A stretch of 64,000 bases of DNA from positions 1,596 through 65,595 of the forward strand of contig JAUPKF010000003.1 in NCBI GenBank assembly GCA_030837625.1. The letters are read 5' to 3'. Within the stretch, counting starts at the first letter, position 1; each line of letters starts with the position of its first letter. Source of the DNA: Patescibacteria group bacterium. Its GTDB lineage: Bacteria; Patescibacteriota; Minisyncoccia; Moranbacterales; UBA2206. Shown in pieces: positions 1 to 64,000 of this stretch. The notes beneath the pieces are model-generated. The model saw only the letters and a list, made by a program, of their open reading frames with translations, ran no database searches and was not told where the DNA came from. A program made the translations under genes and the position numbers.

Positions 1-271
1 AAATAAAGCCGGCAAAGAATCCGGCTAACTTGCTCCTAAAGAAATCTTTTCCCAAGAAGTACACAACCGTCGCCGACAAGATAGAAAATATGCCCGGAAA
101 AATATGGGCGGCCGTTTCGGAAACTTCCCAAAAGCGGAATGCCAGCGCGGTCAGCCAGATCATAACGGGCGGTTTTTCAAACCACAGACTTCCTTTCCAA
201 TGTAAAGTCAGATACGAATTGTCCGCCAAACTTTCCTTGGCAATTTGACTGTACGTCGCCTCGTCCCCCAT
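1..271 (-). CDS. Glycosyltransferase family 39/83 (ArnT/PMT-like), N-terminal part; the gene runs off the window edge
   Basis: My own translation of the minus strand from the ATG at 271..269 gives MGDEATYSQIAKESLADNSYLTLHWKGSLWFEKPPVMIWLTALAFRFWEV... This contains the N-terminal FEKPPL(M/Y)YWL-type motif characteristic of ArnT/PMT-family glycosyltransferases. It is absent from the ORF track, presumably because it is truncated by the window edge. The track ORF 30..248 (+) is the antisense of this gene. Confidence 0.6.
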   Translation of the reverse strand, partial: MGDEATYSQIAKESLADNSYLTLHWKGSLWFEKPPVMIWLTALAFRFWEVSETAAHIFPGIFSILSATVVYFLGKDFFRSKLAGFFAGFI

Positions 272-329
272 AAAACTGCCGGAACTTTTGTAGAAAATAA
301 TAAAAAGCCCGTATACAACGAGCGCTACA

Positions 330-430
330 CCCCCACACCAATTGCAAGAATAGTATTTAAAAAACAAACGAGATCGCATACGTCCGTATTTCAACCCGTA
401 AACGTTGAGTAATCGAAACAATTGGTGTGG
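330..430. repeat. Long hairpin: 15-bp perfect inverted repeat (CCCCCACACCAATTG / CAATTGGTGTGGGGG) around a ~70-nt loop
   Basis: Exact reverse-complement arms are seen at ~330-344 and ~415-429. The hairpin lies in the intergenic region between the methyltransferase gene and the glycosyltransferase gene, both on the minus strand. Confidence 0.5.
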
Positions 431-465
431 GGGTAAATTCCGGATAAAAAAGCTGGCCTTTTTTA

Positions 466-1023
466 TCATTTGATAAGTTCCAGACCCCAGTGAAAATTAC
501 TTATCTTCAATTCCCGAATGACTGACAGCGAATTCTTTCTGGCGATCTCCGTTATTTCATTTTGAGAAACTTTTTTTGCCGCTTCCGGTCCAAAGGCGGC
601 CTCCTCGTCACTCCATTCTGCGACCAGCACTCTTCCTCCACCTTTGAGCACTCTCTTGACTTCGGCCATTATGGCGGATTTATCGTCATTCATAAAAAGC
701 ATATTGACCAGAATTACCCAGTCGCAACTGGCGGTTTCCAGCCCCGATCCATTCTTTCTTTCTAAATTAACCCTTTTAGTGATAATATTAGTCAATCCCA
801 TAATCTTGGCTTGGCTTTCCACTGATTCCAGTTTTTGCTTCAAAATATCCAAGGCGTAAACTGTTCCCCCTTGCCCTATTTTTTTCGCCAAAGGCAAAGA
901 AAAATATCCAGTGCCGCAACCGAAATCGGCCGCCACGCACCCCAAAGGAATTTCCATCCGCTCGATTATTTCCGAAGGATTGATAAACCTCGCGCCATAA
1001 CTTATTTCATTTTCTTTGGACAT
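466..1023 (-). CDS. Class I SAM-dependent methyltransferase
   Basis: The 185-aa ORF has the methyltransferase motif I ...VAADFGCGTGYFSLPLA... and a Rossmann-like layout. Confidence 0.7.
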   Translation of the reverse strand: MSKENEISYGARFINPSEIIERMEIPLGCVAADFGCGTGYFSLPLAKKIGQGGTVYALDILKQKLESVESQAKIMGLTNIITKRVNLERKNGSGLETASCDWVILVNMLFMNDDKSAIMAEVKRVLKGGGRVLVAEWSDEEAAFGPEAAKKVSQNEITEIARKNSLSVIRELKISNFHWGLELIK

Positions 1024-1118
1024 AAGATATGTTTTTATTTTTCACATTTATTCTACAACAAAACAACCAAACCGACAACGGTTGATAATATTGTAATATT
1101 CTTGTAGATTAGAGAAAT

Positions 1119-1205
1119 GGAAGAGTGGCCGAGTGGTTGAAGGCGCGACTCTCGAAAAGTCGTAAGGCAGAAATGCCTTCGTGAGTTCGAATCTCACCTC
1201 TTCCG
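1119..1205 (+). tRNA. tRNA-Ser (anticodon CGA), with a long variable arm
   Basis: Sequence is GGAAGAGTGGCCGAGTGGTTGAAGGCGCGACTCTCGAAAAGTCGTAAGGCAGAAATGCCTTCGTGAGTTCGAATCTCACCTCTTCCG. The 7-bp acceptor stem is GGAAGAG/CTCTTCC, the anticodon loop is CT-CGA-AA, there is a long extra arm, and the T-loop is GTTCGAATC. Confidence 0.85.
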
Positions 1206-1211
1206 CGATCT

Positions 1212-1880
1212 TTATAAACTAACGTACTTCACTGGCAGGACTTTGCGAAATATGCCGGCGATAAGGATTGAGTCGGATTTATGGATGAAAATCGGCTGAT
1301 GGATCGTGTTGGTTGATTTGGGAAAAAGACCAATAATTTCGTCGCTGACTTTTTTATACCGTTTGATCGTCGCCATCCCGTTGATCACTGCCACCACTAT
1401 TTTGCCTTCCAATTCTTCGCCTTTAGAGTAATCGTACTTTTCAAAAATGGCGTAATCTCCGTCGCTGATGTTTTCTTTGTCCATCGAGTCTCCCAAAGCT
1501 TTCACCGCGAAAAGCTTGGCTGAGTCGGAGCCGCGAAAAAGCGATTTGGAAATTTGCAAAAATCCGTCCACATTGTCTTCGGCGTAAGCCAGAGCTTCCC
1601 CGCAAGATGCCAAGCCGTAAACCGGCACGGAAAAAATATTTTTCAAATTAGCATAATTATCATTCTCCACGATATACAGCTTCCTGTTTTCATCGCGCTT
1701 CACCAAATCTTTTTTCTCCAACGCCTCGATCACTTGCATCACCGACTTCAAGCTGTCGCCGATTCCCCTGGCTTCCATGGCTTTTTGCAATTTGTAGCTG
1801 GTGGGATTTTTTTTATGTTCTTCAACATACTCCCGAAGAAATTCAAGGGTGCTTTGTTGCTTGGCGGTAAGTCTTTGCAT
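1212..1880 (-). CDS. lexA: LexA repressor (winged-HTH plus S24 peptidase domain)
   Basis: The 222-aa ORF has an N-terminal HTH region. The C-terminal S24 domain carries a G-D-S-M active-site Ser motif (…KALGDSMDKE…) and a Lys (…ATIKRYKK…). Confidence 0.85.
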   Translation of the reverse strand: MQRLTAKQQSTLEFLREYVEEHKKNPTSYKLQKAMEARGIGDSLKSVMQVIEALEKKDLVKRDENRKLYIVENDNYANLKNIFSVPVYGLASCGEALAYAEDNVDGFLQISKSLFRGSDSAKLFAVKALGDSMDKENISDGDYAIFEKYDYSKGEELEGKIVVAVINGMATIKRYKKVSDEIIGLFPKSTNTIHQPIFIHKSDSILIAGIFRKVLPVKYVSL

Positions 1881-1885
1881 TTTTT

Positions 1886-1995
1886 TGACCGATACGAATC
1901 TACGAATTTATTCGAATTCACAAATCTACGAATAGCTACGAATAAAAATTCGTAAATTCGCAGATTCGGATGCATTCGTTGATTCGAATCGCGTT
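1886..1995 (-). promoter_or_regulatory. Copy A of the ~110-bp repeated leader element, ending directly at the lexA start
   Basis: The reverse complement of 1886-1995 is about 95% identical to 25288-25397 and 28419-28530. The element is rich in ATTCG/TACGAA units. A TATAAT hexamer lies just upstream on the minus strand at ~2005-2010. Confidence 0.5.
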
Positions 1996-2084
1996 TATCG
2001 ATTATAATGATATCCTAGCACTGCTTCTTCATCACCGCAAGAGATGACTTATCCACAGCCCGCAAAAAAACGGGGAATCCCCGT

Positions 2085-2120
2085 TTTTCTGTTTTATGTT
2101 TCATGTTGCGTGTTTCATGC
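2085..2120. repeat. Hairpin built from tandem CATGAAA/TTTCATG units plus an adjacent GGGGATTCCCC terminator hairpin
   Basis: Sequence is tgttttatgtttcatgttgcgtgtttcatgc. The upstream aaaaacggggaatccccgttttt hairpin acts as an intrinsic terminator in both orientations. Confidence 0.5.
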
Positions 2121-3082
2121 TATTCCCCGCAGCTGCCGCCTTCAGCCGTCGCCGTTTCAACCCCAAGCACGGTAGCGCATTCCTCCGGCGCTTCATTGAA
2201 CGCGTTGCAAATCGCCTGCTTATAGCTCTCCGAATCGCCGTATTTACGCACCGCTTTGGTTGAAGATCCATTGATCATCATCGTCGGCGATCCGGTCGCT
2301 TTGGCGTCACCGGAAGATTTTTCGTCAGCTTGCATAAGTTTCAAGCCTTCAGAGGTTACGCAAGAATTAATTTTTGCGGTATCTATTGAAAGACTCTTCG
2401 CGCCATCCTCCCAACATAACCCGTCGCTGCCGCAGTTGGCATTGACATAGGTCACGAATTCCATCCATTTGTCCTTGCCGTAGTTTTTCATCACGCAAGC
2501 TTCTCTCTCGTTTTGCGCCACTTCTTTTTCGCCGTGTAGTGATTGTATCTTGCCGTCTTTTGTGTTGACAATGTAGCGGAAATTAAAATCGACTTTATTT
2601 TTCAAAAGCTCATACGCCGGCTTCAGAGTATCTTCGGCTTTGTTTCCGTACGGACAAAAGCTCATCACGTACAAATCGACTTGGGGCTTGTCGGATTTGG
2701 GAACATTTTTTTCCGCTTCTTCCTCGGCGGCCTTAGCTTCCACCGCCTTCTTTTCAGTTTCTTCTATATCCATCACGCTGGGAAAAAATTTCTTGCCATC
2801 CTTGGTCATATACGCCGTGATGCTCTGGCCGCTCACATCCAGTTCAAACTTATACAATCCGTTTTCTTCCGTAATATTCTTCACTTCCACCTTTGTCCCT
2901 GGTTGAACCAGGTTTTTGTCGATAAACTCCAAAGCTTTTATTTTGGCTTCTTCCGGTGTCAACTCTTCTGTTTTATCCTTTGAAGCCACATTCAAAAAAC
3001 CTGTCTTTCCCATATCCAGTTTATACCCCGCCATCAGCGCCGCTACAAAAACTATAGCCACGATCAGAAGTATCTTTTTCAT
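2120..3082 (-). CDS. Membrane-anchored thioredoxin-fold (DsbA-like) protein
   Basis: The 320-aa ORF has an N-terminal TM helix. The C-terminal region has a thioredoxin-fold-like segment containing ...YVMSFCPYGNKAED.... The second active-site Cys is not obvious, so the product call is tentative. Confidence 0.45.
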   Translation of the reverse strand: MKKILLIVAIVFVAALMAGYKLDMGKTGFLNVASKDKTEELTPEEAKIKALEFIDKNLVQPGTKVEVKNITEENGLYKFELDVSGQSITAYMTKDGKKFFPSVMDIEETEKKAVEAKAAEEEAEKNVPKSDKPQVDLYVMSFCPYGNKAEDTLKPAYELLKNKVDFNFRYIVNTKDGKIQSLHGEKEVAQNEREACVMKNYGKDKWMEFVTYVNANCGSDGLCWEDGAKSLSIDTAKINSCVTSEGLKLMQADEKSSGDAKATGSPTMMINGSSTKAVRKYGDSESYKQAICNAFNEAPEECATVLGVETATAEGGSCGE

Positions 3083-3087
3083 AATTT

Positions 3088-3180
3088 ATAGAACATGAAA
3101 CATACAACATGAAACATAAACCATAAAAACAGTGATCTTTTTTTATGTTACGTGTTATGTGTTACGCGTTATGTGATTCA
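3088..3180. repeat. Intergenic hairpin region built from CATGAAA and CACGTAA-type tandem units
   Basis: Sequence is aacatgaaacatacaacatgaaacataaacc ... gttacgtgttatgtgttacgcgttatgtg. The arms can pair with G:U wobbles. Confidence 0.5.
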
Positions 3181-3224
3181 GTTACCGTCCAATCATACAC
3201 CAGTATTTATTTTTAGGCAAAAAA

Positions 3225-3266
3225 AGAGGGAGCCTTCGTATGCGCGATGCGTACACGATGCTCCCA
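3225..3266 (-). terminator. Intrinsic terminator for the 3313..3636 gene
   Basis: On the minus strand the sequence reads GGGAGC-aucguguacgcaucgcgcauacgaag-GCUCCC followed by UCUUUUUUU. Confidence 0.55.
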
Positions 3267-3312
3267 TGACTTGGTACATTTCGTATTCACCTTGTTAACT
3301 CCTTTCTGCCCG

Positions 3313-3636
3313 CTATGCGTAGGCTCCCGCTGACCGATGCGAACTGAATCGATCAATTGGGTTTTGGATTAAAAAAACTTCGATCTCGTGGGCAGGCGGT
3401 CGCTCGGGAGAAAGACACATACTCCTATACTTGCAAGTTACTTGGTCGCAATAGCCATTTGACCTGCCAAAGCACGGAAAATTTTTCTCCCGTTCCTGCC
3501 TGGCTCTGTAAATTGGCACTAGTGCCAATACAATATGAACCGGACAAAGGCCATCGGTGAACCCATCTTCAGGATTACCATTACCCCACGTCCTGCCACA
3601 AAAGAAACATCTACTCTTGGGATTCAACCCGTTCAT
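3313..3636 (-). CDS. Small Cys-rich (rubredoxin-/zinc-ribbon-like) protein of unknown function, with atypical composition
   Basis: The 107-aa ORF has a strong SD (ggcAAGGAGGatgccATG). It contains CFFCG...(18 aa)...LCPVH, which resembles a rubredoxin knuckle pair, plus further Cys residues. The protein is R/G/P/C-rich, unlike the K/E/I-rich neighbours. It is followed by its own terminator. Confidence 0.4.
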   Translation of the reverse strand: MNGLNPKSRCFFCGRTWGNGNPEDGFTDGLCPVHIVLALVPIYRARQEREKNFPCFGRSNGYCDQVTCKYRSMCLSPERPPAHEIEVFLIQNPIDRFSSHRSAGAYA

Positions 3637-4045
3637 GGCATCCTCCTTGCCAAAAAAAGTTGAAAGCCTTCCACCAAACTGCTTCGCTTCAAAAGACTAA
3701 AAATAATCTCCTGAAATCAAGCAGTTTGGCTCGCCCCGACGTTATTCTTTGGGGCTTATATGAGGCACAACTTATGCCAGTTTTTCAAAGAGCTATTTTC
3801 TACCCCGAACGCTCTATTATAGCACATTTTGAAGAAAAAAGCAAATAAAAAAGGCCACGCCTAAGTGTGCCTCCGAAATGACAACGTTACTTTTTTCCGC
3901 AAAAAGTATCCCATGCCAGTAAATTAAAATTTATGTTTATTTTAATCCCCGTCGATTACCTGCTATTTGATTCAAAATGTCCTGACTTCCCGTTTCTCTA
4001 TTATATAAAACCAAGAGATACGCGCAAGGAAAGTTATCCACAACC

Positions 4046-4112
4046 ACTTTACGAACTACGAAATAAGCAAAATACGAAACGTTGAAACACCGTTTCGTAT
4101 TTTCGTAGTTCA
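4046..4112. repeat. Perfect hairpin of TACGAA units immediately after the uvrB stop (terminator-like)
   Basis: Sequence is gaactacgaaataagcaaaatacgaaacg-ttgaaacac-cgtttcgtattttcgtagttc, then further tttcgtatttcgtaa. Confidence 0.55.
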
Positions 4113-4113
4113 T

Positions 4114-6201
4114 TTATTTCGTATTTCGTAAAACCTGTAATTTTCTTAACTCCCCAATTTCATCTCTTATAATAGCCGCGCGCTCAAACTGAAGACTGCG
4201 CGCGGCGTCTTTCATTTCTTTTTCTTTTTGCTTGATATATCCACTGATATCTTCCAAAGTTTCCAACTCGGTAAAATCGCGCGAAACTTGCGGGTTGATT
4301 TCGTGGTCGACGATCGATTGGATTTTCTTTTTTATCGTGCGCGGAGTAATTTTATGTTTCCGGTTATATTCCATCTGCAACGCGCGCCGCCTATTTGTCT
4401 CATCAATGGCTCGGCGCATCGAACCGGTTACGGAATCGGCGTAAAGAATGACTTTTCCCCGCACGTTCCGAGCCGCCCGCCCGATAGTTTGAATGAGCGA
4501 TGTTTCGCTGCGCAAAAAACCTTCCTTGTCGGCGTCGAGAATCGCTACCAGTGACACTTCCGGCAAGTCCAAGCCTTCCCGAAGAAGATTTACCCCAACC
4601 AAAACATCAAATTCCCCGCGTCTGAGCTTTTCCAGAATTCTTATCCGGTCCAAAGTATCCACACCGCTATGCAAGTATTCCGCTTTTACTTTCGACTCTT
4701 TGAGAAAATCCGAAAGATCCTCGGCCATTTTTTTGGTCAGAGTTGTAATGAGCACCCGTTCTTTGCGCGCGATTATTTCCTTGATTTCCTCCGTCACGTC
4801 CTTCACCTGTCCTCTGGTCGGCTTTATCTCCAGCTCCGGATCAATCAATCCCGTCGGCCGAATGATTTGTTCTACCACGCCCGGTGGATTTGAATTTGGG
4901 ATTTTGGATTTGGGATTTTGGATTTGGGATTTAAGAACTTCGTAATTACCCGGGGTAGCTGATACAAATATAGCTTTATTTATTTTACGCTCAAACTCAT
5001 CAAATCTTAACGGTCTGTTGTCAAACGCGCTCGGCAAACGAAAACCGTTTTCCACTAAAGAAACTTTCCGCGAATGATCGCCATTGTACATCCCATTGAG
5101 CTGGGGAACCGTCACGTGCGATTCATCGATAACTAAAAGAAAATCCTTGGCGAAATAATCAATGAGAGTATACGGCGCTTCGCCCGGCGCGCGATCAGTA
5201 AGAAAACGAGAATAGTTTTCAATGCCGTTGCAATAGCCGATTTCGCGCATCATCTCAATGTCTTGCCTGGTTCGGCGTCGCAAACGCTCCGCCTCCAAAA
5301 GTTTATTTTGTTTTTTCAAATATTCCACTCTCTCATCCAGTTCTTTTTCGATTTCACCCATCGCGCTTTCCATCACTGGTTCGGGCACCACGAAATGTTT
5401 GGCGGGATAAATGACCGCTTTTTGCAAGTTTCCCAGCTCTTCCCCTGTCAAAAAATCATACTCGACAATCTTACTGATTTTATCTCCTACCATAGATACT
5501 CGCGTTATTACTTCCCGCCCGGGCGTCATAATTTCTAAAGTCGGACCAGTCAGACGGAATTTCCCACGCAAAAGAACATCACTGCGAGCATACTGCATAT
5601 CGATTAATTTTTTCACAATTTCATCCCTGCTCATCCGTAGGGGCGGTTCATGAACCGCCCCTACGCCGTGGCTGACAGCCAATTCCAACGTGATATCCCG
5701 ATAATATTCCGGACTGCCCAAACCGTATATGCAAGAAACCGAGGCGCAAATAATCACGTCTTTTCGCGCCATCAAAGCGGCCGTGGCGGCATGGCGCAAA
5801 CGGTCGATCTCGTCGTTAATCTGCGATTCTTTCTCGATGTAAGTGTCAGTGGAAGCAATGTAGGCTTCCGGCTGATAATAGTCATAGTACGACACGAAAT
5901 ATTCCACGGCGTTTTTTGGAAAAAATGTCCGGAACTCCTGCGCCAATTGCGCCGCCAGGGTCTTGTTGGGCGCGATGACCAACGTCGGTTTTTGCGTTTT
6001 CTCAATAACATTGGCAATCGTAAAAGTCTTCCCCGACCCCGTCACGCCCAAAAGCGTCTGGAATTTTTGATTATTTTCCAAACCCTTCACCAACTGCGAA
6101 ATCGCCCTTGGCTGATCACCTTCGGGTTTGAACTTGGAATTTATTTTAAAAATATTATTTATAGTTTTCCCTGTGTTACGTGTTACGCGACCCTCCTCCA
6201 A
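4114..6201 (-). CDS. uvrB: Excinuclease ABC subunit B (UvrB)
   Basis: The 695-aa ORF has the Walker A motif [11 protein letters not shown], UvrB helicase motifs and a C-terminal UvrB/UvrC interaction region. The true start may lie a few codons downstream of 6201. An in-frame low-complexity insertion is present (see the repeat at 4884-4936). Confidence 0.95.
4884..4936. repeat. In-frame tandem repeat (GGATTTTGGATTTGG)n inside uvrB
   Basis: Sequence is ggtggatttgaatttgggattttggatttgggattttggatttgggatttaag. It encodes ...[17 protein letters not shown]... inside UvrB. Confidence 0.7.
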
Positions 6202-6953
6202 ACCATCCTCGCGTCCGCTTTTTTCATCCGGTGAAGGAGAAAGCCCAGAAGCAAGAAGACCAAAGCGGCGTCGACAATCGCGCCGTAGGGAAAAATCGCC
6301 ATAATATTATACGCGCCGTGGACAAACGACGCAATGGCGAGTCCTTTCAAGATCAATATTTTTTTGCCTGAAGAAGAAAATTTAGCGCGGCCAAGATAGA
6401 GACCGACGATTCCCGCCGCCGTGATATGCAAGAAAGTCGCCAGCACTCCTCGCGCGAAAACGATCGAGAAGAAATCAATTGAGTAAGCGTATTCCTGAAA
6501 AATATCGTAAAAATAAAAAGAGTTTTCCGCGAAAGAAAAACCCAGCGCCGTCGACACCCCGTAAATTATTCCATCCCCAATCTGATTGAAAGCTTCTTTT
6601 TTGTACACCGCCGCCCGGAGACCCAGATATTTCAAGGTTTCCTCGATTGGACCGGCCAAAAACAAGGTAAACAAAAACGCCAGAACAACTTCCGGCGAAT
6701 TGCTCAAAACCTCCGGGGTGCTTTGATAAAAGAGATCGTCTATCCCGCTCAGATTCGGCCAGGCTGCGCCTTCAACCGCGATTTCGATTACTCCGGCTAT
6801 AAGAGAAACGACAATTCCGAAAAGAAAAGTTTTCAGTAAAAGCCTTTTCGGTTCCGGTTCGTCCCGGTCTTTTTCCCGAAAATACCAAAACCAAAACAGA
6901 ACCGGAAAAACCACGACCAGAAGATAAGCAAAAAGGAGAATGGATACTTTCAT
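6183..6953 (-). CDS. PrsW-family intramembrane metalloprotease
   Basis: The 256-aa ORF has multiple TM helices. PrsW motifs are present: ...GPIEETLKY (EExxK), ...TFLHITAAG (FxxxH) and ...VHGAYN (HxxxN). It overlaps the uvrB 5' end by ~19 nt. Confidence 0.7.
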
Positions 6954-7370
6954 TTAGTTCAACGAATTCACGAAAAGATGTCCCATATATCCGACCGCGG
7001 CGTTGTCGCGAAAATTAAGATAGAGCGAAAGGCCAAGCCCGATAACCATAAATATTGCCGACAAAACCATCCCGGCCAGTCCCAAGGTTCGAGCGCCCCT
7101 GTCTTTGGCAATAGCTCCCATAATTATTCCCAAGACTCCGAAAAGGAGCGGAATAAAAACTAAAGAAATTCCGGCGCAAATGACGGAAACTATTCCTTGC
7201 GGGTTTCCGTTGTTATCTCCAGGCGTTTCTACCGGAAGACCTTCAGCGATATAATCCGTTTGGTTGTTTTCCTTTTTCATGTTCTGCAAGCCAAGATTAC
7301 TTACATCCAGTCGCGAAGACTCGTCTTTGTATTCTTCACTCCCCATCCCGTGAGAAAAATTCTCCTCCAT
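6954..7370 (-). CDS. Small membrane protein (DUF4190-like, two TM helices)
   Basis: The 138-aa ORF has C-terminal hydrophobic helices (GIVSVICAGISLVFIPLLFGVLGIIMGAIA...). It abuts the PrsW gene. Confidence 0.4.
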   Translation of the reverse strand: MEENFSHGMGSEEYKDESSRLDVSNLGLQNMKKENNQTDYIAEGLPVETPGDNNGNPQGIVSVICAGISLVFIPLLFGVLGIIMGAIAKDRGARTLGLAGMVLSAIFMVIGLGLSLYLNFRDNAAVGYMGHLFVNSLN

Positions 7371-7467
7371 TTTTTTGTTTTACTTTTTATTTTTACCCTT
7401 TAAAAATACCACAAACACCAAAAGGTCGCAATGGCAAACACCGTGCGTATTTTTATTTTTTACGCCT

Positions 7468-7827
7468 TCACATCTTCTCCAGCTCTTTTTTCATTCGGTC
7501 GTAATCTTCTTTGGTAATCTCGCCTTTGGCGTAACGTTTTTTGAGAATTTCCGTCGCGTCATCTTCCCTCGACCCGCGGTCATCCCGCATAAAATGCTTA
7601 GTGAAATAGATAATCGCGATAATCAGAGCTATCCAAAAAAGCAGGGAAATAATTCCGCCAAAAATTCCCAACCCCCAGCCGCCGCCCCAGCCCATCATTG
7701 GCATTCCCCACCAGCCTTGATTCCCATCTTGATAACCAAAACCCCCGCCCGGGCAAGCCTGGGCGAAACCGACCGGAGCAAGCGCCAGCGACGCAAAAGG
7801 AATTGATTTTATCTTAAAGTTACTCAT
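7468..7827 (-). CDS. Secreted/membrane protein with a Gly/Trp-rich region and a C-terminal SHOCT domain
   Basis: A C-terminal ...ILKKRYAKGEITKEDYDRMKKELEKM segment is the SHOCT motif. A signal-like N-terminus follows the Met at 7827. The track ORF extends to 7902. Confidence 0.55.
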   Translation of the reverse strand: MSNFKIKSIPFASLALAPVGFAQACPGGGFGYQDGNQGWWGMPMMGWGGGWGLGIFGGIISLLFWIALIIAIIYFTKHFMRDDRGSREDDATEILKKRYAKGEITKEDYDRMKKELEKM

Positions 7828-8142
7828 ACAAATGATACAACTTTCCGGCCTTCTTATTCCTTCAGAATTCATACTTCTTTGCTCACCTAAAACGCAAGAC
7901 AAAAAAAATAGACCCGACCAATAATTTCATAAGACTCAACTCATAGAGTTATTGAATTAAAAAACAAGCTAGGCTATAATTAAACTATACTCCGATGAAT
8001 AAGACAAAATCCAAAACCAAAGCTGAAAAGAGGGAAAAGAAAAAGACCAAGATGAAGGTTTCCGGGAAAAGCGTGTTTAAAATCAAGGGCCTAATCGCCA
8101 AAAAGCCGGTTTGACTTTCCCAAAAAGGCGTGATAGCCTATT

Positions 8143-8505
8143 ATGAGTTTTATGAAAATTATTCTTCACATCATCGCTAACGGCTTGGCCATTCTAGCGG
8201 CCGATTATATCGTCCCGGGCTTTTCTTTTAACGGATCCTGGAAAGAACTTTTGCTGGCGGGAGCCGTTTTGGGGATAGCCAATTCTTTGATAAAACCGAT
8301 CCTGACCCTTTTGACTTTCCCGCTGATTTTCTTGACTTTGGGACTTTTCGCCATAATAATCAACATAGCCATGCTTTTCCTGACCGCTCGCCTGGTGCCA
8401 GCGATTTCTATCAGCGGCTTTCTAGCGGGAGTGGGAGCGCTCATCATAATCAGTTTGGTCAACCACCTAATTTTCCACTTTGCCAAAGATGATAAAAAGG
8501 ATTAG
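8143..8505 (+). CDS. DUF360/holin-4-like small membrane protein (YvlD-like)
   Basis: The 120-aa ORF has four predicted TM segments and a sequence pattern typical of the DUF360 family. Confidence 0.55.
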   Translation: MSFMKIILHIIANGLAILAADYIVPGFSFNGSWKELLLAGAVLGIANSLIKPILTLLTFPLIFLTLGLFAIIINIAMLFLTARLVPAISISGFLAGVGALIIISLVNHLIFHFAKDDKKD

Positions 8506-8514
8506 AATAACTCA

Positions 8515-8742
8515 ATGCTAAAGACAATAAACATCATCGAGATAGTCATTGCCGTCGCGCTTACCGTTTCCATCTTGCTGCAAAACCGGGGCGCCGGACT
8601 TTCCGGCACATTTGGCGGAGACTTCGGAGGCTACTACACCAAGAGAGGCTTTGAGAAATTCCTGGCGGCTTTTTCCGTGCTTCTTTCAATTGCATTTATC
8701 GTTTTGGCCATAACCAGCCTTGTCATTGCTAATCGGTCTTAA
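8515..8742 (+). CDS. secG: Preprotein translocase subunit SecG
   Basis: The 75-aa ORF has two TM helices and the SecG signature ...LLQNRGAGLSGTFGG.... Confidence 0.8.
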   Translation: MLKTINIIEIVIAVALTVSILLQNRGAGLSGTFGGDFGGYYTKRGFEKFLAAFSVLLSIAFIVLAITSLVIANRS

Positions 8743-8820
8743 ACATTTAACCCGAACTATATTAGTAACTTCAACGGAAACAGGCGGCTATTTTTAGGAA
8801 ACTGGCCGAAAATAAACCAG

Positions 8821-10467
8821 GTGCTGAATCTTAAGGAAAAGATTCTGTTTTATTTCTTGGTTTCTCTATTGGTTTTTTCCGCTATCAGCTGGGCGCTCGT
8901 TTTCTATTACTCAAAAACCGAAAGCCGCCCCAACTATGGAGGAGAATATATTGAAGGAATAATCGGCCAGCCAATACGCGTCAATCCGATCTTGGCTCAA
9001 TCCAACGACGTGGACGGCGACATTTCCCAGATCATCTACAACAGCCTTTTCAAATATGACAGCCGAGGACAAATTATTCCCGACCTGGCTGAAAGCTACG
9101 AACTGGATGAAGAAAAAACCACCTACACCATTCACTTAAGAAACAACGTTCAGTGGCACGACGGCGAAAAATTCAACGCCGACGATGTCCTCTTCACCGC
9201 TAACTTGATAAGCGACCCGGCCTACAAGTCGCCTCTCCGCTCCAATTGGCAGGGAATAGAAGCGCAAAAAATCGACGACTACACACTGTCCTTTAAAGTG
9301 AGAAATCCTTACGTCGGTTTTCTAAATAACCTGACATTCGGCATTTTGCCTAAACATATCTGGGAAGGAATCCTGCCGGACAACTTCCATTTGTCCGAAC
9401 TCAATCTTGAGCCGATTGGAACGGGACCTTACAAGTACAGTTCCTTTCAAAAAGATTCCAAAGGCAACATACTCTCTTACAAAATGATTTCCAATCCCGC
9501 CTACTTCGAAGGCAAACCCTACATCTCAAAACTCACTTTCAATTTTTACATAGACGAAACTTCTGCCTTGGACGCTTACAACAGAAAGGAAATAATGGGC
9601 ATAAACAGCCTGCCTTCGCAAAAAATTTCCGACATAAAAATCCAAAAAAGCGGAAACGTTCACAAATTCGACCTGCCGAGATATTACGCCGTTTTTTTCA
9701 ACCAAACCAAGAGCGTTCCGATCGCCAGCGACGAAGTCCGCCAGGCGCTGAATCTCGCCACCAACCGCCAAGAGATCATCGAGAAGGTTCTAAACGGTAA
9801 CGGCCAGCCGGCTTTTTCCTCTTTCCTTCCTGGGATGGCCGGCTACTCGGAAGAAATTGAAACAAACAGTTTCAATTTAGATAAGGCCAACGAACTTTTG
9901 GAAACCAATAAATGGGTGAGAGGCGAAGACGGAGTAAGAGTTAAAGACGAAGTTAAATTAGAGATAAACCTTGTCACTACCGATTGGGAAGAACTCGCCC
10001 AAACGGCTGAAATCTTGAAATCGCAATGGGAAAGAGCCGGAGCGCGGATCAATGTCACCCCCTATTCCATTTCCGACATCCAACAAAACTATATTCGCCC
10101 CCGCGAATACGAAGCGTTGCTTTTTGGGCAAGTGCTGGGAGCCGATCCCGACCCGTATTCTTTCTGGCATTCCAACCAAAAAAAAGATCCCGGACTGAAC
10201 TTATCCCTTTTTGGCACCGACGACACCGACAAATTGGTTGAAGAAGGCCGCGTCGAATTTGACGCCGAGAAAAGGGCTGCTTCTTACAAAAAATTCCAAG
10301 AAGAACTCGGCAAGGAAGTTCCGGCTATTTTCATATACAGCCCGGAATACATTTATCCGGTGGCTAAAAAAGTCCAGGGCATCGACATCCAAACGCTCGT
10401 CTCGCCGTCCCGGCGCTTTTCCGATATCAACCACTGGTATATCAAAACCAAGCGAATTTGGAAATAA
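8821..10467 (+). CDS. ABC transporter substrate-binding protein, family 5 (oligopeptide/nickel-type), N-terminally membrane-anchored
   Basis: The 548-aa ORF has SBP_bac_5-like regions (…YTIHLRNNVQWHDGEKFNADDV…). A GTG start is inferred. Confidence 0.75.
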   Translation: MLNLKEKILFYFLVSLLVFSAISWALVFYYSKTESRPNYGGEYIEGIIGQPIRVNPILAQSNDVDGDISQIIYNSLFKYDSRGQIIPDLAESYELDEEKTTYTIHLRNNVQWHDGEKFNADDVLFTANLISDPAYKSPLRSNWQGIEAQKIDDYTLSFKVRNPYVGFLNNLTFGILPKHIWEGILPDNFHLSELNLEPIGTGPYKYSSFQKDSKGNILSYKMISNPAYFEGKPYISKLTFNFYIDETSALDAYNRKEIMGINSLPSQKISDIKIQKSGNVHKFDLPRYYAVFFNQTKSVPIASDEVRQALNLATNRQEIIEKVLNGNGQPAFSSFLPGMAGYSEEIETNSFNLDKANELLETNKWVRGEDGVRVKDEVKLEINLVTTDWEELAQTAEILKSQWERAGARINVTPYSISDIQQNYIRPREYEALLFGQVLGADPDPYSFWHSNQKKDPGLNLSLFGTDDTDKLVEEGRVEFDAEKRAASYKKFQEELGKEVPAIFIYSPEYIYPVAKKVQGIDIQTLVSPSRRFSDINHWYIKTKRIWK

Positions 10468-10470
10468 ATA

Positions 10471-11670
10471 TTATTTTCCCGTTCGCAATTTGAAACTAAT
10501 CACCTTGGCTCTTTCTACTTCCGGCTGATTGAAGGGATCAATATCGCGAAGAAGAGAAGCATAGAAAGCCACGTACTGCCAAAAGACCATACATTCACCA
10601 ACACTGCGTTCGGTGATTTCTTTTGTCCAAATTTCCACGGCTGGAATTTTTTCTTCCTTGGCATGCCCGATAGCGCCACCCATATCATATTTCATTGTAT
10701 CGCCCGCCAAGATTCCGTTAAGGCTTCCTACGGTTCTATCTTTAAATGGAATAGCCGCCAGATTTTTGGGAATTTTTATCGCCATGTCTCCTTTTCTATT
10801 TTCCACCCCCCAAAATAATCCAACGGCATTTTTTACGCCGCCGAAAAACCGCTGATTAGTGTGATGATGGGTTTCCGGAGAATAACCGCCATAGATTGTT
10901 TGCCCCTTCCCGTTTTTCCCGACAGATTCGTGAATAAGCTGGGTTATGAGCGGAAGCATTTCGGAAAGAGCCGTGGAATAGATAGAAGTAAAAATTTCCA
11001 CATAGCCTCGTTGTTCCAGCTCGTAAAGAGCCAGGGCTAACTTTAGCGCGGCATTTTTTTCTAATGGCGCCCGGCTGTTATATTCTTTATACCCATCACA
11101 AGCTCCAGCGTAAATTTCTTCCAAAGGCAACCCCATCAAAGCGGCTGGGAAAAGAGCACAGGCCGTCATGCCGGAAAAACGTCCGCCCACTTCCGGATGT
11201 TCAAAGACCGGCCATTTTTTGATTTCCGCCATTCGCCGAAAAGGATTGGAGTTTTTTCCGGTAACAACTAACACCGGATAATCTTTCATAAGCAAAAGCG
11301 GCTCGACCGCGTTGATGTTATCTCCGGATTTGGAGATGGCCAGCGCCAACGTATCGCGCTTGGAATATTTTTTCCGCAAGCTCCTGATAAGATCCGGCTC
11401 GGCAGAACTCAAAAATGCAAAGTTTACCTTGTTTCGAAACTCAAAAAGCGCGTTGTAAAATGCCCAGGAACTGGTGCGCGAACCGCCATTGCCGATAAGA
11501 ATTATGTTTTTGTATTTTTTATATTTTTTCGCTTCCTTTTCAATGCCGCCCAAATCCGGCTGGGTTTTTTCAAAATCCGGCGCCGGCTGGGTTTTTATTT
11601 TTTCCAACCGGCTTTTATGTTTTTCCGCGTCAAGCTTAAAAGTCAAATAGTCATAGTTCGCTTTCAACAT
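10471..11670 (-). CDS. pgi: Glucose-6-phosphate isomerase (short bifunctional PGI/PMI-type)
   Basis: The 399-aa ORF has SIS-domain motifs ...IILIGNGGSRTSSWAF... and ...LALAISKSGDNINAV.... Confidence 0.8.
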   Translation of the reverse strand: MLKANYDYLTFKLDAEKHKSRLEKIKTQPAPDFEKTQPDLGGIEKEAKKYKKYKNIILIGNGGSRTSSWAFYNALFEFRNKVNFAFLSSAEPDLIRSLRKKYSKRDTLALAISKSGDNINAVEPLLLMKDYPVLVVTGKNSNPFRRMAEIKKWPVFEHPEVGGRFSGMTACALFPAALMGLPLEEIYAGACDGYKEYNSRAPLEKNAALKLALALYELEQRGYVEIFTSIYSTALSEMLPLITQLIHESVGKNGKGQTIYGGYSPETHHHTNQRFFGGVKNAVGLFWGVENRKGDMAIKIPKNLAAIPFKDRTVGSLNGILAGDTMKYDMGGAIGHAKEEKIPAVEIWTKEITERSVGECMVFWQYVAFYASLLRDIDPFNQPEVERAKVISFKLRTGK

Positions 11671-11750
11671 ATTTTTGCGACTTAATGTTTATACCGCTAT
11701 CTTAGCACATAAAAAGATTGGATTCCAAAGACACCCTGCCGCGTCATTTT

Positions 11751-13187
11751 TCAAATTTTCTTCTTCCGCGCCACCCGCCGCCGCATCTTCATATGCCTTT
11801 TTTGCAAAACCTGAAGCAGTTTTGATTCATCCACCCGCTGATGGCGGCGGCCTTTCACTACAAACCGGCCATTGATCATCAGATCCCGCACGATCCGCCC
11901 GCCATGCGTTATCAAGTTACCTAAAAGAGTCATTGGATTTTTTTCGTCAAACGGGATAAAGCCCCGATCTTTCAGTTTCCAAAAAGCCAAGTCCGCTTTC
12001 ATCCCGGGAAGAATCTTCCCGCGATCCGGCATATTGAGCACACGGGCGCCGTTCACTGTCATCATTTTAAAGAGCGTCCCGAATTTGACAGTTCGGGAAT
12101 ACAGATGGGTGATTCTGGTTTGATAAGCTTCTGTTAGAAGATCCAACCGGCTTTTGCTCACCACTCCGTCGGTTCCGAGCGCCACGGAAGATAGTTTTTC
12201 CAAGTCGAAAAATTTCCAAAGCGGAAAAGTTCCGGATTTGTGAATTACGTTAGAAGTCGGGAGATGAACAACGCCGACCTGGTTTTCAATAAGCTTTTCG
12301 ATTTCCTTTTCATTGATATAGATAGCGTGGGAAACTACGGTACGTTCATTAAGAAGCCCATATTTCTCAAGAAGCGCCACTTCCCGCAGACCATGCCTTT
12401 CGACGCATCTTTTGGCAACGCTCTCACTCTCGGCCATATGGCAAGTGAAAAGAAGATTGTATTTCTCGGACAACTTTTTTACTTCGCGAAAAATTTTGTC
12501 ATTCCCCCGATGGACGTAGTGCAACGCCATCGCCAATTGCGATTCCCAATTGTCTTCCTTTTTTTGGATTATTTTCCTAATCAGCTCCGGAGAATTTTGC
12601 GGATGAGTGTTTGAAGCCACGCTCACGGCGTTGATTATGTTATGCTTGGTCGCCCGCGCTGCCGCCTCAATCGGCGCGTAAACGGCATAATGGCTGAGTG
12701 TCGTAGTAACGCCGCTTTTTTGCTGCTCGGTAAGATCGCCAACTGTCGCGAAAGCATAATCCTCATCGGTCATCGCCCGTTCCCACTCCGGCATTGCCGC
12801 GATCGTCTTGTCGATCGATTCCCCTTCGTCCAATGTCATGGCGCTCCGCAGAAGATACATCGGCGGATGGGAATGAGCGTTGATGAACCCCGGAGTAACC
12901 ACGATTCCGCCGCGTTTTCCGGCGTCGTAAACAATATCAAAATTCCGCCCGGTGATTTTTTTAGCAGGAGCAATCTTGACGATAATCCCGTTTTCAACAA
13001 CGATAGAATGGTTTTTACGGCAGACCAGTTTGTTTTTTTCATCGCAGGTAAAAAGAAACGGAATATTGTCAACAAGCGCCGTTTTCCCGCGCGGATTATT
13101 CATCTTAAACCGGCTGTGGCCGTCATCCTCCAAAATATTTTCCGCCCGAATTTCCTTTTTTATTTTTTCGTAAAGTTTTTTATGCAT
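11751..13187 (-). CDS. Amidohydrolase-family deaminase (MtaD/guanine-deaminase-like)
   Basis: The 478-aa ORF has the metal-binding motif ...TPGFINAHSHPPM... (HxH) and a later ...FTCHMAESE... motif. A basic tail is present. Confidence 0.7.
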   Translation of the reverse strand: MHKKLYEKIKKEIRAENILEDDGHSRFKMNNPRGKTALVDNIPFLFTCDEKNKLVCRKNHSIVVENGIIVKIAPAKKITGRNFDIVYDAGKRGGIVVTPGFINAHSHPPMYLLRSAMTLDEGESIDKTIAAMPEWERAMTDEDYAFATVGDLTEQQKSGVTTTLSHYAVYAPIEAAARATKHNIINAVSVASNTHPQNSPELIRKIIQKKEDNWESQLAMALHYVHRGNDKIFREVKKLSEKYNLLFTCHMAESESVAKRCVERHGLREVALLEKYGLLNERTVVSHAIYINEKEIEKLIENQVGVVHLPTSNVIHKSGTFPLWKFFDLEKLSSVALGTDGVVSKSRLDLLTEAYQTRITHLYSRTVKFGTLFKMMTVNGARVLNMPDRGKILPGMKADLAFWKLKDRGFIPFDEKNPMTLLGNLITHGGRIVRDLMINGRFVVKGRRHQRVDESKLLQVLQKRHMKMRRRVARKKKI

Positions 13188-13194
13188 ATCTCTG

Positions 13195-13282
13195 GTTACG
13201 AAATACGAAATTAACGAAATACGAAAGTACGAAAAGGATTGGCACGAAGGTTTCGTATTTCGTTAATTTCGTAGTTCGTAAA
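13195..13282. repeat. Hairpin of TACGAA/TTCGTA tandem units between the amidohydrolase and guaA
   Basis: Sequence is ggttacgaaatacgaaattaacgaaatacgaaagtacgaaaagg...ggtttcgtatttcgttaatttcgtagttcgtaa. Confidence 0.55.
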
Positions 13283-15103
13283 TTACTCCCACTCCACCGT
13301 TCCCGGCGGCTTATTGGTAATGTCATAAAAGACATAACCGATTTCCCCAGTCGCAACTATCTTCCCGACAATTTTATCAAGAACTTTTAAGTCCATCTCA
13401 TAAAAATTAAGCGTCATGGCGTCCCGCGAATTGATCGGGCGAAGAACAATCGACTCCCTTCCCCGCTCATCAACAATCGGAATGAGCACCACGGGAAATT
13501 GCCAGATAGCGCCGTAAATCCCGGCTGATTTGATTATGCCGTTCACAATGCCGTCAATGCGCCGCAACTTATCCACCCGGTCTTTGGAAAGATCTAGGCT
13601 GTTTTCAGAAATACTGAATTCAGGCGCGCCCGCGCCGGGATTTGCCAGCAGCAGCACTCGATTGACGGCCCGCACGCTATTTGTGGCCGCCACCGATATC
13701 TCTGAAAGTTTTTTCCAATCGCGCGCTCCCCAAACCGCCAGCGGATGGGCATACGTCCTGTTGTCCCCTTGAACTCCGACGGATTTTATCGGCAAAACTT
13801 CAAAATTTATATTCGGAAACTTTTTGCTGAATAAATCGGCCGTCAAATTCCTTGCTTCTCTTGTGCCCTCTTTCGGCAACTTGGCGTCCAAACATAAACA
13901 ACGAATCGCCAGTCCCGGACCCGGAAAAGGGTGCCGCTCCACAAGGTCTTTCGGCAGTCCCAAAAGATTGCCGAGCGAGCGCACTTCGTCTTTGTAAAAT
14001 TCTACCAGCGGTTCAACCACCAGCCCCTTCTTGACCATTTCTTGAATCGCGTCCACCCGATTGTGATGGGTTTTGATTTTGTCGGCGTGCTTGGTCGCGC
14101 CGGATTCGATCGTATCCGGGTAAATTGTCCCTTGCCCCAAAAGCCACTCATCCGGATTAAGGCCCAAATCTTCGATAAGTTTGTCTTTCACATCTAAAAA
14201 AGCGGCTCCGATGATTTTTCGTTTCTCCTCCGGCTCGTAAACGTTTTTCAACCTTTGATAAAATATTTTACTGGCGTCAATACTCCTGATATTGTCAAAA
14301 TCGACTTTCTTAAAGCCAGCCTGTATCTCTTCCGATTCTTTGGAGCGCATAAATCCGGTATCGATATAAAGCCCCCAAACCCGGTCTTTGCCTAACGCTT
14401 TCGTCAAAAGAGCAAAGGCGACGTTGGAATCCACGCCGCCGCTGCACAAAATAAAAACTTTTTTTTTGCCCGCTTGCGAGCGAATCTTTTCTTCAAGATC
14501 AGCCAAAAGATTGTCCGCTTTCCAGTTTTTTTCCGCGCCGCAAATATCCAACACGAAGTTGCTCAGCATTTTCACTCCTTCTTCGGTATGGGCCACTTCC
14601 GGATGAAATTGAAAACCGTATATTTTTTTCTTCTCGTCGGCCATGGCCGTTACCGGACAATCAGCGGTGGCGCCGATAATTTGGAAACCTTCCGGCGCTT
14701 TAGCCACCGCGTCACCGTGGCTCATCCATACTTGAGTCTTTCGAGAGACATTTTTGAATATGGCGCTTTCTCCCCGAACCGACAGTTCCGCCCAGCCAAA
14801 TTCCCGCGTCTTCCCGGGCTTCACTTCGCCGCCCAGCATCTGGCCAATAAGCTGATGGCCGTAGCAAAGGCCGAGAATCGGAACACCCATTTCAAAAATA
14901 TTTTGGTCTATTCTAATAGAGTCTTCGTCATAAACCGATTGCGGTCCGCCCGAAAGAATGATACCGATGACATTTTCCTTTTTCAGCTCCGCGGCCGCGG
15001 CGCCGTTGGAATAAATTTTCGCGAGCACGTTTTGCTCGCGAATAGTTCTGGCGATCAGATGGGTATATTGCGAACCAAAATCCAAGATGGCGATATGCTT
15101 CAT
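13283..15103 (-). CDS. guaA: GMP synthase (glutamine-hydrolysing), extended form
   Basis: The 606-aa ORF has an N-terminal class-I GATase (…LGLCYGHQL…) and an ATP-PPase SGGVDS motif (…FILCSGGVDSNVAF…). Confidence 0.95.
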   Translation of the reverse strand: MKHIAILDFGSQYTHLIARTIREQNVLAKIYSNGAAAAELKKENVIGIILSGGPQSVYDEDSIRIDQNIFEMGVPILGLCYGHQLIGQMLGGEVKPGKTREFGWAELSVRGESAIFKNVSRKTQVWMSHGDAVAKAPEGFQIIGATADCPVTAMADEKKKIYGFQFHPEVAHTEEGVKMLSNFVLDICGAEKNWKADNLLADLEEKIRSQAGKKKVFILCSGGVDSNVAFALLTKALGKDRVWGLYIDTGFMRSKESEEIQAGFKKVDFDNIRSIDASKIFYQRLKNVYEPEEKRKIIGAAFLDVKDKLIEDLGLNPDEWLLGQGTIYPDTIESGATKHADKIKTHHNRVDAIQEMVKKGLVVEPLVEFYKDEVRSLGNLLGLPKDLVERHPFPGPGLAIRCLCLDAKLPKEGTREARNLTADLFSKKFPNINFEVLPIKSVGVQGDNRTYAHPLAVWGARDWKKLSEISVAATNSVRAVNRVLLLANPGAGAPEFSISENSLDLSKDRVDKLRRIDGIVNGIIKSAGIYGAIWQFPVVLIPIVDERGRESIVLRPINSRDAMTLNFYEMDLKVLDKIVGKIVATGEIGYVFYDITNKPPGTVEWE

Positions 15104-15238
15104 AATTGAATGGTTAAATTGTTGGATTGCTAAACTGCTAAAAATAAATCGGCCATTTAGCCATTTAACAATTTAACAATTTTCACTGAAGACTTTACTA
15201 ACTCCCAACACTTCGCTAATATGTCTAATATTACTTAA

Positions 15239-16723
<1,485 letters not shown>

Positions 16724-16792
16724 CGTTGTGAACTATCCAACTATTACTTCTTGTAGTATAATCCAAGCATCTTTTATTTTTAAACCTAACTT

Positions 16793-18184
16793 ATGTACAG
16801 CGTCATACTTTGCGGCGGTTCGGGTTCGCGCCTGTGGCCGCTCAGCCGAAGAAACTATCCTAAGCAGTTTCTGAAGCTTTTTAGCGACCGCTCTCTCATT
16901 CAGGAAACCTATCTACGCATGCGCGCCCTTATGCCGGCCGACCATATATTTTTCATTACAAATTATGAGAGTTACTTCAATGTGGTCAATCAAATCAAGG
17001 AACTAGAAAACAGCTCCTTTAGCGAAAGCCGCGTGCTTATCGAACCGGAAAGCAGGAATACCGCCCCAGCCATCACTTTGGCGGTAAAATATTTGGAAGA
17101 AAAAGGCGGCGCAGAGAAGGATGATCCGATTATGTTTTTACCGTCCGACCATTACATTGCCAATCTTGAAGATTATCTGACGGTGGTAAAAAACGCCTAC
17201 CAAAACGTCGGTAGCTATTTGGGAACCATCGGTATCACTCCGACCCGGCCGGACACCGGCTATGGTTACATAAAAAAGGGAGAGGACCGAAAGAAATTCT
17301 TCACCGCCTCCGAATTTAAGGAAAAGCCTGACAAAGAAACCGCTGAAAAATATGTGAAAAGCGGCCAGTATGTTTGGAACAGCGGCAGCTATATTTTTAC
17401 GCCCGAAACTTATTGGAAAGAGCTTTCCCTCCATACTCCTGAAATTCACGAAATCGCCGGCAAAGGATTTGAAAACCTTAAGGAAAACTTTTCTTTCCTG
17501 CCTTCTATCTCAATTGATTACGCCATATCGGAAAAGTCCCAAAACATTGTCATCTTCGAGGGCGATTTCGGTTGGAGCGATATCGGTTCATTTGAAAATT
17601 TGAGCGAAATACAGGGGAAAAATAACTCCACTCGAACGGTTGAAATTGACTCGGAGAATGTTTACGCTCTCTCCGCCGGAAACAAGCTTATCGCCGCGGT
17701 AGGAGTCAAAGATCTGGTTATCGTAGAAAACACCGACAGCATCCTGGTCCACCAAAAGGGTCATGGGCAAGATGTCAAGAAAGTCGTTGATTATTTAAAA
17801 GAGAACAAAATGGCCGAAGTGGAGCACAACATCATCGTCCATCGACCTTGGGGAGAATATGAAATTATGACCAGCGACACCAATTATCAAGTAAAACGAC
17901 TGACTGTTTATCCTCAGGCAAAACTGAGCCTCCAATCTCACCGCCATCGCGCGGAGCACTGGGTAGTCGTAAAAGGCACCGCCACGATAGTTAACGGCGA
18001 CAAGGAAATAGTTCTTAAAGAAAACGAAAGTACCTATATTCCCGTCGGCCATAAGCACCGCCTTGGAAATCAAAGCGACAAAAACTTGGAAATCATCGAA
18101 GTGCAAACCGGAGATTATCTTGGCGAAGACGACATCGTCCGCTATGACGATGTCTACAACCGCGACAAAAACCCCGCTAATTAA
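16793..18184 (+). CDS. manC: Mannose-1-phosphate guanylyltransferase / mannose-6-phosphate isomerase (bifunctional, with a C-terminal cupin)
   Basis: The 463-aa ORF starts with an N-terminal NTP-transferase motif (MYSVILCGGSGSRLWPLS). It has a C-terminal cupin region (…WGEYEIM…HRHRAEHWVVV…). Confidence 0.85.
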   Translation: MYSVILCGGSGSRLWPLSRRNYPKQFLKLFSDRSLIQETYLRMRALMPADHIFFITNYESYFNVVNQIKELENSSFSESRVLIEPESRNTAPAITLAVKYLEEKGGAEKDDPIMFLPSDHYIANLEDYLTVVKNAYQNVGSYLGTIGITPTRPDTGYGYIKKGEDRKKFFTASEFKEKPDKETAEKYVKSGQYVWNSGSYIFTPETYWKELSLHTPEIHEIAGKGFENLKENFSFLPSISIDYAISEKSQNIVIFEGDFGWSDIGSFENLSEIQGKNNSTRTVEIDSENVYALSAGNKLIAAVGVKDLVIVENTDSILVHQKGHGQDVKKVVDYLKENKMAEVEHNIIVHRPWGEYEIMTSDTNYQVKRLTVYPQAKLSLQSHRHRAEHWVVVKGTATIVNGDKEIVLKENESTYIPVGHKHRLGNQSDKNLEIIEVQTGDYLGEDDIVRYDDVYNRDKNPAN

Positions 18185-18259
18185 CGGCATTTATTGCTCT
18201 ATAACGCCAAAACATCTCTCGTTTCACGTTAAGAGTTTTGCGATTTACGCCTGGTGCCC

Positions 18260-18287
18260 TTGACATATCTGTGGAAAAGAGTATAAT
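18260..18287 (+). promoter_or_regulatory. Sigma-70-like promoter (TTGACA-16-TATAAT) heading a ~300-nt leader of rnj
   Basis: The sequence cTTGACAtatctgtggaaaagagTATAATg lies in a 400-bp non-coding gap upstream of RNase J. Confidence 0.5.
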
Positions 18288-18582
18288 GCATAGTAATTCA
18301 AGCAACTTCTTCATTATGCCTCTCTTTTGAAATCTTCTTGCTTTTTAGTCTTATAAAAAATTTGCCTTTGTCTTAACAGGTGTGTTTTTGGGAAATAGAC
18401 CCAACAATTAGAAGTTCGAATCTTCTGGAAGACGCCACTTTTTATTTCAACTTCTTAGAGAGTTTTCTCTAAACTTTTTTCAACTTGAAATAAACGAGTC
18501 TTAATCAAAAAGAGATTTTTCGCCATTAACGAAAATCTTGTAATCAAGAAAGATTGCAAAGAAACAGTCTTTCAAATTATCT

Positions 18583-20337
18583 ATGTTCAAACGAACAAAC
18601 CCTGCTCCGGCGGCAGTCAAAACAATGCCGAAAATCATGGCCGCGCCTCAAACGGCTTACGGCCACACCAGAAACAACTTGCGTGTCATTCCTCTGGGGG
18701 GCCTGGAAGAAGTCGGGCGCAATATGACCATCTTTGAGTATGGCCAAGACATCATTATCGTCGATATGGGTCTGCAATTCCCCGACGAGGATATGCCGGG
18801 AATCGACTACCTCATTCCCGATGTGACGTATCTCAAGGGAAAGGAAAAAAATATCCGCGGAGTGCTGATCACTCACGGACACTACGACCACATCGGCGCC
18901 ATTCCGCATTTAATGGAAAGAATCGGCAATCCGCCGATCTATATGACGGAACTGACCCGCGGCATCGTCATGAAGCGGCAGGAAGACTACAAAGACAAAG
19001 CGCCTCTCAATATTCACACGGTCAAAAAAATCGACCGGGTGCGTTTAGGATCTTTCAGTGTGGAATTCTTCCACGTTAATCATACTATTCCCGACGCGGT
19101 AGGGATGGCGATTTCCACACCGATGGGAACCATCATCCACACGGGAGATTTCAAATTCGACCATTCTCCTGTTTCCGACGCGCCGGCCGACATCGCGAAA
19201 ATCGCCCGCTTAGGCAGCGAGAATGTTTTGGCGCTAATGAGCGACTCGACTGATTCCCGCACTCCGGGTTATTCCCTTTCGGAATCCCGCATCGCCAAAA
19301 CTTTGGATGATATTTTCGAGCGCACGGAAGGACGGCTGATTATCGCCACTTTCGCGGCTTTGATTTCGCGCATCCAATCCGTCGTTATCGCCGCTGAAAA
19401 ACACGGACGAAAATTGGCGGTGGACGGCTATTCGATGAAGACTAACGTGGAAATCGCCAGGACGCTGGGACATTTGCAAGCCAAGAAAGGAACCATTATT
19501 CCCATTTCAAAAGTCAACGAGTACCCAGACGGAAAAGTTGCCATCATCTGCACCGGAGCGCAAGGCGAGTCCAATGCGGTCCTGATGCGGATCGTCAATG
19601 GCGAGCACCGTTTTGTTAAAGTCCATAAAGACGACACTTTCGTGCTTTCTTCTTCGGTTATTCCCGGAAATGAAAGAACCGTGCAAGGCATTATGGACAC
19701 AATTTACCGGAAAGACGCCAAGGTCATCAACTACCATATGATGGACGTCCACGCCGGCGGTCACGCCCGCCAGGAGGATCTCAAAATGATGATCAATCTT
19801 ATCCGGCCGAAATATCTCATTCCGATCCACGGCAACTATTTTATGCTCAAACTCCACGGCGAGCTGGGCGTTTCCGTCGGAATGGATCCCAAAAACATCC
19901 TCATCGGCGAAAACGGCCGCGTCATTGAATTCGACTATCGAGGCAACGGCAAGGTTACTCCGGAAAAAGTGCCGCTTTCCAACGTTATGGTGGACGGCCT
20001 GGGCGTCGGCGACATCGGGCAAGTGGTTCTTCGCGACCGCCAGCTGCTGGCCAAAGACGGAATGTTCGTGATTACGGTTATTATCGATGGTAAGTCCAAG
20101 AAAATTATCGGCAAACCTCAAGTGACCAGTCGCGGCTTCATCTTTGTCAAGGAAAATTTCGATCTGGTTAACGCCACTAAAAAGAAAGTCGAAGAAGTGG
20201 TCGCCCAGAAAACTTCCCCCGACCAAGCCGTCAACTGGGATTACGTCAAAAACAACATCCGCGAAGTCGTCGGCCAGTACCTCTACCAAAAAACCGAACG
20301 TCGGCCAATGGTACTGCCGGTTGTGATTGAAGTATAG
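18583..20337 (+). CDS. rnj: Ribonuclease J (metallo-beta-lactamase/beta-CASP)
   Basis: The 584-aa ORF has ...VLITHGHYDHIGA... (HxHxDH) and beta-CASP motifs. Confidence 0.9.
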   Translation: MFKRTNPAPAAVKTMPKIMAAPQTAYGHTRNNLRVIPLGGLEEVGRNMTIFEYGQDIIIVDMGLQFPDEDMPGIDYLIPDVTYLKGKEKNIRGVLITHGHYDHIGAIPHLMERIGNPPIYMTELTRGIVMKRQEDYKDKAPLNIHTVKKIDRVRLGSFSVEFFHVNHTIPDAVGMAISTPMGTIIHTGDFKFDHSPVSDAPADIAKIARLGSENVLALMSDSTDSRTPGYSLSESRIAKTLDDIFERTEGRLIIATFAALISRIQSVVIAAEKHGRKLAVDGYSMKTNVEIARTLGHLQAKKGTIIPISKVNEYPDGKVAIICTGAQGESNAVLMRIVNGEHRFVKVHKDDTFVLSSSVIPGNERTVQGIMDTIYRKDAKVINYHMMDVHAGGHARQEDLKMMINLIRPKYLIPIHGNYFMLKLHGELGVSVGMDPKNILIGENGRVIEFDYRGNGKVTPEKVPLSNVMVDGLGVGDIGQVVLRDRQLLAKDGMFVITVIIDGKSKKIIGKPQVTSRGFIFVKENFDLVNATKKKVEEVVAQKTSPDQAVNWDYVKNNIREVVGQYLYQKTERRPMVLPVVIEV

Positions 20338-20425
20338 CTTCACGCAGCACGCAACACGCAACAAAATTTCTAAAAAACAACCCTCCAAGCGAGGGTTGTT
20401 TCATGTTTCATGTTTCATGATCTAC
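20338..20425. repeat. Bidirectional terminator region with a CATGAAA-unit hairpin between rnj and the downstream minus-strand ORF
   Basis: Sequence is cttcacgcagcacgcaacacgcaac ... ccctccaagcgagggttgtttcatgtttcatgtttcatg. The GGGTTG/CAACCC stem is followed by a T run. Confidence 0.5.
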
Positions 20426-20808
20426 TCCACCTTCCTAAAAGTAATCTTATACACCGGCTCATAGTCATTGTCGTATTGGTCTTTGACGGACACGGTTTTT
20501 CCTTCCGCCAAATTGCTCATAGCGATGTCAGTCAGCATTTGATTCAATTCCTCCGTTTTGGCTTTGAGTTTTTCTAACTCGTCCCAGCGCGCGCCCAAGC
20601 GCGACTGCGTCAGCGTTTCAATTTGTTTCTTTTTCTCGCGCAGTTCCTTGATCTTGTCCGCCGTTTCCTCATACTCATTGGCGCTCAACAGCGCGTCCTT
20701 GTATTCCCCCCGAATCTCCTTCTGCTCCTTTTTGTTCTCCAAAAGCTCGTTGTACACTTCTTGAATGTCCCGCATACCATATTTCTTAAGAATTAAAAAT
20801 GACCTCAT
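20422..20808 (-). CDS. Hypothetical coiled-coil protein (K/E-rich)
   Basis: The 128-aa ORF has no recognisable domain. Neither candidate start (20808 or 20775) has a clear SD. Confidence 0.35.
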   Translation of the reverse strand: MRSFLILKKYGMRDIQEVYNELLENKKEQKEIRGEYKDALLSANEYEETADKIKELREKKKQIETLTQSRLGARWDELEKLKAKTEELNQMLTDIAMSNLAEGKTVSVKDQYDNDYEPVYKITFRKVE

Positions 20809-20855
20809 CAGATCACAAGGGTAATTTTAACATAACTTTAAAAATTCTCCCATAC

Positions 20856-20884
20856 TTGATACATAATACATCATACATTATACT
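20856..20884 (+). promoter_or_regulatory. Candidate promoter TTGATA-17-TATACT placed 6 nt before the trpS ATG (leaderless-type arrangement)
   Basis: Sequence is cTTGATAcataatacatcatacatTATACTtaaatcATG. Confidence 0.4.
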
Positions 20885-20890
20885 TAAATC

Positions 20891-21883
20891 ATGAATAGAC
20901 AACGCATCTTTTCCGGCATCCAGCCGTCGGGAAACTTACACCTCGGAAATTATCTGGGCGCTATCAAAAATTGGGTCAAGCTCCAAGACGAGTATGATTC
21001 GATTTTTTGCGTGGTCGATCTCCACGCTATCACCGTCCCGCAAAACCCTGAAGAACTTCGCAAAAAAACTTTGGAAGTGGCCAAAATATACCTAGCCGCC
21101 GGAATCGATCCGGAAAAGTGCTCGATTTTCATCCAGTCGCACGTCTCAGAGCATACGGAGTTGATGTGGATTTTAAATACGATCACGAAAATTCCTGAAC
21201 TGAATAAGATGACCCAGTTCAAAGATAAGTCCGTTTCGTCTGATGTATCCAATATCAGTATTGGTGCTGGGCTTCTTAACTACCCCGTCCTCATGGCCGC
21301 TGATATTTTGCTTTACGACACAAATTTGGTGCCCGTCGGCGAAGATCAATTACAGCATATTGAAATTACCCGAACACTAGCGAAAAGATTCAATAAAAGA
21401 TTTGGCGAAACTTTTGTCATTCCAGAGCCGTATATTCAAAAAGAAGGAATGCGAATAATGGGGCTGGACGACCCAACCAAGAAAATGTCCAAATCCGCTA
21501 GCTCGGAATATAATTATATCGCTCTGACCGACGATGAGGAGACCATCCGAAAGAAAATCAAAAAAGCTGTAACCGACAGCGGATCGGAAATTGTTTACTG
21601 CGACGACAAGCCGGCGCTCAAGAATTTGATAAATATTTATTCTTTGCTCTCCGACACGCCGCCTAAAGAAATTGAAAAGAAATATGAAAACAAGGGTTAC
21701 GCTGATTTCAAATCGGATTTAGCCGACGTAGCGGTTTCATTTATGAAACCTTTCCAGAAGAAGATGAAAGAATACGACGACGAAAAAGTTCTCGAAATTC
21801 TCCGCCAAGGCGCCGAGCGCGTTCGGCCATTGGCAAAGAAGAAATTGGAAGAAGTGAAAAAGAAAATAGGGTTTGTGATTTAA
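20891..21883 (+). CDS. trpS: Tryptophanyl-tRNA synthetase
   Basis: The 330-aa ORF has class I HIGH-like (…GNLHLGNYLG…) and KMSKS motifs. Confidence 0.95.
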   Translation: MNRQRIFSGIQPSGNLHLGNYLGAIKNWVKLQDEYDSIFCVVDLHAITVPQNPEELRKKTLEVAKIYLAAGIDPEKCSIFIQSHVSEHTELMWILNTITKIPELNKMTQFKDKSVSSDVSNISIGAGLLNYPVLMAADILLYDTNLVPVGEDQLQHIEITRTLAKRFNKRFGETFVIPEPYIQKEGMRIMGLDDPTKKMSKSASSEYNYIALTDDEETIRKKIKKAVTDSGSEIVYCDDKPALKNLINIYSLLSDTPPKEIEKKYENKGYADFKSDLADVAVSFMKPFQKKMKEYDDEKVLEILRQGAERVRPLAKKKLEEVKKKIGFVI

Positions 21884-21887
21884 GTAA

Positions 21888-21966
21888 GAACGTACCGCGG
21901 AACGTACCTAGGTACGTTCCAAAAATATCCGCGAAAAAGGAGCCTTTCGGCTCCTTTCTTTTTTGA
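21888..21966. terminator. Bidirectional terminator region between trpS (+) and the phosphoglucomutase/phosphomannomutase gene (-), made of two hairpins
   Basis: The sequence GAACGTACC-gcg-GAACGTACC-TAG-GTACGTTCC is a perfect 22-bp palindrome. It is followed by aaaaaGGAGCCtttcGGCTCCtttctttttt. Confidence 0.6.
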
Positions 21967-21973
21967 AATATTT

Positions 21974-23323
21974 TTAGTTTCTTATTATTCCCAGCACCTC
22001 ATCTCTTTTTTCTTCCATCAGTTCTTTCGTCTTGGCTTCCAGATTGAGCCGCAATTTTGGTTCAGTGTTGGACGCCCGGACATTAAACCACCAGTCGGGA
22101 AAATCAATTCGGATTCCATCCAACGTATCCAGCTTGCCGTCGGAATATTTTTCTTTGAGCTTCTCCAAAACCGCATCTTTATCTGCCACGTCGGAATTTA
22201 TTTCCCCGCTGTGAAAATATCTCTTGAGATTAGCCACAAGCTCTGACATTTTTTGTCCGGTTTGATTCATGAGGTTTAGAATTGTAACAGCCGCCAAGGT
22301 CGCCATTTCCGACTTAGAGTTTTCTTCAAAGAAATAGTGTCCGGAAAGTTCTCCGGCAAACACCGCTTGTTCTTCGCGCATTTGTTTTTTGATGAGCGAA
22401 TGTCCCACTCGACAGCGGTTGACTTTCCCTCCGGCCTCCTCAATCACTTCACGAACGGCGTTGGAACTGCGAAGATCCATCAAAACAAGACTGCCGGGAT
22501 ATTTTTTTAAAACTTCTTTAGCTAAAAGCGCGATGACATAATCCATCGGGATAACCTCGCCCTTTTCTGAAACAAAACCAACCCTGTCGGCATCTCCATC
22601 ATAGGAGATCCCCAAATCAGCCTTTTCTTCCAAAACTTTTTTCTGCAAGGCCTCGAGTGTCTCGGTTTTCAGGGGGTTCGCCTCGTGATTAGGGAATCTT
22701 CCGTCAAAATCGTCATACAGATAAACCGCTTCGATATCGGAAGATAGTTTTTGGTAAACATCTTTGTCGACAATCCCCATGCCGTTGGCAAAATCAACCA
22801 CGACTTTCCTGCGCCCCAGGCCGCTTTTGAAAAAACCGGCTATATATCCAATATACTTGTTTTTCAACTCTCCATCCTCTCCCACTGCCCCTTTATCGAT
22901 TCCGTCGGAAAATTCGCCCTTGATGGCCAAGTCACGGATTTCTTCCATCCCGCTTCCCTCTCCGATCGGCACGGCTCCTTTCAAACAAAATTTCATCCCG
23001 TTATATTCTGCCGGATTATGCGAAGCAGTAACCATAACCGCCGCGTCCACATCCAGGTTCCAAGAAGCAAAATAGAGCATCGGGGTCGAACTCAAGCCGA
23101 TTTTCACCACATTTGCCCCCTGGTCGATCATACCTTTTATGACCGCCTCCTCCAGTTTCGGCGAAGACTCCCGCATATCAATCCCCACCGCCACCTTTTT
23201 CGCCTTAGTATAAGTTATCAATGCTCGGCCGATATTATACGCTGTATCGGCATTGATTTCCTCCGGATAAAGTCCCCGAATATCATACGCTTTGAAAATT
23301 CCCGGATTGATTGGCTCTTTCAT
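21974..23323 (-). CDS. Phosphoglucomutase/phosphomannomutase (alpha-D-phosphohexomutase family)
   Basis: The active-site motif is ...TASHNPAEYNGMK.... The probable start is MKEPINPGIFKAYDIRG at 23323, while the track ORF starts at 23362. Confidence 0.85.
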   Translation of the reverse strand: MKEPINPGIFKAYDIRGLYPEEINADTAYNIGRALITYTKAKKVAVGIDMRESSPKLEEAVIKGMIDQGANVVKIGLSSTPMLYFASWNLDVDAAVMVTASHNPAEYNGMKFCLKGAVPIGEGSGMEEIRDLAIKGEFSDGIDKGAVGEDGELKNKYIGYIAGFFKSGLGRRKVVVDFANGMGIVDKDVYQKLSSDIEAVYLYDDFDGRFPNHEANPLKTETLEALQKKVLEEKADLGISYDGDADRVGFVSEKGEVIPMDYVIALLAKEVLKKYPGSLVLMDLRSSNAVREVIEEAGGKVNRCRVGHSLIKKQMREEQAVFAGELSGHYFFEENSKSEMATLAAVTILNLMNQTGQKMSELVANLKRYFHSGEINSDVADKDAVLEKLKEKYSDGKLDTLDGIRIDFPDWWFNVRASNTEPKLRLNLEAKTKELMEEKRDEVLGIIRN

Positions 23324-23479
23324 TTTGTTAAGCTTAATTGTTACGCCCCTATAATACCACAAGTCCCGCCTGTTCTTCCAGCAACTGCGCGCCTGTTGCC
23401 GTCCAACCTAAAACTCGGTTTTAGGTTTTGGCTATAAGCTTGATAGAACATATTTGATTAAACTGTTCCGTTATACTAT

Positions 23480-23525
23480 CATTCGTACATTAGTATATTC
23501 GTATATAATTCGTAATTCGTAAAGA
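23480..23525. repeat. TTCGTA-unit repeat tract upstream of ychF
   Basis: Sequence is cattcgtacattagtatattcgtatataattcgtaattcgtaaagaaatcATG. Confidence 0.45.
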
Positions 23526-23529
23526 AATC

Positions 23530-24576
23530 ATGAAGATAGGCATCGTCGGTCTCCCTAATGTCGGAAAATCCACCCTTTTCAAAGCGTTGACTAGAAATCC
23601 GGTGGATATAAACAACTATCCTTTCTGCACCATCGAACCGAATGTCGGGATTGTTAAGGTTCCGGACACGCGGCTTTCGCAATTGGCGGAAATGTCACAG
23701 TCAAAAAAAATAGTGCCGACGGTCATCGAATTCGTGGATATCGCCGGACTGGTCAAGGGCGCTTCCACTGGCGAAGGACTGGGCAATAAATTTTTGGCCA
23801 ACATCCGCGAAGTGGACGCCATTGCGCAAGTAGTACGAGCATTCGATAATTCCAATATTATCCATGTGCATAATAAAATCGATCCGGAAAGCGATATTGA
23901 AATAATCAATACCGAATTAATTTTAGCCGATTTAGAAACGGTAAAAAAAGCAAAAACCAGACTTGAAAAAGATTTACGCGGAAACAAAAAAGGCGCGGAC
24001 ATACAATTGGCTGTAGTTAACGAAATTCAGAAAATTTTAGAAGAAGGGCGTTTGGCTAACGAATTAAAATTAGATTTGACCGAAGAATATACAGCCCAAA
24101 TTATACGGGAATTATCTCTTCTCACGATGAAACCGTTTTTGTATGTATATAATGTTTCCGATATTAACGAAAAGTTATCAGAAAGCTTGGAAAGCAGAAA
24201 CCACACTAAACTGGATATAAAAATAGAAGAAGAATTGCTTGAGATGACAAAAGAAGAAGCGGCGGAGCTGGAGATAAAATCCAATTTGGACAATTTAATC
24301 CTCAAAGCTTATGAGATTTTGGGATTGATTACGTTCTTAACCACCGGCGTTGACGAGTCCCGCGCTTGGACAATTAAAAAAGGCTGGACCGCGCCTTTGG
24401 CCGGTACAGCCATCCATAACGATTTCAAGGACAAATTCATCCGGGCGGAGGTTGTCCAATGGGGCGAACTTTTGGAAATTGGATCTTGGTCTAAAGCCCG
24501 GGAATTGGGAAAGCTTAGATTGGAGGGAAAGGAATATATGGTACAAGACGGAGATGTTATTGAGTTTAAGATATAG
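23530..24576 (+). CDS. ychF: Ribosome-binding ATPase YchF (Obg-family GTPase)
   Basis: The 348-aa ORF has a G1 motif ([13 protein letters not shown]) and a C-terminal TGS domain. Confidence 0.9.
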
Positions 24577-24806
24577 CGCTCTTGACCAAATCAAAAGGCC
24601 GGTATATACTCAAGTTAATTTGGAAAGTCCGATATTCTCTCGCTCCGTTCCTACGGAGATAAGAGAATAACATCCGTCACCGGGACTTTCTTGGGGACGG
24701 GCTTTATTATTCGCTAAAGCAGAGCGAATGTCAGCTAATAGGAGCGAACTTGCTAATTTGGATTAGCTCTAATTCGCTAAAATTAGCTCGACTTTCGCAA
24801 GTTATT

Positions 24807-25286
24807 ATGAAATACGAACTATTCTACCTGGTTGGCGCTTCCAAGGAAGCAGAGTTGGAAAATATCCGCAAAGAAGTTTCCGCTATTGTCGCTGAAAACG
24901 GCGGCGTTTTTGAGGAAAAAGAAACGCAGGAAAAAAGAAGACTGGCCTACGAAATCAAGCATGAGACCCACGGCATTTATACCGCCCAAAGATTCGAGCT
25001 GGTCGAAGCGGAAAACCTTGCCAAAATAAACCGAAAACTCAATTTGAATGCTGGAGTTCTGCGCTTCCTGATTAGCAAAGCCGACGAACTGCCCGAACTT
25101 AGATCTAAAGAAGAGCGCATCAGCGAAGAGCAGACCAAGGAAGCTCGGACGCAAAAATTCAAGGAGGAGAAAAAAGCCGAACAAAAGAAAGCTGAAGCAG
25201 TGGAAGAAAAGAAAGAAGCGGGAGATAAAAAATCCCAACCACAAGAAGACATCGACAAAAAATTAGAGGAAATACTAAACATTTAA
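24807..25286 (+). CDS. rpsF: 30S ribosomal protein S6 with a K/E-rich C-terminal extension
   Basis: The S6 core begins at MKYELFYLV. The track ORF starts at 24750. The acidic/basic tail is ~70 aa. Confidence 0.85.
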   Translation: MKYELFYLVGASKEAELENIRKEVSAIVAENGGVFEEKETQEKRRLAYEIKHETHGIYTAQRFELVEAENLAKINRKLNLNAGVLRFLISKADELPELRSKEERISEEQTKEARTQKFKEEKKAEQKKAEAVEEKKEAGDKKSQPQEDIDKKLEEILNI

Positions 25287-25287
25287 C

Positions 25288-25397
25288 CGCGATTCGAATC
25301 AACGAATGCATCCGAATCTGCGAATTTACGAATTTTTATTCGTAGCTATTCGCGGATTCGTGAATTCGAATTAATTCGTAGATTCGTATCGGTAAAA
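25288..25397 (+). promoter_or_regulatory. Copy B of the ~110-bp repeated leader element, ending directly at the ssb start
   Basis: Sequence is ccgcgattcgaatcaacgaatgcatccgaatctgcgaatttacgaatttttattcgtagctattcgcggattcgtgaattcgaattaattcgtagattcgtatcggtaaaattATG. Confidence 0.5.
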
Positions 25398-25399
25398 TT

Positions 25400-25882
25400 A
25401 TGAATGTAAACAAAGTTCTCTTGGTCGGGCGGCTGACGCGCGACCCGGAAGTAAGAAATACTTCTTCCGGACAGACTGTCGCATCGATTTCTTTGGCCAC
25501 GGGATACACTTGGAAAGATAAAAACGGCCAGAAACAGGAACGAACGGAATTTCATAACCTGGTTCTCTGGGGACGGCTGGGAGAAATTGCCGGGCAATAC
25601 CTTATCAAAGGCCAGGAAGCTTACTTTGAAGGCCGCTTGCAAACGCAAAAATATACCGACAAAACCGGCGCCGACCGATACAAAACTGAAATTGTGGTTG
25701 AAAATATGCAGCTTGGAGCGAAGCCCCGGAGCGCTTATGACTCCGGCGGAGCTGGCGGATACAACAAGCCTGCTCCTCAACCGCAATCTCCTTCCTCTCA
25801 ACCGGAAGCTCCCGCGGAAGCTCTCCCGACCATCAATTTGGATGAGGAAGAAGAAGTGAAAATCGAAGACGTACCCTTTTAA
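25400..25882 (+). CDS. ssb: Single-stranded DNA-binding protein
   Basis: The 160-aa ORF has an OB fold (…LVGRLTRDPEVR…). A G/P/Q-rich linker leads to an acidic C-terminus ending in DVPF. Confidence 0.9.
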   Translation: MNVNKVLLVGRLTRDPEVRNTSSGQTVASISLATGYTWKDKNGQKQERTEFHNLVLWGRLGEIAGQYLIKGQEAYFEGRLQTQKYTDKTGADRYKTEIVVENMQLGAKPRSAYDSGGAGGYNKPAPQPQSPSSQPEAPAEALPTINLDEEEEVKIEDVPF

Positions 25883-25984
25883 ACATTTACGAACTACGAA
25901 ATTAACGAAATACGAAACAAAATGCTACGCCCTTTTCGTACTTTCGTATTTCGTATTGATTTCGTAATTCGTAAAACGTAAATT
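25883..25984. repeat. Hairpin of TACGAA/TTCGTA units between ssb and rpsR
   Basis: Sequence is acgaactacgaaattaacgaaatacgaaac ... cgtactttcgtatttcgtattgatttcgtaattcgtaaaacgtaa. Confidence 0.55.
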
Positions 25985-26206
25985 ATGAACGAAATTCAAC
26001 AGGAAAAAAAATTATGCCATTTTTGCCAGAACAAAATGGATAAAATCGATTTTAAGGATGCTTATCTCATCCGGCGTTTTATGAACTCCCAAGGTAAGAT
26101 TTATCCTCCGAAAAGGCACGGCACTTGCGCCCGCCATCAAAGAGTTCTCGCTAACGCCATCAAAAAAGCCCGCGTGATGGCCTTGGTGCCGTTCGTCGCT
26201 CGATAA
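25985..26206 (+). CDS. rpsR: 30S ribosomal protein S18
   Basis: The 73-aa ORF has the S18 signature ...IDFKDAYLIRRFMNSQGKI...RHQRVLANAIKKAR.... Confidence 0.9.
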   Translation: MNEIQQEKKLCHFCQNKMDKIDFKDAYLIRRFMNSQGKIYPPKRHGTCARHQRVLANAIKKARVMALVPFVAR

Positions 26207-26209
26207 TTA

Positions 26210-26300
26210 TCCTCACGCAACACACAACACGTAACACGTAACAAAAAAAATTGTTATATAAAATGTTATGTGTTATGTGTTATGTGCTATGTGCTATGTG
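26210..26300. repeat. Hairpin of CACGTAA and GTTATGT units, partner of 27300..27397
   Basis: Sequence is cacgcaacacacaacacgtaacacgtaac-aaaaaaaa-ttgttatataaaatgttatgtgttatgtgttatgtgctatgtg. It is the reverse-complement partner of 27307-27350. Confidence 0.55.
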
Positions 26301-26305
26301 AAATA

Positions 26306-26863
26306 ATGCTAAGCATCTCCGACATAAAAACAGGAAAAAATATACTTTGGAATGAAACGCCTTACGTCGTTCTCTACCACGAGCATTCCAAGACGGGCCG
26401 GGCCGGATCGGTTTTGCGCACTCGCCTCAAGAATCTCTCGACCGGCGCGGTGCTGGAAAAAACTTTCCAAGGAGCTGAATCGGTGGAAGAAGCCGACATT
26501 GCCAAAGCCAAAGCCCAATATATTTACAAAGACGGAGAAGATTACCACTTTATGGACAGCGAATCTTACGAGCAGTTTTATCTTTCTGAGAAAGCTTTGG
26601 GAAATAACGTAAACTATCTAAAAGAAGGAACTGAAATAATCATTCTCACTTTTAACGGCAATCCGATAAATATCGAGCTTCCGATAAAGGTAACACTCCA
26701 GGTAACCGAGGCTCCTCCCGGTATCAAAGGCGATACCGTTTCAACCGGAGGAAAAGTCGTCACTCTTGAGACTGGTCTCAAAGTATCCGCCCCGCTTTTT
26801 GTCAAAACCGGCGATAATATAATTATCAACACCGAAAAAGGCGAATACGTCAGCCGAGCCTAG
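26306..26863 (+). CDS. efp: Elongation factor P
   Basis: The start is MLSISDIKTGKNI at 26306, while the track ORF begins at 26270. The sequence includes ...KTGRAGSVLRTRLKNLSTGA..., with the conserved Lys/Arg loop. Confidence 0.9.
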   Translation: MLSISDIKTGKNILWNETPYVVLYHEHSKTGRAGSVLRTRLKNLSTGAVLEKTFQGAESVEEADIAKAKAQYIYKDGEDYHFMDSESYEQFYLSEKALGNNVNYLKEGTEIIILTFNGNPINIELPIKVTLQVTEAPPGIKGDTVSTGGKVVTLETGLKVSAPLFVKTGDNIIINTEKGEYVSRA

Positions 26864-26865
26864 CT

Positions 26866-27318
26866 ATGACAATTATCGCGATAAATAAACGCTCCAGTTT
26901 CGATTATGAAATCCTGGAAAAATTCGAGGCCGGTTTGGTTCTTTCAGGACAGGAAACAAAATCAATCAAAACCGGACATATCAGCCTCAAGGAAAGCTTC
27001 GTAACAATCAAGGGATCGGAACTGTATTTAACTAACGCGCACATTCCTTTCTACAAACACGCCGGAAACTCCGCCGCGTACGATCCGACCCGCCCGCGGA
27101 AACTGCTCTTGCGAAAAGAAGAGATCAAAAGAATCATCGGAAAGGCTCGCATAGAAGGCTTGACATTGGTGCCGATTAGAGTGTATACTAAAAAACGCTA
27201 TTTAAAGCTAGAATTTGGCATAGCTAAAGGGAAAAAGAAGTTTGACAAACGGCAAGACATCAAGAGAAAAGAAGCTGAAAGAGGGATGAGAAGAATGCTG
27301 AAGTCACATAACACGTAA
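26866..27318 (+). CDS. smpB: SsrA-binding protein SmpB
   Basis: The 150-aa ORF has SmpB core motifs and a basic C-terminal tail. Confidence 0.9.
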   Translation: MTIIAINKRSSFDYEILEKFEAGLVLSGQETKSIKTGHISLKESFVTIKGSELYLTNAHIPFYKHAGNSAAYDPTRPRKLLLRKEEIKRIIGKARIEGLTLVPIRVYTKKRYLKLEFGIAKGKKKFDKRQDIKRKEAERGMRRMLKSHNT

Positions 27319-27397
27319 CACATAGCACATAACATTTTATATAACAAAAAAAATTATTTTTTGTTACGTGTTACGTGTTGTGTGCTACGTGACAAGC
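27300..27397. repeat. Hairpin of CACGTAA/GTTACGTG units after smpB
   Basis: Sequence is cataacacgtaacacatagcacataacattttatataacaaaaaaaattattttttgttacgtgttacgtgttgtgtgctacgtg. Confidence 0.55.
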
Positions 27398-27791
27398 GGG
27401 GATGTTTGGTTTCGACAAGTTGTACGTTTAAAACAGGCAAGCCGAAGATGATAAACCTTCGTAAAATATTTATCAAACGAATAAGTGCAAACTTAATTCA
27501 AAAAGCAAAGGTTGCTTTCGCTAACGCGTTCTCAACCAATTATGCTTACGCCTTGGCTTAATATAAGCTGGCGTCATCGGACCTTCAACTCCCAATAGGA
27601 GACCTCCGGTGTTATACATTGGGATAGCGCTTATTGCATTCTCTTGGCAATATGCGTAAAATTGACATAGGGATAGGTTAAAGTAATTTTTCTTATTTTT
27701 ATCTCTAGCCGATATTATCAAATAAGATAAGCTTGTAGATTGTTTTTGATGAATAATTTTGGACATGGGTTCAATTCCCATCATCTCCACA
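27398..27791 (+). ncRNA. ssrA: tmRNA (ssrA) immediately downstream of smpB
   Basis: The 5' end GGGGAUGUUUGGUUUCGACAAG matches the canonical GGGGnUGnUUnnGGnUUCGAC pattern. An internal tag reading frame ...ANLIQKAKVAFANAFSTNYAYALA ends at UAA (27561). The 3' T-arm GGGTTCAATTCCC plus CATCTCC pairs with the 5' GGGGATG. Confidence 0.8.
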
Positions 27792-27801
27792 AGAGCGAGT
27801 T

Positions 27802-27852
27802 TCCGCCATAGGCGGATCAGCCTATGGCTGACGATTCTCGCCATCTCCACAA
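27802..27852 (+). repeat. 30-nt dual-hairpin module just after the tmRNA 3' end, followed by a second copy of an 11-nt segment of the tmRNA 3' end (direct repeat)
   Basis: The module is TCCGCCataGGCGGA + TCAGCCtatGGCTGA at 27802-27831. CATCTCCACAA occurs at 27782-27792 (within the tmRNA 3' end) and again at 27842-27852. Confidence 0.6.
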
Positions 27853-27872
27853 TAATAATTAACACCAAAATA

Positions 27873-28418
27873 ATTAGAAGATCACCCTACAAAAAACCGT
27901 TTTTCAAAAAAAGGGAACCTCGGACGAGAATCAATGATTATATACGAGCTCCCCAGATTCGAGTTGTCGATGACAGCGGAAACCAACTCGGAATAATGCC
28001 GCCTTCCCAGGCGCTGGCATTGGCCAAGGAAAAAGAGCTTGATTTGGTTGAAATCGCCCCCAATGCCAAGCCGCCCGTTTGCCGGATAATGGATTTCGGG
28101 AAATACCAATACCAGAAATCACGAGAAGAAAGACAAAACCGGGCCAGACAGAAAAAAGTCGACATTAAGGGAATCCGCATCGGCGTAAGAACCGACGATC
28201 ACGATCTGGGATTCAAAAAAGACCAAGCGGAAAAGTTTTTGAAAAAAGGCCACAAACTCAAATTGGAAATCCGCCTCCGAGGAAGGGAAAAAGCCCACCA
28301 GGATCTGGCGCGAAAAAATCTGGTTGAATTCATAAAAACCATAGAAGTGCCAAATAAACTGGAGCAAGAGGTAAAAAGATTTCCCGGAGGATTTAACGCC
28401 ATAATCGCACCGCAATAA
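27873..28418 (+). CDS. infC: Translation initiation factor IF-3, with a non-AUG start
   Basis: The IF-3 N-domain ...RINDYIRAPQIRVVDDSGNQLGIM... and the C-domain are present. The only in-frame ATG (27759) lies inside the tmRNA. The likely start is AUU at 27873 or AUC at 27930, as is typical for infC. Confidence 0.8.
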   Translation: MRRSPYKKPFFKKREPRTRINDYIRAPQIRVVDDSGNQLGIMPPSQALALAKEKELDLVEIAPNAKPPVCRIMDFGKYQYQKSREERQNRARQKKVDIKGIRIGVRTDDHDLGFKKDQAEKFLKKGHKLKLEIRLRGREKAHQDLARKNLVEFIKTIEVPNKLEQEVKRFPGGFNAIIAPQ

Positions 28419-28530
28419 CCGCGATTCGAATCAACGAATGCATCCGAATCTGCGAATTTACGAATTTTACTCTTAGCTATTCGTAGATTCGTGAATTCGA
28501 ATAAATTCGTAGATTCGGATCGGTAAAATT
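28419..28530 (+). promoter_or_regulatory. Copy C of the ~110-bp repeated leader element, ending directly at the rpmI start
   Basis: Copy C is ~95% identical to copy B. It starts right after the infC stop and ends ...cggatcggtaaaattATG. Confidence 0.5.
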
Positions 28531-28728
28531 ATGCCTAAAATTAAAACATTCAAAGCGCTTTCTAAAAAGGTAAAAATTACCAAAAAAAAGAAAGTTATCC
28601 GCAGAAAGACCAAGCAGAACCATTATAATTCCAAAGAAACCGGAGAGCAAGGCAGAAGCAAAAAAAAGGATGTTCGCCTTTTCAAGGCTGACGAGAAAAA
28701 CGTCCTGAAAGCCTTGCCATATAACTAA
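28531..28728 (+). CDS. rpmI: 50S ribosomal protein L35
   Basis: The 65-aa ORF starts MPKIKT..., has a highly basic composition and the L35 pattern. Confidence 0.9.
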   Translation: MPKIKTFKALSKKVKITKKKKVIRRKTKQNHYNSKETGEQGRSKKKDVRLFKADEKNVLKALPYN

Positions 28729-28821
28729 AATCACGTAACACGTAACACGTAACACGTAACAAATCAGTCAAATCTATTTGTTATTTATGTTATGTGATAT
28801 GTGTTATGTGTTATGTGAATC
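28725..28821. repeat. Hairpin of CACGTAA/GTTATGT units between rpmI and rplT
   Basis: Sequence is aatcacgtaacacgtaacacgtaacacgtaac-aaatcagtcaaatctatttgttatttatgttatgtgatatgtgttatgtgttatgtg. Confidence 0.55.
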
Positions 28822-29166
28822 ATGACACGAGTAAAACGCGGGGTTGCCGCTTCAAAACGCAGGAAAAATTTGTTAGAAGACGCCAAAGGATACCGCTGGA
28901 GAAGGAAGTCCACTTTTCGCGCCGCTAAACAAGCGGTGATCAAGGCCGGCAGTTACGCTCTGCGCGACAGGCGCGCCAAGAAAAGAACTATGCGACGACT
29001 CTGGATTACCCGGCTCAATACCGCCCTTAAGGAACTGGGACTGCGCTACAGCCCTTTCATAAAAACAATGGTTGAAAAGAAAATCGAAGTCGACCGCAAG
29101 GTCCTTTCCCAAATGGCCGTTGAAAATCCGAAAGTCTTCGCTAAGCTTATAGAAAGTATAAAGTAG
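28822..29166 (+). CDS. rplT: 50S ribosomal protein L20
   Basis: The 114-aa ORF starts MTRVKRGVAASKRRK... and has the L20 signature. Confidence 0.9.
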   Translation: MTRVKRGVAASKRRKNLLEDAKGYRWRRKSTFRAAKQAVIKAGSYALRDRRAKKRTMRRLWITRLNTALKELGLRYSPFIKTMVEKKIEVDRKVLSQMAVENPKVFAKLIESIK

Positions 29167-29251
29167 CAAGTATCAGGTATAAAGCAAAAAATCCCCTCGG
29201 GGATTTTTTGCTTTATCATTTCTACGCTTTATACTTTCTACTTACTACTTT

Positions 29252-29458
29252 CTACTTTTTCAAAATCATCTCCTTCACCAACCTCCAAAGAGCGTAAAAC
29301 GGCAGCCAAAGCCACAAAGTTTTTCGAAACCACTTATCGATAAAAACGTTAGGATTGGATCCGGAAGAAAATACATCCATCAGCAAGCGCACCCCGAGAA
29401 TTGTTACCGCTAAAATTATTATTAATATCCAATAACCTCCATTCATACAAAAATTCAA
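29252..29458 (-). CDS. Possible small membrane protein (68 aa)
   Basis: It has two hydrophobic helices. Its ATG overlaps the upstream HAD gene stop (ATGA). Confidence 0.3.
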   Translation of the reverse strand: MNFCMNGGYWILIIILAVTILGVRLLMDVFSSGSNPNVFIDKWFRKTLWLWLPFYALWRLVKEMILKK

Positions 29459-30150
29459 TTATTACTTATTTCATAAATAACGTCTTTTTTCTCCACCACT
29501 ATCCGCCAGCCTTTCTCTTCGGCAATATTTTTCAAGTTGAAGTTTGGATTAAAAGCAATCGGATTGTCCACTATTTCCAAAAACTTGGCGTCCGACTCGG
29601 TGTCTCCTATCCCGTACGAATCTTCCAATGTCAAGTTATGTTCCAGAGCATATTGTTTCACAACGTGCCCCTTATGAATGGTCGGTTCAAAAACCGCCTT
29701 GCCGGTATAAACTCCCTCGCTATCCACTTCATAAACTGAACCGAAAACCGCGTTAAACTTGAAATATTTATTATATTCTTCCACAATTTCCGAGGGTGAT
29801 CCGGATACGGCTATAATGTGGTAATTTTCTTTTTTCAGTTTGGCTATCAACTGATTGGCGAATATATAAGTCCGATCTTTGTAGAAGGGCACCACTGTCC
29901 TACTGGCCTCCATAATTTGTTCCCGCCTGCAGCCCTTTAAATTTTCGGCGTAAAGATAAACCAGGGCTTTTCGATATTCTTCGTAAGTCCCCTTATGATC
30001 CAGCCAATTGGAATATAGCTGCGTCAACGTCTTCCTTACGCTTTTGTCAAAAACTCCCATCCAGGCCAATTCGTCAATCAGCTCAAAGGCCAAGTTTTTT
30101 CGAAATATGGTACCGTCAATATCAAAAATGGCTATCTTTTTCTTATTCAT
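29455..30150 (-). CDS. HAD-superfamily hydrolase (subfamily IB, phosphoserine-phosphatase-like)
   Basis: Motif I is IAIFDIDGTIF, followed by a later ...VSGSP... motif and ...GIGDTESD.... Confidence 0.7.
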   Translation of the reverse strand: MNKKKIAIFDIDGTIFRKNLAFELIDELAWMGVFDKSVRKTLTQLYSNWLDHKGTYEEYRKALVYLYAENLKGCRREQIMEASRTVVPFYKDRTYIFANQLIAKLKKENYHIIAVSGSPSEIVEEYNKYFKFNAVFGSVYEVDSEGVYTGKAVFEPTIHKGHVVKQYALEHNLTLEDSYGIGDTESDAKFLEIVDNPIAFNPNFNLKNIAEEKGWRIVVEKKDVIYEISNN

Positions 30151-30153
30151 AAA

Positions 30154-30639
30154 CTATTTTAGTATCTCATACATTGCTATTCCCGCCGCCACGGAGACAT
30201 TTAAGGATTCTTTTTGACCCCGCATTGGAATAGAAATGACGGAGTCGCATTCGCCCAAAACTTCCTCGTCGATACCCGTAACTTCCGTTCCCAAAATCAA
30301 GGCGCAAGGGAAACTAGGTTTGAATTTTCTATAATCGACGCTTGGCATTCCATTCTCCAAGGCGACAATTTGAACTCCGTCCTTTCTTAATCCTAAGATA
30401 AGATCGCCAATATTCTCCACTCTTTCCCAAGAAACCGCCTCCTCCGCGCCCAAGGCGGTTTTCGCCAACATCTTTTGCGCTTGAGCCGGATAAGCGGACT
30501 TCTTTTCATCAAACGGCGCTTGGGTATAACCGGTCAAGTATATTCTATCCACGCCGGCGCCATCAGCCGTCCGAAAAACCGAACCGACATTGTGGGCGCT
30601 CCGAATATTATGCGCGATAATATACAACTTTTTTTTCAT
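30154..30639 (-). CDS. SpoU-family RNA 2'-O-methyltransferase (TrmL/TrmH-like)
   Basis: The 161-aa ORF has SPOUT motifs ...NVGSVFRTADGAG... and ...SLNVSVAAGIAMYE.... Confidence 0.8.
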   Translation of the reverse strand: MKKKLYIIAHNIRSAHNVGSVFRTADGAGVDRIYLTGYTQAPFDEKKSAYPAQAQKMLAKTALGAEEAVSWERVENIGDLILGLRKDGVQIVALENGMPSVDYRKFKPSFPCALILGTEVTGIDEEVLGECDSVISIPMRGQKESLNVSVAAGIAMYEILK

Positions 30640-30697
30640 ACCAAAACAAGATTTACTCTCATTCGTAAAAATTCGGATTCATTCGCGTCTATTCGCA

Positions 30698-30877
30698 TTA
30701 AGCCATTTTTAGTTTGGCGTAAAGACCGTAAATGCCAAGAACTATGGCAATCATCATCCATTGCGTTCCAGCCAGGTTAAAAACATCGCTTCCGAAAACA
30801 GAAACATACCCGGATATCAACGCTGTCGCCACTGAAACCGCGATCAGTCCGTCCGCTATCTTTTTGTTATCCATCAT
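30698..30877 (-). CDS. Small membrane protein (59 aa)
   Basis: The start is MMDNKK with a strong SD (ggaggtggaatATGATG), followed by two TM helices. The track ORF extends to 31018. Confidence 0.45.
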   Translation of the reverse strand: MMDNKKIADGLIAVSVATALISGYVSVFGSDVFNLAGTQWMMIAIVLGIYGLYAKLKMA

Positions 30878-31004
30878 ATTCCACCTCCATTCTGTTTTTG
30901 TGTTTTGATTTACGGTTTCATTATAGCACAAATGCCCCATTAACAACACAGGCACCCCGCCGGGCGCTGTTAAGTCTAATATATGAATATAATACATTAT
31001 TCCT

Positions 31005-32198
31005 TTACTCCACCACAATCATCGCTTTGCGGCCTTGTTCTATATTTTCCGGACTGCCCTGCAAATCATGAATGGCGTCATAGAAAACATTAATATTGTA
31101 TTTGTAGCCTTCCCCCTTTCTCGTGCCCGGATCATTGGTAATCACATTGTTGCCGTCATAACCGGTCAGAACCAAAACATGATAGAGCGGGCCGAGGCCG
31201 CTATAGTTGGGATTGCCCAATTTTCGCCCAGCCGCCGGGATGATAATCGGTTTTCCTTTGGCCAATATTTTTTTCAGATCATCTTTGGAAAAGTCGTAAA
31301 CGACTTTCAAATTATCAATGCCATAGTAATCCTTGGCCAGTTTGACAGTTTCCTTGGCATTGGTATCTTTAAAGTCCCCGTAATTTTTATTTTGAAATTC
31401 AACCAATCCCAAAATTTCTTTTTCCGCCGTATCCTTATCCAAAGGTTTGCCGTCCAAATAATGCTTGAGCATAATCAGCGATGCCTCTTCGCAAGCATCT
31501 TCATGGTAAGCGTCCCAATTGGCAAAGGGCGCTTGCGGGGTAAAAGGAACTTTGATGGATATTTTTTTCGGGAGATCAGTTTCTCTTTCCGGATTTTCTT
31601 CCGGCGCGTTCTTCAATTTCGAAAGACTCTCTTCCGCCTTTTCTTTGGCGTTTTCCAAAAAATTATTCTGCTCGGAACCGGACAAGGAAACATCTTCACT
31701 TTGAGCTTCCTTCTGATTTTCTATTTCCTTCCCATCTTCCGCCATCTGAAAAACTATTCCAAAAACTAAAAAAACCGCCGACAGGAAAAGCGCCGTTTTT
31801 CTTTTCGTCTGGATAAAACCGTAAAACCTCCCAGCCATTATTAGTCCCAAAAAAGCGCCTAGACTGTCAATAGCGACATCGACAAACTTTCCCGCTCTTC
31901 CCGGAACAACGCTCTGATGAATTTCATCGCTAATAGCGTAGGAAATCACAACGAGCAAAGACAGTCCAAACGCCCTTCGATAGCTTTCCACTCCCAGTCC
32001 TTTATGAAAAACGCGAAAAATCAACCAGGCCAAAACGGCATATTCTCCGATATGCGCGGCTTTCCTGATAATAATTTCCCAAGAAAGGCTGGGCGCTCCC
32101 ACTTCCAGGGAAGGAATATTGGAAAAATAAAAAACCAAACCAGCCCACAAAAAAGCCGGCAAAAAATATTTTATAAAAAAGACTATCTTATCTTTCAT
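31005..32198 (-). CDS. Fusion protein: N-terminal VanZ-like membrane domain plus C-terminal papain-like (C39-like/BtrH-type) peptidase domain
   Basis: The N-terminal part has four TM helices with a VanZ-like pattern. The C-terminal region has conserved Cys/His elements (…DACEEASLIMLKHY…YHVLVLTGYDGNNVITNDPG…). Confidence 0.45.
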   Translation of the reverse strand: MKDKIVFFIKYFLPAFLWAGLVFYFSNIPSLEVGAPSLSWEIIIRKAAHIGEYAVLAWLIFRVFHKGLGVESYRRAFGLSLLVVISYAISDEIHQSVVPGRAGKFVDVAIDSLGAFLGLIMAGRFYGFIQTKRKTALFLSAVFLVFGIVFQMAEDGKEIENQKEAQSEDVSLSGSEQNNFLENAKEKAEESLSKLKNAPEENPERETDLPKKISIKVPFTPQAPFANWDAYHEDACEEASLIMLKHYLDGKPLDKDTAEKEILGLVEFQNKNYGDFKDTNAKETVKLAKDYYGIDNLKVVYDFSKDDLKKILAKGKPIIIPAAGRKLGNPNYSGLGPLYHVLVLTGYDGNNVITNDPGTRKGEGYKYNINVFYDAIHDLQGSPENIEQGRKAMIVVE

Positions 32199-32207
32199 AT
32201 CAATTAA

Positions 32208-33371
32208 CTAATATACAACCACCGGCGTTCCGATATCCGACCATTCATAGATAGTTTTGGCCGGGCCGACTCCCAATCTCATACAACCGTGCGAAACCGG
32301 AATGCCTAAGTGGTTGGCGCCTTCCTTGTATCCCCCCGGCCATTCCGGAAGCTCGTGAATGCCAAACTTTCCGCCGGGCACAATCGCCATCCAATAGGGC
32401 ATATACAACCCGTAGGTTTTTGACCAGGCTCTTGGAGTTTTATTGAATATGGCATGCCGCCCCTTGGGAGTATCCATGCCGCGTTTGCCGGAGGAAATCA
32501 GGTAAGCGCCCAGTAACCGGCCGTTTTCAAACGTCGTCATGATTTGGGTGCCCAGATTGACATCGATATATTTCCCATTCTCTATTTGGGGCCGGGTATA
32601 CTTTTTCGCCTGCTCCAGCCTCAAGTCAAAATCTTTTTCCCATTCAACCGGAAGCGGCGGTCTGGTTTCAAAAGAGCTTTCGTAAACTTTCTTAAAACTC
32701 TCGTCGGATTCCTCCCAATATTTGGCAAATACCGAAAGTTTATGATTTGTCCCCTCGCGCATATATTCCTTGGGAAGAAGTTTAAACTGAGTCCGATCTT
32801 CGTTTATTTGATAGGCCAACTCACTCTCCGGATCAAGGGAAAACTTGATATAGAACTTGTCCGCCGACTTGTCAAGTTCCACCGTTATCGGATCTTCCGC
32901 TCCTAAAACCACGTCCTCGGCGCCGTCTGCCGGAGTAACACTCTCGACTTTAGGATAATCCGAAACGGAGAAAACAATTTCTCTGGATAAAGCCTTGGTC
33001 AAAAGCGCGCTTCTCCCTTCGGGAAGAAAAATCTTATATTCGACTCCCGGCTCCCAAAAATTTTCTGGAGCGATGGACAACTTTTTATTGGATTTGTCCC
33101 ACTGAAAACGCACTTTCTCGCCGGGAGATATTTTTATCTCTTTTTCATAATCCACGGGAATCATAGCCGAGGAAAAGTTAATCTCTATCGGATCTCCGGG
33201 AGAAACGTTTTGCGACTTGGCCAGCGAAATCTTGATTTCGAAAATAGCCGAGTAAGCCTCCGCTCCGTAAAAAAAACTGAATATCCCAAAGGCAATTATT
33301 GCCGACACCGATACAAAGCTCCCAAAACTGCTTATATGATGAACTCCAAAATGTTTTCTTACTCTCTCCAT
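32208..33371 (-). CDS. L,D-transpeptidase (YkuD domain), with N-terminal TM and Ig-like repeats
   Basis: The C-terminal catalytic motif is ...HGCMRLGVGPAKTIYEW... (His and Gly-Cys), preceded by ...GIHELPEW.... Confidence 0.75.
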   Translation of the reverse strand: MERVRKHFGVHHISSFGSFVSVSAIIAFGIFSFFYGAEAYSAIFEIKISLAKSQNVSPGDPIEINFSSAMIPVDYEKEIKISPGEKVRFQWDKSNKKLSIAPENFWEPGVEYKIFLPEGRSALLTKALSREIVFSVSDYPKVESVTPADGAEDVVLGAEDPITVELDKSADKFYIKFSLDPESELAYQINEDRTQFKLLPKEYMREGTNHKLSVFAKYWEESDESFKKVYESSFETRPPLPVEWEKDFDLRLEQAKKYTRPQIENGKYIDVNLGTQIMTTFENGRLLGAYLISSGKRGMDTPKGRHAIFNKTPRAWSKTYGLYMPYWMAIVPGGKFGIHELPEWPGGYKEGANHLGIPVSHGCMRLGVGPAKTIYEWSDIGTPVVVY

Positions 33372-33480
33372 TGTTTTTGTTTTAGGGCAGGTTCTTATCT
33401 CATTTACATTTTACCAAATTTATGGCTTATCCGCTAATACAAGAATAAGCGGCAGAAATGTCGCCACAGCCAGTTGCTTA

Positions 33481-34503
33481 TCAAACGGCGCTATTTTCCG
33501 CGAATAGATCCCTGGCCGCGTCCCAAAGCTCCGGGTGGTCTTTTTTTACCTTGAGCCAATACCACCATTCCACTCCCCAGAGATATATTTCCGGAAAACC
33601 GACTTTTCTGGCAAAACTGACATTTTCTTTCAATTTCCCCACGTTCATTGATTTGAATTGTTCTTCCAAGGGTTCGTTAGTGGTGTAGCCGGAAACCCAC
33701 GGCTCGCCCTGAAGTTCAACCACAAAAGCCCGCTCGTTCCCCGTCAGAATTTTGCTGATAAAATATTTCAAATGGAAGAAGCGCGGCCCGATAGGATAAT
33801 CAAAATATCCGATGCCCTCTTTCCAAATCGTCCGATAAAGTGTCGTGCCCAGGATATCTCCCCTTTTGGCCGACCGCGACCAAATGCTGATTTCGCCGCT
33901 GGCCGTGACTATTACTTCCCGGCTTGGATCAAGCTTCTTGACCAGCGCTATTTCCCGATCCAAAAAATTCTTGTCAAACGCCGGACAGATTCCAAAGTTC
34001 AAAAATGGTTCATTTTCTATTTGCCAATATTTGATTTCGGGATTGTTTTTATACTCTTTAACAACAACCTCCATAAAACGCAACAGCTTTTCCTCCTTCT
34101 TTCCCTTATCATCACCAACCCACTCAGGGATAAAACATTCCGGCCAACGAGGAACTTTTTGTCCCACTACCAGAATGATCTCGGCATTTCTCTTTCGCGC
34201 TTCCTTGAGCTGCCAGTCCACGTCCGCAAAATCATATTCGCCCTCTTTCTTTTCCGCCAGATCCCAATAAACCGGAATTCTTATTTTCCTTATGTTCAAA
34301 TCATCCAACATCGCCAGATAAGCTTCCTTCCAGTCCAATCCGATATCCGACGCGTAACGGCTGGAAAACGTCACACCCAACTGAGCATCTTTATTCTCCG
34401 TGGATACAGGAATATTAACATATATCAAAAGCAATATAAAAACCGCCAGGACCGCAAGAACTATCATTCCCGCATATTTTAGAGCTTTTTTGAAATAACT
34501 CAT
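33481..34503 (-). CDS. Membrane-anchored glycoside-hydrolase-like (TIM-barrel, GH5/GH113-like) protein
   Basis: The ...YWQIENEPF... motif (NEP catalytic acid) sits in a TIM-barrel-like context. An N-terminal TM anchor is present. The family call is tentative. Confidence 0.45.
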   Translation of the reverse strand: MSYFKKALKYAGMIVLAVLAVFILLLIYVNIPVSTENKDAQLGVTFSSRYASDIGLDWKEAYLAMLDDLNIRKIRIPVYWDLAEKKEGEYDFADVDWQLKEARKRNAEIILVVGQKVPRWPECFIPEWVGDDKGKKEEKLLRFMEVVVKEYKNNPEIKYWQIENEPFLNFGICPAFDKNFLDREIALVKKLDPSREVIVTASGEISIWSRSAKRGDILGTTLYRTIWKEGIGYFDYPIGPRFFHLKYFISKILTGNERAFVVELQGEPWVSGYTTNEPLEEQFKSMNVGKLKENVSFARKVGFPEIYLWGVEWWYWLKVKKDHPELWDAARDLFAENSAV

Positions 34504-34547
34504 ACGCAGATCATTTAGACTTTAAACCTTAGACCTTAGACTTTGAT

Positions 34548-35471
34548 TTACCTGTACCCCGAAACTAAAACCACCCCAACGGTAATAATAGCAATGGCAG
34601 AAATTTTTTGAACTATATTACCGGCGCCCCGTTTCTCCTGGAAAACCGCTGGCAGCCAAAAAGTGAGAGCCATCCCGAAAACAAAAATAAAAACGTATTC
34701 CAAGGAAACCAAAGCGCCCACAATTGTGACACTTCCAATAGAGGTGGCGTATTCTTTCAATATCGACCCGACTCCGCCCAGACATTTAGTCATAACAAAG
34801 ATAGCTCCCGACTTCTTGTTTTCGCTAGAAGGCTTTTTAAAATTGAAAAGCGAACCAATAATCAGACGCCGCCACCCGGGATTTGCCAAAAGACTCAGAG
34901 CCCCCAGCATCACACCAAAGCGCGTCCAAATGTAAACATTGATAAACTTGTCATTTTCGTAAAAACTCTTGAAAAGGGTAAAAGCAAACGCTAAAAGAAT
35001 TCCCGCCAAAATCGAGGGTAGAAAGCCCTTAAAAAATTTTCGGTCGGCGCCTTTGGAAATGTCCAAAGAGATCCAAAGCCCTCCCAAAATCAACATTGCA
35101 ACGCCGGTAAGTTCCGATACGCCCAAGTTTTCTTCCAAAAAAAATATCGATAGGAAGTACGTCACTACCGGAATAGTCGCTCCCACCACCGGAGTCACCC
35201 GACTGGCTTCGCTTTTTCTGATCGCAAAAAAAAGCGACAAGATTCCGTAAACAAAAACAACCCCCGCCAGAAAACTAACGACGGCTCTTCCCGGAGGAAT
35301 CAAATGAAATCCGAAAGGAAAAAATATGAAAGCAAAAAGGCTCAAGACGCCGGAATAGAAAGCATAAATTGCCGGATGAGACACCCGATTCGAACTCAAA
35401 AGAAACTTATCAAGAATCACTTCCAGCGCTATCAGTAAATAGGCCGCTCCCGCGATAAAAATCCAACTCAT
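34548..35471 (-). CDS. DMT/EamA-like 10-TM transporter
   Basis: The 307-aa polytopic membrane protein has two halves of similar topology. Confidence 0.5.
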   Translation of the reverse strand: MSWIFIAGAAYLLIALEVILDKFLLSSNRVSHPAIYAFYSGVLSLFAFIFFPFGFHLIPPGRAVVSFLAGVVFVYGILSLFFAIRKSEASRVTPVVGATIPVVTYFLSIFFLEENLGVSELTGVAMLILGGLWISLDISKGADRKFFKGFLPSILAGILLAFAFTLFKSFYENDKFINVYIWTRFGVMLGALSLLANPGWRRLIIGSLFNFKKPSSENKKSGAIFVMTKCLGGVGSILKEYATSIGSVTIVGALVSLEYVFIFVFGMALTFWLPAVFQEKRGAGNIVQKISAIAIITVGVVLVSGYR

Positions 35472-35578
35472 CTTTTTGTATTTGTTTCTTACGGATTACT
35501 TTAATATTCTACAACAAATCCAAGCAAAAAAACAGCCCCTCGCCAAAAGAAGCTGCTCTTCAAAAAATATCCAAGTTT

Positions 35579-36295
35579 TTACGAATTCAACTTGTAGAAA
35601 TACGACCCGACGTCGCTGATCCATTTGCGGACTCCGCCGGGATCATGTCCGGCGCAACTGGAACCGCATTTCCACACTACCATCCGCTCGGGCGTATTGA
35701 TTTTTTTGCCGACCAATTCCTCAATCCGGCCACCCACCATCGCCACCGCCTGTTCAGGATTGTCGAAACAAGAATAACCGGAAGCGGTCAGATTGTATCC
35801 ACCTTTGTATCCCCAATAGTTATAACAATCCCGCCCGTTCTTTTTGGGAGAATGTTTGCCCCAATCGCTTTCTTTTTTGGCGATGCCAATCAAAAAGGCT
35901 GCCACGATCTTTTCCTTCTTGGAAATTTCTAAGGTCATTTCCTCAATCGGATAACCGGCAACCAGACCCGCAAGCTTTTCCTCGTTATTATCGATCTGAA
36001 CTATTTCGTTTTTCACTAAAACAAGACCTTCCGAGCTTTTGCAGGCTTTTTCCGAAGGATCGTTAAAATTGACAGAATCCACACCGATTCTCTCCATTGG
36101 ATCGATAACCTCGGAATTTACTTTATCTAAAGAAAAAATGTTTTCCGTATGCGCGTCGCTTTCAAGCACGACAGAAAAAAACAGCCCCGCGCACAGCGCG
36201 AGAATGAAAACTGATAAAACATTGACTTTCTTGATTTTCTTGGGCTTTTTGAAAGAAAGAATCTTTCCAAGCTTTGGAAAATAATCGTCACACAT
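35579..36295 (-). CDS. Membrane-anchored protein sharing a Cys-containing C-terminal domain of unknown function (paralog 1)
   Basis: The C-terminal ~125 aa (GYPIEEMTLEISKKEKIVAAFLIGIAKKESDWGKH...CYNYWGYKGG...VWKCGSSCAGHD...) are about 50% identical to the C-terminus of 36481..37548. Confidence 0.5.
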   Translation of the reverse strand: MCDDYFPKLGKILSFKKPKKIKKVNVLSVFILALCAGLFFSVVLESDAHTENIFSLDKVNSEVIDPMERIGVDSVNFNDPSEKACKSSEGLVLVKNEIVQIDNNEEKLAGLVAGYPIEEMTLEISKKEKIVAAFLIGIAKKESDWGKHSPKKNGRDCYNYWGYKGGYNLTASGYSCFDNPEQAVAMVGGRIEELVGKKINTPERMVVWKCGSSCAGHDPGGVRKWISDVGSYFYKLNS

Positions 36296-36480
36296 TAATT
36301 GAATTTCTCCCCAATCCCGCGTCTCTACTCCTTAAGAGCCTATACGGACCTCCCTATGCGTTTCTTAAATGACCATACCATCCTAGCAAATAGCTACCCT
36401 TTTGTCAAACATGAACAACCAAAAAAGGCTTAAGCAAAGCCTTTTGTATGGATAATCCCTGACGCGAAAATCTGTTTTTT

Positions 36481-37548
36481 TTATTTTAACTCGTTAAAAT
36501 ACCCTTCCACGTCGCTGGCCCACTTCCTGACCGCCTCGGGACTGTCCCAGGAACAATCATATCCGCACTTCCACGCCACTACCATTTCTTCGGGGGTATT
36601 CAGCTTTTCTTCATTTACCAATTGAGCTATCCTTTTGGCAACTGTATCAACGGCATCTTTGGGGCTATTGAAACAAGTATGCCCTCCCGTTCCCATTTTT
36701 TCTCTCTTCCCTCGGTATCCCCAATAATTATAGCAATCTTCCCCGTCAAGAACAGGGACTCGCTCTCCCCAACTGCTTTCTTTTTTGGCAATGGCCACCA
36801 GATATGCCGCCACGGTTCTGTCTTTTTTGGCAATTTCCGCCGCCATTTTTTCGATCGGATAGCCTTTTACCATTTTCTTGATTTCCCTTTCAAAAGATAG
36901 CTTGTCTTCATATTCTTCCCGTTTTTTATCATTCTCTTTTTTCTCCTGAAGCAATTTATCCATATTCCTGCTTCCAGTGCTCCCGCCATCAGCTTTACTG
37001 TCATTTTCCCCCAAAACAATCGCCGCGGAATCTTTTTTATCCAGAACCAGTTCATTTCGAGATTCGAAAATATCCTCCGCCGCGCCCGTTTTAGCTGAAA
37101 CTCCCTGTCCGAGATAGCGGTAGATCATCGTCATCAAAAACATTCCGAATATCACCGAACCAATCAAAGAGACGTTCCAAGCTCTTGCTAGCGATACGCC
37201 TTGGACAGAATCTTGAAAAAGATCCAACCAATAATTTTTTATATCGACGTATCTTCCTCTTATCTCCAAATAGATATCTACTTTGGGCTTCGTGGAGCAT
37301 ACCAGCGCCTTTCCAGTACTTTCTTTCGAAAGGAAAAGGCCGTCAACAAAAACCTTCTGCCGGCCAGCCTCATGTTTGCCCCAATCGTTCGCTGAAAAAA
37401 ACGCGCTTTTCCCTCTCGAAGAAAACAAAAAAGAAGATTGTTTCCTTTTTTTGACGAATTTGAATAAAGGCAGATCAAGTTCAACAGGATAGACTACATC
37501 TTTTTTGGAAATTCCGCCGATGATGTCCTTATTTTCTTTTTGCAACAT
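36481..37548 (-). CDS. Membrane-anchored protein, paralog 2 of 35579..36295, with an additional N-terminal region
   Basis: It shares the C-terminal domain (GYPIEKMAAEIAKKDRTVAAYLVAIAKKESSWGER...CYNYWGYRG...AWKCGYDCSWD...). Confidence 0.5.
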   Translation of the reverse strand: MLQKENKDIIGGISKKDVVYPVELDLPLFKFVKKRKQSSFLFSSRGKSAFFSANDWGKHEAGRQKVFVDGLFLSKESTGKALVCSTKPKVDIYLEIRGRYVDIKNYWLDLFQDSVQGVSLARAWNVSLIGSVIFGMFLMTMIYRYLGQGVSAKTGAAEDIFESRNELVLDKKDSAAIVLGENDSKADGGSTGSRNMDKLLQEKKENDKKREEYEDKLSFEREIKKMVKGYPIEKMAAEIAKKDRTVAAYLVAIAKKESSWGERVPVLDGEDCYNYWGYRGKREKMGTGGHTCFNSPKDAVDTVAKRIAQLVNEEKLNTPEEMVVAWKCGYDCSWDSPEAVRKWASDVEGYFNELK

Positions 37549-37580
37549 CTAATGCTCTTTTACGAAAATTAAGTCTATTT

Positions 37581-38528
37581 TTACTCAGTATACCATTTTT
37601 TTGGAATCCTTAACAGCAACACTGTGCCAAAAATCACCATCGCCAAACTCAAAACTTGTCCCATGGTAAAAACGGAAAAAACAAATCCGATCTGTTCATC
37701 CGGTTCCCTGAAAAATTCCACCGCAAATCTTGCCAGAGCGTACCCGATAAAATATACTCCCAGTAATTTGCCTTCAAAAAATTTTTTGTTGCGCAATGTC
37801 CATAAGATTGCAAACAGAACAACTCCCTCCAAAAAAGCTTCGTATAGTTGAGAAGGATGGCGTAGATATGGAAATACGTCGCCGTTTTCATCCGAGAAAT
37901 ACATCCCCCAAGGTTTTTGGGTAATTCTCCCATACAGTTCTCCATTCAGAAAATTACCAATCCGACCGAAAAAATATCCCGCCGGAATGGCCGGAACAAC
38001 AAAGTCCGCCCACTGCCAAAAATCAATTTTGTATCTTCTTAGGAAAATAATAGAAACTAAAAATACTCCCAGAAGTCCGCCGTGGTAGCTCATCCCATAA
38101 ATGCCAACAAAGTTTCCCGCGCCATCAAATGGAGAAATGATCGCGAACGGGTTATTTATAAAGTATGCCAGGTCATAAAAAATAACATACCCCAACCGCG
38201 CTCCAATAAGAAGACCAAAAAAAGAGTAAACTAGAAAGCTTATTAAGGCATCTTCTTGTGTCTTATTTTGAATTTTGAATTTTGAATTTTGAATTTTATT
38301 TGATATTTGATATTTGGAATTTGGAATTTTATTAAAAATTAGGTAATTAGGTGAATTAGGTGAATTTACATATTCTCCTTTCCTAATTCTATATCTCAAT
38401 AACGCATACACCACCCCGAAACCCACAAGATACATCACCGCATACCAAGAAACGCTAAAAAATCCGACTGAAAAATTCGGATTTAGATGTTCCGGAATAC
38501 GCTGGTAAAAATTCGAGAAGCCACCCAT
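37581..38528 (-). CDS. lgt: Prolipoprotein diacylglyceryl transferase, carrying an in-frame low-complexity insertion
   Basis: Lgt signature motifs ...FFGRIGNFLNGELYGR... and ...GGLLGV... are present. The insertion is NSPNSPNYLIFNKIPNSKYQISNKIQNSKFKIQNKTQ. Confidence 0.85.
   Translation of the reverse strand: MGGFSNFYQRIPEHLNPNFSVGFFSVSWYAVMYLVGFGVVYALLRYRIRKGEYVNSPNSPNYLIFNKIPNSKYQISNKIQNSKFKIQNKTQEDALISFLVYSFFGLLIGARLGYVIFYDLAYFINNPFAIISPFDGAGNFVGIYGMSYHGGLLGVFLVSIIFLRRYKIDFWQWADFVVPAIPAGYFFGRIGNFLNGELYGRITQKPWGMYFSDENGDVFPYLRHPSQLYEAFLEGVVLFAILWTLRNKKFFEGKLLGVYFIGYALARFAVEFFREPDEQIGFVFSVFTMGQVLSLAMVIFGTVLLLRIPKKWYTE
38263..38368. repeat. Tandem simple repeats inside lgt (GAATTTT units, then ATTAGGTGA units)
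   Basis: Sequence is ttttgaattttgaattttgaattttgaattttatttgatatttgatatttggaatttggaattttattaaaaattaggtaattaggtgaattaggtgaatttaca. Confidence 0.7.
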
Positions 38529-38613
38529 GCCCTTATATTATCATTAAATCTTCAACAAAAAAACGCCGCGTGCGTCTTTTGCATAAAACATCTATGAACT
38601 TTTCTGAAAACTT

Positions 38614-38916
38614 TTATTTTTTCTTTTCTTTCTCTTCTTCTTTTTCTTCCTCCTTTAAAAACTTCACCACATAAACACTAACCATTACCACTATGAAAGT
38701 AATGAGAATAGCGTAACTGAATTTGGCCTTGAGGCCGTTTTGCTCAGCCGGAAAGAAATAATCGATAAATGACTTAATAGCATCGTTCCAAGCCAAACCG
38801 GCCACCAATCCGAACGCCGCCACGATATATCCTGCGACTTTGTTCCTTATCTCATGCCTCACACTGGCTACTTCGCTTTTTATTTTGCTTTTTATCGCCA
38901 TTAATATATTATCCAT
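38614..38916 (-). CDS. Small membrane protein with a poly-E/K tail
   Basis: The 100-aa ORF has two TM helices and a C-terminal EEEKEEEKEKKK tail. Confidence 0.4.
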   Translation of the reverse strand: MDNILMAIKSKIKSEVASVRHEIRNKVAGYIVAAFGLVAGLAWNDAIKSFIDYFFPAEQNGLKAKFSYAILITFIVVMVSVYVVKFLKEEEKEEEKEKKK

Positions 38917-38963
38917 ATGATGTAAAATATTTAATTACGTAATCGATTACGTAATTAAAAAGC

Positions 38964-39707
38964 TTACACCGATTGGATGTGCTTGTCAACCAAGATGGCC
39001 GCGGCGCGGGCGTAGATATGATGTTCGCCGAAGCGTCCCAACTCTTCTCTATGTATCTTACCACCAACAGAAATTTCGGCAACTTCGCCATTAGATCCTC
39101 TTTCTATTTCCAAAATTTTCGCTTGGCATTTTTCGCTCTTGCCGTAAAACAAAATTTCTGCTTGGGAAGACTTTGCTACTTCGCCGGAACGGGAATTATC
39201 GCCATTAACCGCCACTAGTCCGCTTCTTTTGGTTCCTTTGGCCAATATTTTATATTCCCCCACCAAGTCATCCATTCCGGAAAAACTTTCGATATACCTT
39301 TGGGTAATACCAGTTATCACGGAAACCTCCGGACTTATAACAGACAGTAGATATTTCATATCGCCTTTCTTGGAAACACCCAACTCCAACACCAAAAACT
39401 TCGGGAAATCAGTTTCAAATAAAGCCGCCAGCGCGCCCTTTATGGCCGGCAACCAATTCCTATATTCATTATATCCGCTGGGAAGATTAAGGATGGCCAA
39501 CGGCAAGCCTATCTCCGTGTTGAAACTCTTCAGATTGGCCCGCGCGTTCGAACCCCTCTTCTCCAAAACTTTTCTAATTTCATCACGCGTAAAAGTCTTG
39601 TTAGCCGACCCGGCCACGGCGATAATAACCGGTTTATGGATCGCTAAAACTAATTTAGTAATATATTTTAGATAATACTGGAGTATTTTTTTGAAGAAAG
39701 GTTTCAT
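38964..39707 (-). CDS. Mur-ligase-family protein, short and degenerate (MurF central-domain-like; the P-loop is GSANKT instead of GTNGKT)
   Basis: The 247-aa ORF has ...VIIAVAGSANKTFTRDEI... and ...EIGLPLAILNL... ~LELGVS... ~VITGITQ... patterns of the Mur ligase central domain. Regions corresponding to the N- and C-terminal domains appear to be missing. Confidence 0.45.
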   Translation of the reverse strand: MKPFFKKILQYYLKYITKLVLAIHKPVIIAVAGSANKTFTRDEIRKVLEKRGSNARANLKSFNTEIGLPLAILNLPSGYNEYRNWLPAIKGALAALFETDFPKFLVLELGVSKKGDMKYLLSVISPEVSVITGITQRYIESFSGMDDLVGEYKILAKGTKRSGLVAVNGDNSRSGEVAKSSQAEILFYGKSEKCQAKILEIERGSNGEVAEISVGGKIHREELGRFGEHHIYARAAAILVDKHIQSV

Positions 39708-39711
39708 AAAT

Positions 39712-39893
39712 TTCTAATTCACCTAATTACCTAATTCACCTAATAAAATTTCAAAGACAAAATAGCAAAATAAAATGTCCAATAATAAATACAAAATTTT
39801 GAATTCGACATTGGGAATTTCATTTGGGTTTTGGTTATTTTAATTTTTAATTTTTATTAGGTGAATTAGATGAATTAGAAATTAGGTGAATTT
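39712..39893. repeat. Intergenic tract made almost entirely of simple repeats (AATTCACCTAAT units and A/T-rich units)
   Basis: Sequence is ttctaattcacctaattacctaattcacctaataaaatttc ... ttaggtgaattagatgaattagaaattaggtgaattt. The last unit supplies the C-terminal KFT codons and the stop of the aminotransferase gene. Confidence 0.65.
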
Positions 39894-41069
39894 AAATAGC
39901 TTCTCTATCCTATCCATCGCCCGATTTATATCCTTCTCGCTCCTGCCGAAACTAAACCGTACATGTCCTTCGCCGTTCGGTCCGAACGCCACGCCGGGCA
40001 CTACCGCCACTTGCGCCTTTTCCAAAAGATACAGCGCGAATCCCCAAGACAAGCTATCCGGGCAATCGTAACTGTCAAATTTCATATTGTCCTTAATTAT
40101 CTTTGGAAAAACATAATACGAGCTGGTCGGTTTGACATAGCTGAAAATATTTTTTAACTTATCCAGCCGGGCGCAAATCAAATCGCGCCTTTTCAAATAT
40201 TGCCTGTTAAAATATGCGACGTCTTTATCCGCCATTTCCAGCGCCCCCATCGCGGCATATTGGGAAATGACCGGCGCGCAAGTGACCAGCGAGTCATGGA
40301 CCTTGAGTATTTCCTTAACAACGCTTTCGTCGCTGTGAAGATATCCGATCCGCCAGCCAGTCATAGCGTATGATTTGGAGAAGCTAAATAGTCTTATCAC
40401 GCGTTTTCGAAGCTCAGGCAATTCCGCCAGACTGAATATCCGCCTGTCTTCTTCCAGCAAGAAATCTTTATATACTTCGTCGGAAATCAAATACAAATTA
40501 TGTTTTTCCGCCAGCTTCGCGAGTTCCAACAGTTGTTCCTTTGAATAAACTGTGCCGGTGGGATTATTTGGATTGCAATAAAATATCGCTTTGGTTTTCG
40601 GCGTGATGGCCGCTTCATATTTTTCCAATTCCAACGTCCAGCCCTTTTCTTCATTAAGAGAAACAAAAACCGGCACGCATCCGGCCAAAGTTATCACTTC
40701 CCGATAAGATGTGTAAGTTGGTTCGGGAATGATAATTTCGTCGCCGGGATTGGTGATCGCCAAGATTGTCGCCGTTATTCCTTCAATCGATCCGGCCGTA
40801 ACCAAGATTTCTTTCTCGAAATCATAAAACATATTCTCCTCTGCTAACTTCACTTCAATCAATTCTCGCAATTCCGGCAAACCCGGCGAAAGTGAATATT
40901 TCGCCACCACCCCGTCGCGAAGCGCCAGCTCCACCCGGCGTTTGATGCACTCCGGCGTGTCAAAACTCGGCACGCCCTGCGCCAAGGAAATAACATCCGG
41001 AAATTTCGACGCCCGGAGTTCCATCTGCTTAATGACGGAAAGTTTTAAGTTTTTAGTGCGTTCAAACAT
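39882..41069 (-). CDS. PLP-dependent aminotransferase class I/II (AspAT/LL-DAP-aminotransferase-like)
   Basis: The 395-aa ORF has a Lys-bearing motif ...SFSKSYAMTGWRIGY.... Confidence 0.85.
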   Translation of the reverse strand: MFERTKNLKLSVIKQMELRASKFPDVISLAQGVPSFDTPECIKRRVELALRDGVVAKYSLSPGLPELRELIEVKLAEENMFYDFEKEILVTAGSIEGITATILAITNPGDEIIIPEPTYTSYREVITLAGCVPVFVSLNEEKGWTLELEKYEAAITPKTKAIFYCNPNNPTGTVYSKEQLLELAKLAEKHNLYLISDEVYKDFLLEEDRRIFSLAELPELRKRVIRLFSFSKSYAMTGWRIGYLHSDESVVKEILKVHDSLVTCAPVISQYAAMGALEMADKDVAYFNRQYLKRRDLICARLDKLKNIFSYVKPTSSYYVFPKIIKDNMKFDSYDCPDSLSWGFALYLLEKAQVAVVPGVAFGPNGEGHVRFSFGRSEKDINRAMDRIEKLFKFT

Positions 41070-41099
41070 AAACTGAATTACTAAACTGTTTACTGGATA

Positions 41100-42149
41100 T
41101 CATTTTATCCTTTTTCTTGCTCCGTTTATCAATTTATCCAAAAAATCCGGAAATTCCATTCCGGCCGTTTTGGCTGCCTGGGGCGCGAGACTGGTGGCAG
41201 TCATGCCGGGAATAGTGTTGATTTCAAGAAAATATAATTTGCTGTCAGCTTCGCTCCAGATGAAATCCGCCCGCGCCAAATCGCGGCAACCGACAGCTTT
41301 GAAAATTTTTACGGCGTAGCTTTGGATTTTTTTTCGCACATCGTCCAGAATTTGCGCCGGACAAACTTCTTCCGACCCGCCAGCCTCGTATTTGGCTCGA
41401 TAATCAAACCAACCGGAAACTTTGGGAATGATTTCAATCACCGGCAAGGCTTTGGGAGATTTTGTTCCCATTATCGCCACTGTAAACTCCCGGCCTTTTA
41501 TAAACTGTTCTAACAACACTTCATCGCCATACTCCAAAGCTTTTTCAATTCCTTTCTCCAATTCTTCTTTGGAATTCGCCAAGCTCGTTCCCACAGACGA
41601 ACCAAGCTCAAGCGGCTTGACAACGATTGGCAAATTAATTTTGGCGATGATCTTTTCAGTCTTGTATTTTTTATTTTTGGAAACCACAACGTCTTTGGCG
41701 ATTTTCAGTCCTGCCGCTTTGGCGACAATTTTGGTTTTTCTTTTATTCATAGCCAATGCGCTGGCCAGCACTCCGGAAAAAACATACGGGATTCCCAGCA
41801 TCTCCAGCATTCCCTGCAGTTTTCCGTCTTCCACATACGACCCGTGCACAATCGGCAAAGCCAAGTCTATTGCCGGCAATTTTTCTGAAAAAATGTCCCG
41901 CCTGTTTTCTTCAAACCCATCTCTTTCCACAGCCACTCCGCCTTCCTGACCCGCTTTAGCTAAATTGTTTTCCAAATATTTTTTACCTTCCTCCCCGACA
42001 AGCCACTGGCCGGTCTTCGTAATCGCGATCGGAATAATTTCATACTTATCTTTGTTGAGCGCGTTCATCACCTGATTCGCCGACCGCAATGACACTTCGT
42101 GTTCCCCCGACTGTCCGCCAAAAATAACCGCCAGTTTCAATTTTGCCAT
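41100..42149 (-). CDS. ddl: D-alanine--D-alanine ligase
   Basis: The 349-aa ORF has an ATP-grasp fold. The N-terminus reads ...LAVIFGGQSGEHEVSL... and the C-terminus ...LEINTIPGMT.... Confidence 0.9.
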   Translation of the reverse strand: MAKLKLAVIFGGQSGEHEVSLRSANQVMNALNKDKYEIIPIAITKTGQWLVGEEGKKYLENNLAKAGQEGGVAVERDGFEENRRDIFSEKLPAIDLALPIVHGSYVEDGKLQGMLEMLGIPYVFSGVLASALAMNKRKTKIVAKAAGLKIAKDVVVSKNKKYKTEKIIAKINLPIVVKPLELGSSVGTSLANSKEELEKGIEKALEYGDEVLLEQFIKGREFTVAIMGTKSPKALPVIEIIPKVSGWFDYRAKYEAGGSEEVCPAQILDDVRKKIQSYAVKIFKAVGCRDLARADFIWSEADSKLYFLEINTIPGMTATSLAPQAAKTAGMEFPDFLDKLINGARKRIK

Positions 42150-42279
42150 ATATTTTGTTTAAATAATTTAAGCAGCACTCAATTATCCACAAATAACGCT
42201 AAAGTAGGAATAACGACCGAGGCAACTCAATAAACTGCGTAAGGCGAAATCCTCTGGAGATCTAAACTTGGGATTCAAA

Positions 42280-44655
42280 TCAACGAACGACTAATCCTAC
42301 AGGAAGGGCGGGAGGATTAATGTCGCCTCCCAAAACCACGATACTCGATTCATTGCCATAACGGTCAACAGAAGTAATGCCGTAATAACCATCGCCATTG
42401 GGATCAGCCAGCCAATCCAGATAAGTGGCAGTTCCCGCTGGCGGAGAAGCGATCCGCTGGGTTTGAGTGGCGGTCGGGTTGCCGGAAGTGGAATAGTAGA
42501 TATTGTAATGGCGAACTTTGCTGTCATTAGGCTCATTCCAGCTAAGACGATAATGCCCGGCTGTGGGTTGCGAAACGTAGTTGAAACTATTTGGCAAATT
42601 TGGATCATTGGTCCAGAAGTTTTTTTGTCCTTTCCCCGCTACAACCTGGCTATCCACACTTGCTCCATTGATTGTTACCTGAAGAATTTCCGACAGTTCG
42701 TCCGATTCCAATCCCGAATGTTCTTCGGAAGTAAGGGCGTAGTAAAAAGTGCCGTTGCCGGGGTTGTCAGTAAAAGATATTTTGTTATTTGCATTTACTT
42801 TCAGTCCGTTGGCTATCGGGTGGAGCATCAGCATATCCGGATCTTCGGCGTAAGTGTGGGAGTATTGGGCATCAGTCATCCCGATTTCCTGCCAGCCGGA
42901 ACTCTGACTGGTCGATCTCCAGATATGATATTTTTTTATTTCTCTGGCGTAGAGCGTTTCGCCCAGTTCATTGCCGCTCTCATCGAGTAGCGGCCAGCCT
43001 AAGGCGTCTTTAGCCGGATTGTCATTAGCATACGGCCAATCCCGCTCGGTATATTTCGGCGGCAGCCAGGAAATTTCGACACCGCTGTCATATTGAGCGG
43101 AAAGATCGGTCGGCGGATAAGGATAAGTTACTACGCTCCAAAATATGTCGGTTTTGTTGGCGGAAGGATTCAAAAATTCGCTATGCCAGGCGACCTTCGT
43201 TCCATCCGGGGATTGCCCCGGCCGAGTCAAACTGTTATATGATGTCCCTCCATTATAGCGAGTGTGCGTATAACAAACACTAATCCGTGAAGAAGCATCC
43301 TTATATTTAGCAGCATAAATTCTGTCGTCCAAATAGCTTCCGGTCAGATCTAAACCCCAAGGGGAGGAAGAAGTTACCCAATCGGTAAATCCATGCCAAT
43401 CATGATGCTGTGATCCTCCTCCAAAAGAAGGGACTGAATACTGATGATTCTGAATATCCCAAACTCCCGCTCCAACTCTATCGCGGTAGCTATATGACCC
43501 AGAACCTGGCAAATTACTGGCTCCATTGGAAAATAGCGCAAATCTTCCCCAACGATCTGGAACAAAATGCGACCAATAACTCGTCCTGAGTGGTGTATAA
43601 GGATCATCTTGAACAAAAGGACTGACTGCGTTTCCAGAAACCGTTATGTCCCCATGATTTTCCGGCCAAGCCTCGCCGAAATTATACGGCGGCTGATCTG
43701 AGGGATCTTCCGAATCCCCTGAATATAACGGACCTCCATCCGGGGCACTGCCTAAAGTTTTTAAGCGCCACCAAGTAGCTGTTCCAGTCGGCATGGCAAA
43801 GTACCAACTGCCGTCACCAGAATAATAGGCATCATGATAACGAAGAAGCGGATTAATTGTATTGCCATAATTACCCAAATATCTTTCCTCTGGATAGCCA
43901 TCCGCCAAGTTTAATTCTGCCCGATTTTCCGGATAAATTTTTGCTGGATACATTTTAGGAGGCGTCGTTTCTCCCGTCCATTGCAACCCGATAATTTTCC
44001 GGCCGTCAGAAGATATAAACTTGTTTAAATTTATTCCCGAAACCGGGAAAGAAAAAAGATCTGAACAATTTATGCTGTTATCCAAAACCTGGCATTTATA
44101 AAGTTTTTTGTCATCCGGCCTTTCCGCCCAGGGAAAAAGATGTGTCTCCCCAACTTCATAATAGACATCTGAAATCTGAGGAGACCAGCGCGGGAAATTC
44201 GGACCCAAACGACGAACCGAGCCTATCGCCGGCCTTAAATTTTTTCCATCCGTATCATTCATCATCCAAATGTACCAACTTTCTTCTCCCTGATAGGCCG
44301 ATGTTGGTCGAGCGTAGGAAGTAAATCCTAATCGCTTTCCATCAGCACTCCATGGTCCTTCACCGATATCACTATAGAAAGTATTACTATAATCTTTGCT
44401 ATCGCTCATTTTCCAGACTTCGTGTCCAGTTTGAATATCATGATACATCAACGTCTCGGGTTGCCAAATATAATGGTTGCCGATGTCTTCCAATTCGCTG
44501 GCGGGAAAACTGTTAGTCAGCCTTCTTGATTTCCGGTTAAACATCTCATCCAGATTTTCTTCCGCACCATAACACTGTCCCACAAAGAAATATGATAACA
44601 CAAAACATGCAAAAAAAAATTTTATTTTATTAAATTTTAACAAATAGTTGACCAC
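42280..44655 (-). CDS. Large secreted protein: signal peptide, TolB-like beta-propeller repeats and C-terminal FN3-like domain(s)
   Basis: The 791-aa ORF has an N-terminal signal peptide and repeated DG(K/R)xxxG blades (…DGKRLGF…, …DGRKIIG…, …DGTKVAW…). The C-terminus (…YRLSWNEPNDSKVRHYNIYYS…) is FN3-like and W/Y/G/P-rich. The coding sequence has higher GC than its neighbours. Confidence 0.45.
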   Translation of the reverse strand: MVNYLLKFNKIKFFFACFVLSYFFVGQCYGAEENLDEMFNRKSRRLTNSFPASELEDIGNHYIWQPETLMYHDIQTGHEVWKMSDSKDYSNTFYSDIGEGPWSADGKRLGFTSYARPTSAYQGEESWYIWMMNDTDGKNLRPAIGSVRRLGPNFPRWSPQISDVYYEVGETHLFPWAERPDDKKLYKCQVLDNSINCSDLFSFPVSGINLNKFISSDGRKIIGLQWTGETTPPKMYPAKIYPENRAELNLADGYPEERYLGNYGNTINPLLRYHDAYYSGDGSWYFAMPTGTATWWRLKTLGSAPDGGPLYSGDSEDPSDQPPYNFGEAWPENHGDITVSGNAVSPFVQDDPYTPLRTSYWSHFVPDRWGRFALFSNGASNLPGSGSYSYRDRVGAGVWDIQNHQYSVPSFGGGSQHHDWHGFTDWVTSSSPWGLDLTGSYLDDRIYAAKYKDASSRISVCYTHTRYNGGTSYNSLTRPGQSPDGTKVAWHSEFLNPSANKTDIFWSVVTYPYPPTDLSAQYDSGVEISWLPPKYTERDWPYANDNPAKDALGWPLLDESGNELGETLYAREIKKYHIWRSTSQSSGWQEIGMTDAQYSHTYAEDPDMLMLHPIANGLKVNANNKISFTDNPGNGTFYYALTSEEHSGLESDELSEILQVTINGASVDSQVVAGKGQKNFWTNDPNLPNSFNYVSQPTAGHYRLSWNEPNDSKVRHYNIYYSTSGNPTATQTQRIASPPAGTATYLDWLADPNGDGYYGITSVDRYGNESSIVVLGGDINPPALPVGLVVR

Positions 44656-44892
44656 CGAATTGATAATTAGATAATTAGGCAGAAATTTAACTAAAATATA
44701 AAATAATAAAACTCTTCCATAAATTCACATTTCCGTGATTGTGGCGATATTTCCTTATAGCACTAGCTGGCTATCACAGATTAGCAGTAAAATGATGCGA
44801 AAGATTGATAAAGCTTTTGCCCTAAATTTTAAACACCTACCTATGACTATTGAATGAATGTAAACTCTTTATACCCCAATTTTACCCCTTCC

Positions 44893-44937
44893 CTCAAAAA
44901 AAATCCACCCTGTTTTCGCAAGGCGGATTTTCGCGCT
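44893..44937 (-). terminator. Intrinsic terminator after the 44961..45839 gene
   Basis: On the minus strand the sequence reads aauccgccuugcgaaaacaggguggauuuuuuuu. Confidence 0.5.
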
Positions 44938-44960
44938 TTTCTGCAATTTTCCGTGTTTGT

Positions 44961-45839
44961 TTAATTCGTGCTTGGCGCCGCGGGAGGAGTATCGTCTTCA
45001 CCAAAAGCGTTTTTCAGCTCAACTCGAGCTTTTTCAGCTTCTGTCTTAAAATCATTCATCGCTTTCTCAAAAGACTGCTTTCGTATTTGAATCAAAGACT
45101 GGACTTCTACCTGTATTTTTTCCATCGCCTGCCTTTCGCTAACAAACCCGTCCCGCGCCGCTTTGAGACTAGCATGCAAAGATGCTCGAATGGCTTTAGC
45201 ATCGGATCCGGCACTACAGCTGTTTTGAGCACTGGAAAAAGCGGAGGACTTAGCGGATTGAAAAGATTCTACCGCGCCGTCCACATCTGATTTTCTTTTC
45301 TCAATAGCCGCTTTCACTCCCTCCCGGAAATCAGAAATGACCTGATCCATCGCGTCTCGGCGAGTTTCAACGGCATTCCGCATCGCTTTTTCGAAATCGG
45401 CTGCCGCTTTTTTCTGTTCTTCCGTCTGGGCGCGTTCTTCCAATTTTTCGAAATGCTCTTCCAAGTTGGAATCCCTTTGGGAACGCCGTTTGGCCAGCTT
45501 CGCGTCCCGCTCACTCTGCTTTTCTTCCCAATTTCCCGCCCGCAGTTCCATTCTTTCCTGAAACCGGTTTTTGCATTCATCGACTTTTTGGCCAAATTTT
45601 TCCGCCAACCCCGAAAGTTTCTCGCAAAATTTCTCCGCCATAGCTTCCTTTCTCGCTTCTGCGTTATCCTGTTGTTTATCTTTTCTATCTTCCGACAGCG
45701 CCTTTCTTTTAGCGCCGGTATTTACGGGAATACTATCATCCACCGCGTCCTGGGCAAGAGCGATGCCAAAAATCGCCAAGCTAAAAATTGCCATCCCAAG
45801 CACGGATAAGATAGTTTTTCTAAAATTCTTCGGCATCAT
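44961..45839 (-). CDS. Secreted alpha-helical/coiled-coil protein (K/E/A-rich)
   Basis: A signal peptide begins at MMPKNFRKTILSVLGMAIFSLAIFGIALAQDA. The track ORF extends to 45935. No recognisable domain. Confidence 0.4.
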   Translation of the reverse strand: MMPKNFRKTILSVLGMAIFSLAIFGIALAQDAVDDSIPVNTGAKRKALSEDRKDKQQDNAEARKEAMAEKFCEKLSGLAEKFGQKVDECKNRFQERMELRAGNWEEKQSERDAKLAKRRSQRDSNLEEHFEKLEERAQTEEQKKAAADFEKAMRNAVETRRDAMDQVISDFREGVKAAIEKRKSDVDGAVESFQSAKSSAFSSAQNSCSAGSDAKAIRASLHASLKAARDGFVSERQAMEKIQVEVQSLIQIRKQSFEKAMNDFKTEAEKARVELKNAFGEDDTPPAAPSTN

Positions 45840-46152
45840 ATATTTGGCCAAAATCGTCCAATTCCTCGCTATCGTCAATAGCTGCCTCAGCGTCGTCAGC
45901 TTCTTGCTCCACCAATTCTTCTTCGGAAGCCGCATCAGTCATGACAGCTTCGACCATGTCTTTTGTTTTTCCAGTCGGCTCGGGGAGATTTAACGCATCT
46001 GAACTTTCATCCCTAGGCTGACTTTTAATCAATGTACCGCTGTCGCCCGGCGCTACTGCCATCTGGGAACCACCTAAAAAAGAATAAACCAGGGCGAAAA
46101 TACCCGCCAGAACAATGATAAACACCGCCGTTATTTTTATATTCTTCAGCAT
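45820..46152 (-). CDS. Small membrane-anchored acidic protein
   Basis: The 110-aa ORF has an N-terminal TM helix and a D/E-rich tail. It overlaps the downstream gene start by ~20 nt. Confidence 0.35.
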   Translation of the reverse strand: MLKNIKITAVFIIVLAGIFALVYSFLGGSQMAVAPGDSGTLIKSQPRDESSDALNLPEPTGKTKDMVEAVMTDAASEEELVEQEADDAEAAIDDSEELDDFGQIYDAEEF

Positions 46153-46306
46153 AGAATTGTGATTTTGATTTTATTATTTATTAATGCCCGAGAGCTCGAC
46201 CCAACCCCCAGAAAGTTTGTAAAGTTGCAAGTTTATCAAGTTATAAAGCAAACTAGCTTTACAACTTTGCAACTTTACAACTTTATAAACTTTATAACTT
46301 TATAAA
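46153..46306. repeat. Hairpin built from AACTTT/AAAGTT tandem units
   Basis: Sequence is gaaagtttgtaaagttgcaagtttatcaagttataaag-caaactagc-tttacaactttgcaactttacaactttataaactttataactttataaac. Confidence 0.55.
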
Positions 46307-46846
46307 CTATTCTATACAACAATCTATCGCCTTTTTCACTAACTCCCCTAATTTTCCCATGAATCCCTTCTTTTCATTGTCGTGTTTATTCACTGCTCCG
46401 ATGTCGATTTTTTTCACGTCATTCGTCCCGATAACTTTCATATTGATTCCCCAAAACAAAGAATACAAATCGTAGGCTTTTTGGAAAAGCTCGCGCGCTT
46501 CTTCTTTTTTGCCCATCCCTTGCTGTTTAGTTCCGACTTCCATAAGCCGCATAGACGCCGCCAGTAGGTGTTTGGAAATGCACCAAACTTCGCCTTCATA
46601 TTCCTTGATTATCTTGCGAAGCAGATCTCCCCGCATCTTGCGGACTTCCTGCAAAAGATCGTAATATTCCGGCTTGCCGGTCTTGGCGCCAGTAAAAAAG
46701 AAATGCTCTTCAATACTAACAAGATTCATAATGGCAATGGACAAGTCCTGGTCGGACGACAAATCCATTTTATCCTGCTTTTTCATTTCATCGACTTTCT
46801 CGATAAGCTGGTTTAGGTTTTGGATTGGGTTATTATTTGTTTCCAT
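46307..46846 (-). CDS. Hypothetical cytoplasmic protein (179 aa)
   Basis: The ORF is long and clean with native-like K/E-rich composition. No recognisable motifs. Confidence 0.4.
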   Translation of the reverse strand: METNNNPIQNLNQLIEKVDEMKKQDKMDLSSDQDLSIAIMNLVSIEEHFFFTGAKTGKPEYYDLLQEVRKMRGDLLRKIIKEYEGEVWCISKHLLAASMRLMEVGTKQQGMGKKEEARELFQKAYDLYSLFWGINMKVIGTNDVKKIDIGAVNKHDNEKKGFMGKLGELVKKAIDCCIE

Positions 46847-46854
46847 AAATATAT

Positions 46855-46941
46855 TCCTTACGAATTACGAATTGGTACGAATGTAACGAAGTACGAATCC
46901 TTTTTTCGTACATTCGTAAATGTTCGTAATTCGTAAGGATT
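46855..46941. repeat. Hairpin of TACGAA/TTCGTA units
   Basis: Sequence is ccttacgaattacgaattggtacgaatgtaacgaagtacgaatcc-ttttttcg-tacattcgtaaatgttcgtaattcgtaagg. Confidence 0.55.
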
Positions 46942-47490
46942 TCAGCATGTTAACCAGTAGAATACACTGCTCAGTATTCCAAGGACTATCACCGGCACGA
47001 CAACTTTTTGGAATGGGAAATACACTTTGCCTCCGTTTTTCTTTTTCAAAAAATCATTAAGATAAACAGCCGTCAAAAAAAGCGCGCTGCCAAAAATAAT
47101 TCCCAGCAGCAGCTTGTCAACTCCCCAGATCTTATTGAAAGGATGTCCAATAAGCCCTTGCCAATAAAGCGGAATAATGATCACCGCGTAATATGCCGCC
47201 GTCAGCGATATCTTCCGTCCTTTAAATTTGATATTATTACTTTCCAGCCACGCCACAGTCCAAGCTATCATTGACACAATCAAACCGCCGATCCAAATTC
47301 CGCTAATCGTATCGTCGATGCCGAAATATTGCGCCAGCCCCACGCACGCTCCCACCGCCACCGTGCAAACCGGACAAACCGCTTGGGCGGGAAAAGAAGA
47401 AAGAAGAAAGAAGAGAGAAGAAAGAAGAAAGAATCCGTATTTTGTTATCTTTGAAAATTTGAGCATCTTAATTTGAATCTTTAGTATCAC
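46942..47490 (-). CDS. Polytopic membrane protein with a CxxC pair (CPVCTVAVGAC)
   Basis: The 182-aa ORF has five or so TM helices. The (CTT)n-rich tract at ~47395-47440 codes the N-terminal hydrophobic stretch. Confidence 0.4.
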   Translation of the reverse strand: MILKIQIKMLKFSKITKYGFFLLSSLFFLLSSFPAQAVCPVCTVAVGACVGLAQYFGIDDTISGIWIGGLIVSMIAWTVAWLESNNIKFKGRKISLTAAYYAVIIIPLYWQGLIGHPFNKIWGVDKLLLGIIFGSALFLTAVYLNDFLKKKNGGKVYFPFQKVVVPVIVLGILSSVFYWLTC

Positions 47491-47505
47491 ACTGCCGCAA
47501 CTAAA

Positions 47506-47913
47506 TTATTTTTTGAGTTGCCCATCGAAATATGAAACAATGTCTTTGTCTCCAATATAACACCCATCTTCCGTCCAAAGAAGCGGGACGCCCAGTTTTT
47601 TTTCGTCCAGCCCGCAAGCCCGGGCTTTTTCCAGCATGAAATTGGCGTTAGGTTTGTTGTGATACACTTCTTTTTGGGAAAATTCAATCTTTTCCGAAAC
47701 GTTGTTTTTCCTGAAATATTCTTCCACTATTTTGCAATGGGGGCATTCCTGCCCATAGAAGAAAATTATCTTCGAATCGTCCTGGACGGTTTCAACTGAC
47801 TCGCCCTCCACTTGACTACTCTGGATACTGTTGCTCCAAAAACTATACCCGGCCGCAACCGCGGCCACCGCTAGAACAACAAAAAATAACGCGTATTTTT
47901 TCCTATTGGACAT
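47506..47913 (-). CDS. Membrane-anchored thioredoxin/glutaredoxin-fold protein (CPHC active site)
   Basis: An N-terminal TM helix is followed by ...FFYGQECPHCKIVEEYF.... The redox motif is DsbA/glutaredoxin-like. Confidence 0.6.
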   Translation of the reverse strand: MSNRKKYALFFVVLAVAAVAAGYSFWSNSIQSSQVEGESVETVQDDSKIIFFYGQECPHCKIVEEYFRKNNVSEKIEFSQKEVYHNKPNANFMLEKARACGLDEKKLGVPLLWTEDGCYIGDKDIVSYFDGQLKK

Positions 47914-48024
47914 TTTTTTGATCTATCGCTTAATTATAAAGATGGCACTATCAATAATAACACAAATCTCCAAACAAAAAAACAACCCCGCTCTCGCAGG
48001 GCTGTTTTAAGATGATTCACGTAC

Positions 48025-48357
48025 TTAGAATCGGTCTCTTCGTCCGCCAAATCCGCCTCGGTCATTTCCGCGTCCGCCTCCGAACCCACCGGTTCTCTTA
48101 GGACGGTCTTCCATCGGTCGGGCTTCGTTTACGGTCAGAGATCTTCCTTCATACTCTTTTCCGTTAAACATTTCGATAGCCTTTTGAGCGTCGTCGTCGT
48201 TAGCCATCTCGACAAATCCAAATCCTTTGGATCGTCCTGACATTTTGTCATTGATGATAACAGCAGACTGAACAGCTCCGGCTTGTGAAAAATACTCATT
48301 AAGAGCATCTTCCGTCACATTGTAGGACAAGTTGCCTACGTACAGCTTTTGTGCCAT
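48025..48357 (-). CDS. RRM-type RNA-binding protein with a C-terminal RGG/Gly-rich tail
   Basis: RNP-2 is LYVGNLSY and RNP-1 is KGFGFVEM. The tail is GGFGGGRGNDRGGFGGRR. The 5' UTR is long. Confidence 0.85.
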   Translation of the reverse strand: MAQKLYVGNLSYNVTEDALNEYFSQAGAVQSAVIINDKMSGRSKGFGFVEMANDDDAQKAIEMFNGKEYEGRSLTVNEARPMEDRPKRTGGFGGGRGNDRGGFGGRRDRF

Positions 48358-48673
48358 TTTTTTGCCTTATATGCTTTAATTACCCTTGCAAGGCGACCTC
48401 TCTCATATCGCTTGGTCCTTACACTCAACTTGAAAGTGATATAAGGCGAAACTAACGAGAAGACTTACAATTGCTGTAAGTATACACTTTTTCGCCTAAA
48501 AGTCAAGTTTTCGCGTAAACCACCCCCTCTTGCCAAAACCGAAGTATTTGCTATAATCAATTTGTTTTGTATACTGTAAATAGTCCTTGCGGGCTATTTA
48601 AAAATCTCAAAATATATTAGATGGCTGCTGTTTCAACAATTTAGCCATTTGGCAATTTTACAATTTAATTTAT

Positions 48674-48767
48674 TCCGCGGTAGCTTCAGCCGTAGGCTGA
48701 TCAGCCTTTGGCTGACAATGGTAGAGCAGTTTCCGCCGTAGGCGGACCAGCCTATGGCTGGGACTGT
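48674..48767 (+). pseudogene. Decayed partial copy of tRNA-Asn (5' part through the anticodon), interrupted by two 30-nt dual-hairpin insertions
   Basis: The decayed copy reads TCCGCGGTAGCT[TCAGCCGTAGGCTGATCAGCCTTTGGCTGA]CAATGGTAGAGCAGTT[TCCGCCGTAGGCGGACCAGCCTATGGCTGG]GACTGT. The intact gene at 49034 reads TCCGCGGTAGCTCAATGGTAGAGCAGTTGACTGTTAATC.... The 5' flank tattCCGCGG is identical in both. Confidence 0.7.
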
Positions 48768-48783
48768 ACATTAAAATAAAAGG

Positions 48784-49029
48784 ATGTTTATCGTTTATAT
48801 TTTACGCAGTTTAAAAAATAAAAAAAAATACACTGGTCAAACTTCAAAAGACGTTTTCAAAAGGTTATCAGAACACAATAGAAATTGCAATAAATGGACA
48901 AAAGAAAATGGTCCATTTAAGCTGATTCATTTTGAAGAATATCCATCAAGGACAGAGGCTATAAAAAGAGAACGTTTTTTGAAGTCTGGTCAAGGCAGAA
49001 AATGGCTGGATGAAAATATTAAAAACTAA
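48784..49029 (+). CDS. GIY-YIG nuclease-family small protein (YhbQ/COG2827-like)
   Basis: The 81-aa ORF reads MFIVYILRSLKNKKKYTGQTSKDVFKRLSEHNR..., with GIY...YTG and R..EHN motifs. It sits between the partial and the intact tRNA-Asn. Confidence 0.75.
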   Translation: MFIVYILRSLKNKKKYTGQTSKDVFKRLSEHNRNCNKWTKENGPFKLIHFEEYPSRTEAIKRERFLKSGQGRKWLDENIKN

Positions 49030-49033
49030 ATAT

Positions 49034-49105
49034 TCCGCGGTAGCTCAATGGTAGAGCAGTTGACTGTTAATCAATTGGTTGCAGGTTCGAGTCCTGCCCG
49101 CGGAG
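49034..49105 (+). tRNA. tRNA-Asn (anticodon GUU)
   Basis: Sequence is TCCGCGGTAGCTCAATGGTAGAGCAGTTGACTGTTAATCAATTGGTTGCAGGTTCGAGTCCTGCCCGCGGAG. The acceptor stem is TCCGCGG/CCGCGGA, the anticodon loop is CT-GTT-AA and the T-loop is GGTTCGAGTCC. Confidence 0.9.
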
Positions 49106-49333
49106 CACAGTATGACAAAGAGCGGCGAAAATGTCGCTTTTTGTTTTGTTTCAAAAATGACAAAAAATGTCATCTTTGACACTGGAAATCGCAAAAGCTA
49201 CAATTAAAACAAGTTGGTTTACATTTGACTTTCCAATATAAGCTAAATGAATATGTTTGTTGATATTGAAAACATAAACATATCGCTGTGATGCAGTAAA
49301 ATTCAGGAATTAATTCAGTAATAAAAAATTAAA

Positions 49334-49801
49334 ATGAAAAAAATATACAACCTCATCATTTCGCTTCTTATCCCGCAGTTGGCGGGAGGAATCGGGAGCG
49401 TCTTTACGGTCGGTTCGGTGAAAGATTGGTATCCAGTGCTGGTGAAGCCGGCGCTTAATCCGCCGAGCTGGGTATTTGGTTCGGTTTGGACAACGCTGTT
49501 TCTCTTGATGGGTTACGCGCTTTATCTTGTCTGGACGGACGAGAGCGGGAAAAGCAAGGGCCGAGCCTATTGGTTTTTTGGGATTCAAATGGTTTTGAAC
49601 GCGCTTTGGTCGATCATCTTTTTCGGCCTCCATTCCCCCGGCGGCGCGCTTTTGGAGATGGTTTTTCTTTGGCTGGCCATTCTTGCCACCATCATCGCCT
49701 TCGCCAAAATTTCCAAACCGGCCGCCTGGCTGCTCGTTCCGTACATTCTTTGGGTCAGTTTCGCCGGGTATCTCAACTGGTCGATTTGGATGTTGAACTA
49801 A
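49334..49801 (+). CDS. tspO: TspO/MBR-family tryptophan-rich sensory protein
   Basis: The 155-aa ORF has five TM helices with the W-rich TspO pattern (…PPSWVFGSVWTTLF…ALWSIIFFG…). Confidence 0.85.
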   Translation: MKKIYNLIISLLIPQLAGGIGSVFTVGSVKDWYPVLVKPALNPPSWVFGSVWTTLFLLMGYALYLVWTDESGKSKGRAYWFFGIQMVLNALWSIIFFGLHSPGGALLEMVFLWLAILATIIAFAKISKPAAWLLVPYILWVSFAGYLNWSIWMLN

Positions 49802-49933
49802 TACATAAAAGTCACTGAAGCTTCGGCGGACACGGTAAGTCCTCGCGGCGTTCGGAGCCTAAATAAAAAACGTGTCTTGGCACGTTTTTTGGTTTTTCTT
49901 TGTAGTATTTTCATAAACCTTAACCAAAAACTT

Positions 49934-50341
49934 ATGAAAAAATACAATCCCGCGGTTCATTTCGAAATGCCTTACGCGGACGGCGAAAGGCTTTCCAACT
50001 TCTACCGGCAGGCTTTCGGCTGGGAGATGAAAAAGTTGGGAGAAGATATGGGTCATTATATCCTGGCCGGGACGACCGAGACCGACGAGAAACAAATGGT
50101 CAAAAAGCCCGGAACCATAAACGGCGGTTTCTTCCCCGAAAATTCCTCGCCGGAAGCCAAATATCCTTCCATTGTTATTGCCGTCGAAGACATCAATGAA
50201 GCTATGGAAAAAGTCAAAGAGGCCGGCGGCAAAGTTCTTGGCGATCCGATGGAAATTCCCAACGTCGGCCGGTACGTGTCCTTTATCGACACAGAGGGAA
50301 ACCGCGTCAGTTTGCTGGAAACCGGCAAGATGTACGCGTGA
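49934..50341 (+). CDS. VOC-family (glyoxalase/bleomycin-resistance fold) protein
   Basis: The start is MKKYNPAVHFEMPYADGERLSNFYRQAFGW, while the track ORF starts at 49877. A beta-alpha-beta-beta-beta VOC pattern is present. Confidence 0.65.
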   Translation: MKKYNPAVHFEMPYADGERLSNFYRQAFGWEMKKLGEDMGHYILAGTTETDEKQMVKKPGTINGGFFPENSSPEAKYPSIVIAVEDINEAMEKVKEAGGKVLGDPMEIPNVGRYVSFIDTEGNRVSLLETGKMYA

Positions 50342-50396
50342 TGATATCAAGAAGCCTTGCCTCGAGACGGCTGGCTTTTGTTGTTCGAAGAAAATA

Positions 50397-50825
50397 TTAT
50401 TTCTGCATCAAGCTCAAGGTAACAGTCTGACTGGATCCGGTTATTTGAGAAACGGTCATTTGGACGTATTTATCCCCCTTTTCATATTGGGTGGCGTAAC
50501 TGGTTTCGGTAGGAGTATTGACGGCTGGCATTGTCCAGCCAATTTTTTTCATTTCGTCGTCATAATAAGCGGCGATGGTTTTGACGTCTTTAGCGCTTTC
50601 CAGCCGCAAAAGAACTCCCTCTTTCAGTGTCGGCCCATTAGTTATGATCTGAACCAAAGAAGCGTCTTTATACTGGGGCAAATTTTCTTTTTGATAAAGC
50701 TCCGGATAGCTAACGCCCTCTTTTTTTGCCGCCGCCTCTCCCCCGCTTCTTGTTTGAGTTTTTTCCCCGCAACCGGCCAAAAGCAAGAGCGCCGGCAGGA
50801 TGAAAATCCAAGCGTACTTTTTCAT
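50397..50825 (-). CDS. Lipoprotein (lipobox LLAGC)
   Basis: The N-terminus is MKKYAWIFILPALLLLAGCGEK. No recognisable domain. Confidence 0.5.
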   Translation of the reverse strand: MKKYAWIFILPALLLLAGCGEKTQTRSGGEAAAKKEGVSYPELYQKENLPQYKDASLVQIITNGPTLKEGVLLRLESAKDVKTIAAYYDDEMKKIGWTMPAVNTPTETSYATQYEKGDKYVQMTVSQITGSSQTVTLSLMQK

Positions 50826-50926
50826 TTTTTGTTTTTATTTAATTAATTACAGTTTTATAATATCACACAAAAGAACTGGGGGATATAGAATGCCATACAA
50901 TGCCGGACGAGTTGCGCGCGTTTTTT

Positions 50927-51799
50927 TTATTGATGCGTGACAACCGCCTCATAGATAATTACCTCGCCGTAATTATTATCATTGCAAAGATCAGCCGCTT
51001 CTTCCGTTTCGCAGTTTGATTGGGTGTAAACTCCAGCTTTGAAATAGGCTTCTTTCACCTCTTTTTCCAAAATATAGACCGGCGCGGCTCCTCCGTTATA
51101 GTAGACGGAAATTTCCCCGTCTTTAGCGATAAATTTTATGGTGAACCTTTTCCCCAGAGTGTAATTTTCGTCAAGCGTAGCAAGATTGGCGCGGCTCCGA
51201 GCCACAAAAAGTTTTTTATCTTCCAGCCGGATGACGATAAGATCATCGTCGTCCCCGTGAATTTGCCCGGCCACCACGTCCGGTTTGTTTTGAGGAACAG
51301 CCGTGATGGCTTGGTCAAGAAAAAGCGTATGCGTCCCACTGGTGGACGGCCAAACGGCCTCCTCTTTTCCGCCATCCGCCATTTCCCGCAGCTCTGTCCG
51401 GGGATAATCCGAATTGGCGGTTGTCGGGGCGTTAACCGGCGCCCGAAATACAACCCCTTTCTTGTCGGAAGATAAATTGAACCAGGGAGGCATTTCGAAA
51501 GTTGCCAATTCCGGTTGAAAAATATCCTTCGGAGCTTCTGAATCATTGGCAACCGTAATTGGAAGCGTCAGTTTCCAATTACTCAGGTTAAGGATTTGAG
51601 CGGGAAAAACCGCTCCATTAAGACGAGCTGGCGACGACTGAGGAGAAGGAACCAATGGAAAGAGCGGCTTTGAGCTGTTTTCATTTTTTGAGGAATACAG
51701 AAAAACGGCCGTTCCCAGAAAAAACAGAAGAATTATTGCTCCCGCCGCGTATCGTTTTTTGTTGAAAGTATCAATTGCCATAAAAGTTGAAATCTCCAT
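50927..51799 (-). CDS. Polysaccharide lyase family 7 (alginate-lyase-type) domain protein, N-terminally membrane-anchored
   Basis: All three PL7 signature blocks are present: ...DYPRTELREMADG..., ...VAGQIHGDDD... and ...AYFKAGVYTQS.... Confidence 0.75.
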   Translation of the reverse strand: MEISTFMAIDTFNKKRYAAGAIILLFFLGTAVFLYSSKNENSSKPLFPLVPSPQSSPARLNGAVFPAQILNLSNWKLTLPITVANDSEAPKDIFQPELATFEMPPWFNLSSDKKGVVFRAPVNAPTTANSDYPRTELREMADGGKEEAVWPSTSGTHTLFLDQAITAVPQNKPDVVAGQIHGDDDDLIVIRLEDKKLFVARSRANLATLDENYTLGKRFTIKFIAKDGEISVYYNGGAAPVYILEKEVKEAYFKAGVYTQSNCETEEAADLCNDNNYGEVIIYEAVVTHQ

Positions 51800-51975
51800 T
51801 GCAAGTTACTACAATTATGCCTCCGGATGTTTGCAAAAAGACAGCCGCCGTCGATTTGACAAAAACCGGTAACAAGCCTATAATGTAAAGGAAGTCCAAT
51901 AAGCATGCAGCAGAAGACTCGTCGAACTTTTTTTTGCAGGCCCTAATGGCACTCAATTAACTATTTACCAAAACT

Positions 51976-52182
51976 ATGGAACAAGGAACAATCAAAAAGT
52001 TGGTTTCCGACCGTGGATTCGGATTCATCTCTCGCGAGGGAAATGACAAGGATCTTTTCTTTCATTCGAAAGAACTCCAGGGCGTAACCTTCGAAGATCT
52101 GAGAGAAGGCGACAAAGTCCAGTTCGAAGTTGCTGACGGTCCGAAAGGTCCTAGCGCTGTGAACGTATCAAAAGTTGCCTAA
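51976..52182 (+). CDS. Cold-shock protein (CspA family)
   Basis: The 68-aa ORF has RNP-1 (…RGFGFI…) and RNP-2-like (…FFH…) motifs. Confidence 0.9.
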   Translation: MEQGTIKKLVSDRGFGFISREGNDKDLFFHSKELQGVTFEDLREGDKVQFEVADGPKGPSAVNVSKVA

Positions 52183-52232
52183 ATACTTTTCAAGTATTTC
52201 ACAAAAACCACCCCGCCAAAATGGGGTGGTTT

Positions 52233-53345
52233 TTAATAATCTTTGAGTCCCACTTCTCTCAAATCCTTTTTCGCCTTATTAATAAACCTCCCAAACTGCC
52301 GGGCGTTGTTTCTTTTTTCGAAACTACTGGCTTCGTTGTGCCGGGCTTCTTTTGCGAGAGATATGTAGTTGGCATATTTCTCCGCGTCGAGCGCGCCGGA
52401 CTTTGTGGCAGCGAGCACCGCGCAACCAGGCTCGTGCGTATGCGTGCAATCTTCAAACTTGCATTCCTTGGCAAACGCCGCAATCTCGTGAAAAACATCG
52501 CCGACACCGGAAAGCGTATCGATCAGTCCTACTTCCCGCACGCCCGGATTGTCAATGACGATCCCGCCGCCGTCTAAAAAATACATTTCGCGCCTCGTAG
52601 TGACATGCCTTCCTCTGTCAGCATATTCGCTAATGTCGCCTGTTTTAATAATTTCATTGCCGAGTAAAATATTAATAAGCGAAGATTTCCCGACGCCGGA
52701 CGATCCCAAAAAACAATATGTCTTGCCCTTGGCTATATTTTTTTTGAGTTCATCTAATCCTTCTTCAGTCTTGGTACTTGTCGCGAAAATCAAAACATCG
52801 CCAAGCCTGGTTCTTATTTCCGCCAATTTCAAATCCAATTCATCTTTGGCCAAAAGATCGACTTTATTGAGAATAACCGCCGGCTCGATGCCGCCGTCTC
52901 TGGCTATGGCAAAATATCTTTCAAACCGATTGAGATTAAAATCCCGGCCGACTGACTGGACAATAAAGGCGGTGTCAATATTGGCGGCTATCATCTGCGT
53001 GTCATTTTTTTCGCCTTGCCTGTCCTTGTCACCGGTCTTTCTTTTCATCACCGTCTTTCTCGGCAAAACTCCGCGGAGCGCCGCTTGCCCATCTCCGCTC
53101 TCCTCGATTGCCACCCAATCACCGACCGCCGGATAATCTTCTCTTGATCGGGCGTTGAATCTAATTTTTCCGGTAATCTTGGCCAGATATTCCCCGTCGA
53201 TGTTTTTTACCCGATAAGCGCCCTTGGTTTCCGAAGTGACTCTCGCTACGGCAAAATCGCCGAACTCTAATTTTTTTCGATTCGTTTCAAAAAAATCATT
53301 ATACCCCAGATCTTCCAGCGTCAATTTTTCAGCCTCTTTTTCCAT
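52233..53345 (-). CDS. rsgA: Ribosome small-subunit-dependent GTPase A (RsgA/YjeQ)
   Basis: It has an OB domain, a circularly permuted GTPase (…NKVDLL… before ...GSSGVGKSSLIN...) and a C-terminal zinc knuckle (…CKFEDCTHTHEPGCAV…). Confidence 0.85.
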   Translation of the reverse strand: MEKEAEKLTLEDLGYNDFFETNRKKLEFGDFAVARVTSETKGAYRVKNIDGEYLAKITGKIRFNARSREDYPAVGDWVAIEESGDGQAALRGVLPRKTVMKRKTGDKDRQGEKNDTQMIAANIDTAFIVQSVGRDFNLNRFERYFAIARDGGIEPAVILNKVDLLAKDELDLKLAEIRTRLGDVLIFATSTKTEEGLDELKKNIAKGKTYCFLGSSGVGKSSLINILLGNEIIKTGDISEYADRGRHVTTRREMYFLDGGGIVIDNPGVREVGLIDTLSGVGDVFHEIAAFAKECKFEDCTHTHEPGCAVLAATKSGALDAEKYANYISLAKEARHNEASSFEKRNNARQFGRFINKAKKDLREVGLKDY

Positions 53346-53500
53346 TTACATAATATTTAACAGTGTTAGTAAAACTTCCAGCTCTTCTATACTTTACCTC
53401 TCGCCGTAGCAAAAAACAAGTTTGAGATATAATTTTTCGGTGGAAAAATATAATTTTTTGTGATAGACTTTGGGGATAAACGAGATAAGACGAAGCAAAT

Positions 53501-54451
53501 ATGTTAAAAATCATCGCTGACTGGATTACCTATTCAATTTTCAATATTGCGCCGCAAACGCTTTTGGCCGAAGCGGTCAATTTTTTTATCTATGACATAA
53601 TCAAGATTTTTCTGCTGCTGGCAGTAATAATTTTCATTATTTCCCTTATTCGATCGTATCTTCCACCGGAAAAAATCAGAATCATCCTTTCAAGCGAGAA
53701 AAGGTATTTTGGCAATGTGCTCGCTTCGCTTCTTGGAATAATCACGCCATTTTGCACCTGCTCGGCTATTCCGTTATTTCTAGGTTTTTTGGAAGCCGGC
53801 ATGCCACTCGGAACAACTTTTTCTTTTCTGGTCGCCTCTCCTATGATCAATGAAGTGGCTTTGGTTTTGCTTTTGGGAATGTTCGGTTGGAAAATCGCCT
53901 TTCTGTATATTGTCAGCGGACTGGTAATCTCAATTCTTTCAGGAATTTTTATCAGTAAACTAAAAGTAGAAAATTTGGTGGCAGACTTTGTTTATAAAAG
54001 TAAGTTCAACGGACAACTGCAAATGCCCGAAATAACTTGGAAGCAAAGAATCAATTACGCTAAAAACTATACAACTGGGATTATTAAGAAAGTTTGGATA
54101 TATATCATTATCGGTGTCGGGGTTGGCGCGTGGATCCATGGTTATGTCCCGACTGATTTTCTGGCGCAATATGCAGGGGCGGACAAATGGTACGCCGTAC
54201 CCCTGGCGGTCCTAATCGGCATCCCGCTTTACTCCAACGCGGCCGGCGTCATTCCTTTGGTCAGCGCACTTACGGAAAAGGGTGTCGCTTTGGGAACAAC
54301 TTTGGCTTTCATGATGGCGGTTACCGGACTGTCTCTTCCAGAGTTTATGATTCTCAAAAAAGTAATAAAAGTGAAGTTGATTGTTATCTTTGCCGGCATC
54401 GTGGGACTGGGAATTTTGTTTACCGGCTATTTATTTAATCTTGTTTTATAA
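53501..54451 (+). CDS. COG0701-type two-repeat permease
   Basis: The 316-aa polytopic ORF has ...ITPFCTCSAIPLFLGFLEAGMPLGTTFSFLVASP... in the first repeat and ...AVPLAVLIGIPLYSNAAGVIPLVSALTEKGVALGTTLAFMMAVT... in the second. Confidence 0.7.
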   Translation: MLKIIADWITYSIFNIAPQTLLAEAVNFFIYDIIKIFLLLAVIIFIISLIRSYLPPEKIRIILSSEKRYFGNVLASLLGIITPFCTCSAIPLFLGFLEAGMPLGTTFSFLVASPMINEVALVLLLGMFGWKIAFLYIVSGLVISILSGIFISKLKVENLVADFVYKSKFNGQLQMPEITWKQRINYAKNYTTGIIKKVWIYIIIGVGVGAWIHGYVPTDFLAQYAGADKWYAVPLAVLIGIPLYSNAAGVIPLVSALTEKGVALGTTLAFMMAVTGLSLPEFMILKKVIKVKLIVIFAGIVGLGILFTGYLFNLVL

Positions 54452-54497
54452 CTTAAAAAAAACACGCCTGCCGGCGCGTTTTTTCTGATTTTTTATT

Positions 54498-55697
54498 TTA
54501 CACAAACGTCAAAGCTGTTCCTCTTTGGTCGGCGCGGCCGGTGCGGCCGATACGGTGGATATAGTCTTCGTAAGTATTAGGAAGATCAAAGTTGATAACA
54601 TGACTGACGTTGGGAATGTCCAAACCTCTGGCCGCCACGTCGGTCGCCACCAGAATCTCGACTATGTTTTCCTTGAACATCTTGAGCGCCCTTTGCCGCT
54701 TGGCATGAGGCTTGTCGCCGTGGATGGCTTCCGCTTTAAAACCTCTTAAATGCAAGTTTTTAGTAAGTCTGTCCGCGCCGTGTTTGGTGCGGGTGAAGAC
54801 CAACACTTTTTCGAACTCGGTTTTGATGAGCAAATCGTGCAAAACTTCAACTTTGTCCTTGCCGATCGAAACGCGCACAATATCCTGCTCCACCTGCCTG
54901 GATGTTTCCCCTGTTTTGATGGAAATCTTTTCCGGATCGGTCAAAAATTTTCGGACCAAGTTTTCTATCTCTGTTGAAAAAGTAGCGGAAAAAAGCAACG
55001 TCTGTCTTTTCGGGGCAACCAGCGACAAAAGCAGTTTCACGTCAGGCAAAAACCCCATATCCAGCATCCGGTCTGCTTCATCCAAAACGACGTTGTTGAA
55101 ACGCGAGAGATCAAGAACTTTCCGATCGATAAGATCTTTGAGCCTTCCGGGCGTACCAACGACAACATTATGCCGCAAGCGAAGCTCGCTAATCTGGCGG
55201 CCGATATTGGCGCCGCCGACAACAACAACGGAAAATAAGCGCAATCCCCGGACCAGCGCGACAAACTCTTCTTGTATTTGAATCGCCAGCTCTCGCGTCG
55301 GCACGACAATAAGCGCCTTTTCCTGCGGGTTGGTTAGAATTTTTTGGATAAGCGGAACGAGAAAGGCCGCCGTCTTTCCGGTTCCAGTATTGGCCAGCCC
55401 GATCACGTCGCGTCCGGCTAAAACTTCCGGAATAGCCGCGTCCTGGATAGGCGTAGGCGTAACATACCCCCGGCGTTCAATCGCAGCTTTCAAAGAAGGA
55501 TGGATCTTCAACTCGCTGAAGGAATAGCGGGGCGCGAAAACCTCCGCCGCTGAAGGCAGTTGGGCTTTGTTTATGAAGCGATTAATGTTGATTCTTTCTC
55601 CGGCGTTTCCGCGCGGTACCTGCCGGGAAAAACCGCGGCCGGAATTTCTGCGTCCACTATTCGCGCGCGGACGCTGCGCGTTGTTTCGTTTATACAT
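54498..55697 (-). CDS. DEAD-box ATP-dependent RNA helicase with an R/G-rich N-terminus
   Basis: It has a Q motif, Walker A (ANTGTGKT), DEAD (VLDEADRMLDMGF), SAT and HRIGRTGR motifs. Confidence 0.9.
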   Translation of the reverse strand: MYKRNNAQRPRANSGRRNSGRGFSRQVPRGNAGERININRFINKAQLPSAAEVFAPRYSFSELKIHPSLKAAIERRGYVTPTPIQDAAIPEVLAGRDVIGLANTGTGKTAAFLVPLIQKILTNPQEKALIVVPTRELAIQIQEEFVALVRGLRLFSVVVVGGANIGRQISELRLRHNVVVGTPGRLKDLIDRKVLDLSRFNNVVLDEADRMLDMGFLPDVKLLLSLVAPKRQTLLFSATFSTEIENLVRKFLTDPEKISIKTGETSRQVEQDIVRVSIGKDKVEVLHDLLIKTEFEKVLVFTRTKHGADRLTKNLHLRGFKAEAIHGDKPHAKRQRALKMFKENIVEILVATDVAARGLDIPNVSHVINFDLPNTYEDYIHRIGRTGRADQRGTALTFV

Positions 55698-55925
55698 CGA
55701 GTATTAAACATAAAAAATTAGATGTTTTATGTTTAGATACCCGCAGTCAAACGAACCAGAAGTATTAACATAAAAAGCCAGTATATCACCTCTTTTCCTG
55801 TTTGTCAAGCCGACCGCCCATAATTCATACCGGACGGGTTGGCAAAAGCGTGGCCCACGCCGGGATAAATATGGCTTTAATAAAGATTTCCGCAATAATC
55901 CACCCCTTTATGCTGTAATAAAAGC

Positions 55926-56345
55926 ATGATTGAGAAAATAAAGAAAACTGAAGCTGAGTGGGAACGGATTCTCGCGCCGGAACAATACAGAGTTATGCGC
56001 CAGCGCGGAACGGAATCGCCGTTTTCCTGCGTTTGGGGCAAGCACGAAAATGGAACGTACTTTTGCGCCGCCTGCGATTTGCCTCTCTTCAGCGCCGACG
56101 CTAAGTTTGAATCCGGCACCGGCTGGCCCAGCTATTTTGAACCCCTCAGAAATGATCACATTGAAGAGCGCGAGGATAATTCATTCGGAATGAATCGCAC
56201 GGAAGTGGTTTGCGCTCGCTGCAGCTCGCACTTGGGACATGTTTTCAACGACCCGCCTCGACTCGGCGAGGCGGGCGGTCCGCCTCCATCCGACAAACGC
56301 TACTGCATAAATTCCGTGGCGGTGGTTTTCAAACTGAACCAATAA
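55926..56345 (+). CDS. msrB: Peptide-methionine (R)-S-oxide reductase MsrB
   Basis: The zinc-binding CxxC pairs are ...CAACDLPLF... and ...CARCSSHLGHVF.... The catalytic Cys motif is ...RYCINS.... Confidence 0.9.
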   Translation: MIEKIKKTEAEWERILAPEQYRVMRQRGTESPFSCVWGKHENGTYFCAACDLPLFSADAKFESGTGWPSYFEPLRNDHIEEREDNSFGMNRTEVVCARCSSHLGHVFNDPPRLGEAGGPPPSDKRYCINSVAVVFKLNQ

Positions 56346-56386
56346 TTTTTTGAAATTTAAGCTGTAACAAAATAAGAAACACACAT

Positions 56387-57112
56387 ATGGATATCCAAAA
56401 GCCAAAAACAAAAAAAATTACCCAAATCTTTTTGCCAATTTTTATCCTTGCCGCCGTTTCCACCCTCGCCTATTCCATCCCAAGCGCCTGTTCGCAAACA
56501 GCCGAACTAAATAAGCCAGCAGGGCAACAATCAACTCTTTCAACCATCGTTAATTATTCCGATGATTTAAAAAATATATTTCAGGAGAAAAATTCCGGCG
56601 CGATATGCGAGATCGGAAGCGCTGACGCGAAAGTCGCCGGGGTTTCCGCCGGGGTTTCCACGGAAAACGAAAATTCCGCAAACACCGGCCTCCAGTCATC
56701 GACTGTCGGCATAGATTCTAACGCAACTGCCACCGAAGAAGAAACGTTGCCGGAAAAAGTTTCCGCTCCGGTTGAAAAAGCGCCTGCCGCTGAAAGTAAA
56801 TCTGATTCGAAAAACATTACATTGGAAAAGCCCAAGCCCGAACCTAAAGCGGCGGTTGTTTCCAAGCCTAAGAGCAGTCCGACATCTATCGGAAAACCCG
56901 GACGAATACTAGCGAATACAAAAACCGCAAACGGTAAAAAGGTTTGCGCCAGAAAGAATGATCGTCCTCGCAAGAGCGAAAAAAATCCTCCTGGTCAGAT
57001 AGACGCCGAGTGCTGCCTGGATCCGGATGAAATTCCCAACTCCAATTGCCATTACCCTGCGGAAAAGTACGGCGAACTCATTCAAAGATATCTAGCCGGA
57101 ACAAAAAAATAG
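56387..57112 (+). CDS. Secreted protein of unknown function (signal peptide, A/S/K/P-rich middle, Cys-containing C-terminus)
   Basis: The 241-aa ORF has an N-terminal signal-like helix and a low-complexity central part. The C-terminus is ...ECCLDPDEIPNSNCHYP.... Confidence 0.4.
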   Translation: MDIQKPKTKKITQIFLPIFILAAVSTLAYSIPSACSQTAELNKPAGQQSTLSTIVNYSDDLKNIFQEKNSGAICEIGSADAKVAGVSAGVSTENENSANTGLQSSTVGIDSNATATEEETLPEKVSAPVEKAPAAESKSDSKNITLEKPKPEPKAAVVSKPKSSPTSIGKPGRILANTKTANGKKVCARKNDRPRKSEKNPPGQIDAECCLDPDEIPNSNCHYPAEKYGELIQRYLAGTKK

Positions 57113-57190
57113 GTTATTCGCTTCGCGAACCGGCACTACGAATGCCGGACATACGAATTATTTATGAATGAATATTTGCCCAAGAACAGC

Positions 57191-57544
57191 ATGATTAAGA
57201 TCAAACAGGCGCGTGAAAAACCGACAAAGGGCGACGGCGCCAGGATTCTGGTTGACCGAGTCTGGCCGAGAGGCCTTCCAAAAGAGGAAGCGGCGGTTGA
57301 TTTGTGGTTGAAAGAAATCGCGCCGAGCTTGCGCCTGCGCAAGTGGTTCTCGCACGATCCCAAAAAGTGGACCGGCTTTAGGGAAAAATATTTCGAAGAA
57401 CTGGCACTAAGAAGCAAGGACATCGAAAAGATTCTGAGAAAAGAAAAGAAGAACCGAACGGTAACCCTTGTTTACGGCGCTAACGAGAAACGTTTCAATC
57501 AAGCGGCGGCGCTCAAGGAATTTTTGGAGGAAAAGACTAAATAA
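57191..57544 (+). CDS. DUF488-family protein
   Basis: The sequence MIKIKQAREKP...RILVDRVWPRGL...LWLKEIAPS..LRKWFSHDP.KW..F matches the DUF488 pattern. The track ORF starts at 57164. Confidence 0.6.
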   Translation: MIKIKQAREKPTKGDGARILVDRVWPRGLPKEEAAVDLWLKEIAPSLRLRKWFSHDPKKWTGFREKYFEELALRSKDIEKILRKEKKNRTVTLVYGANEKRFNQAAALKEFLEEKTK

Positions 57545-57616
57545 TCTTTACTTCCTTTCAACAAAAAAGAGTTCTTCTCGAGCTCTTTTTTTCTGATGCT
57601 AGAAAACCGAACCAAG

Positions 57617-58048
57617 TCAAAATATTTCCTTCCCCAACATCAGCTTTTCCAAACTCCATTTGCCGCTTCCGTATCGGGTAATGGCCAAAAAACTCGCGAA
57701 AAATAGGAGCGCCAACTCTCCGCCGTTAAGAAACGGGTTAACTCCGTTGGGAAAATGGACGGTAAGGTAAGCAACGAGCATCTCAACAGTCGCGATAGCC
57801 GCGAAGAATCTGGTGAAAATTCCCGCCGCTACCAATATGCCGGCAAAAGTTTCAATTATCCCCGCCAAGCCGACCATTCCCAAGAGTGGAGGCGTTCCCC
57901 CCAGCCCGTCTATTCCGCCGAAAGCGCCCAGAACCTTTTGAATTCCGTGCAAGAAAAAGACTCCTCCGACAATTATCCGGAAGAGCGGATAAAAAGAATT
58001 CCCCGCCAAATTGTTCAGATATTTTCCGATTTTTCCTTCTGTTTCCAT
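57617..58048 (-). CDS. DoxX-family membrane protein
   Basis: The 143-aa ORF has four TM helices with a DoxX-like N-terminus ...LFRIIVGGVFFLHGIQK.... Confidence 0.65.
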   Translation of the reverse strand: METEGKIGKYLNNLAGNSFYPLFRIIVGGVFFLHGIQKVLGAFGGIDGLGGTPPLLGMVGLAGIIETFAGILVAAGIFTRFFAAIATVEMLVAYLTVHFPNGVNPFLNGGELALLFFASFLAITRYGSGKWSLEKLMLGKEIF

Positions 58049-58098
58049 AATATTTTCACCTAAGAATTAATTCAATATTTATTACAAACGATAAACCT

Positions 58099-58518
58099 TT
58101 AATCTTCCCGCCCGATTTTCCAGATCGTGATTTGCACGAATGTCGCTGTGCCGGCCATAGCCATAATCAAAAGAAAATACCAAAACAACGGATGCGCGAA
58201 ATACAAAAAGAAAGTTACCAGCGCCATCCACACTCCCGTGCACCAAGGACAGTCAATCAGATGCCACAAAGTTCTCCCCGGTCCGCTTTCAAATTTCGCC
58301 AGATAATCCCGAACAAAATCCGTCACCATATCATACGTGAAAAGACGAATCAATCGGTACGTCGCCAAGATCAAAATCACAAAATCAAAAACGGGAATGT
58401 TCTTTGTCAATTTCCCCTGCGAATTCAAAAAAACTATCGCTAAAGCGACAAGTAGGATATACAACGACGAAGAAAACATATGCCAAAAATGCTGGTCGGA
58501 CTTGCTGGAATTTTCCAT
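58099..58518 (-). CDS. Membrane protein with a CPWC motif (DUF1360-like)
   Basis: The 139-aa ORF has four TM helices and a ...LIDCPWCTGVW... motif. Confidence 0.4.
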   Translation of the reverse strand: MENSSKSDQHFWHMFSSSLYILLVALAIVFLNSQGKLTKNIPVFDFVILILATYRLIRLFTYDMVTDFVRDYLAKFESGPGRTLWHLIDCPWCTGVWMALVTFFLYFAHPLFWYFLLIMAMAGTATFVQITIWKIGRED

Positions 58519-58641
58519 AGGTTTTGTTTTATCTGTTTATTCCATACCTACTACAAACCGCAAAGCCTTATATTTCCCGGAAACAAAAAGAGGCGAAGTC
58601 CGATGATTCGAACTCCGCCCTTTGGCCAGAAAAAACTGACC

Positions 58642-58845
58642 CTAATATTCCATCCTCATAACGCCCACGTTCAACTGAGCTTCCTCAAGCGCCTCTTTAA
58701 TATCACAGTTCAACCCTTCCGGAACATTGTCCAGAACGATTTTTTTGTGTCCGAAATGTATAAAACACTCAGGCGCAACTTTGTGAAGCGCGGAACGAAC
58801 CAACGCCTCGCTATAGCCGTCAGGCATAGAAATTACAATCGACAT
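58642..58845 (-). CDS. Small protein A of the small-ORF cluster (67 aa)
   Basis: Strong SD (gcggAAAGGAGGatg). It overlaps ORF B by 13 nt. Confidence 0.45.
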   Translation of the reverse strand: MSIVISMPDGYSEALVRSALHKVAPECFIHFGHKKIVLDNVPEGLNCDIKEALEEAQLNVGVMRMEY

Positions 58846-59057
58846 TCATCCTCCTTTCCGCTAAGAATATTAGCCACACATTCCCTCATTTCCAAGGACA
58901 TTGAAACTTTTTCCCGTGCTGTAACGAGAACAGCTGACATTATTTCTCTCTCCAGAGAAGATCCAGACGCCCAAGCGTCCCTAATCCCGCTAGGATTCTC
59001 GGCCTTTACACAGTTGGTCAACCTTACCACATTACGAGAATTAAGATCGTACAACAT
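58833..59057 (-). CDS. Small protein B of the cluster (74 aa)
   Basis: Strong SD (caaatAAGGAGGtggcATG). Confidence 0.45.
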   Translation of the reverse strand: MLYDLNSRNVVRLTNCVKAENPSGIRDAWASGSSLEREIMSAVLVTAREKVSMSLEMRECVANILSGKEDECRL

Positions 59058-59073
59058 GCCACCTCCTTATTTG

Positions 59074-59256
59074 TTAGTTGCCCTTTCTTCTTATCGACAT
59101 TCTGCCCGATACTCGATTGGATTTTCCGACCCTGAATCCAACCGGACTTTTCTTTGGAGGAATATTGAAAACAACCTCCAATAACTCAACCGCTTCTCCA
59201 TTGCGTTCAACGAAGATTATTTCCCTGCCTGATTCTGTTTGTCTCATTTTTGTCAC
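59074..59256 (-). CDS. Small protein C of the cluster (60 aa, basic C-terminus)
   Basis: An SD AAAGGAGG lies upstream. The start may be a GTG slightly upstream of the track ATG. Confidence 0.35.
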   Translation of the reverse strand: MTKMRQTESGREIIFVERNGEAVELLEVVFNIPPKKSPVGFRVGKSNRVSGRMSIRRKGN

Positions 59257-59514
59257 CGCACTTCCTCCTTTTTAAAGAACTGCCATTGCTATTGCCAAAA
59301 AATAACAACTAAAAAGCCGGCCCAGATGGCCGACTTTGGTTTTTTGAAAATTCTACTGAATCTTACGCTTTTATTTCCACGAAACCAAAACCGGCCTTCC
59401 GGATAAACCAGGAGAAGAAATAAAAGAAGCTATAGAGGTTTTGGCTCGCTGAAATTTTCATACTAAAAGTCTATCATCCTGAAAAAATCTGTCAAGCTGG
59501 CATAAAAAATATCG

Positions 59515-59540
59515 GGCGATCGCGTGGCGATCGCCCTAGT
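59515..59540 (-). terminator. Perfect GC-rich palindrome GGGCGATCGC-gtg-GCGATCGCCC, a terminator after small ORF D
   Basis: The hairpin is followed on the minus strand by gauauuuuuuaug. Confidence 0.5.
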
Positions 59541-59547
59541 GAACTGA

Positions 59548-59718
59548 TCAATTGCCGATTTCGTCCGGACGAAATTCGCCCGAAACAACGCCAGCCGTAG
59601 CCCCGAAAGAGCTTCCTTTGGCTTCTTCCTTTGAAACCTTTTTCTCATCGGGTGTTGCGACAACAGCCTTGCAGGGCTCCCCATACTTGTAGCTTTTCGC
59701 CTCTTCTTGCCTCATCAT
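59548..59718 (-). CDS. Small protein D of the cluster (56 aa), not in the ORF track
   Basis: My own translation gives MMRQEEAKSYKYGEPCKAVVATPDEKKVSKEEAKGSSFGATAGVVSGEFRPDEIGN, with an SD AAAAGGA upstream. The track ORF 59463..59684 is in a different frame and lacks an SD. Confidence 0.4.
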   Translation of the reverse strand: MMRQEEAKSYKYGEPCKAVVATPDEKKVSKEEAKGSSFGATAGVVSGEFRPDEIGN

Positions 59719-59730
59719 CTCATCCTTTTC

Positions 59731-59916
59731 TTATCGCGTTGCTTCAACTCTGTTGCCCTCCCCTCGACAAACAGGGATGTTAAGAACTTTCTCTCTCAAT
59801 GTTCTGCACGCCTTAGTGTTTGATTTAAGGGTGCACCTAGGATTCTGCTTGCGACAACCCCATATACAATCAAGGTCATTCGCCCAATTCGTTGCCTTTT
59901 TATGAGCGTCCATCAT
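59731..59916 (-). CDS. Small Cys-rich protein E of the cluster (61 aa)
   Basis: SD ggagAAAAGGAGAatgatg. It has six Cys residues (…DCIWGCRKQNPRC…KAC…VC…). Confidence 0.45.
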   Translation of the reverse strand: MMDAHKKATNWANDLDCIWGCRKQNPRCTLKSNTKACRTLREKVLNIPVCRGEGNRVEATR

Positions 59917-60208
59917 AATTCTCCTTTTCTCCGCGTCTTTGCGCGACGTTAAAGAACTTCAAAAAGAACTACTTCCTAAAAAAACAAAATCCCGCCTGAG
60001 TTGGGCGAGTGGTTCGGCTTTGATTTTGAGAAACTTCCTATCCTCCAATCAAAACGCAAACACCCGCGCGAGACGGGATATTATTGTTCTGATTATTGTT
60101 TCGAACGTTTCTCATAATTTGAGTTTACTCCAAAAGTATTTTTTGTCAAATCCGCCCATAAAAAAGAGGCGGCCACGTGGGACCGCCTGCAAAGCAGGAA
60201 GTGGGTAG

Positions 60209-60439
60209 CTAGGTAATCAACTCCACCGCCGCCTTTCCATCTTCCCTTGGTGAATGCATCATCCCCCGTGGACAGTAATATTTAACAACTTGCCCAAGAC
60301 GGACAAACTCCTCCATTTTTTCTCCACATTCAGGACAAACATGGTCATCTTGTCGAATACTTTCGCACAAATCACCCAAGATTCCCCAGGCGCCTTCGTA
60401 TAGTTCCGCAGGATTCAAGTCATCTTCTGGAAAGTACAT
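60209..60439 (-). CDS. Small zinc-ribbon protein F (76 aa)
   Basis: SD aaAGGAGGtttttctATG. The sequence has CPEC...(17 aa)...YCPRG. Confidence 0.5.
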   Translation of the reverse strand: MYFPEDDLNPAELYEGAWGILGDLCESIRQDDHVCPECGEKMEEFVRLGQVVKYYCPRGMMHSPREDGKAAVELIT

Positions 60440-60662
60440 AGAAAAACCTCCTTTTGAAAAATTTGTTTTACGTTGAAAACAAAACAGCCACCCCGTTGGT
60501 GGTTGTTACAATGAGCTATTTTTCTACACTATTTTACGAAACTCTAAAGACAACCACCGGGTGTTGGGTAAGCAACAACAACAATAGATTGTCTAATCGG
60601 TTTCGCATAGGGAAAGTTTATCATAAAAAATAAAAAATTGTCAAACATACAATTTGAGGGCA

Positions 60663-60694
60663 GGGACGCGGAAAGGATCTTCCGCGTCCCTGTT
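60663..60694. terminator. Perfect palindrome CAGGGACGCGGAAAGGATCTTCCGCGTCCCTG (bidirectional terminator-like)
   Basis: A 14-bp stem lies immediately downstream of small ORF G on the minus strand. It is followed on the plus strand by tttgtcattt. Confidence 0.5.
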
Positions 60695-60696
60695 TG

Positions 60697-60852
60697 TCAT
60701 TTCACAACGTTACTCTTGTCTTCTTTTTCTTCATCCTCCTCTATTTTTCTTTTTTGAGAGTTCTCAAAAATCTCATCCATCTTCCTCTCCGCAAGCGCGC
60801 GAAGAGTCAATGAAGGAGTAACGCCAAAAAAACTCATCAGCTCTTTCTCCAT
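60697..60852 (-). CDS. Small protein G (51 aa), not in the ORF track
   Basis: My own translation gives MEKELMSFFGVTPSLTLRALAERKMDEIFENSQKRKIEEDEEKEDKSNVVK, with an SD AAAGGAGAAAAGGA. It starts 12 nt after the stop of H. Confidence 0.4.
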   Translation of the reverse strand: MEKELMSFFGVTPSLTLRALAERKMDEIFENSQKRKIEEDEEKEDKSNVVK

Positions 60853-60864
60853 TCCTTTTCTCCT

Positions 60865-61017
60865 TTACCCGCACCACAGATAGCGCGGGTCTCTGTCTGG
60901 TCCCGGACACTCGAGATCGGGTTTCTCTTCTTCCTCAACCCAATCTCCATAAATCTTTTCAATCGCTCCAGCCGACAGCTCGACCCGAAGCTTTTTCACT
61001 TTCTTCTCTTCGGCCAT
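60865..61017 (-). CDS. Small protein H (50 aa), not in the ORF track
   Basis: My own translation gives MAEEKKVKKLRVELSAGAIEKIYGDWVEEEEKPDLECPGPDRDPRYLWCG, with an SD gaAAGGAGGgcgggctATG. Confidence 0.4.
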   Translation of the reverse strand: MAEEKKVKKLRVELSAGAIEKIYGDWVEEEEKPDLECPGPDRDPRYLWCG

Positions 61018-61290
61018 AGCCCGCCCTCCTTTCGTATTTTTAAGAACTATTCGCTCTTATTCGCTATCATTCGCTCTGCTTTCGCGAATAAAAAACCGAC
61101 GGGGTTCCGTCGAGTTCATTTTGCTTTCAACTTTTGAAACCAAAATCAACCCGACGTCCGTCGGATAATAATGTCCATAATAATGTTATTTGACCTCATA
61201 TTCATTACAATTTTGAGATTCGTATCGAAAAAATAATAATTTTTATTGGACGAGGAGCTTCTGACGAAACATGAAACCCCCCGAGGTCTT

Positions 61291-61518
61291 CTACGGTAAC
61301 CTGATTCTTCTCTCCAGCCGCCCCTCGAAATTGGGAATCACCTGGTTTTGCAACTGATACATCCTGCTCTCAACTTTGACCTTTTCGGCGGGAGCAAGCA
61401 GCAGACTCTTAAGTCTGTGTTCGAGAATCTTTACTTCATTTTGCGAAGCCGTTATCACACTCCGCAAGTGGTTGACGTCCTTGTGTTTCTTTCTTTTCGC
61501 CTGATATTCACTTCCCAT
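61291..61518 (-). CDS. Small basic protein I (75 aa)
   Basis: SD cGGAGGAGGagttATG. It is followed on the minus strand by a terminator hairpin (CGACGGaaccCCGTCG plus a U run, at ~61095-61120). Confidence 0.45.
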   Translation of the reverse strand: MGSEYQAKRKKHKDVNHLRSVITASQNEVKILEHRLKSLLLAPAEKVKVESRMYQLQNQVIPNFEGRLERRIRLP

Positions 61519-61597
61519 AACTCCTCCTCCGTAAAAGTATGAAAAGCGAGGGGAAAGCGAAGAATCCGCTTTCCCCGCAAAAAGAGTGCGTACGAGA

Positions 61598-61831
61598 TTA
61601 GATGTCTCTCGCCATTATCGGTTCTCGCGGACCAATATGGCGAATGTAACCAGGTTTGAGAGGTGGCATTTTCAAAAGCGGCGGAAGCTTCGTTTCGCTC
61701 ACAAGTTGGGCTTCCTGCTTTTCCTGTTTCTTCTTTTTTTGCTCGTTAAGTGCTAACTCAACGAGACTTTCCGCCAGCCCCTCTTTGTGGCCGGCACCAA
61801 ACATGCCGACTTCAAAATCCATCGGTACCAT
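61598..61831 (-). CDS. Small protein J (77 aa)
   Basis: SD aagAAGGAGGttttATG. The C-terminus has a ...KLPPLLKMPPLKPGYIRHIGPREP... segment. Confidence 0.45.
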   Translation of the reverse strand: MVPMDFEVGMFGAGHKEGLAESLVELALNEQKKKKQEKQEAQLVSETKLPPLLKMPPLKPGYIRHIGPREPIMARDI

Positions 61832-61974
61832 AAAACCTCCTTCTTTAAAAGTTGGATTGTTTTAGGTGTGACATCAGCCCTTGGCTAGATTTTCAGCCCC
61901 TTTTGGGAGAGCCGTAAATCCTGGAAAGATTTCTTAAATCCTCCCAATAGACGGTAACCGTCGCCAGGAATCTG

Positions 61975-62017
61975 CATGCCGGACGATAAATAACTTTTAC
62001 TTACCCTCCGGCATGCG
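61975..62017. repeat. 10-bp perfect inverted repeat GCATGCCGGA ... TCCGGCATGC with a 23-nt loop
   Basis: It lies in the intergenic region upstream of the small-ORF cluster, on the minus strand. A degenerate AGCCcttGGCT hairpin at ~61873-61886 resembles half of the 30-nt dual-hairpin module. Confidence 0.4.
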
Positions 62018-62255
62018 GATTTTCGAGATGCCAATCAACTTTTTCTCAAAGAACTACTTTTTACAAAAACAAAACCCAGTTTTTGCTGGGGTAATTTTTT
62101 TCTATTTCTTTTGCCAAACCCCAGCGAAAAATTATCGTCCAAAGACGACGGACAATACCTTGATGGTAATGTAATTTTTCACCGAGTTTTTCATGGCTGT
62201 AGGATAGCAGAATATCCAAAATCTGTCAAATGCTCCTTGTGGATAACCGGGATCA

Positions 62256-62335
62256 TGAAACATAAAGCACACAGCATGAAGCAAAAAAACACGCCTACTA
62301 AGACTCTCTATGTTACGTGTTACGTGTTACGTGTC
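62256..62335. repeat. CATGAAA plus GTTACGTG unit hairpin region downstream of rpoD
   Basis: Sequence is catgaaacataaagcacacagcatgaagcaaaaaaacacgcctactaagactctctatgttacgtgttacgtgttacgtgtc. Confidence 0.5.
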
Positions 62336-63700
62336 TTAATAGTCCCGCAGTTTCTTGATCCCCTTATGATCCCGAATCTTTTCAAGCGCTTTGGCTTCTA
62401 TCTGGCGGATGCGTTCCCGCGTTACGCCAAACTCCTGCCCGACTTCTTCCAGCGTATGCGTCACGCCGTCTTCCAAACCAAAACGTATTTTCAAAATCTT
62501 TTGTTCGCGCGGAGTCAGTTCTTTCAAGATTTCCGTTACATGATCTTTGAGCATTTTGCGGCTGGCAATCTGATTGGGCATCACCGTTTCCGTGTCCTCA
62601 ATAAAATCACCCAAAACACTATCATCATCGTCCGATCCCACGGAAGTTTCCAGGGACACTGTTTCCTGGGAAATTTTTTGGATGTGACGGATTTTTTCCA
62701 CTTCCAGCCCCATTTCCACGGCAATTTCTTCTGGCAGAGGTTCGCGTCCCAAATCCTGAACCAGTCTTCTCGTCACCTGAATATATTTATTAATCGTCTC
62801 CACCATATGCACCGGGATACGGATTGTCCGAGACTGGTCGGCTAGCGCCCGCGTTACCGCCTGGCGAATCCACCAAGTGGCGTAAGTGGAAAACTTATAG
62901 CCCTTCCGATAGTCGAATTTTTCCACCGCCCGGAAAAGCCCAATATTCCCTTCCTGGATAAGATCAAGCAAAGACAAATTGTGCGAGCGGCCGACATATT
63001 TTTTGGCGATGGAAACCACCAGCCGCAGGTTAGCTTCGGTCAATTTTTGCTTGGCTGCCAAGTCTCCCTTTTCAATCCGCTTAGCCAAAGAAACTTCCTC
63101 TTCGGTTTTCAAAAGATCCACTCTCCCTATTTCTCTGAGATACATTTGCACCAAATCCGAAGAGGCCTCTTCCGGAACCGCCAAAGCCGCCGGCTCCTTC
63201 TTTTTCTTGCTGTTTTTTTCCGTTTCCAAATCTTCCGAAATTTTATCAGTTTCCATCTTGATCATTTCATCCGAACTAACCACACGGATACTGGCTTTTT
63301 CCAACCGATCATACAGTTCTTCCAGTACTTCGATTTCTTTCTCCGCATCCGGAACGGCGTGCAAAATCTCGTCTTCCGTGACAAAGCCCCTTTGGCGAGC
63401 GCGATAAATCAGATCCTCCACGAGATCTTTTTTCTTTTCCGCCGCCTTTTCCGCCGTCATTTTTTTTGTTTCCTTGCTCGTTTTGCCAGAGGCCTTCACT
63501 CTCGCCTTCTTCTTGGAATTTTTGAAATTGTTTTTCGCTTTTTTCGCCTTATTCAAAAGCGCCCTGGCTTTCCCGGACTTTTTTACCGCCTTCCGAACCG
63601 CGCTTTGCGCCGGCGTTTTTTTCTTAATATTTTTTTTGCTGGAAAGAGCGGCTTTCTTTTTCTTGTTTTTTCTAGTTGCCATATTTGAAACGGACTGCAA
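62336..63700 (-). CDS. rpoD: RNA polymerase primary sigma factor (sigma-70/RpoD) with a K/A-rich N-terminus
   Basis: Region 2 has ...[38 protein letters not shown].... Regions 3/4 have ...[27 protein letters not shown].... Confidence 0.95.
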
Positions 63701-63727
63701 AACTCCCCTTTTTTAGTCAAAGGAGGC

Positions 63728-64000
63728 TTACTGCCCTAAGTTGAATATTTCGTCGGATATCTTTTTAAATTCGCTTCTCAAGAAACCAACCGCCTTTAGG
63801 TCTTTTTTTTCTTCCGCCATTTTCAAATCGGTTGTAATCTTCAGAAGCTTTTCTCTTTTCATTTCTATTTCTATTCCCTTAACAATCTGCTCCAGTTCCA
63901 AAAGAGGATTTTCCACGAAAACCTCCTCCAAGCTGTTATTTAAATCAAGCCGGTATTTCTTTTCGAAATACAATTTTTCCGCCCGCGTTTTATCTTCTTC
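63728..64000 (-). CDS. 3' end of an upstream gene running off the window edge (position suggests a dnaG-like gene, not verifiable)
   Basis: The open frame continues to the window edge. The C-terminal 81 aa are K/E-rich with no motif. The dnaG idea rests only on the common dnaG-rpoD arrangement. Confidence 0.25.
   Translation of the reverse strand, partial: EEDKTRAEKLYFEKKYRLDLNNSLEEVFVENPLLELEQIVKGIEIEMKREKLLKITTDLKMAEEKKDLKAVGFLRSEFKKISDEIFNLGQ

Follow-up and report, generated by a model that had tools for sequence, protein, structure and literature searches.

Palindromes of short tandem repeats in the gene spacers of a Moranbacteria-like genome of the Patescibacteria

In Haemophilus influenzae, RNase III cuts the (ATCTTTC)n arm of a 5'-UTR hairpin (PMC12721329), and in Clostridium the ratios of transcripts are set by intergenic stem-loops (PMC4423207). 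CspB binds with one protein per heptamer (PMC4679880). In the present study, we analysed a stretch of 64,000 nucleotides (the window) from a candidate-phyla genome of the Patescibacteria, Moranbacteria-like, in which about 40% of the longer gene-to-gene spacers carry long hairpins, each arm being a series of 7-base units. The initial annotation had described intergenic hairpins assembled from tandem 6-7-mer units, and these proved to be real and far beyond chance: the window holds 23 arrays of period 7, where dinucleotide shuffles give 0.4, and its 9.8 kb of spacers hold 18 long stems (score ≥16), where shuffles give 0.03, while a 50-kb E. coli control gave 0 arrays and 1 stem. As to unit length, 7 clearly dominates; period 6 accounts for only one array, period 8 for two and period 9 for none, and 8- and 9-mer units also occur. 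TACGAA/TTCGTA is 13.8-fold enriched between genes over coding DNA. The loci listed in the initial annotation were recovered by Tandem Repeats Finder, an inverted-repeat finder and RNAfold, and the hairpins are stable.

The elements are several dispersed palindromic repeat families (ATTCG 8-mer, TACGAAN, CAYRNAA and others, including hairpins grown locally around terminators), and at least seven mutually unrelated unit families are present in this one genome. The members of the dispersed families are as follows, together with an AGCGAAT-type element and a one-armed ATTCGTA array and with the strand where one is assigned.

1890-1991, minus strand: ATTCG 8-mer element, copy 1, 9 nt before the lexA ATG and after a conserved promoter-like block
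25290-25391, plus strand: ATTCG 8-mer element, copy 2, occupying the rpsF/ssb spacer
28422-28522, plus strand: ATTCG 8-mer element, copy 3, occupying the infC/rpmI spacer
24706-24805: palindromic element of AGCGAAT type that lies upstream of the annotated start of rpsF and overlaps it
4048-4132: TACGAAN hairpin overlapping the uvrB stop codon
13196-13281: TACGAAN hairpin filling the guaA-amidohydrolase spacer except for 1 nt behind the stop and 8 nt ahead of the start
25886-25975: TACGAAN hairpin occupying the ssb/rpsR spacer
46855-46939: TACGAAT-type hairpin occupying a tandem spacer, with 2 nt left next to the stop and 8 nt next to the following start
23481-23522, plus strand: array of ATTCGTA units with a single arm, upstream of ychF; part of it is conserved in the sister species
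3086-3176: CAYRNAA hairpin with CATGAAA/CATACAA units in one arm and TTACGTG/TTATGTG units in the other, located 3 nt upstream of where gene 2120-3082 starts
26213-26301: CAYRNAA hairpin occupying the rpsR/efp spacer
27303-27393: inverted copy of 26213-26301, providing the final smpB codons with their stop and ending 4 nt before mature tmRNA
28731-28818, plus strand: hairpin of four CACGTAA units against TTATGTG, occupying the rpmI/rplT spacer, with 26 Watson-Crick and 4 G·U pairs on the sense strand
62256-62335: CAYRNAA pair, CATGAAA-type arm and an arm of three TTACGTG, directly 3' of the sigma-70 gene, weak (about -16 kcal/mol)

Several earlier assignments are hereby refined. Four of the TACGAA loci are hairpins with the corrected ends given above, but the one placed at 23480-23525 is a direct array with a single arm. 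The CACGTAA and CATGAAA units, formerly listed as separate families, form one degenerate family, CAYRNAA, in which CA and AA are fixed and the centre varies. The repeats seen at 3088-3130 and 3142-3176, and likewise at 62256-62290 and 62311-62335, do exist, but each couple represents the arms of a single hairpin. The loci 26213-26301 and 27303-27393 are indeed mutual reverse complements (86% over 80 nt, loops included). The ATTCG palindrome (102 nt, three copies, 94-96% alike) and the AGCGAAT-type element were newly added; the latter shares 38 nt with another spacer in the sister species. The description as REP-like elements is borne out insofar as these are palindromes dispersed in multiple copies. 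Separately, a Logan contig was seen to end inside the hairpin 13196-13281.

It could be proposed that the ATTCG, TACGAAN and CAYRNAA families are mobile but non-autonomous, like MITE, Correia/NEMIS or REP sequences, and are moved by an enzyme, encoded elsewhere in the genome, that recognises their sub-repeat arms. Copies within one genome are 94-97% alike at unlinked sites, the arms are conserved with variable loops, solo arms exist, and the TACGAAN arms of the window genome and the sister species are 100% identical over 34-36 nt, all of which agrees with mobility. So does the presence or absence of insertions at precise gene junctions. In the sister, the hairpin 26213-26301 is absent and the rpsR/efp spacer is 3 nt, 27303-27393 is absent too, an unrelated 96-nt sequence replaces 28731-28818 between rpmI and rplT, and at the 3086-3176 site there is only a one-armed array of nine units. 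Near one insertion site the sister has fragments of an IS5-type transposase. Two of the three ATTCG copies have TAA/TA on their flanks, as a target duplication would, but the flanking TAA is the upstream stop codon, and no transposase or RAYT gene was found among the ~70 window ORFs scanned. Furthermore, the same three orthologous sites of the sister hold an ATTCG element that has diverged in both arms, which argues for descent and homogenisation rather than repeated transposition. Array searches of viral contigs gave 0 and 1 match, and some hairpins clearly grew in place (see below). Overall, we regard mobile elements as a rather unlikely account. ATTCG copy 1 is probably the lexA 5' leader, because of its position between the promoter-like block and the ATG; the sister has its own variant at this place, and the lexA leader is a hairpin in three species with differing sequence.

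The initial annotation had suggested that the hairpins are a possibly lineage-specific way of building terminators; taken as rho-independent termination, this reading mostly fails. Among spacers of at least 40 nt in the window, elements were found in 15 of the 36 between tandem genes, in 3 of the 8 between divergent genes and in 2 of the 6 between convergent genes; since the three types carry them alike, there is no enrichment at gene 3' ends. Elements also lie inside conserved operons (rpsF/ssb/rpsR, smpB/ssrA and infC/rpmI/rplT), beginning 1-8 nt after the stop codon and ending 3-9 nt before the next start, so that no room is left for a promoter. Most elements have neither a G+C-rich stem nor a T-run, and ordinary terminators free of heptamers stand at other convergent gene ends. 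The prevailing order of an A-rich and then a T-rich arm does mirror bidirectional terminators, but the T-rich arm comes first in 14 of the 57 periodic hairpins of other Patescibacteria. A G+C-rich tip followed by a T-run was found only in the three elements below (20375-20401, 29185-29208 and 2060-2090). Most of the hairpins are thus not terminators, and as a general explanation termination is very improbable.

2060-2119, minus strand: canonical terminator (CGGGGATTCCCCG and T-run) of a GILT-like gene, with a one-sided CAYRNAA array (2085-2119) ahead of it on the sense strand
20341-20419: bidirectional terminator, core 20375-20401, with three CACGCAA on the left and three TCATGTT on the right, located where the RNase J gene and ORF 20422-20808 converge
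29151-29260: bidirectional terminator (AAAAAATCCCCTCGGGGATTTTTT) with AAAGTAN / NTACTTT arrays, the left arm beginning in the last rplT codons

The CATGAAA-type arrays reported near 2085-2119 and 20395-20419 exist, each flanking a canonical terminator, and the TTTCTAC tract given as 29225-29262 is a real repeat that forms the right arm (29227-29258) of the last hairpin rather than an independent tract. Here, growth in place around existing terminators was evident. The AAAGTAN unit of 29151-29260 equals the conserved last codons of rplT, and the sister has the same codons and the terminator there with no arrays, which shows that the hairpin grew locally. At 20341-20419 the sister keeps the core with only two right-hand TCATGTT units, and the left array is missing. 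The remaining arrays of the window, including those within genes, are listed below.

15108-15182: hairpin of TTAACAAT 8-mers between the divergent guaA and guaB genes, 4 nt away from the start of guaA
39727-39873: hairpin of about 150 nt with AATTAGGTG 9-mer outer arms, between aminotransferase and Mur-ligase-like genes
46212-46308: AACTTTAN 8-mer hairpin with extra direct units, 3' of ORF 46307-46846
20859-20887, plus strand: one-armed ATACATA array just upstream of a class Ib (Trp/Tyr-type) tRNA synthetase gene (20891-21883)
34515-34541, minus strand: one-armed TAAGGTC/TTAGACC array in a 44-nt tandem spacer
4885-4932, minus strand: in-frame TTTGGGA/AAATCCC array in uvrB, coding a 16-residue loop insertion (aa 424-439)
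38265-38366, minus strand: in-frame 7-mer (ATTTTGA) and 9-mer (AATTAGGTG) arrays in lgt, coding a 34-residue insertion (aa 55-88)
47393-47433, minus strand: AAAGAAG array inside ORF 46942-47490 (aa 20-33)

The TTAACAA repeat assigned to 15120-15185 is present, but its units are 8-mers and its limits are 15108-15182. For the AACTTT tract, the hairpin stands (46212-46293, with direct units to 46308) and the start at 46153 does not. The hairpin 39727-39873 and the in-frame arrays of uvrB, lgt and ORF 46942-47490 had been overlooked. That arrays also occur in frame inside these genes favours a mutational origin filtered by selection.

A further possibility, which we hold as tentative and doubtful, is that the hairpins are selected RNA elements at cistron boundaries that set the stability or the relative amounts of mRNA segments, through RNase III processing or by blocking RNase J and 3' exonucleases. 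Such elements would be comparable to the RNase III sites that separate genes of phage T7 and to the heptamer hairpin in the Haemophilus hmw 5'-UTR, and the Haemophilus and Clostridium cases cited above are experimental precedents. The location exactly between stop and start codons, in operons that need read-through transcription, the stems of 30-44 bp (the size of RNase III substrates), the RNase J gene in the window, the persistence of a lexA leader hairpin despite sequence change and the conservation of some elements well above synonymous sites are all in its favour. The base pairs themselves speak against it. G:U wobble pairing had been suggested, and holds for single cases: in the hairpin 28731-28818 there are 4 G·U and 0 A·C, and its two strands fold at -41.9 versus -26.3 kcal/mol. 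Overall it does not (50 G·T versus 53 A·C). Sense-strand mismatches number 35 G·U versus 31 A·C in the window and 45 versus 51 in 25 operon hairpins of other genomes, so G·U does not outnumber A·C (80 versus 82) in these sets together; the two DNA strands behave symmetrically, and RNA pairing is therefore not what is kept in the stems. Compensatory pairs are few, and some mismatches have been conserved without compensation; four of seven TACGAAN copies retain an A·G mismatch. In 13196-13281, 30 of 31 pairs are Watson-Crick, and in 3086-3176, 20341-20419 and 62256-62335 the two arms carry different variants of the same motif. In addition, elements also occur in divergent spacers and inside genes, and about two thirds (49 of 74) of the distinct infC/rpmI and rpmI/rplT spacers are short and unstructured, so a hairpin is dispensable there.

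The proposal of a lineage-linked style was upheld, in that it is shared across the Patescibacteria: in 1.64 Mb from other members, the period is 7 in 45 of the 59 stems whose arms are periodic. Of 57 periodic hairpins, 43 have the A-rich arm 5' and the U-rich arm 3', which fits a transcription-linked role and favours the selected-RNA reading; seeding at A-tract/T-tract terminators could also produce this bias. At 80 rplT loci, the spacers are either short (n=49, median 23 nt) or hairpin-bearing (n=25); in the latter the median distance from the stop to the stem is 6 nt, and from the stem to the start 9 nt. The hairpin-bearing spacers without their hairpin measure 16 nt, and the residuals in the window are 5-12 nt. 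The elements thus look like insertions into short spacers, and they occupy such spacers within operons too.

Comparison with the sister species demonstrated that over evolutionary time elements are kept, changed in concert, gained, replaced or altered by whole units. Slippage, which had been suspected, is visible as a 14-nt (two-unit) indel between the relatives L082 and L084 and in unit counts that differ from the sister (TCATGTT 3 versus 2; one arm 5-6 versus about 2). It is not fast, since the repeats of four sister-species assemblies showed no change in unit number. Some copies are strongly conserved: the ssb/rpsR hairpin spacer matches that of the sister at 87 of 100 positions versus 54.5% at four-fold sites, and the spacers of L082/L084 and L125/L136 are 89-92% identical although synonymous sites are near saturation. 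Together with the identical TACGAAN arms, this sequence comparison points to purifying selection or recent transfer, neither of which would be predicted of a purely neutral by-product.

Conservation of the arms as sequences would also be expected if the 7-nt unit and not the hairpin mattered, each unit being a candidate binding site for a protein with a 7-nt register (such as cold-shock OB-fold proteins, HutP-like rings or RRM proteins) in competition with hairpin formation. The binding mode of CspB, an RRM protein gene at 48025-48357 and the one-armed arrays kept just upstream of start codons (e.g. L088/L101) are compatible with this, and in other Patescibacteria loci CAYRNAA is the commonest of 120 column-permuted control motifs (13 arrays versus a median of 1). 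However, the second-ranked motif has 10 arrays, which makes the excess modest, and so many unrelated unit families in one genome would require many proteins or very loose specificity. The units turn over completely at the same site between close lineages, and no candidate protein is linked to the arrays. Hence protein binding to the unit seems quite unlikely.

We favour, with a probability of about 50%, the reading that these are palindromes of short tandem repeats, formed by slippage and palindrome-forming copying and tolerated because they are folded out of the mRNA. Replication slippage in a 7-nt register would create and resize the arrays. One flank of a hairpin may then be copied onto the other, possibly by intramolecular template switching as in quasipalindrome correction, so that a complementary arm is made and repaired. 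Recombination, or a putative mobilising enzyme, could move complete elements into other spacers. As RNA, the 30-44-bp stems would be cut by RNase III and would hinder RNase J as well as 3' exonucleases, and transcription would be expected to terminate only at the few elements that have both a G+C-rich tip and a T-run. Such elements may persist since, once folded on themselves in the mRNA, they leave the stop and the next start a few nucleotides apart in space; in a compact genome without Shine-Dalgarno use, their insertion would thus be nearly neutral. Intergenic heptamer repeats are already known, and the present palindromes are best read as a new form of them.

In the present study, the tandem-unit hairpins between the genes proved to be real. 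Tandem Repeats Finder detected dozens of period-7 arrays in the window, and a single fixed definition, under which an array needs 3 or more copies and a lag identity of 85% or more, counted 23 of period 7 against 0.4 in dinucleotide shuffles, with 1, 2 and 0 arrays of periods 6, 8 and 9. The arms, of 17-57 nt each, pair at 70-100% complementarity in an inverted-repeat finder, and RNAfold gave long, stable single hairpins of -30 to -50 kcal/mol. Sliding-window RNAfold energies across the whole window did not discriminate, because the G+C-richer coding DNA folds equally strongly; an ungapped long-stem finder (score of at least 16) was used instead, and it detected 18 stems in the 9.8 kb of spacer DNA, where shuffled sequence gives 0.03. 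A 50-kb control from E. coli contained no array and 1 stem. TACGAA/TTCGTA is enriched 13.8-fold in intergenic DNA, thus the units are not merely common hexamers, an objection that the initial annotation had itself foreseen. Most of its coordinates were correct; however, the tract at 23481-23522 is one-armed, and a 102-nt palindrome of 8-mers with three copies (the ATTCG element) had been overlooked. In addition, CACGTAA and CATGAAA, which had been listed as two families, are both forms of a single degenerate unit, CAYRNAA.

In two operons that rank among the most conserved in bacteria, every spacer carries a hairpin of ~90-110 nt, beginning 1-8 nt past the stop codon and ending 3-9 nt short of the next start; the one before the tmRNA gene ends 4 nt short of mature tmRNA.

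Hairpins of the two operons (window coordinates; genes assigned by Pfam and sequence reading)
25290-25391, rpsF-ssb spacer
25886-25975, ssb-rpsR spacer
26213-26301, rpsR-efp spacer
27303-27393, smpB-tmRNA spacer
28422-28522, infC-rpmI spacer
28731-28818, rpmI-rplT spacer
29151-29260, after rplT

The proposal that such hairpins serve as terminators was not supported by these positions inside rpsF-ssb-rpsR, smpB-ssrA and infC-rpmI-rplT. A hairpin at smpB-ssrA or rpmI-rplT cannot, we infer, be an efficient terminator, as there is no room for a promoter behind it. Among window spacers of at least 40 nt, a stem or array was found in 15/36 tandem, 3/8 divergent and 2/6 convergent ones, and with such similar frequencies across orientations the expected enrichment at gene 3' ends fails. 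Furthermore, the heptamer stems lack the G+C-rich stem with T-run and the position at transcription-unit ends that define intrinsic terminators: they are A/T-rich, with loops of 9-59 nt and without T-runs. A G+C-rich stem with a T-run was present in only three elements, at their tips (20375-20401, 29185-29208 and 2060-2090), and canonical terminators without heptamers do occur (21936-21957 and in the spacer 54452-54497). A consensus promoter and terminator scan gave matches barely above shuffles, therefore it cannot say if the arms carry promoters. The window has a G+C content of ~44%, a Shine-Dalgarno sequence is absent upstream of most of its genes, and A/T-rich sequence precedes the ATG. 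In some cases a -10-like box ends ~7 nt short of the ATG, a hint of leaderless mRNAs; an example is TATACT (20879-20884), ahead of the class Ib tRNA synthetase gene that starts at 20891.

At least seven unit families were identified within 64 kb: CAYRNAA, TACGAAN, ATTCGNAN, AAAGTAN, AACTTTAN, TTAACAAT and AATTAGGTG. Several elements are dispersed copies. The ATTCG element has three copies in the window (1890-1991, 25290-25391 and 28422-28522), 94-96% identical; the hairpins 13196-13281, 25886-25975 and 4048-4132 have arms in common; and 26248-26300 and 27307-27350, rightly noted earlier as mutual reverse complements, are parts of the inverted copies 26213-26301 and 27303-27393, whose loops are homologous. 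The hairpin 29151-29260 has evidently grown in place. Its AAAGTAN unit is that of the last rplT codons, GAAAGTATAAAGTAG, and at the rplT end of a sister species, compared site by site, the same last codons and the terminator are in place with arrays on neither side. Arrays also occur singly, as direct units with no complementary arm, and in frame within genes, where they lengthen UvrB, Lgt and one ORF by 14-34 low-complexity residues.

One-armed and in-frame arrays of the window
20859-20887, one-armed array
23481-23522, one-armed array
34515-34541, one-armed array
4885-4932, in-frame array in uvrB, low-complexity insertion of 16 residues
38265-38366, in-frame 7-mer and 9-mer arrays in lgt, low-complexity insertion of 34 residues
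47393-47433, in-frame array in ORF 46942-47490, low-complexity insertion

The in-frame arrays indicate that arrays arise everywhere and that selection filters them. The 9-mer of lgt, AATTAGGTG, is also the arm unit of the hairpin 39727-39873, 1.4 kb off. An element of different style lies at 48680-48767; it is a G+C-rich palindrome of 88 nt with CAGCCGTAGGCTGA-type sub-palindromes, directly upstream of a GIY-YIG gene (48784-49029, 81 aa) and adjoined by a gene for an RRM-domain RNA-binding protein (48025-48357, minus strand). A stretch of 33 nt of this element matches the sister sequence L163 (8229-8261), within its tmRNA-to-infC interval. With the covariance models of Rfam 15, only tmRNA and two tRNAs reached the gathering score within the window.

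The same style of repeat was found in other Patescibacteria. In 80 GTDB Patescibacteria guaA loci (1.2 Mb), period 7 likewise prevailed, with 94 arrays, and periods 6 and 8 gave 21 and 8. Both arms were periodic in 59 of the 162 long stems in 1.64 Mb of other Patescibacteria, with period 7 in 45 of them, 8 in 7 and 9 in 2. The units vary by genome, and the recurrent ones include CAYRNAA, TACGAAN, AAAGCTA and AAATTTT. The infC-rpmI and rpmI-rplT spacers were then compared in 80 metagenomic rplT loci: 49 spacers were short (median 23 nt), and 25 had a hairpin whose stem lay at a median of 6 nt past the stop and 9 nt before the start. When the hairpin is subtracted, 16 nt of spacer are left; thus the hairpin has the appearance of having been inserted into a normal short spacer, and at these sites it is dispensable.

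Comparison with related genomes showed both persistence and turnover. The SSB and GuaA proteins encoded in the window are identical to those of an NCBI metagenome-assembled genome labelled 'Patescibacteria group bacterium' (protein tag QG620_226). The nearest named relative of the organism is Candidatus Moranbacteria bacterium RIFOXYA12_FULL_44_15 (SSB 89% and LexA 95% identical), and the best homologue in a search for the sister-species guaA locus was 77% identical. Between the window and the sister species, genes have 79% nucleotide identity and four-fold sites 54.5%. The ssb-rpsR hairpin spacer is kept (87/100 identical, net length unchanged), and the two species share TACGAAN arms with 100% identity over 34-36 nt, the loops being different. 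The ATTCG element occupies the same three sites in the sister (lexA leader, rpsF-ssb and infC-rpmI). Its copies in either genome are nearly identical to one another, the sister rpsF-ssb and infC-rpmI copies being 97% alike, and between the genomes the match is limited to the first ~33 nt, both arms having changed; to judge from these alignments, the three orthologous sites have undergone concerted change. The elements 26213-26301 and 27303-27393 are missing from the sister and were counted as gained, the latter having replaced the last smpB codons. An unrelated spacer of equal length stands in the sister at the rpmI-rplT element, arrays beside terminators have been resized by whole units, and a two-armed window hairpin corresponds to a one-armed array at the sister site. 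Since in all-against-all spacer alignments low-complexity A/T-rich arrays reach 72-84% by chance, only pairs with shuffle z-score support were used; among these, homologous spacers persist in more distant pairs (z = 9-17 vs shuffles) with synonymous sites near saturation, and one difference is a 14-nt indel, that is, two units. Among four assemblies of the sister species there are 2-3 SNPs in 12.5 kb, none of them in repeat elements, therefore these are not phase-variable loci.

The lexA leader carries its own hairpin in three species. In L169 (3508-3840), a relative with 86% identical LexA, a 120-nt hairpin of CATGGAA/CATAGAG heptamers with a canonical terminator at its tip is followed by a conserved lexA promoter-like block and then by a leader hairpin of ~140 nt made of GCGTA-type 8-11-mers; the position is thus kept in L169, the window and the sister, and the sequence is not. 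A conserved promoter-like block (…GTGCTA…TATAAT) also stands just upstream of the lexA copy of the ATTCG element, in the window and in the sister. The Gram-positive LexA (Cheo) box is CGAAC-N4-GTTCG, and the ATTCG tips before lexA (1212-1880, minus strand) and ssb (25400-25882) resemble it, with CGAAT-N4-ATTCG at 1930-1950 and 25330-25350. The tip of the copy before rpmI is degenerate. This likeness may be a coincidence, since any palindrome tip is palindromic.

Selection on pairing in the sense-strand RNA predicts more transitions that give G·U than transitions that give A·C. The counts were 35 vs 31 in the tandem spacers of the window and 45 vs 51 in 25 operon hairpins elsewhere, which makes 80 vs 82 on sense strands, and they were 50 vs 53 overall. 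Strand-specific G:U selection was therefore rejected, and the earlier remark that the hairpins can also pair with G:U wobbles holds for single cases, not overall. In several hairpins the two arms carry different variants of one motif, and an A·G mismatch is kept in 4/7 TACGAAN copies. Compensatory pairs numbered 0-3 in small alignments of homologous spacers, in which the repeat register makes the alignment ambiguous. With no G·U excess, a kept mismatch and few compensations, the arms behave as sequences made and kept at the DNA level. The A-rich arm comes first in 43/57 periodic hairpins (~1e-4, binomial, the copies being not fully independent). This order is the layout of a bidirectional terminator, and the bias points to terminators as seeding sites or else to some connection with transcription.

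Taken at a probability of about one half, our main reading is that the elements are palindromes of short tandem repeats, made by slippage and cross-hairpin copying and then spread. Slippage in a 7-nt register would create and resize the arrays. Quasipalindrome correction by template switching is established in E. coli, and template switching of this style across the hairpin could make and renew the complementary arm, while recombination or some enzyme would spread the copies. Slippage or recombination had already been suggested in the initial annotation; the whole-unit and 14-nt indels agree with slippage, and the absence of repeat change among the four sister assemblies indicates that it is not fast. 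The elements would be nearly neutral, tolerated because the fold-back should hold the stop and the next start within a few nucleotides of each other in space. Long RNA stems are known RNase III substrates and exonuclease barriers, and transcribed stems of the present length would be expected to act likewise. Some elements may have been co-opted for such a role, which would explain conservation above neutrality.

A more novel and rather unlikely proposal is that in Patescibacteria heptad-repeat palindromes are a general punctuation of gene boundaries, written and maintained by a dedicated process and read by RNase III or RNase J. The writer would be either a DNA transaction that forms palindromes or a factor reading the 7-nt register, and either enzyme would cut and stabilise the cistrons of polycistronic mRNAs devoid of Shine-Dalgarno sequences. 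Co-evolution with that machinery would then underlie both the arms' being more conserved than synonymous sites and the concerted change seen at three orthologous sites.

Several known systems share features with the present elements. Cyanobacterial STRR heptamers are intergenic period-7 arrays, and the same excess is seen in Beggiatoaceae TAACTGA, in Geobacter heptanucleotide elements and here. The end of a TAACTGA array lies 1 nt before a start codon, and the present elements likewise lie near starts; some arrays of these systems also stand in frame within ORFs. However, their arrays are almost all direct (one inverted case among 170 sets in Beggiatoa), whereas here pairing is the rule. Several bacterial phyla have an excess of heptamer repeats in their intergenic DNA, for which there is no accepted explanation (PMC4692102, PMC4679880); PMC4692102 refers this excess to a 2007 survey. 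In Xanthomonas, 70-75 convergent inverted pairs of GGGAATC arrays per genome are capable of forming stem-loops (Rehm et al. 2015, PMC4692102). As here, these are intergenic tandem 7-mers in close opposite-strand pairs, whose length varies among species while the type is preserved. In contrast, Xanthomonas has one G-rich, G-quadruplex-capable unit, and the present genome has many A/T-rich families that fill operon-internal spacers by start codons and whose dispersed copies share loops. The 7-nt, mostly intergenic excess typical of heptameric simple-sequence repeats is present, and the single characteristic unit per genome or lineage is not. In the 5'-UTR of H. influenzae hmw, (ATCTTTC)n forms one arm of a long hairpin that RNase III cuts, and both its folding and its processing influence expression and changes in repeat number (PMC12721329). 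The array as hairpin arm is common to both; hmw is a single phase-variable locus with >10 units and a non-repeat G-rich partner tract, whereas here both arms are arrays, genome-wide, with unit numbers stable among strains.

REP/BIME and Correia/NEMIS elements are dispersed intergenic palindromes co-transcribed with flanking genes; REPs are 3' barriers that stabilise mRNA, and Correia elements are processed by RNase III. REPs measure 20-40 nt and go with RAYT genes, and Correia elements are bounded by defined terminal repeats and show a TA duplication. The present elements are similarly dispersed, but of 70-150 nt and with arms of tandem 7-mers, found in neither REP nor Correia. No RAYT (IS200/IS605-like Y1 transposase) was found among the ~70 window ORFs scanned against Pfam. 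As regards MITEs, the arms are conserved in the manner of terminal repeats; no clear target-site duplication was seen against empty sister sites, and the TAA that flanks 2/3 ATTCG copies is the upstream stop codon. In the sister sequence L168 (2003-2883), upstream of a GILT-like gene, IS5-type transposase fragments (DDE_Tnp_1_2, DUF4096) lie beside a CAYRNAA array; the window counterpart has no transposase. Bacterial stem-loop families have been surveyed (PMC2267715).

Strong hairpins between the cistrons of a polycistronic transcript have precedents. RNase III sites lie between phage T7 genes. Stem-loops also lie between cistrons in the selective RNA processing and stabilisation operons of Clostridium (PMC4423207). 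Those hairpins are single and non-repetitive with mapped processing sites. CRISPR or TIGR arrays (the latter as defined in PMC12045711) were rejected, as the units are 7-9 nt without spacers, with a single palindrome per locus and housekeeping neighbours. Phase-variable contingency repeats were rejected on the constant unit number in the four sister assemblies, and phage-borne spread on viral contig scans that gave 0 and 1 match, the latter a one-armed array. No description of such elements in Patescibacteria was found in the full-text literature searched, and no known heptamer system combines many families, paired arms as a rule, operon-internal spacers and phylum-wide spread.

These elements have practical consequences. 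They fragment short-read assemblies of such genomes: L001, an independent short-read Logan contig of the same organism, identical to the window at 13256-21348, breaks inside the hairpin 13196-13281, one arm of which recurs at 25885-25912. They also give spurious ORFs and wrong start codons and may be taken for terminators. For efp, the longest ORF begins with a GTG (26270) inside the hairpin 26213-26301, the real ATG being at 26303, and an ATTCG element lies under a spurious 92-aa ORF (28477-28755) that masks rpmI (28531-28728). The longest infC ORF (TTG at 27759; infC start region 27759-27900) overlaps the tmRNA gene, therefore infC probably has a later, unusual start. At 58480-62335, ~3.8 kb are without a real-looking ORF longer than ~90 aa; the 234-aa ORF at 58480-59184 is implausible in sequence, and small minus-strand ORFs look genuine, e.g. 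a zinc-ribbon-like protein of 76 aa (60209-60439). A large RNA was rejected for this stretch, with no Rfam match even at E <= 1, and the stretch resembles a group of clustered small ORFs.

The same operon junctions (rpsF-ssb-rpsR and infC-rpmI-rplT) differ among genomes: some have no element, some a one-armed array and some a full hairpin. Such a dense comparable set at shared junctions opens the mutational process, and any function, to comparative study. If the punctuation proposal were true, it would provide an explanation of why bacteria have so far unexplained numbers of heptamer repeats, and if the hairpins are processing sites, they would form a major layer of expression control in organisms with very few transcription factors.

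What the first reader, a model, noticed from the sequence alone, without database searches (positions are those of the whole stretch)
25288..25397. A ~110-bp element present three times at about 95% identity, each ending exactly at a start codon (lexA, ssb, rpmI)
Copies lie at 1886-1995 (minus strand, lexA), 25288-25397 (ssb) and 28419-28530 (rpmI-rplT). Each begins immediately after the upstream gene's stop and ends ...cgtatcggtaaaattATG (or ...ggtcaaaaaaATG). The element is built from ATTCG/TACGAA units and contains the local palindromes ACGAAT-N4-ATTCGT and CGAATTAATTCG. Two of the three downstream genes are classic SOS genes (lexA, ssb), so it could be an operator-bearing promoter or leader. 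The third target is the L35-L20 operon, which argues instead for a generic portable promoter/5'-UTR module or a structured regulatory RNA. Near-identity of three copies in a small genome is unusual for promoters and suggests recent spread, gene conversion or strong selection.
Basis: seen in the sequence. Interest (0 to 1): 0.6.

Follow-up and report, generated by a model that had tools for sequence, protein, structure and literature searches.

The report
Hairpin-forming repeat filling gene spacers
The three near-identical 110-bp copies are one family of long hairpin-forming palindromic repeats that fill the gaps between genes in this tiny Moranbacteria (candidate phyla radiation, CPR) genome; they are not a lexA promoter or LexA binding site, but such hairpins are so common in CPR operons that the class deserves study.

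Summary
Three copies (1884-1998 minus, 25287-25399, 28419-28530) are 93-96% identical, against 0 expected by chance. Each is a ~105-nt imperfect palindrome. Its arms are built from xxxCGAAT / ATTCGxxx units, and it folds into a ~40-bp stem-loop (-41 to -46 kcal/mol, z -4.8 to -6.2).

It is not the lexA promoter or operator. A conserved promoter carrying a 17-bp candidate SOS box (2006-2022) lies upstream of the element. One relative has no element there, and four relatives have diverged or unrelated hairpins.

Homologues with the same termini occur in related Moranbacteria:
- upstream of unrelated genes;
- once in frame inside dnaG.

In the closest relative, rpsF|ssb and infC|rpmI again share one element, 100% identical to each other but only ~64% identical to the window's. 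That indicates copy-paste homogenisation within each genome.

The window holds several sister families of such hairpins. In the CPR loci sampled, about half of mid-length co-directional spacers carry a strong hairpin, including every junction of one ribosomal-protein operon.

Best reading: a REP/MITE-like palindromic repeat, co-transcribed as a stem-loop that spans from stop codon to next start codon. Any RNA-level role is inferred, not shown.

The parts
1884..1998 (-). Copy 1 of the CGAAT palindromic element (core 1889-1993). It lies in the lexA 5'UTR, between the lexA promoter and the ATG at 1880.
   Evidence: I1; RNA MFE -41.2 kcal/mol, z -5.5.
25287..25399 (+). Copy 2 (core 25288-25392). 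It makes up the whole rpsF|ssb spacer, from the TAA stop of rpsF to the ATG of ssb.
   Evidence: (-44.1 kcal/mol, z -4.8).
28419..28530 (+). Copy 3 (core 28420-28523). It makes up the whole infC|rpmI spacer. The apex is mutated (TTTTACTCTTAG), so the apical N4 palindrome is lost.
   Evidence: (-46.3 kcal/mol, z -6.2).
25288..25334 (+). Left (5') arm with five xxxCGAAT units: CGCGATTCGAATC AACGAAT GCATCCGAAT CTGCGAAT TTACGAAT. It is 100% identical in all three copies and is the best-conserved part across the family.
25339..25392 (+). Right (3') arm with six ATTCGxxx units. It has one unit more than the left arm, which gives an asymmetric internal loop (3 nt against 10 nt). All substitutions between the copies lie here or in the apex, and those at paired positions keep pairing as G.U on the sense strand.
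2006..2040 (-). Conserved lexA promoter, which is NOT part of the repeat. It has -35 TTGCGG (2040-2035), a 17-nt spacer and -10 TAGGAT (2017-2012). The candidate SOS box AGTGCTAGGATATCATT (2022-2006) overlaps the -10.
   Evidence: The same motif lies at lexA in L120/121, L124 and L128, and upstream of recA in L127.
25885..25975 (+). Sister hairpin family built from ACGAAAT units, in the ssb|rpsR spacer. Further copies lie at 13196-13282 and 4048-4131. It is conserved at the orthologous junction in two relatives (87% identity against 62% at 4-fold sites).
   Evidence: (D9, I8, I9, I11, I15).
28729..28818 (+). Sister hairpin family built from CACGTAA / TTACGTG-type heptamers, in the rpmI|rplT spacer. 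Further copies lie at 26207-26305 (rpsR|efp), 27300-27392 (smpB|tmRNA) and 3094-3176. The rpsR|efp and smpB|tmRNA sites are empty in the closest relative.
   Evidence: (D1, D5, D7, I2, I12-I14).
46855..46939 (-). Sister hairpin built from TACGAAT units (-43.7 kcal/mol). Other unit types lie at 39710-39880 (AATTCACCTAATT), 46220-46306 (AAGTTT/CAACTTT) and 15104-15185 (CCATTTAA).
   Evidence: (I10, I20).

Best explanation
The element is one family of hairpin-forming palindromic intergenic repeats, working like REP/REPIN, Correia or Rickettsia-palindromic elements. It belongs to a Candidatus Moranbacteria (Patescibacteria/CPR) genome. Each copy is a ~105-nt imperfect palindrome whose arms are arrays of 8-10-nt units with a CGAAT core. 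Copies are moved or overwritten between loci by a copy-paste process, either ectopic gene conversion or non-autonomous transposition; which one is not resolved. That keeps copies within a genome 93-100% identical while orthologous copies in sister genomes diverge. The copies sit only in transcribed spacers, in one orientation. In the transcript they should fold into a ~40-bp stem-loop that starts 0-6 nt after the upstream stop codon (or just after the lexA transcription start) and ends 7-9 nt before the next ATG. Inferred, not shown: the fold is what makes the insert tolerable or mildly useful. It brings stop and start codons together, leaves the A/U-rich Shine-Dalgarno-less start region single-stranded, and gives the flanking messages a protective or RNase III-cleavable stem. 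The element carries neither the lexA promoter nor the LexA operator. That lexA, ssb and rpmI share it reflects homogenisation among three occupied spacers, not co-regulation.
For: Palindrome and fold:
- RNA MFE is -41 to -46 kcal/mol, z -4.8 to -6.2.
- 90.7% of cells pair in seven family members, against 19-44% when partners are slid.

Mobility and turnover:
- Homologues with the same termini (CGCGATTCGAATC...GATTCGAATCGG) lie at different loci in related genomes: hisS|HIT, pilB|pilC-like, 5' of nusA-like and rnpA-like genes, and the 3' end of ruvC.
- One copy lies in frame in dnaG, adding 36 aa that solved primases lack.
- Empty sites exist. One relative's lexA has a 25-nt UTR and no element (L123). 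Another's rpsF|ssb spacer is only 30 nt (L126).
- For the sister family, rpsR|efp is 3 nt in the closest relative against 99 nt here.
- The lexA 5'UTR holds a hairpin in 5 of 6 genomes (the window plus five relatives): CGAAT-family in the window and its closest relative, three unrelated families in the others.

Concerted evolution:
- In the closest relative (SSB 89%, LexA 95% identical), rpsF|ssb and infC|rpmI share one element, identical over ~86 nt.
- That element is only 61-64% identical to the window's over the whole alignment, while 4-fold sites are 62% identical.
- The relative's hisS|HIT copy resembles the window's copies more than its own rpsF|ssb copy does (51 against 40 bits).

Not a promoter or operator.

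Transcript-level hints:
- 9 of 10 loci with co-directional neighbours have the conserved arm 5' in the sense direction. The window's opposite-strand copies follow transcription, not GC skew.
- Substitutions at paired sites give G.U on the sense strand: 7 G.U against 1 A.C in intergenic copies.

Context:
- The genome is essentially SD-less (5 of 52 starts).
- Strong hairpins occupy 44 of 89 mid-length co-directional spacers in CPR loci and 20 of 35 in Moranbacteria relatives, against 6 of 45 in other phyla.
- They occupy every junction of one S10-spc ribosomal operon.
Against: - No transposase is linked to the element, and no target-site duplication is seen. The flanks show only a frequent T(A/T)A on the left and a T on the right.
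- The one IS found near lexA in the relative has unrelated ends.
- Only three copies occur in 64 kb.
- Sister hairpins at orthologous junctions are far better conserved than 4-fold sites (87% against 62%).
- Hairpins sit at every junction of an essential ribosomal operon. Both of these points fit a host function better than a merely tolerated parasite.
- Covariation is weak because both arms are conserved: 2 double changes, no better than shuffles.
- Sense and antisense strands fold about equally well, so an RNA-level role is not demonstrated.
- No expression data were available.
Confidence: 0.6

Rival explanations
1. The hairpins are a host-selected operon punctuation system. They are functional RNA signals maintained by selection: RNase III-type processing or 3'/5' end protection, or stop-start juxtaposition for re-initiation in an SD-less genome. 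Families arise by conversion, and mobility is secondary.
For: About half of mid-length co-directional spacers in the CPR loci carry strong hairpins. Every junction of an S10-spc ribosomal operon carries one. Hairpins run from 0-6 nt after the stop to 3-9 nt before the start. A hairpin of some family sits in the lexA 5'UTR in 5 of 6 genomes despite sequence turnover. The ssb|rpsR hairpin is conserved well above neutral sites. The family shows an orientation bias and G.U-only substitutions. The stem has an asymmetric internal loop, as phage T7 RNase III sites do (the T7 comparison is from my own knowledge). RNase III genes exist in Patescibacteria loci.
Against: Junctions can be empty in close relatives without obvious compensation: rpsR|efp is 3 nt, smpB|tmRNA 9 nt and rpsF|ssb 30 nt. 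One copy sits in frame inside dnaG, which serves no punctuation purpose. There is no significant covariation and no sense/antisense difference in stability.
Confidence: 0.22
2. One reading: the element is a LexA-controlled promoter/operator, or a portable promoter, that places lexA, ssb and rpmI-rplT under common SOS control.
For: Two of the three downstream genes are SOS-type genes. The apex of the lexA and ssb copies forms CGAAT-N4-ATTCG, one base per half-site away from the Gram-positive GAAC-N4-GTTC box (the consensus is from my own knowledge).
Against: A conserved promoter with its own 17-bp palindromic box lies upstream of the element in five genomes. The same box precedes recA in a relative. 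No such box lies near ssb or rpmI. The apical palindrome is absent from the rpmI copy and from the orthologous copies in the closest relative. One relative's lexA has no element, and three have hairpins of unrelated families there. Family copies precede unrelated genes. No sense-strand sigma-70-like site lies in any copy.
Confidence: 0.03
3. The arms are iteron-like arrays of binding sites for a sequence-specific protein that recognises CGAAT units on DNA, or on the single-stranded arm. Each unit type would have its own partner protein.
For: The left arm is invariant among the three copies and is the most conserved part across the family. The core pentamer is conserved while the 3 nt between cores vary. 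Arrays of CGAAT units at this spacing occur in more than 107 places in reference genomes of many phyla, against about 1 expected by my own estimate.
Against: An 8-bp period is out of phase with B-DNA. Many different unit types coexist in one ~1-Mb-class genome that has few regulators. The arms are locked in a very stable duplex. No candidate protein was identified. Different families replace one another at the same site.
Confidence: 0.07
4. The hairpins grow in place by replication slippage of short units plus template-switch correction of quasi-palindromes. The three copies are alike only because of gene conversion among neighbouring spacers, and there is no mobility at all.
For: The arms have a tandem-unit architecture. 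Unit arrays occur without a partner arm (for example 20338-20421, 23480-23529 and 57113-57163). No target-site duplication and no transposase were found. The two copies 3 kb apart are the ones that are homogenised in both genomes.
Against: The in-frame dnaG copy and copies at many unrelated loci keep the same 13-nt termini across species. That pattern needs transfer of a whole unit into naive sites. The lexA copy is 23 kb away from the other two copies, yet 95-96% identical.
Confidence: 0.08

Closest known systems
REP/BIME elements and REPINs (REP doublets forming hairpins) of Escherichia and Pseudomonas
   Same: These are multi-copy intergenic imperfect palindromes, often inside operons. A REPIN is a ~100-nt hairpin with near-identical copies within a genome. 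When transcribed, the stem-loop can stabilise the upstream cistron. (Properties of REP/REPIN are from my own knowledge.)
   Different: No RAYT (Y1 transposase) gene was seen in the sequence available. The arms are arrays of periodic 8-nt units rather than two inverted REPs. Copy number per family is low (3 in 64 kb). Many unrelated families coexist.
Correia / NEMIS elements of Neisseria, and ERIC elements of enterobacteria
   Same: These are ~100-150-bp elements with inverted ends, inserted next to genes and co-transcribed. They fold into long hairpins that RNase III (Correia) processes, changing mRNA stability. (From my own knowledge.)
   Different: Correia elements have 26-bp terminal repeats, a TA target duplication and an IHF site. 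None of these is seen here. The sequences are unrelated.
Rickettsia palindromic elements (RPE)
   Same: These are palindromic repeats of ~100-150 bp in a reduced genome that can sit in frame inside essential genes. The dnaG copy in the relative does this, adding 36 aa.
   Different: Only one coding insertion was seen; all other copies are intergenic. There is no sequence similarity. RPEs are not built from short periodic units. (RPE properties are from my own knowledge.)
Phage T7 intercistronic RNase III processing sites
   Same: These are a family of mutually similar hairpins between cistrons of a polycistronic RNA, each with an asymmetric internal loop. (From my own knowledge.) The element has a lower stem, a 3/10-nt internal loop and an upper stem.
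   Different: Cleavage is untested here. The stems are about twice as long. The copies show presence/absence turnover, like mobile DNA.
STRR short tandemly repeated heptamers of heterocystous cyanobacteria
   Same: These are intergenic arrays of 7-nt units occurring in several families per genome. (From my own knowledge.)
   Different: STRRs are plain tandem arrays. Here the arrays are paired with their complement to form stop-to-start hairpins.
LexA operators (SOS boxes)
   Same: One copy lies between the lexA promoter and the lexA gene, and it contains short palindromes.
   Different: The palindromes are not conserved in relatives. A separate conserved 17-mer at the promoter is the better operator candidate.

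Membership tests
LexA operator / SOS box | A palindromic motif conserved upstream of lexA in related genomes. | tested here: not met
   The element is absent (L123), replaced by hairpins of unrelated families (L122, L124, L128), or diverged and lacking the apical palindrome (L120/121). Meanwhile AGTGNTANNATATCANT at the -10 is conserved.
LexA operator / SOS box | The same motif lies upstream of other SOS genes, such as recA and uvr genes. | tested here: not met
   In L127, recA carries the 17-mer and an ACGAAAT-family hairpin, not this element. CGAAT-N4-ATTCG occurs only twice in the window.
LexA operator / SOS box | LexA protein binds the motif. | not testable with these tools
   This needs EMSA or footprinting.
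Sigma-70 promoter (portable promoter) | -35 and -10 hexamers with 16-18 nt spacing, in the sense orientation, inside the element. | tested here: not met
   No sense-strand site lies in any copy. The only overlap is an antisense match at 1979-2008, in a region where 4 matches were found against 3.3 expected.
Sigma-70 promoter (portable promoter) | A transcription start lies within or just downstream of the element. | not testable with these tools
   No transcriptome data were available.
MITE of a DDE transposon | Terminal inverted repeats. | tested here: met
   The termini CGATTCGAATC / GATTCGAATCG are conserved across species.
MITE of a DDE transposon | A target-site duplication flanks the copies. 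| tested here: not met
   No consistent duplication was found in 13 copies. The left flank is usually T(A/T)A and the right flank usually T.
MITE of a DDE transposon | A parent IS has matching ends. | tested here: inconclusive
   The one IS5-like element seen (L121, 2003-2883) has unrelated ends. Whole genomes were not available.
REP / REPIN | A multi-copy intergenic imperfect palindrome that forms a hairpin. | tested here: met
REP / REPIN | An associated RAYT (Y1 transposase) gene in the genome. | not tested
   Only 64 kb of this genome and fragments of its relatives were available.
Rickettsia-palindromic-element-like behaviour | In-frame insertion in a conserved protein-coding gene. | tested here: met
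   dnaG of Moranbacteria RIFOXYA12_FULL_44_15 has a 36-aa insert that solved primases lack. This is a resemblance in behaviour, not homology.
Known RNA families (Rfam 15) | A match at or near a family's gathering score. | tested here: not met
   Only tmRNA and two tRNAs pass the thresholds. At E<=5 there are only generic miRNA-precursor-like hairpin matches far below threshold.
Intrinsic terminator | A G+C-rich stem followed by a U tract. | tested here: not met
   The stems are followed by GGTAAAATT or GGTCAAAAAA, and the terminator scan reports none at the copies. Canonical terminators do exist elsewhere, for example at 2066-2088.

The most novel reading that the evidence does not exclude
Patescibacteria (CPR) genomes use families of hairpins built from short periodic units as a general, so far undescribed punctuation of polycistronic messages. 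A ~40-bp stem spans each spacer from stop codon to next start codon. It would serve processing, end protection or re-initiation in genomes with little or no Shine-Dalgarno signal. The families are kept uniform within a genome by copy-paste and replaced quickly between genomes. The three copies in this window would be one instance of that system.
Probability: 0.25. Interest if true: 0.8.

Novelty: new variant of a known kind. Interest (0 to 1): 0.6.

Why it matters
CPR bacteria have genomes of about 1 Mb that are usually described as streamlined. Here, several families of ~100-nt palindromes occupy a large share of the intergenic spacers. That includes junctions inside the most conserved operons: rpsF-ssb-rpsR, infC-rpmI-rplT and S10-spc. 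Copies are nearly identical within a genome and turn over between sister genomes.

If these are selfish elements, they show that mobile DNA can colonise even ultra-small genomes, by adopting a fold that hides the insert between a stop and a start codon. If they are functional, they point to an unrecognised way of organising operon expression in organisms without Shine-Dalgarno-led initiation.

There are two practical consequences:
- These repeats break assemblies. The Logan contig L001 ends inside the lexA copy.
- They can mislead motif-based regulon prediction, as happened here with LexA.

The work also yields a concrete candidate SOS box for Moranbacteria.

Tried and rejected
- G.U asymmetry and sense/antisense stability were compared for 20 window hairpins and 14 family members. 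There was no consistent difference.
- RNAalifold on a MAFFT alignment of 14 members gave a register-shifted, uninformative structure, because the units are repetitive. I replaced it with a hand-set structure on 7 close members.
- An orientation test over all CGAAT arrays from all phyla gave 27:27. It is uninformative, because a palindrome carries the array on both strands.
- A sliding-window MFE scan of the window did not separate hairpins from G+C-rich coding sequence.
- The Gram-positive LexA box GAAC-N4-GTTC is under-represented and not near lexA.
- A search for a target-site duplication found none.
- The IS5-like element next to lexA in the relative was compared with the element's ends and is unrelated.
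- Exact look-ups of the window's SSB and L20 proteins found no contig on record.
- Literature searches found no description of such hairpins in CPR. The one paper on the Patescibacteria SOS network (Sanchez-Osuna et al. 2017, cited in PMC7739468) is not held, so its LexA motif could not be compared.

Full report
**1. The observation**

Reading the three places shows the same ~110-nt sequence on the minus strand at 1884-1998 and on the plus strand at 25287-25399 and 28419-28530.
- The 46-nt stretch GATTCGAATCAACGAATGCATCCGAATCTGCGAATTTACGAATTTT occurs exactly three times, with none in 100 shuffles.
- Core-to-core identity is 96.2%, 95.2% and 93.3%.
- A profile of the family finds no fourth copy in the window.
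- Pfam confirms the neighbours: LexA (1212-1880, minus), S6 and SSB (24807-25286, 25400-25882), and IF3, L35 and L20 (to 28418, 28531-28728, 28822-29166).
- The ssb and rpmI copies make up the whole spacer. They share everything from the TAA stop through TAAAATTATG.
- The lexA copy differs. The upstream gene ends ~125 nt earlier behind a canonical terminator (2066-2088). The copy follows the lexA promoter, and its similarity stops 9 nt before the ATG.

**2. Anatomy**

The element is one long imperfect palindrome.
- The 5' arm has five xxxCGAAT units.
- The apex is TTTT.
- The 3' arm has six ATTCGxxx units. The extra unit gives an asymmetric internal loop of 3 nt against 10 nt.
- As RNA it folds to -41.2, -44.1 and -46.3 kcal/mol (z -5.5, -4.8, -6.2). 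The reverse strand folds nearly as well.
- All eight variable sites among the copies lie in the apex or the 3' arm, and none in the 5' arm (Fisher p=0.006).
- The substitutions at paired positions keep pairing as G.U on the sense strand. These are CGCAG to CGTAG or CGCGG opposite CTGCG, and ATTCG to ATTTG. A further change, TCGTATCGG to TCGGATCGG, turns a T.T mismatch into T.G.

**3. Surroundings**

The window is from a Candidatus Moranbacteria genome (Patescibacteria). The closest LexA (95%) and SSB (89%) belong to MAG RIFOXYA12_FULL_44_15.
- G+C is 38-49%, and GC skew is negative across the window.
- Only 5 of 52 start codons are preceded by anything like a Shine-Dalgarno motif. Starts sit in A/T-rich stretches.
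- The element is not alone. Many other spacers hold 80-170-nt hairpins built in the same way from other short units:
  - ACGAAAT units at 25885-25975, 13196-13282 and 4048-4131;
  - CACGTAA-type units at 26207-26305, 27300-27392, 28729-28818 and 3094-3176;
  - TACGAAT units at 46855-46939;
  - other unit types at 39710-39880, 46220-46306 and 15104-15185.
- Six of the seven junctions from rpsF to rplT carry one.

**4. Is it the lexA promoter or operator?**

No.
- Upstream regions of lexA in five relatives share a conserved block: TTATCCACAG, then CTTGCRG (-35), 17 nt, and TAGAAT-like (-10). A 17-mer, AGTGNTANNATATCANT, overlaps the -10.
- In the window this block is -35 at 2040-2035, -10 at 2017-2012 and the 17-mer at 2022-2006. 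It lies upstream of the element, which therefore sits in the 5'UTR.
- The same 17-mer lies upstream of recA in a relative. It is not found near ssb or rpmI. I take it as the candidate SOS box.
- Downstream of this promoter the relatives differ:
  - one has no element and a 25-nt leader (L123);
  - the closest relative has a diverged CGAAT-family hairpin (L120/121);
  - three have hairpins of unrelated families (L122, L124, L128).
- The apical CGAAT-N4-ATTCG is missing from the rpmI copy and from the relative's orthologous copies.
- No sense-strand sigma-70-like site lies inside any copy.
- No Rfam family matches, even at E<=5.

**5. Relatives of the element**

A degenerate unit pattern found more than 107 places in reference genomes. 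Two of them are Moranbacteria copies with the same termini. A family-specific pattern found 11 metagenome contigs.

Copies with termini CGCGATTCGAATC...GATTCGAATCGG lie:
- between hisS and a HIT gene;
- between pilB-like and pilC-like genes;
- upstream of nusA-like and rnpA-like genes (these four gene names are by eye from the translations);
- at the 3' end of ruvC;
- in frame inside dnaG of RIFOXYA12_FULL_44_15. There the copy adds 36 residues just before the conserved FYDRFRDRVMFPI motif, and solved primases have 2 residues at that point.

In 9 of the 10 loci with co-directional neighbours, the conserved arm is 5' in the direction of transcription. Within the window the opposite-strand copies follow gene direction, while GC skew does not change. 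No target duplication is evident.

**6. Concerted evolution**

In the closest relative the same three sites are occupied.
- Its rpsF|ssb and infC|rpmI elements are identical to each other over ~86 nt.
- They are only 61-64% identical to the window's over the full alignment, with several indels.
- Coding DNA of the two genomes is 84% identical and 4-fold sites are 62% identical.
- The relative's hisS|HIT copy resembles the window's copies more than its own rpsF|ssb copy does (51 against 40 bits).
- One lineage has therefore overwritten these spacers from a paralogous copy.
- Sister families give clean filled/empty pairs. rpsR|efp is TAAAATATG in the relative and 99 nt here. smpB|tmRNA is 9 nt in the relative and 79 nt here.
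- rpsF|ssb is 30 nt in L126, and in L127 it holds an ACGAAAT hairpin identical to that genome's ssb|rpsR one.
- Against pure neutrality, the ssb|rpsR hairpin is 87% identical between the two genomes.

**7. How general is it?**

- In a Patescibacteria S10-spc operon (L22, S3, L16, S17, L14, L24, L5, L6, L18, S5), every co-directional junction examined holds a 70-100-nt periodic-unit hairpin. Each runs from 0-6 nt after the stop to 3-9 nt before the start, and four of them are near-identical. A Wolfebacteria locus looks the same.
- I excluded the spacer that brought each locus in. Strong hairpins (z<=-3, E<=-18 kcal/mol) then occupy:
  - 44 of 89 co-directional 50-200-nt spacers in CPR loci;
  - 20 of 35 in Moranbacteria relatives;
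  - 6 of 45 in the 'other phyla' loci.
- These loci were picked for carrying CGAAT arrays, so the figures are indicative only.
- I found no paper describing this.

**8. Interpretation**

Shown:
- a palindromic repeat family with conserved termini;
- copies at unrelated loci, and empty sites;
- one coding insertion;
- homogenisation within genomes;
- placement in transcribed spacers, with a bias to one orientation;
- no promoter or operator features.

Inferred:
- The copies move or convert by copy-paste. The mechanism is unresolved: there is no transposase and no target duplication, and the IS next to lexA in the relative is unrelated.
- The transcript folds into a stem that brings stop and start together and leaves the A/U-rich start free.
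- That stem may protect or be cut at message ends. RNase III genes exist in Patescibacteria loci.

Structure support is conservation rather than covariation. 90.7% of cells pair against 19-44% for slid partners, but there are only 2 double changes. G.U outnumbers A.C by 10:4 overall and 7:1 in intergenic copies.

**9. Verdict**

The finding is real and is correctly described as a portable leader/spacer module. The SOS and promoter readings fail. It works like REP/REPIN, Correia and RPE elements, but it meets only part of the defining features of each. It differs in its periodic-unit arms and its stop-to-start placement. The broader pattern in CPR operons is the more interesting result.

Noticed in passing
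window 2006-2022 (minus); also L120 4163-4179, L124 3862-3878, L127 11881-11897 (minus), L128 ~2831-2847: A conserved 17-mer, AGTGNTANNATATCANT, overlaps the -10 of the lexA promoter in five genomes and also lies upstream of recA in a relative. It is a candidate SOS box for Moranbacteria. It is flanked by the inverted repeat GTGAT(A)...(T)ATCAC.
   Followed up: partly
window 2048-2058 (minus strand CTGTGGATAAG); relatives L120 ~4125, L123 ~3733, L124 ~3826: A perfect DnaA-box-like TTATCCACA sits just upstream of the lexA -35 in all relatives. In the window the ~16-bp segment that carries it is inverted relative to the closest relative (CGGGCTGTGGATAAGT against ACTTATCCACAGCCCG).
   Followed up: no
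L092 / L110 / L112 (Moranbacteria RIFOXYA12_FULL_44_15 dnaG; L092 1579-1683 minus): A copy of the element family lies in frame inside the primase gene. It adds 36 aa before the FYDRFRDRVMFPI motif, as Rickettsia palindromic elements do.
   Followed up: yes
L070 420-7585 (Patescibacteria MAG JAHKAK010000097.1): This is an S10-spc ribosomal-protein operon in which every intercistronic spacer holds a 70-100-nt periodic-unit hairpin. Four are near-identical copies of a CCGTACGGAATTACAGAT-type element whose 3' end supplies an AAGGA Shine-Dalgarno-like motif.
   Followed up: partly
window, all start codons: The genome is essentially without Shine-Dalgarno sequences (5 of 52 starts). Starts are preceded by A/T-rich stretches such as AAAATTATG or AAAAAAATG.
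   Followed up: partly
window 27798-27830, 48682-48714, 48728-48760: A different 33-nt repeat (AGTTTCCGCCATAGGCGGATCAGCCTATGGCTG, two short G+C hairpins) lies directly after the tmRNA gene. It occurs twice in tandem upstream of the small ORF 48784-49029 and tRNA-Asn.
   Followed up: no
window 20338-20421; L122 3510-3640: Heptamer arrays (CACGCAA..., CATGAAA...) flank canonical intrinsic terminators on both sides, as if the periodic-unit arms extended the terminator stem.
   Followed up: no
window 59185-62335: About 3 kb has no ORF longer than 89 aa and no Rfam hit. It contains a GCGAAT-unit array (61040-61095) that is complementary to 24703-24748. It also contains a fragment resembling the element's 3' end (61209-61237, 79%).
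   Followed up: no
L001 (Logan SRR24011159 contig, 100% identical to window 1-1958 minus): An independent assembly of the same strain ends inside the lexA copy of the element, so the repeat breaks short-read assemblies.
   Followed up: yes
L121 2003-2883: An IS5-like element (DUF4096 + DDE_Tnp_1_2 ORFs) lies two genes upstream of lexA in the closest relative and is absent from the window. Its ends are unrelated to the hairpin elements.
   Followed up: partly
loci L002-L108: CGAAT-N5-CGAAT-N3-CGAAT-N3-CGAAT arrays occur in more than 107 places in reference genomes, against about 1 expected by my own estimate. Besides Patescibacteria they occur in Bacteroidota, Chloroflexota, Planctomycetota, Bifidobacterium and others, some as hairpins and some as plain tandem arrays. 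No control pattern was run.
   Followed up: partly

What the first reader, a model, noticed from the sequence alone, without database searches (positions are those of the whole stretch)
27782..27852. The same dual-hairpin module inserted after the tmRNA 3' end, flanked by an 11-nt direct repeat
Immediately after the tmRNA acceptor end (…CATCTCCACAA at 27782-27792) come 9 nt, then TCCGCCataGGCGGA-TCAGCCtatGGCTGA (27802-27831), 9 nt more, and CATCTCCACAA again (27842-27852). This is a second, independent instance of the 30-nt module associated with a tRNA-like structure, here with a target-site-duplication-like repeat. The module appears to home to tRNA or tmRNA acceptor/T-arm DNA. It could be a MITE-like element or the footprint of a nuclease or recombinase. 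It also sits in the infC 5' region, so it may affect the unusual non-AUG start of infC.
Basis: seen in the sequence. Interest (0 to 1): 0.6.

Follow-up and report, generated by a model that had tools for sequence, protein, structure and literature searches.

The report
Broken spare tmRNA end with palindrome
The 11-base repeat after the tmRNA gene is a second, disabled copy of the gene's 3' end, split by a 30-base double-hairpin palindrome from an apparently undescribed family of tiny insertions found across many bacterial phyla, often beside small GIY-YIG endonuclease genes.

Summary

The 11-nt repeat is not a target-site duplication. Removing the 30-nt module leaves GCGAG-TTCGATT-CTCGC-CATCTCCAC, a perfect T-arm plus acceptor strand. 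It matches 26/26 the working tmRNA 3' end of sister lineages (L132, L216). A third lineage (L128) has the mirror arrangement. Its spare copy equals this window's working T-arm and is split in the T-loop by a different GC palindrome.

The module is a real insertion of exactly 30 nt with no duplication, entering TTy^rAa sites. More than 120 genome loci in many phyla carry it, including in-frame insertions in proteins (SAxGGSAxGG). Stems covary and loops vary.

It is a conserved part of a cassette: tRNA 5' fragment plus module, then an 81-aa GIY-YIG gene, then an intact tRNA. That cassette occurs at tRNA-Asn in this window. Relatives carry GIY-YIG or LAGLIDADG genes in the ssrA-infC spacer.

Best reading: this is a scar of gene-end swapping driven by a homing endonuclease, with the endonuclease gene since lost, later hit by a mobile double-hairpin element. 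A 132-nt block of perfect identity with an 82%-identical relative remains unexplained. It points to either selection or recent transfer.

The parts
27398..27792 (+). tmRNA gene (ssrA). Its working T-arm, allele A (ATGGG-TTCAATT-CCCAT), is at 27765-27781.
   Evidence: ARAGORN; Rfam RF00023 at 156.5 bits; sequence checked.
27782..27792 (+). First CATCTCCACAA: the acceptor 3' strand (CATCTCC), the discriminator A, then CAA. CCA is not encoded.
   Evidence: It pairs with the 5' end GGGGATG of the tmRNA.
27795..27801 (+). 5' half of the spare T-arm (allele B): stem GCGAG plus the first two loop bases TT.
   Evidence: Together with 27832-27841 it reads GCGAG-TTCGATT-CTCGC, the T-arm of L132 and L216.
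27802..27831 (.). 30-nt double-hairpin palindromic module (TCCGCC-ATA-GGCGGA | TCAGCC-TAT-GGCTGA) inserted in the T-loop of the spare copy at TT^CGATT.
   Evidence: The family was found in more than 120 public genome loci. Covariation.
27832..27841 (+). 3' half of the spare T-arm: loop bases CGATT plus stem CTCGC.
27842..27852 (+). Second CATCTCCACAA: the acceptor strand of the spare 3' end. In relative L122 only CATCTCCAC is shared.
27873..28418 (+). infC (IF3), with its likely ATT start conserved as ATT-AGA-AGA in L122 and L128. The longest ORF from TTG at 27759 runs through the tmRNA end and the module and is an over-call.
   Evidence: Pfam IF3_N/IF3_C.
48674..48767 (+). Displaced copy of tRNA-Asn positions 1-35. 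It carries two modules: 48686-48715 in the D-arm (T12^C13) and 48732-48761 in the anticodon stem (T29^G30).
   Evidence: and alignment A2.
48784..49029 (+). 81-aa single-domain GIY-YIG nuclease gene (UPF0213/YhbQ-like).
   Evidence: Pfam PF01541, E 2.8e-17; PDB 1zg2 UPF0213, E 2e-5; PHROG homing endonuclease, weak.
49034..49106 (+). Intact tRNA-Asn(GTT), starting 4 nt after the GIY-YIG stop codon.
   Evidence: ARAGORN; Rfam.
48530..48557 (+). Promoter-like site (TTGCCA-16-TG-TATAAT, 11/12) upstream of the fragment-GIY-YIG-tRNA-Asn unit. A terminator-like hairpin at 49114-49145 closes the unit.
   Evidence: consensus scan only.

Best explanation
**Shown.** The 71-nt feature is a spare, disabled 3' end of the tmRNA gene. 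It is a T-arm plus acceptor strand of allele B (GCGAG/CTCGC) sitting directly behind the working 3' end of allele A (ATGGG/CCCAT). Its T-loop is split by a 30-bp GC-rich double-hairpin palindrome. That palindrome belongs to a low-copy family found in many phyla. It enters TTy^rAa sites as exactly 30 bp without target duplication, it is tolerated in frame inside proteins, and its stems are maintained by covariation.

**Inferred.**
- The duplication is the scar left when a free-standing homing-endonuclease gene moves into a gene together with a replacement gene end. This is the 'gene hybrid' architecture known from fungal mitochondria. The tRNA-Asn locus of this window shows it in mirror image: displaced 5' half with modules, then GIY-YIG, then the restored tRNA.
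- At ssrA the endonuclease ORF has since been lost. Relatives still carry GIY-YIG or LAGLIDADG genes in the same ssrA-infC spacer.
- The module probably survives in the spare copy because the T-loop sequence TTCGA fits its target motif, and because only a dead copy can tolerate the insertion.

**Speculative.** The single-domain GIY-YIG nuclease may be what mobilises the module.
For: 1. With the module deleted, the second copy is GCGAGTTCGATTCTCGCCATCTCCAC. ARAGORN accepts it in place of the native end. It is 26/26 identical to the working tmRNA end of L132 and L216.
2. L128-L131 show the reciprocal layout: body-B-CATCTCCAC-TCGC-A*-CATCTCCAC. With its 20-nt palindrome removed, A* is 26/26 identical to this window's working end.
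3. Both alleles serve as working T-arms among close relatives, and they do not follow SmpB or tmRNA-body similarity.
4. Of 39 distinct tmRNA loci sampled through SmpB, only these two lineages have a second copy. Four others carry endonuclease genes next to ssrA/infC: GIY-YIG in L139, L150 and L195, and LAGLIDADG plus GIY-YIG in L196. In L150 a degenerate T-arm/acceptor remnant sits just before the GIY-YIG start.
5. The same window holds a tRNA-Asn 5' half with two modules, then GIY-YIG, then intact tRNA-Asn.
6. Four GIY-YIG homologue lineages (66-81% identity) were fetched without reference to the module. All have this cassette, and three of the four, like this window, carry a module at the identical site GCAGTT^GRCTGT. 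The fourth (L240) has only the D-arm module, because its fragment ends before that site.
7. In the module-selected loci, 10 of 11 GIY-YIG ORFs lie within 600 nt of a module. Counted the other way, 11 of 128 modules lie that close to a GIY-YIG ORF, against 2.0 for random positions.
8. Insertions are exact at 30 nt with no duplication. This is seen in the window, L022, L077, L095, L096 and L120, and as filled versus empty at the D-arm site between the window and L255.
9. 242 of 256 hairpins are Watson-Crick at both variable pairs, against 113.5 (max 132) when shuffled.
10. Precedent: mobile endonuclease ORFs carrying a foreign gene end and displacing the native one (Allomyces atp6; Glomus atp6, atp9, cox2, nad3) are described in PMC3630166.
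Against: - No endonuclease ORF lies between ssrA and infC in this window or in L122 or L128. Its loss, flush with the repeats, has to be assumed twice.
- Which copy is native and which was imported cannot be decided.
- The window and L122 are 81.6% identical over 5.2 kb, yet they share a perfect 132-nt run (27719-27851) covering the tmRNA end and the whole spare copy. The next longest run is 46 nt. A decaying relic should not be that conserved, so either it is under selection or the block was exchanged recently.
- Two lineages carry different palindromes at almost the same T-loop position. That could equally mean selection for disrupting the spare T-arm.
- No cleavage activity or target is known for these 81-aa GIY-YIG proteins.
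- GIY-YIG genes next to ssrA in L139, L150, L195 and L196 have no canonical module nearby.
Confidence: 0.65

Rival explanations
1. The split spare T-arm is kept because it does something. It might act as a structured 5' leader or processing signal for the infC-rpmI-rplT message, which starts 21 nt downstream. Alternatively, the GC-rich insert may be selected because it stops the spare T-arm/acceptor from competing with the real one during pre-tmRNA folding and processing.
For: - A 132-nt perfect identity block with L122 in a locus that is 81.6% identical overall.
- Both T-stem halves and the acceptor strand are intact in the window and in L128.
- Two different palindromes sit at nearly the same T-loop position in two lineages.
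- There is no terminator between ssrA and infC, and only weak promoter-like matches, so co-transcription is plausible.
- The fold is strong.
- Orthologous modules in the tRNA-Asn cassette keep their stems while their loops drift.
Against: - 37 of 39 sampled tmRNA loci, including close relatives L132, L214 and L216, have no such element, and infC still starts 20-40 nt or more downstream.
- The T-loop matches the module's general target motif, so repeated hits need no selection.
- The perfect block can be a recent conversion tract. It ends exactly at the end of the acceptor repeat.
Confidence: 0.2
2. The two CATCTCCAC copies are attL/attR cores left by an integrase-type genomic island that integrated into the 3' end of ssrA, a classic island target, and was later almost entirely deleted.
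For: The 3' end of ssrA is duplicated as a direct repeat. The spare copy is a different allele, as expected if an element carried its own copy of the gene end.
Against: - No integrase, or any island gene, is seen in this window or in the related loci. The neighbours are rpsF-ssb-rpsR-efp-smpB and infC-rpmI-rplT.
- Only 4 nt separate the working end from the spare T-arm.
- The genes actually found in this spacer in relatives are homing endonucleases.
- The same window shows the endonuclease version of this architecture at tRNA-Asn.
Confidence: 0.07
3. A MITE-like element of about 49-60 nt inserted after the tmRNA, duplicated an 11-nt target, and specifically homes to tRNA/tmRNA acceptor or T-arm DNA.
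For: - A direct 11-nt repeat flanks the insert.
- Modules are enriched near tRNA genes: 20 of 128 against 7.5 expected.
Against: - The sequence between repeat and module is the two halves of a T-arm.
- In L122 the repeat is only the 9 nt of acceptor strand.
- All sites with a known empty state show no duplication.
- Most modules are not near tRNA genes, and many are inside coding frames.
Confidence: 0.05

Closest known systems
Mobile endonuclease ORFs that carry a replacement gene end ('gene hybrids': Allomyces macrogynus atp6; Glomus atp6, atp9, cox2, nad3; PMC3630166)
   Same: - A gene core is followed by one version of the gene end, with a second, divergent version of the same end close by.
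- The endonuclease genes are of GIY-YIG or LAGLIDADG type.
- The end alleles are exchanged between lineages.
- The tRNA-Asn locus here has all the parts. The ssrA locus has the two ends, and relatives have the endonuclease genes in the same spacer.
   Different: - The hosts are Patescibacteria chromosomes, not mitochondria.
- The targets are RNA genes (tRNA, tmRNA), not protein genes.
- At tRNA-Asn it is the 5' end that is duplicated.
- At ssrA the endonuclease ORF is missing.
- The nuclease is an 81-aa catalytic domain with no DNA-binding domain.
- The displaced fragments carry palindromic inserts.
Mitochondrial double-hairpin elements (DHEs) of chytrid fungi and fission yeasts (Paquin et al. 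2000, as cited in PMC10085805)
   Same: - Short GC-rich elements made of two adjacent hairpins.
- Found in intergenic DNA and inside structural RNA genes.
- Identical or near-identical across species.
- Suspected to be mobile, with an unknown mechanism.
   Different: - These are bacterial and spread over many phyla.
- They have a fixed 30-bp size with 6-bp stems and 3-nt loops.
- They insert in frame in protein genes.
- They are linked with GIY-YIG cassettes.
- Sequence relatedness to DHEs was not tested.
Rickettsia palindromic elements (RPEs)
   Same: Both are palindromic selfish DNA that inserts in frame into protein-coding genes and into RNA genes. This comparison rests on my own knowledge; RPE insertion in Rickettsia ssrA is from memory and was not checked here.
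   Different: - RPEs are about 100-150 bp, high copy, and confined to one genus.
- This element is 30 bp, low copy (3 in 64 kb here, and 1 in about 300 kb of related DNA) and present in many phyla.
REP/REPIN elements mobilised by RAYT transposases, and IS200/IS605-derived palindrome-associated elements
   Same: Both are inverted doublets of short GC-rich hairpins, inserted without target duplication at a short preferred motif.
   Different: - REPs are extragenic, high copy and lineage-specific in sequence, and are tied to a Y1 transposase gene.
- Here 40% of copies sit in coding frames, copy number is low, the sequence is shared across phyla, and the recurrent neighbour is a GIY-YIG nuclease.
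Genomic islands integrated into the 3' end of ssrA by tyrosine integrases
   Same: Both show duplication of the 3' terminal segment of the tmRNA gene as a direct repeat.
   Different: There is no integrase and no island here, and the repeats are 49 nt apart.

Membership tests
Classical MITE | Target-site duplication flanking the element | tested here: not met
   Module insertions are exactly 30 nt with no duplicated flank wherever an uninterrupted copy exists. The 11-nt repeat is the acceptor strand of a second gene end.
Classical MITE | Terminal inverted repeats matching those of an autonomous transposase-encoding element | not tested
   The module is itself a palindrome. No larger element ending in single hairpins was seen in the window, but no systematic search was made.
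REP/REPIN-RAYT | Extragenic location and high copy number within a genome | tested here: not met
   51 of 128 copies lie in stop-free frames of at least 150 aa. There are 3 copies in this 64-kb window and 1 in about 300 kb of related Patescibacteria DNA.
REP/REPIN-RAYT | Inverted doublet of hairpin-forming units | tested here: met
   Two 15-nt hairpin units lie head to head. Stem covariation is 242 of 256 against 113.5 when shuffled.
REP/REPIN-RAYT | Associated Y1 (RAYT/IS200-type) transposase gene | not tested
   The ORFs of the window were not screened for Y1 transposases. The only recurrent neighbour found is GIY-YIG.
Mitochondrial double-hairpin elements | Two adjacent GC-rich hairpins in an AT-richer genome, in intergenic DNA and RNA genes, conserved across species | tested here: met
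   Module GC is 72% against 44% for the window. Copies lie in tRNA/tmRNA gene fragments. The same sequence family occurs in many phyla.
Mitochondrial double-hairpin elements | Sequence homology to described DHEs; mitochondrial host | not tested
The hosts are bacteria, so at most this is an analogue.
Endonuclease-ORF 'gene hybrid' (replacement gene end) | Two divergent copies of one gene end, one contiguous with the gene core | tested here: met
   At ssrA, allele A is working and allele B is spare, differing at all five T-stem pairs. At tRNA-Asn there are 5' half copies.
Endonuclease-ORF 'gene hybrid' (replacement gene end) | Homing-endonuclease ORF between or beside the two copies | tested here: inconclusive
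   Met at tRNA-Asn (GIY-YIG at 48784-49029). Not met at ssrA in this window. Endonuclease ORFs are present in or beside the same spacer in L139, L150, L195 and L196.
Endonuclease-ORF 'gene hybrid' (replacement gene end) | One copy of foreign origin (allele phylogeny disagrees with host phylogeny) | tested here: inconclusive
   T-arm alleles A and B do not track SmpB or tmRNA-body identity among six relatives. The sample is small, and which copy is foreign is unresolved.
Endonuclease-ORF 'gene hybrid' (replacement gene end) | Endonuclease cleaves the uninterrupted target gene | not testable with these tools
   This needs biochemistry.
Integrase-mediated ssrA island | Integrase gene and island DNA between the direct repeats | tested here: not met
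   Only 49 nt lie between the repeats, and no integrase appears among neighbouring genes in the window or in relatives.
Intrinsic terminator of ssrA | GC-rich hairpin followed by a T-run | tested here: not met
   No terminator-like site was found in 27250-27950. Module flanks are T-rich upstream and A-rich downstream, the reverse of a terminator.

The most novel reading that the evidence does not exclude
The 30-bp double-hairpin palindrome and the 81-aa single-domain GIY-YIG (UPF0213) nucleases form a two-part selfish system not described before. The nuclease would recognise or cut the palindrome and/or TTy^rAa sites. That would let both the palindrome and the nuclease cassette spread, within genomes and across phyla, into tRNA and tmRNA genes and in frame into essential proteins such as ValRS. 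The palindrome kept in every cassette would be the nuclease's own site, serving for immunity, autoregulation or mobilisation. This would give the large UPF0213/YhbQ-like family a function and would define a new minimal class of bacterial mobile DNA.
Probability: 0.25. Interest if true: 0.85.

Novelty: new variant of a known kind. Interest (0 to 1): 0.62.

Why it matters
1. It shows that tmRNA and tRNA genes of Patescibacteria are arenas for endonuclease-driven swapping of gene ends. That process has so far been documented mainly for mitochondrial protein genes.
2. It brings to light a 30-bp palindromic insertion shared by many phyla. It is maintained by stem covariation, tolerated as a 10-residue SAxGGSAxGG insert in conserved proteins, and fixed inside GIY-YIG cassettes. 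I found no description of it in the searchable literature.
3. It offers a concrete, testable role for the very common single-domain GIY-YIG 'UPF0213' proteins.
4. There is a practical consequence. Gene callers extend infC through the tmRNA end and the palindrome, giving 217-219 aa calls, and the spare gene ends can mislead tRNA/tmRNA and att-site annotation.

Tried and rejected
- **Target-site duplication.** Rejected.
- **Terminator function.** No terminator-like site was found, and the flank polarity is the wrong way round.
- **Known RNA family.** Rfam at gathering thresholds finds only the tmRNA and the two tRNAs.
- **Modules insert into loops of pre-existing hairpins.** This idea came from the T-loop site and from nested modules in L067 and L245. 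Flank complementarity is no better than for permuted flanks: mean best stem 3.13 against 2.97 +/- 0.09. Rejected as a general rule.
- **The whole 30-mer is a perfect palindrome.** Only 6 of 126 are. The loops vary independently, apart from A at loop-1 position 3 and T at loop-2 position 1.
- **Footprint of a larger element with single-hairpin ends.** There are no isolated exact hairpin units in the window.
- **Integrase island.** No integrase was found.
- **Showing the protein insertions against solved structures.**
  - ValRS aligns with gaps at the module peptide.
  - UvrA was ambiguous, because the module lies where a whole domain is absent.
  - The ValRS case was settled with 14 orthologues that all read F-NPD without the 10 residues.
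- **Literature searches.** I searched for GIY-YIG with tRNA genes or CPR, for GIY-YIG with tmRNA, for palindromic in-frame elements, and for the literal DNA and peptide strings. Nothing on this element turned up.
- **Viral contigs.** About 14 genuine modules were found, but without GIY-YIG genes or tRNAs nearby. This says little about the vector.

Full report
**1. Observation.** The window carries a tmRNA gene at 27398-27790/27792 (ARAGORN; Rfam RF00023, 156.5 bits).
- CATCTCCACAA at 27782-27792
- GAGCGAGTT at 27793-27801
- the 30-mer TCCGCCATAGGCGGA-TCAGCCTATGGCTGA at 27802-27831
- CGATTCTCGC at 27832-27841 (10 nt, not 9)
- CATCTCCACAA at 27842-27852

The 30-mer with up to 3 mismatches occurs twice in the window against 0 expected. 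The six exact hairpin units of the looser pattern all lie in three dual modules at 27802, 48686 and 48732. The exact 11-mer occurs only at these two places. The 60 nt after the tmRNA fold much better than shuffles (RNA z -5.2, DNA z -4.7).

**2. What the 11-nt repeat is.** Deleting the 30-nt module joins GCGAG-TT to CGATT-CTCGC. That is a canonical 5-bp T-stem with a 7-nt TTCGATT loop, and it is followed by the acceptor 3' strand CATCTCC and the discriminator A.
- ARAGORN accepts a tmRNA in which this arm replaces the native ATGGG-TTCAATT-CCCAT arm.
- The module-deleted string GCGAGTTCGATTCTCGCCATCTCCAC is 26/26 identical to the working tmRNA 3' end of relatives L132 and L216, whose SmpB proteins are 73-75% identical to this one.

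The repeat is therefore the acceptor strand of a second, disabled 3' end.

**3. Relatives.** The SmpB-ssrA-infC-rpmI-rplT order is conserved.
- The nearest relative, L122-L125 (SmpB 86%), has the same spare copy and an identical module.
- L128-L131 (SmpB 73%) show the mirror image. Their working arm is GCGAG/CTCGC. Their spare copy is ATGGG-TTC[CCTGCCTGCCGGCAGGCAGG]AATT-CCCAT-CATCTCCAC. With the 20-nt palindrome removed, it is 26/26 identical to this window's working end.
- L132, L214 and L216 have one end only. L214 uses allele A, and L132 and L216 use allele B.
- The two alleles do not follow SmpB or tmRNA-body similarity.
- In an SmpB-anchored sample of 39 distinct tmRNA loci, only the window/L122 and L128 lineages have a second acceptor copy.

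**4. Endonuclease genes at the same place.** In that same sample the ssrA-infC spacer holds GIY-YIG genes in L139, L150 and L195.
- In L150 a degenerate T-arm/acceptor-like remnant sits directly before the start codon.
- L196 has a LAGLIDADG-type ORF starting right after the tmRNA, plus a GIY-YIG gene after infC.
- Other inverted-repeat insertions occupy the spacer in L214, L216 and L139.

The spacer is therefore a recurrent landing site for homing-endonuclease genes and small repeats.

**5. The sister case in this window.** At 48674-48767 lies a copy of tRNA-Asn positions 1-35.
- It is interrupted by two modules, at T12^C13 and at T29^G30, each exactly 30 nt with no duplication.
- After 16 nt comes an 81-aa GIY-YIG gene at 48784-49029 (Pfam E 2.8e-17; nearest solved relatives are UPF0213 proteins).
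- Four nt after its stop codon lies the intact tRNA-Asn.
- A strong promoter-like site (48530-48557) and a terminator-like hairpin (49114-49145) bracket the unit. This suggests, by inference, one transcript: fragment, GIY-YIG, tRNA.
- Four homologue lineages of this GIY-YIG (66-81% identity) were fetched blind to the module. All show the same cassette, and three of them, like this window, have a module at the same site GCAGTT^GRCTGT. The fourth (L240) has only the D-arm module, because its fragment ends before that site.
- The D-arm module is present in the window and L240 but absent in L255, a clean filled/empty difference.
- Orthologous modules keep their stems, vary in their loops, and show one compensated stem change.

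- Most are Patescibacteria. Others are Kiritimatiellae, Planctomycetes, Verrucomicrobia, Omnitrophota, Ignavibacteria, Bacteroidota (including an isolate), Chlorobi and Gammaproteobacteria MAGs.
- The consensus is tTy|TCCGCC-nnA-GGCGGA-TCCGCC-Tnn-GGCGGA|rAa.
- Where uninterrupted copies exist, the flanking T and A bases belong to the target.
- 242 of 256 hairpins are Watson-Crick at both variable stem pairs, against 113.5 (max 132) when partners are shuffled.
- Modules are depleted in coding frames: 51 of 128 against about 90 for random positions. Of those 51, 35 are in the one frame that reads (F)SAxGGSAxGG(K/E/N/D).
- In a Saccharibacteria ValRS the ten residues sit between F and NPD. These are adjacent in all 14 nearest orthologues.
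- Nested modules occur in L067 and L245.
- Copy number is low: 3 in this window and 1 in about 300 kb of related DNA.
- 20 of 128 modules lie within 500 nt of a tRNA or tmRNA gene, against 7.5 expected. 11 of 128 lie within 600 nt of a GIY-YIG ORF, against 2.0 expected, and 10 of the 11 GIY-YIG ORFs in those loci have a module beside them. In these cases the module lies in a dead tRNA fragment.

**7. Mechanism.**

*Shown:* the anatomy, the exact 30-nt insertions, the reciprocal alleles, the endonuclease genes at the same sites in relatives, and the conserved cassette.

*Inferred:* the spare tmRNA end is a scar of endonuclease-mediated gene-end replacement, as documented for Allomyces atp6 and Glomus atp6, atp9, cox2 and nad3. 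There, a mobile LAGLIDADG or GIY-YIG ORF brings a foreign gene end and displaces the native one (PMC3630166). In this window the ORF has been lost. The module then entered the T-loop, whose TTCGA sequence fits the target motif. It persists there because the copy is dead.

*Speculative:* the single-domain GIY-YIG nuclease recognises or mobilises the module.

**8. What does not fit neatly.** The window and L122 are 81.6% identical over 5.2 kb. Yet they share a perfect 132-nt run at 27719-27851, covering the last 72 nt of the tmRNA and the entire spare copy. It ends exactly at the end of CATCTCCAC, and the next longest run is 46 nt. This means either purifying selection on the spare copy or a recent conversion or transfer tract. 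Two lineages also carry different palindromes at nearly the same T-loop position. That fits a shared target preference (TTC^AA in L128) as well as it fits selection for disabling the spare arm. For these reasons I give the functional-element rival 0.2.

**9. Comparison with known systems.** The closest mechanistic precedent is the mitochondrial 'gene hybrid' made by mobile endonuclease ORFs. The closest analogue of the module is the mitochondrial double-hairpin element. That element is GC-rich, found in intergenic DNA and rRNA genes, identical across species, and of unknown mechanism (PMC10085805). Rickettsia palindromic elements share the in-frame insertion habit (my own knowledge). The module fails the tests for a classical MITE (no duplication), for REP/REPIN (not extragenic, low copy), for an intrinsic terminator and for an integrase island. 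Searches for the literal DNA and peptide strings and for topic combinations found no description of this element. The library is incomplete, so novelty is provisional.

**10. Verdict.** The locus records swapping of tmRNA 3' ends between lineages, plus an insertion of a small cross-phylum palindrome that appears to be undescribed. Interest is 0.62. Novelty is a new variant of known kinds: endonuclease gene-end replacement and double-hairpin selfish DNA.

Noticed in passing
window 27759-28418; L122 3833-4486: The longest infC ORF, and the public gene calls of 217-219 aa, start at a TTG inside the tmRNA T-arm and read through the spare copy and the module. The conserved start is ATT at 27873 (ATT-AGA-AGA in L122 and L128), so infC is probably over-called in these genomes.
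   Followed up: partly
window 5636-5665, 15018-15042, 21899-21920, 59514-59536, 60661-60692: Other long perfect GC-rich palindromes are present. One example is the 30-nt CGTAGGGGCGGTTCATGAACCGCCCCTACG; another has a 13-bp stem at 60661. The window holds 40 GC-rich perfect hairpins against about 15 in shuffles. They may be further families of palindromic insertions.
   Followed up: no
window 26220-26300, 27300-27395, 28730-28820; also 25280-25400 and 28440-28530: Spacers between the translation genes hold large inverted repeats built from tandem heptamers, (CACGTAA)n ... (TTAYGTG)n. A second family is built on GAATTCG/TACGAAT-type repeats. Similar repeats flank a module in L090 and follow the tmRNA in L214.
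   Followed up: no
L128-L131, about 3897-3940 (after the tmRNA): A different 20-nt perfect palindrome, CCTGCCTGCCGGCAGGCAGG, splits the spare T-loop at TTC^AATT. This is the same kind of target as the 30-nt module, which hints at one insertion mechanism serving several palindrome families.
   Followed up: partly
L196 about 888-1340 and 1890-2168: A LAGLIDADG-type ORF (MKKIKKLKPYVAGYIAGLIDGEGT...) starts 1-2 nt after the tmRNA 3' end. A GIY-YIG gene sits between infC and rpmI.
   Followed up: partly
L255 1247-1446; L240 1247-1446; L256: After the GIY-YIG gene, the second tRNA-Asn 5' half also stops at GACTGT. It is followed by another small ORF with an HNH-like ...YKGGKCxxCGY motif. This suggests stacked endonuclease cassettes at the tRNA-Asn anticodon site.
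   Followed up: no
L003 about 4700-4735; L139 about 1805-1840; L012 about 4630 and 6450: A different conserved hairpin, (c/g)attccgagcgaagtcgaggaat, lies just upstream of GIY-YIG start codons in a Kiritimatiellae MAG and a Patescibacteria contig, and next to modules in L012. It may be another GIY-YIG-associated palindrome family.
   Followed up: no
L067 7415-7470; L245 855-945: Modules are nested inside the loop of another module's hairpin. There are also compound hairpin insertions in the D-arm of the tRNA-Asn fragment.
   Followed up: partly
L216 1635-1740; L139 1721-1810: A shared inverted-repeat element beginning TTCGACTCGTCCC... follows the tmRNA end in two different lineages.
   Followed up: no
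L221-L239 (IMG/VR contigs): About 14 genuine modules with TT...AA flanks occur on contigs classed as viral. None has a GIY-YIG gene or a tRNA nearby.
   Followed up: partly
L095 6115-6620: An intact tRNA-Ser(GGA) is followed by a GIY-YIG gene and then a nearly full-length second tRNA-Ser(GGA). ARAGORN recognises the second copy only after the module in its D-loop is removed.
   Followed up: partly
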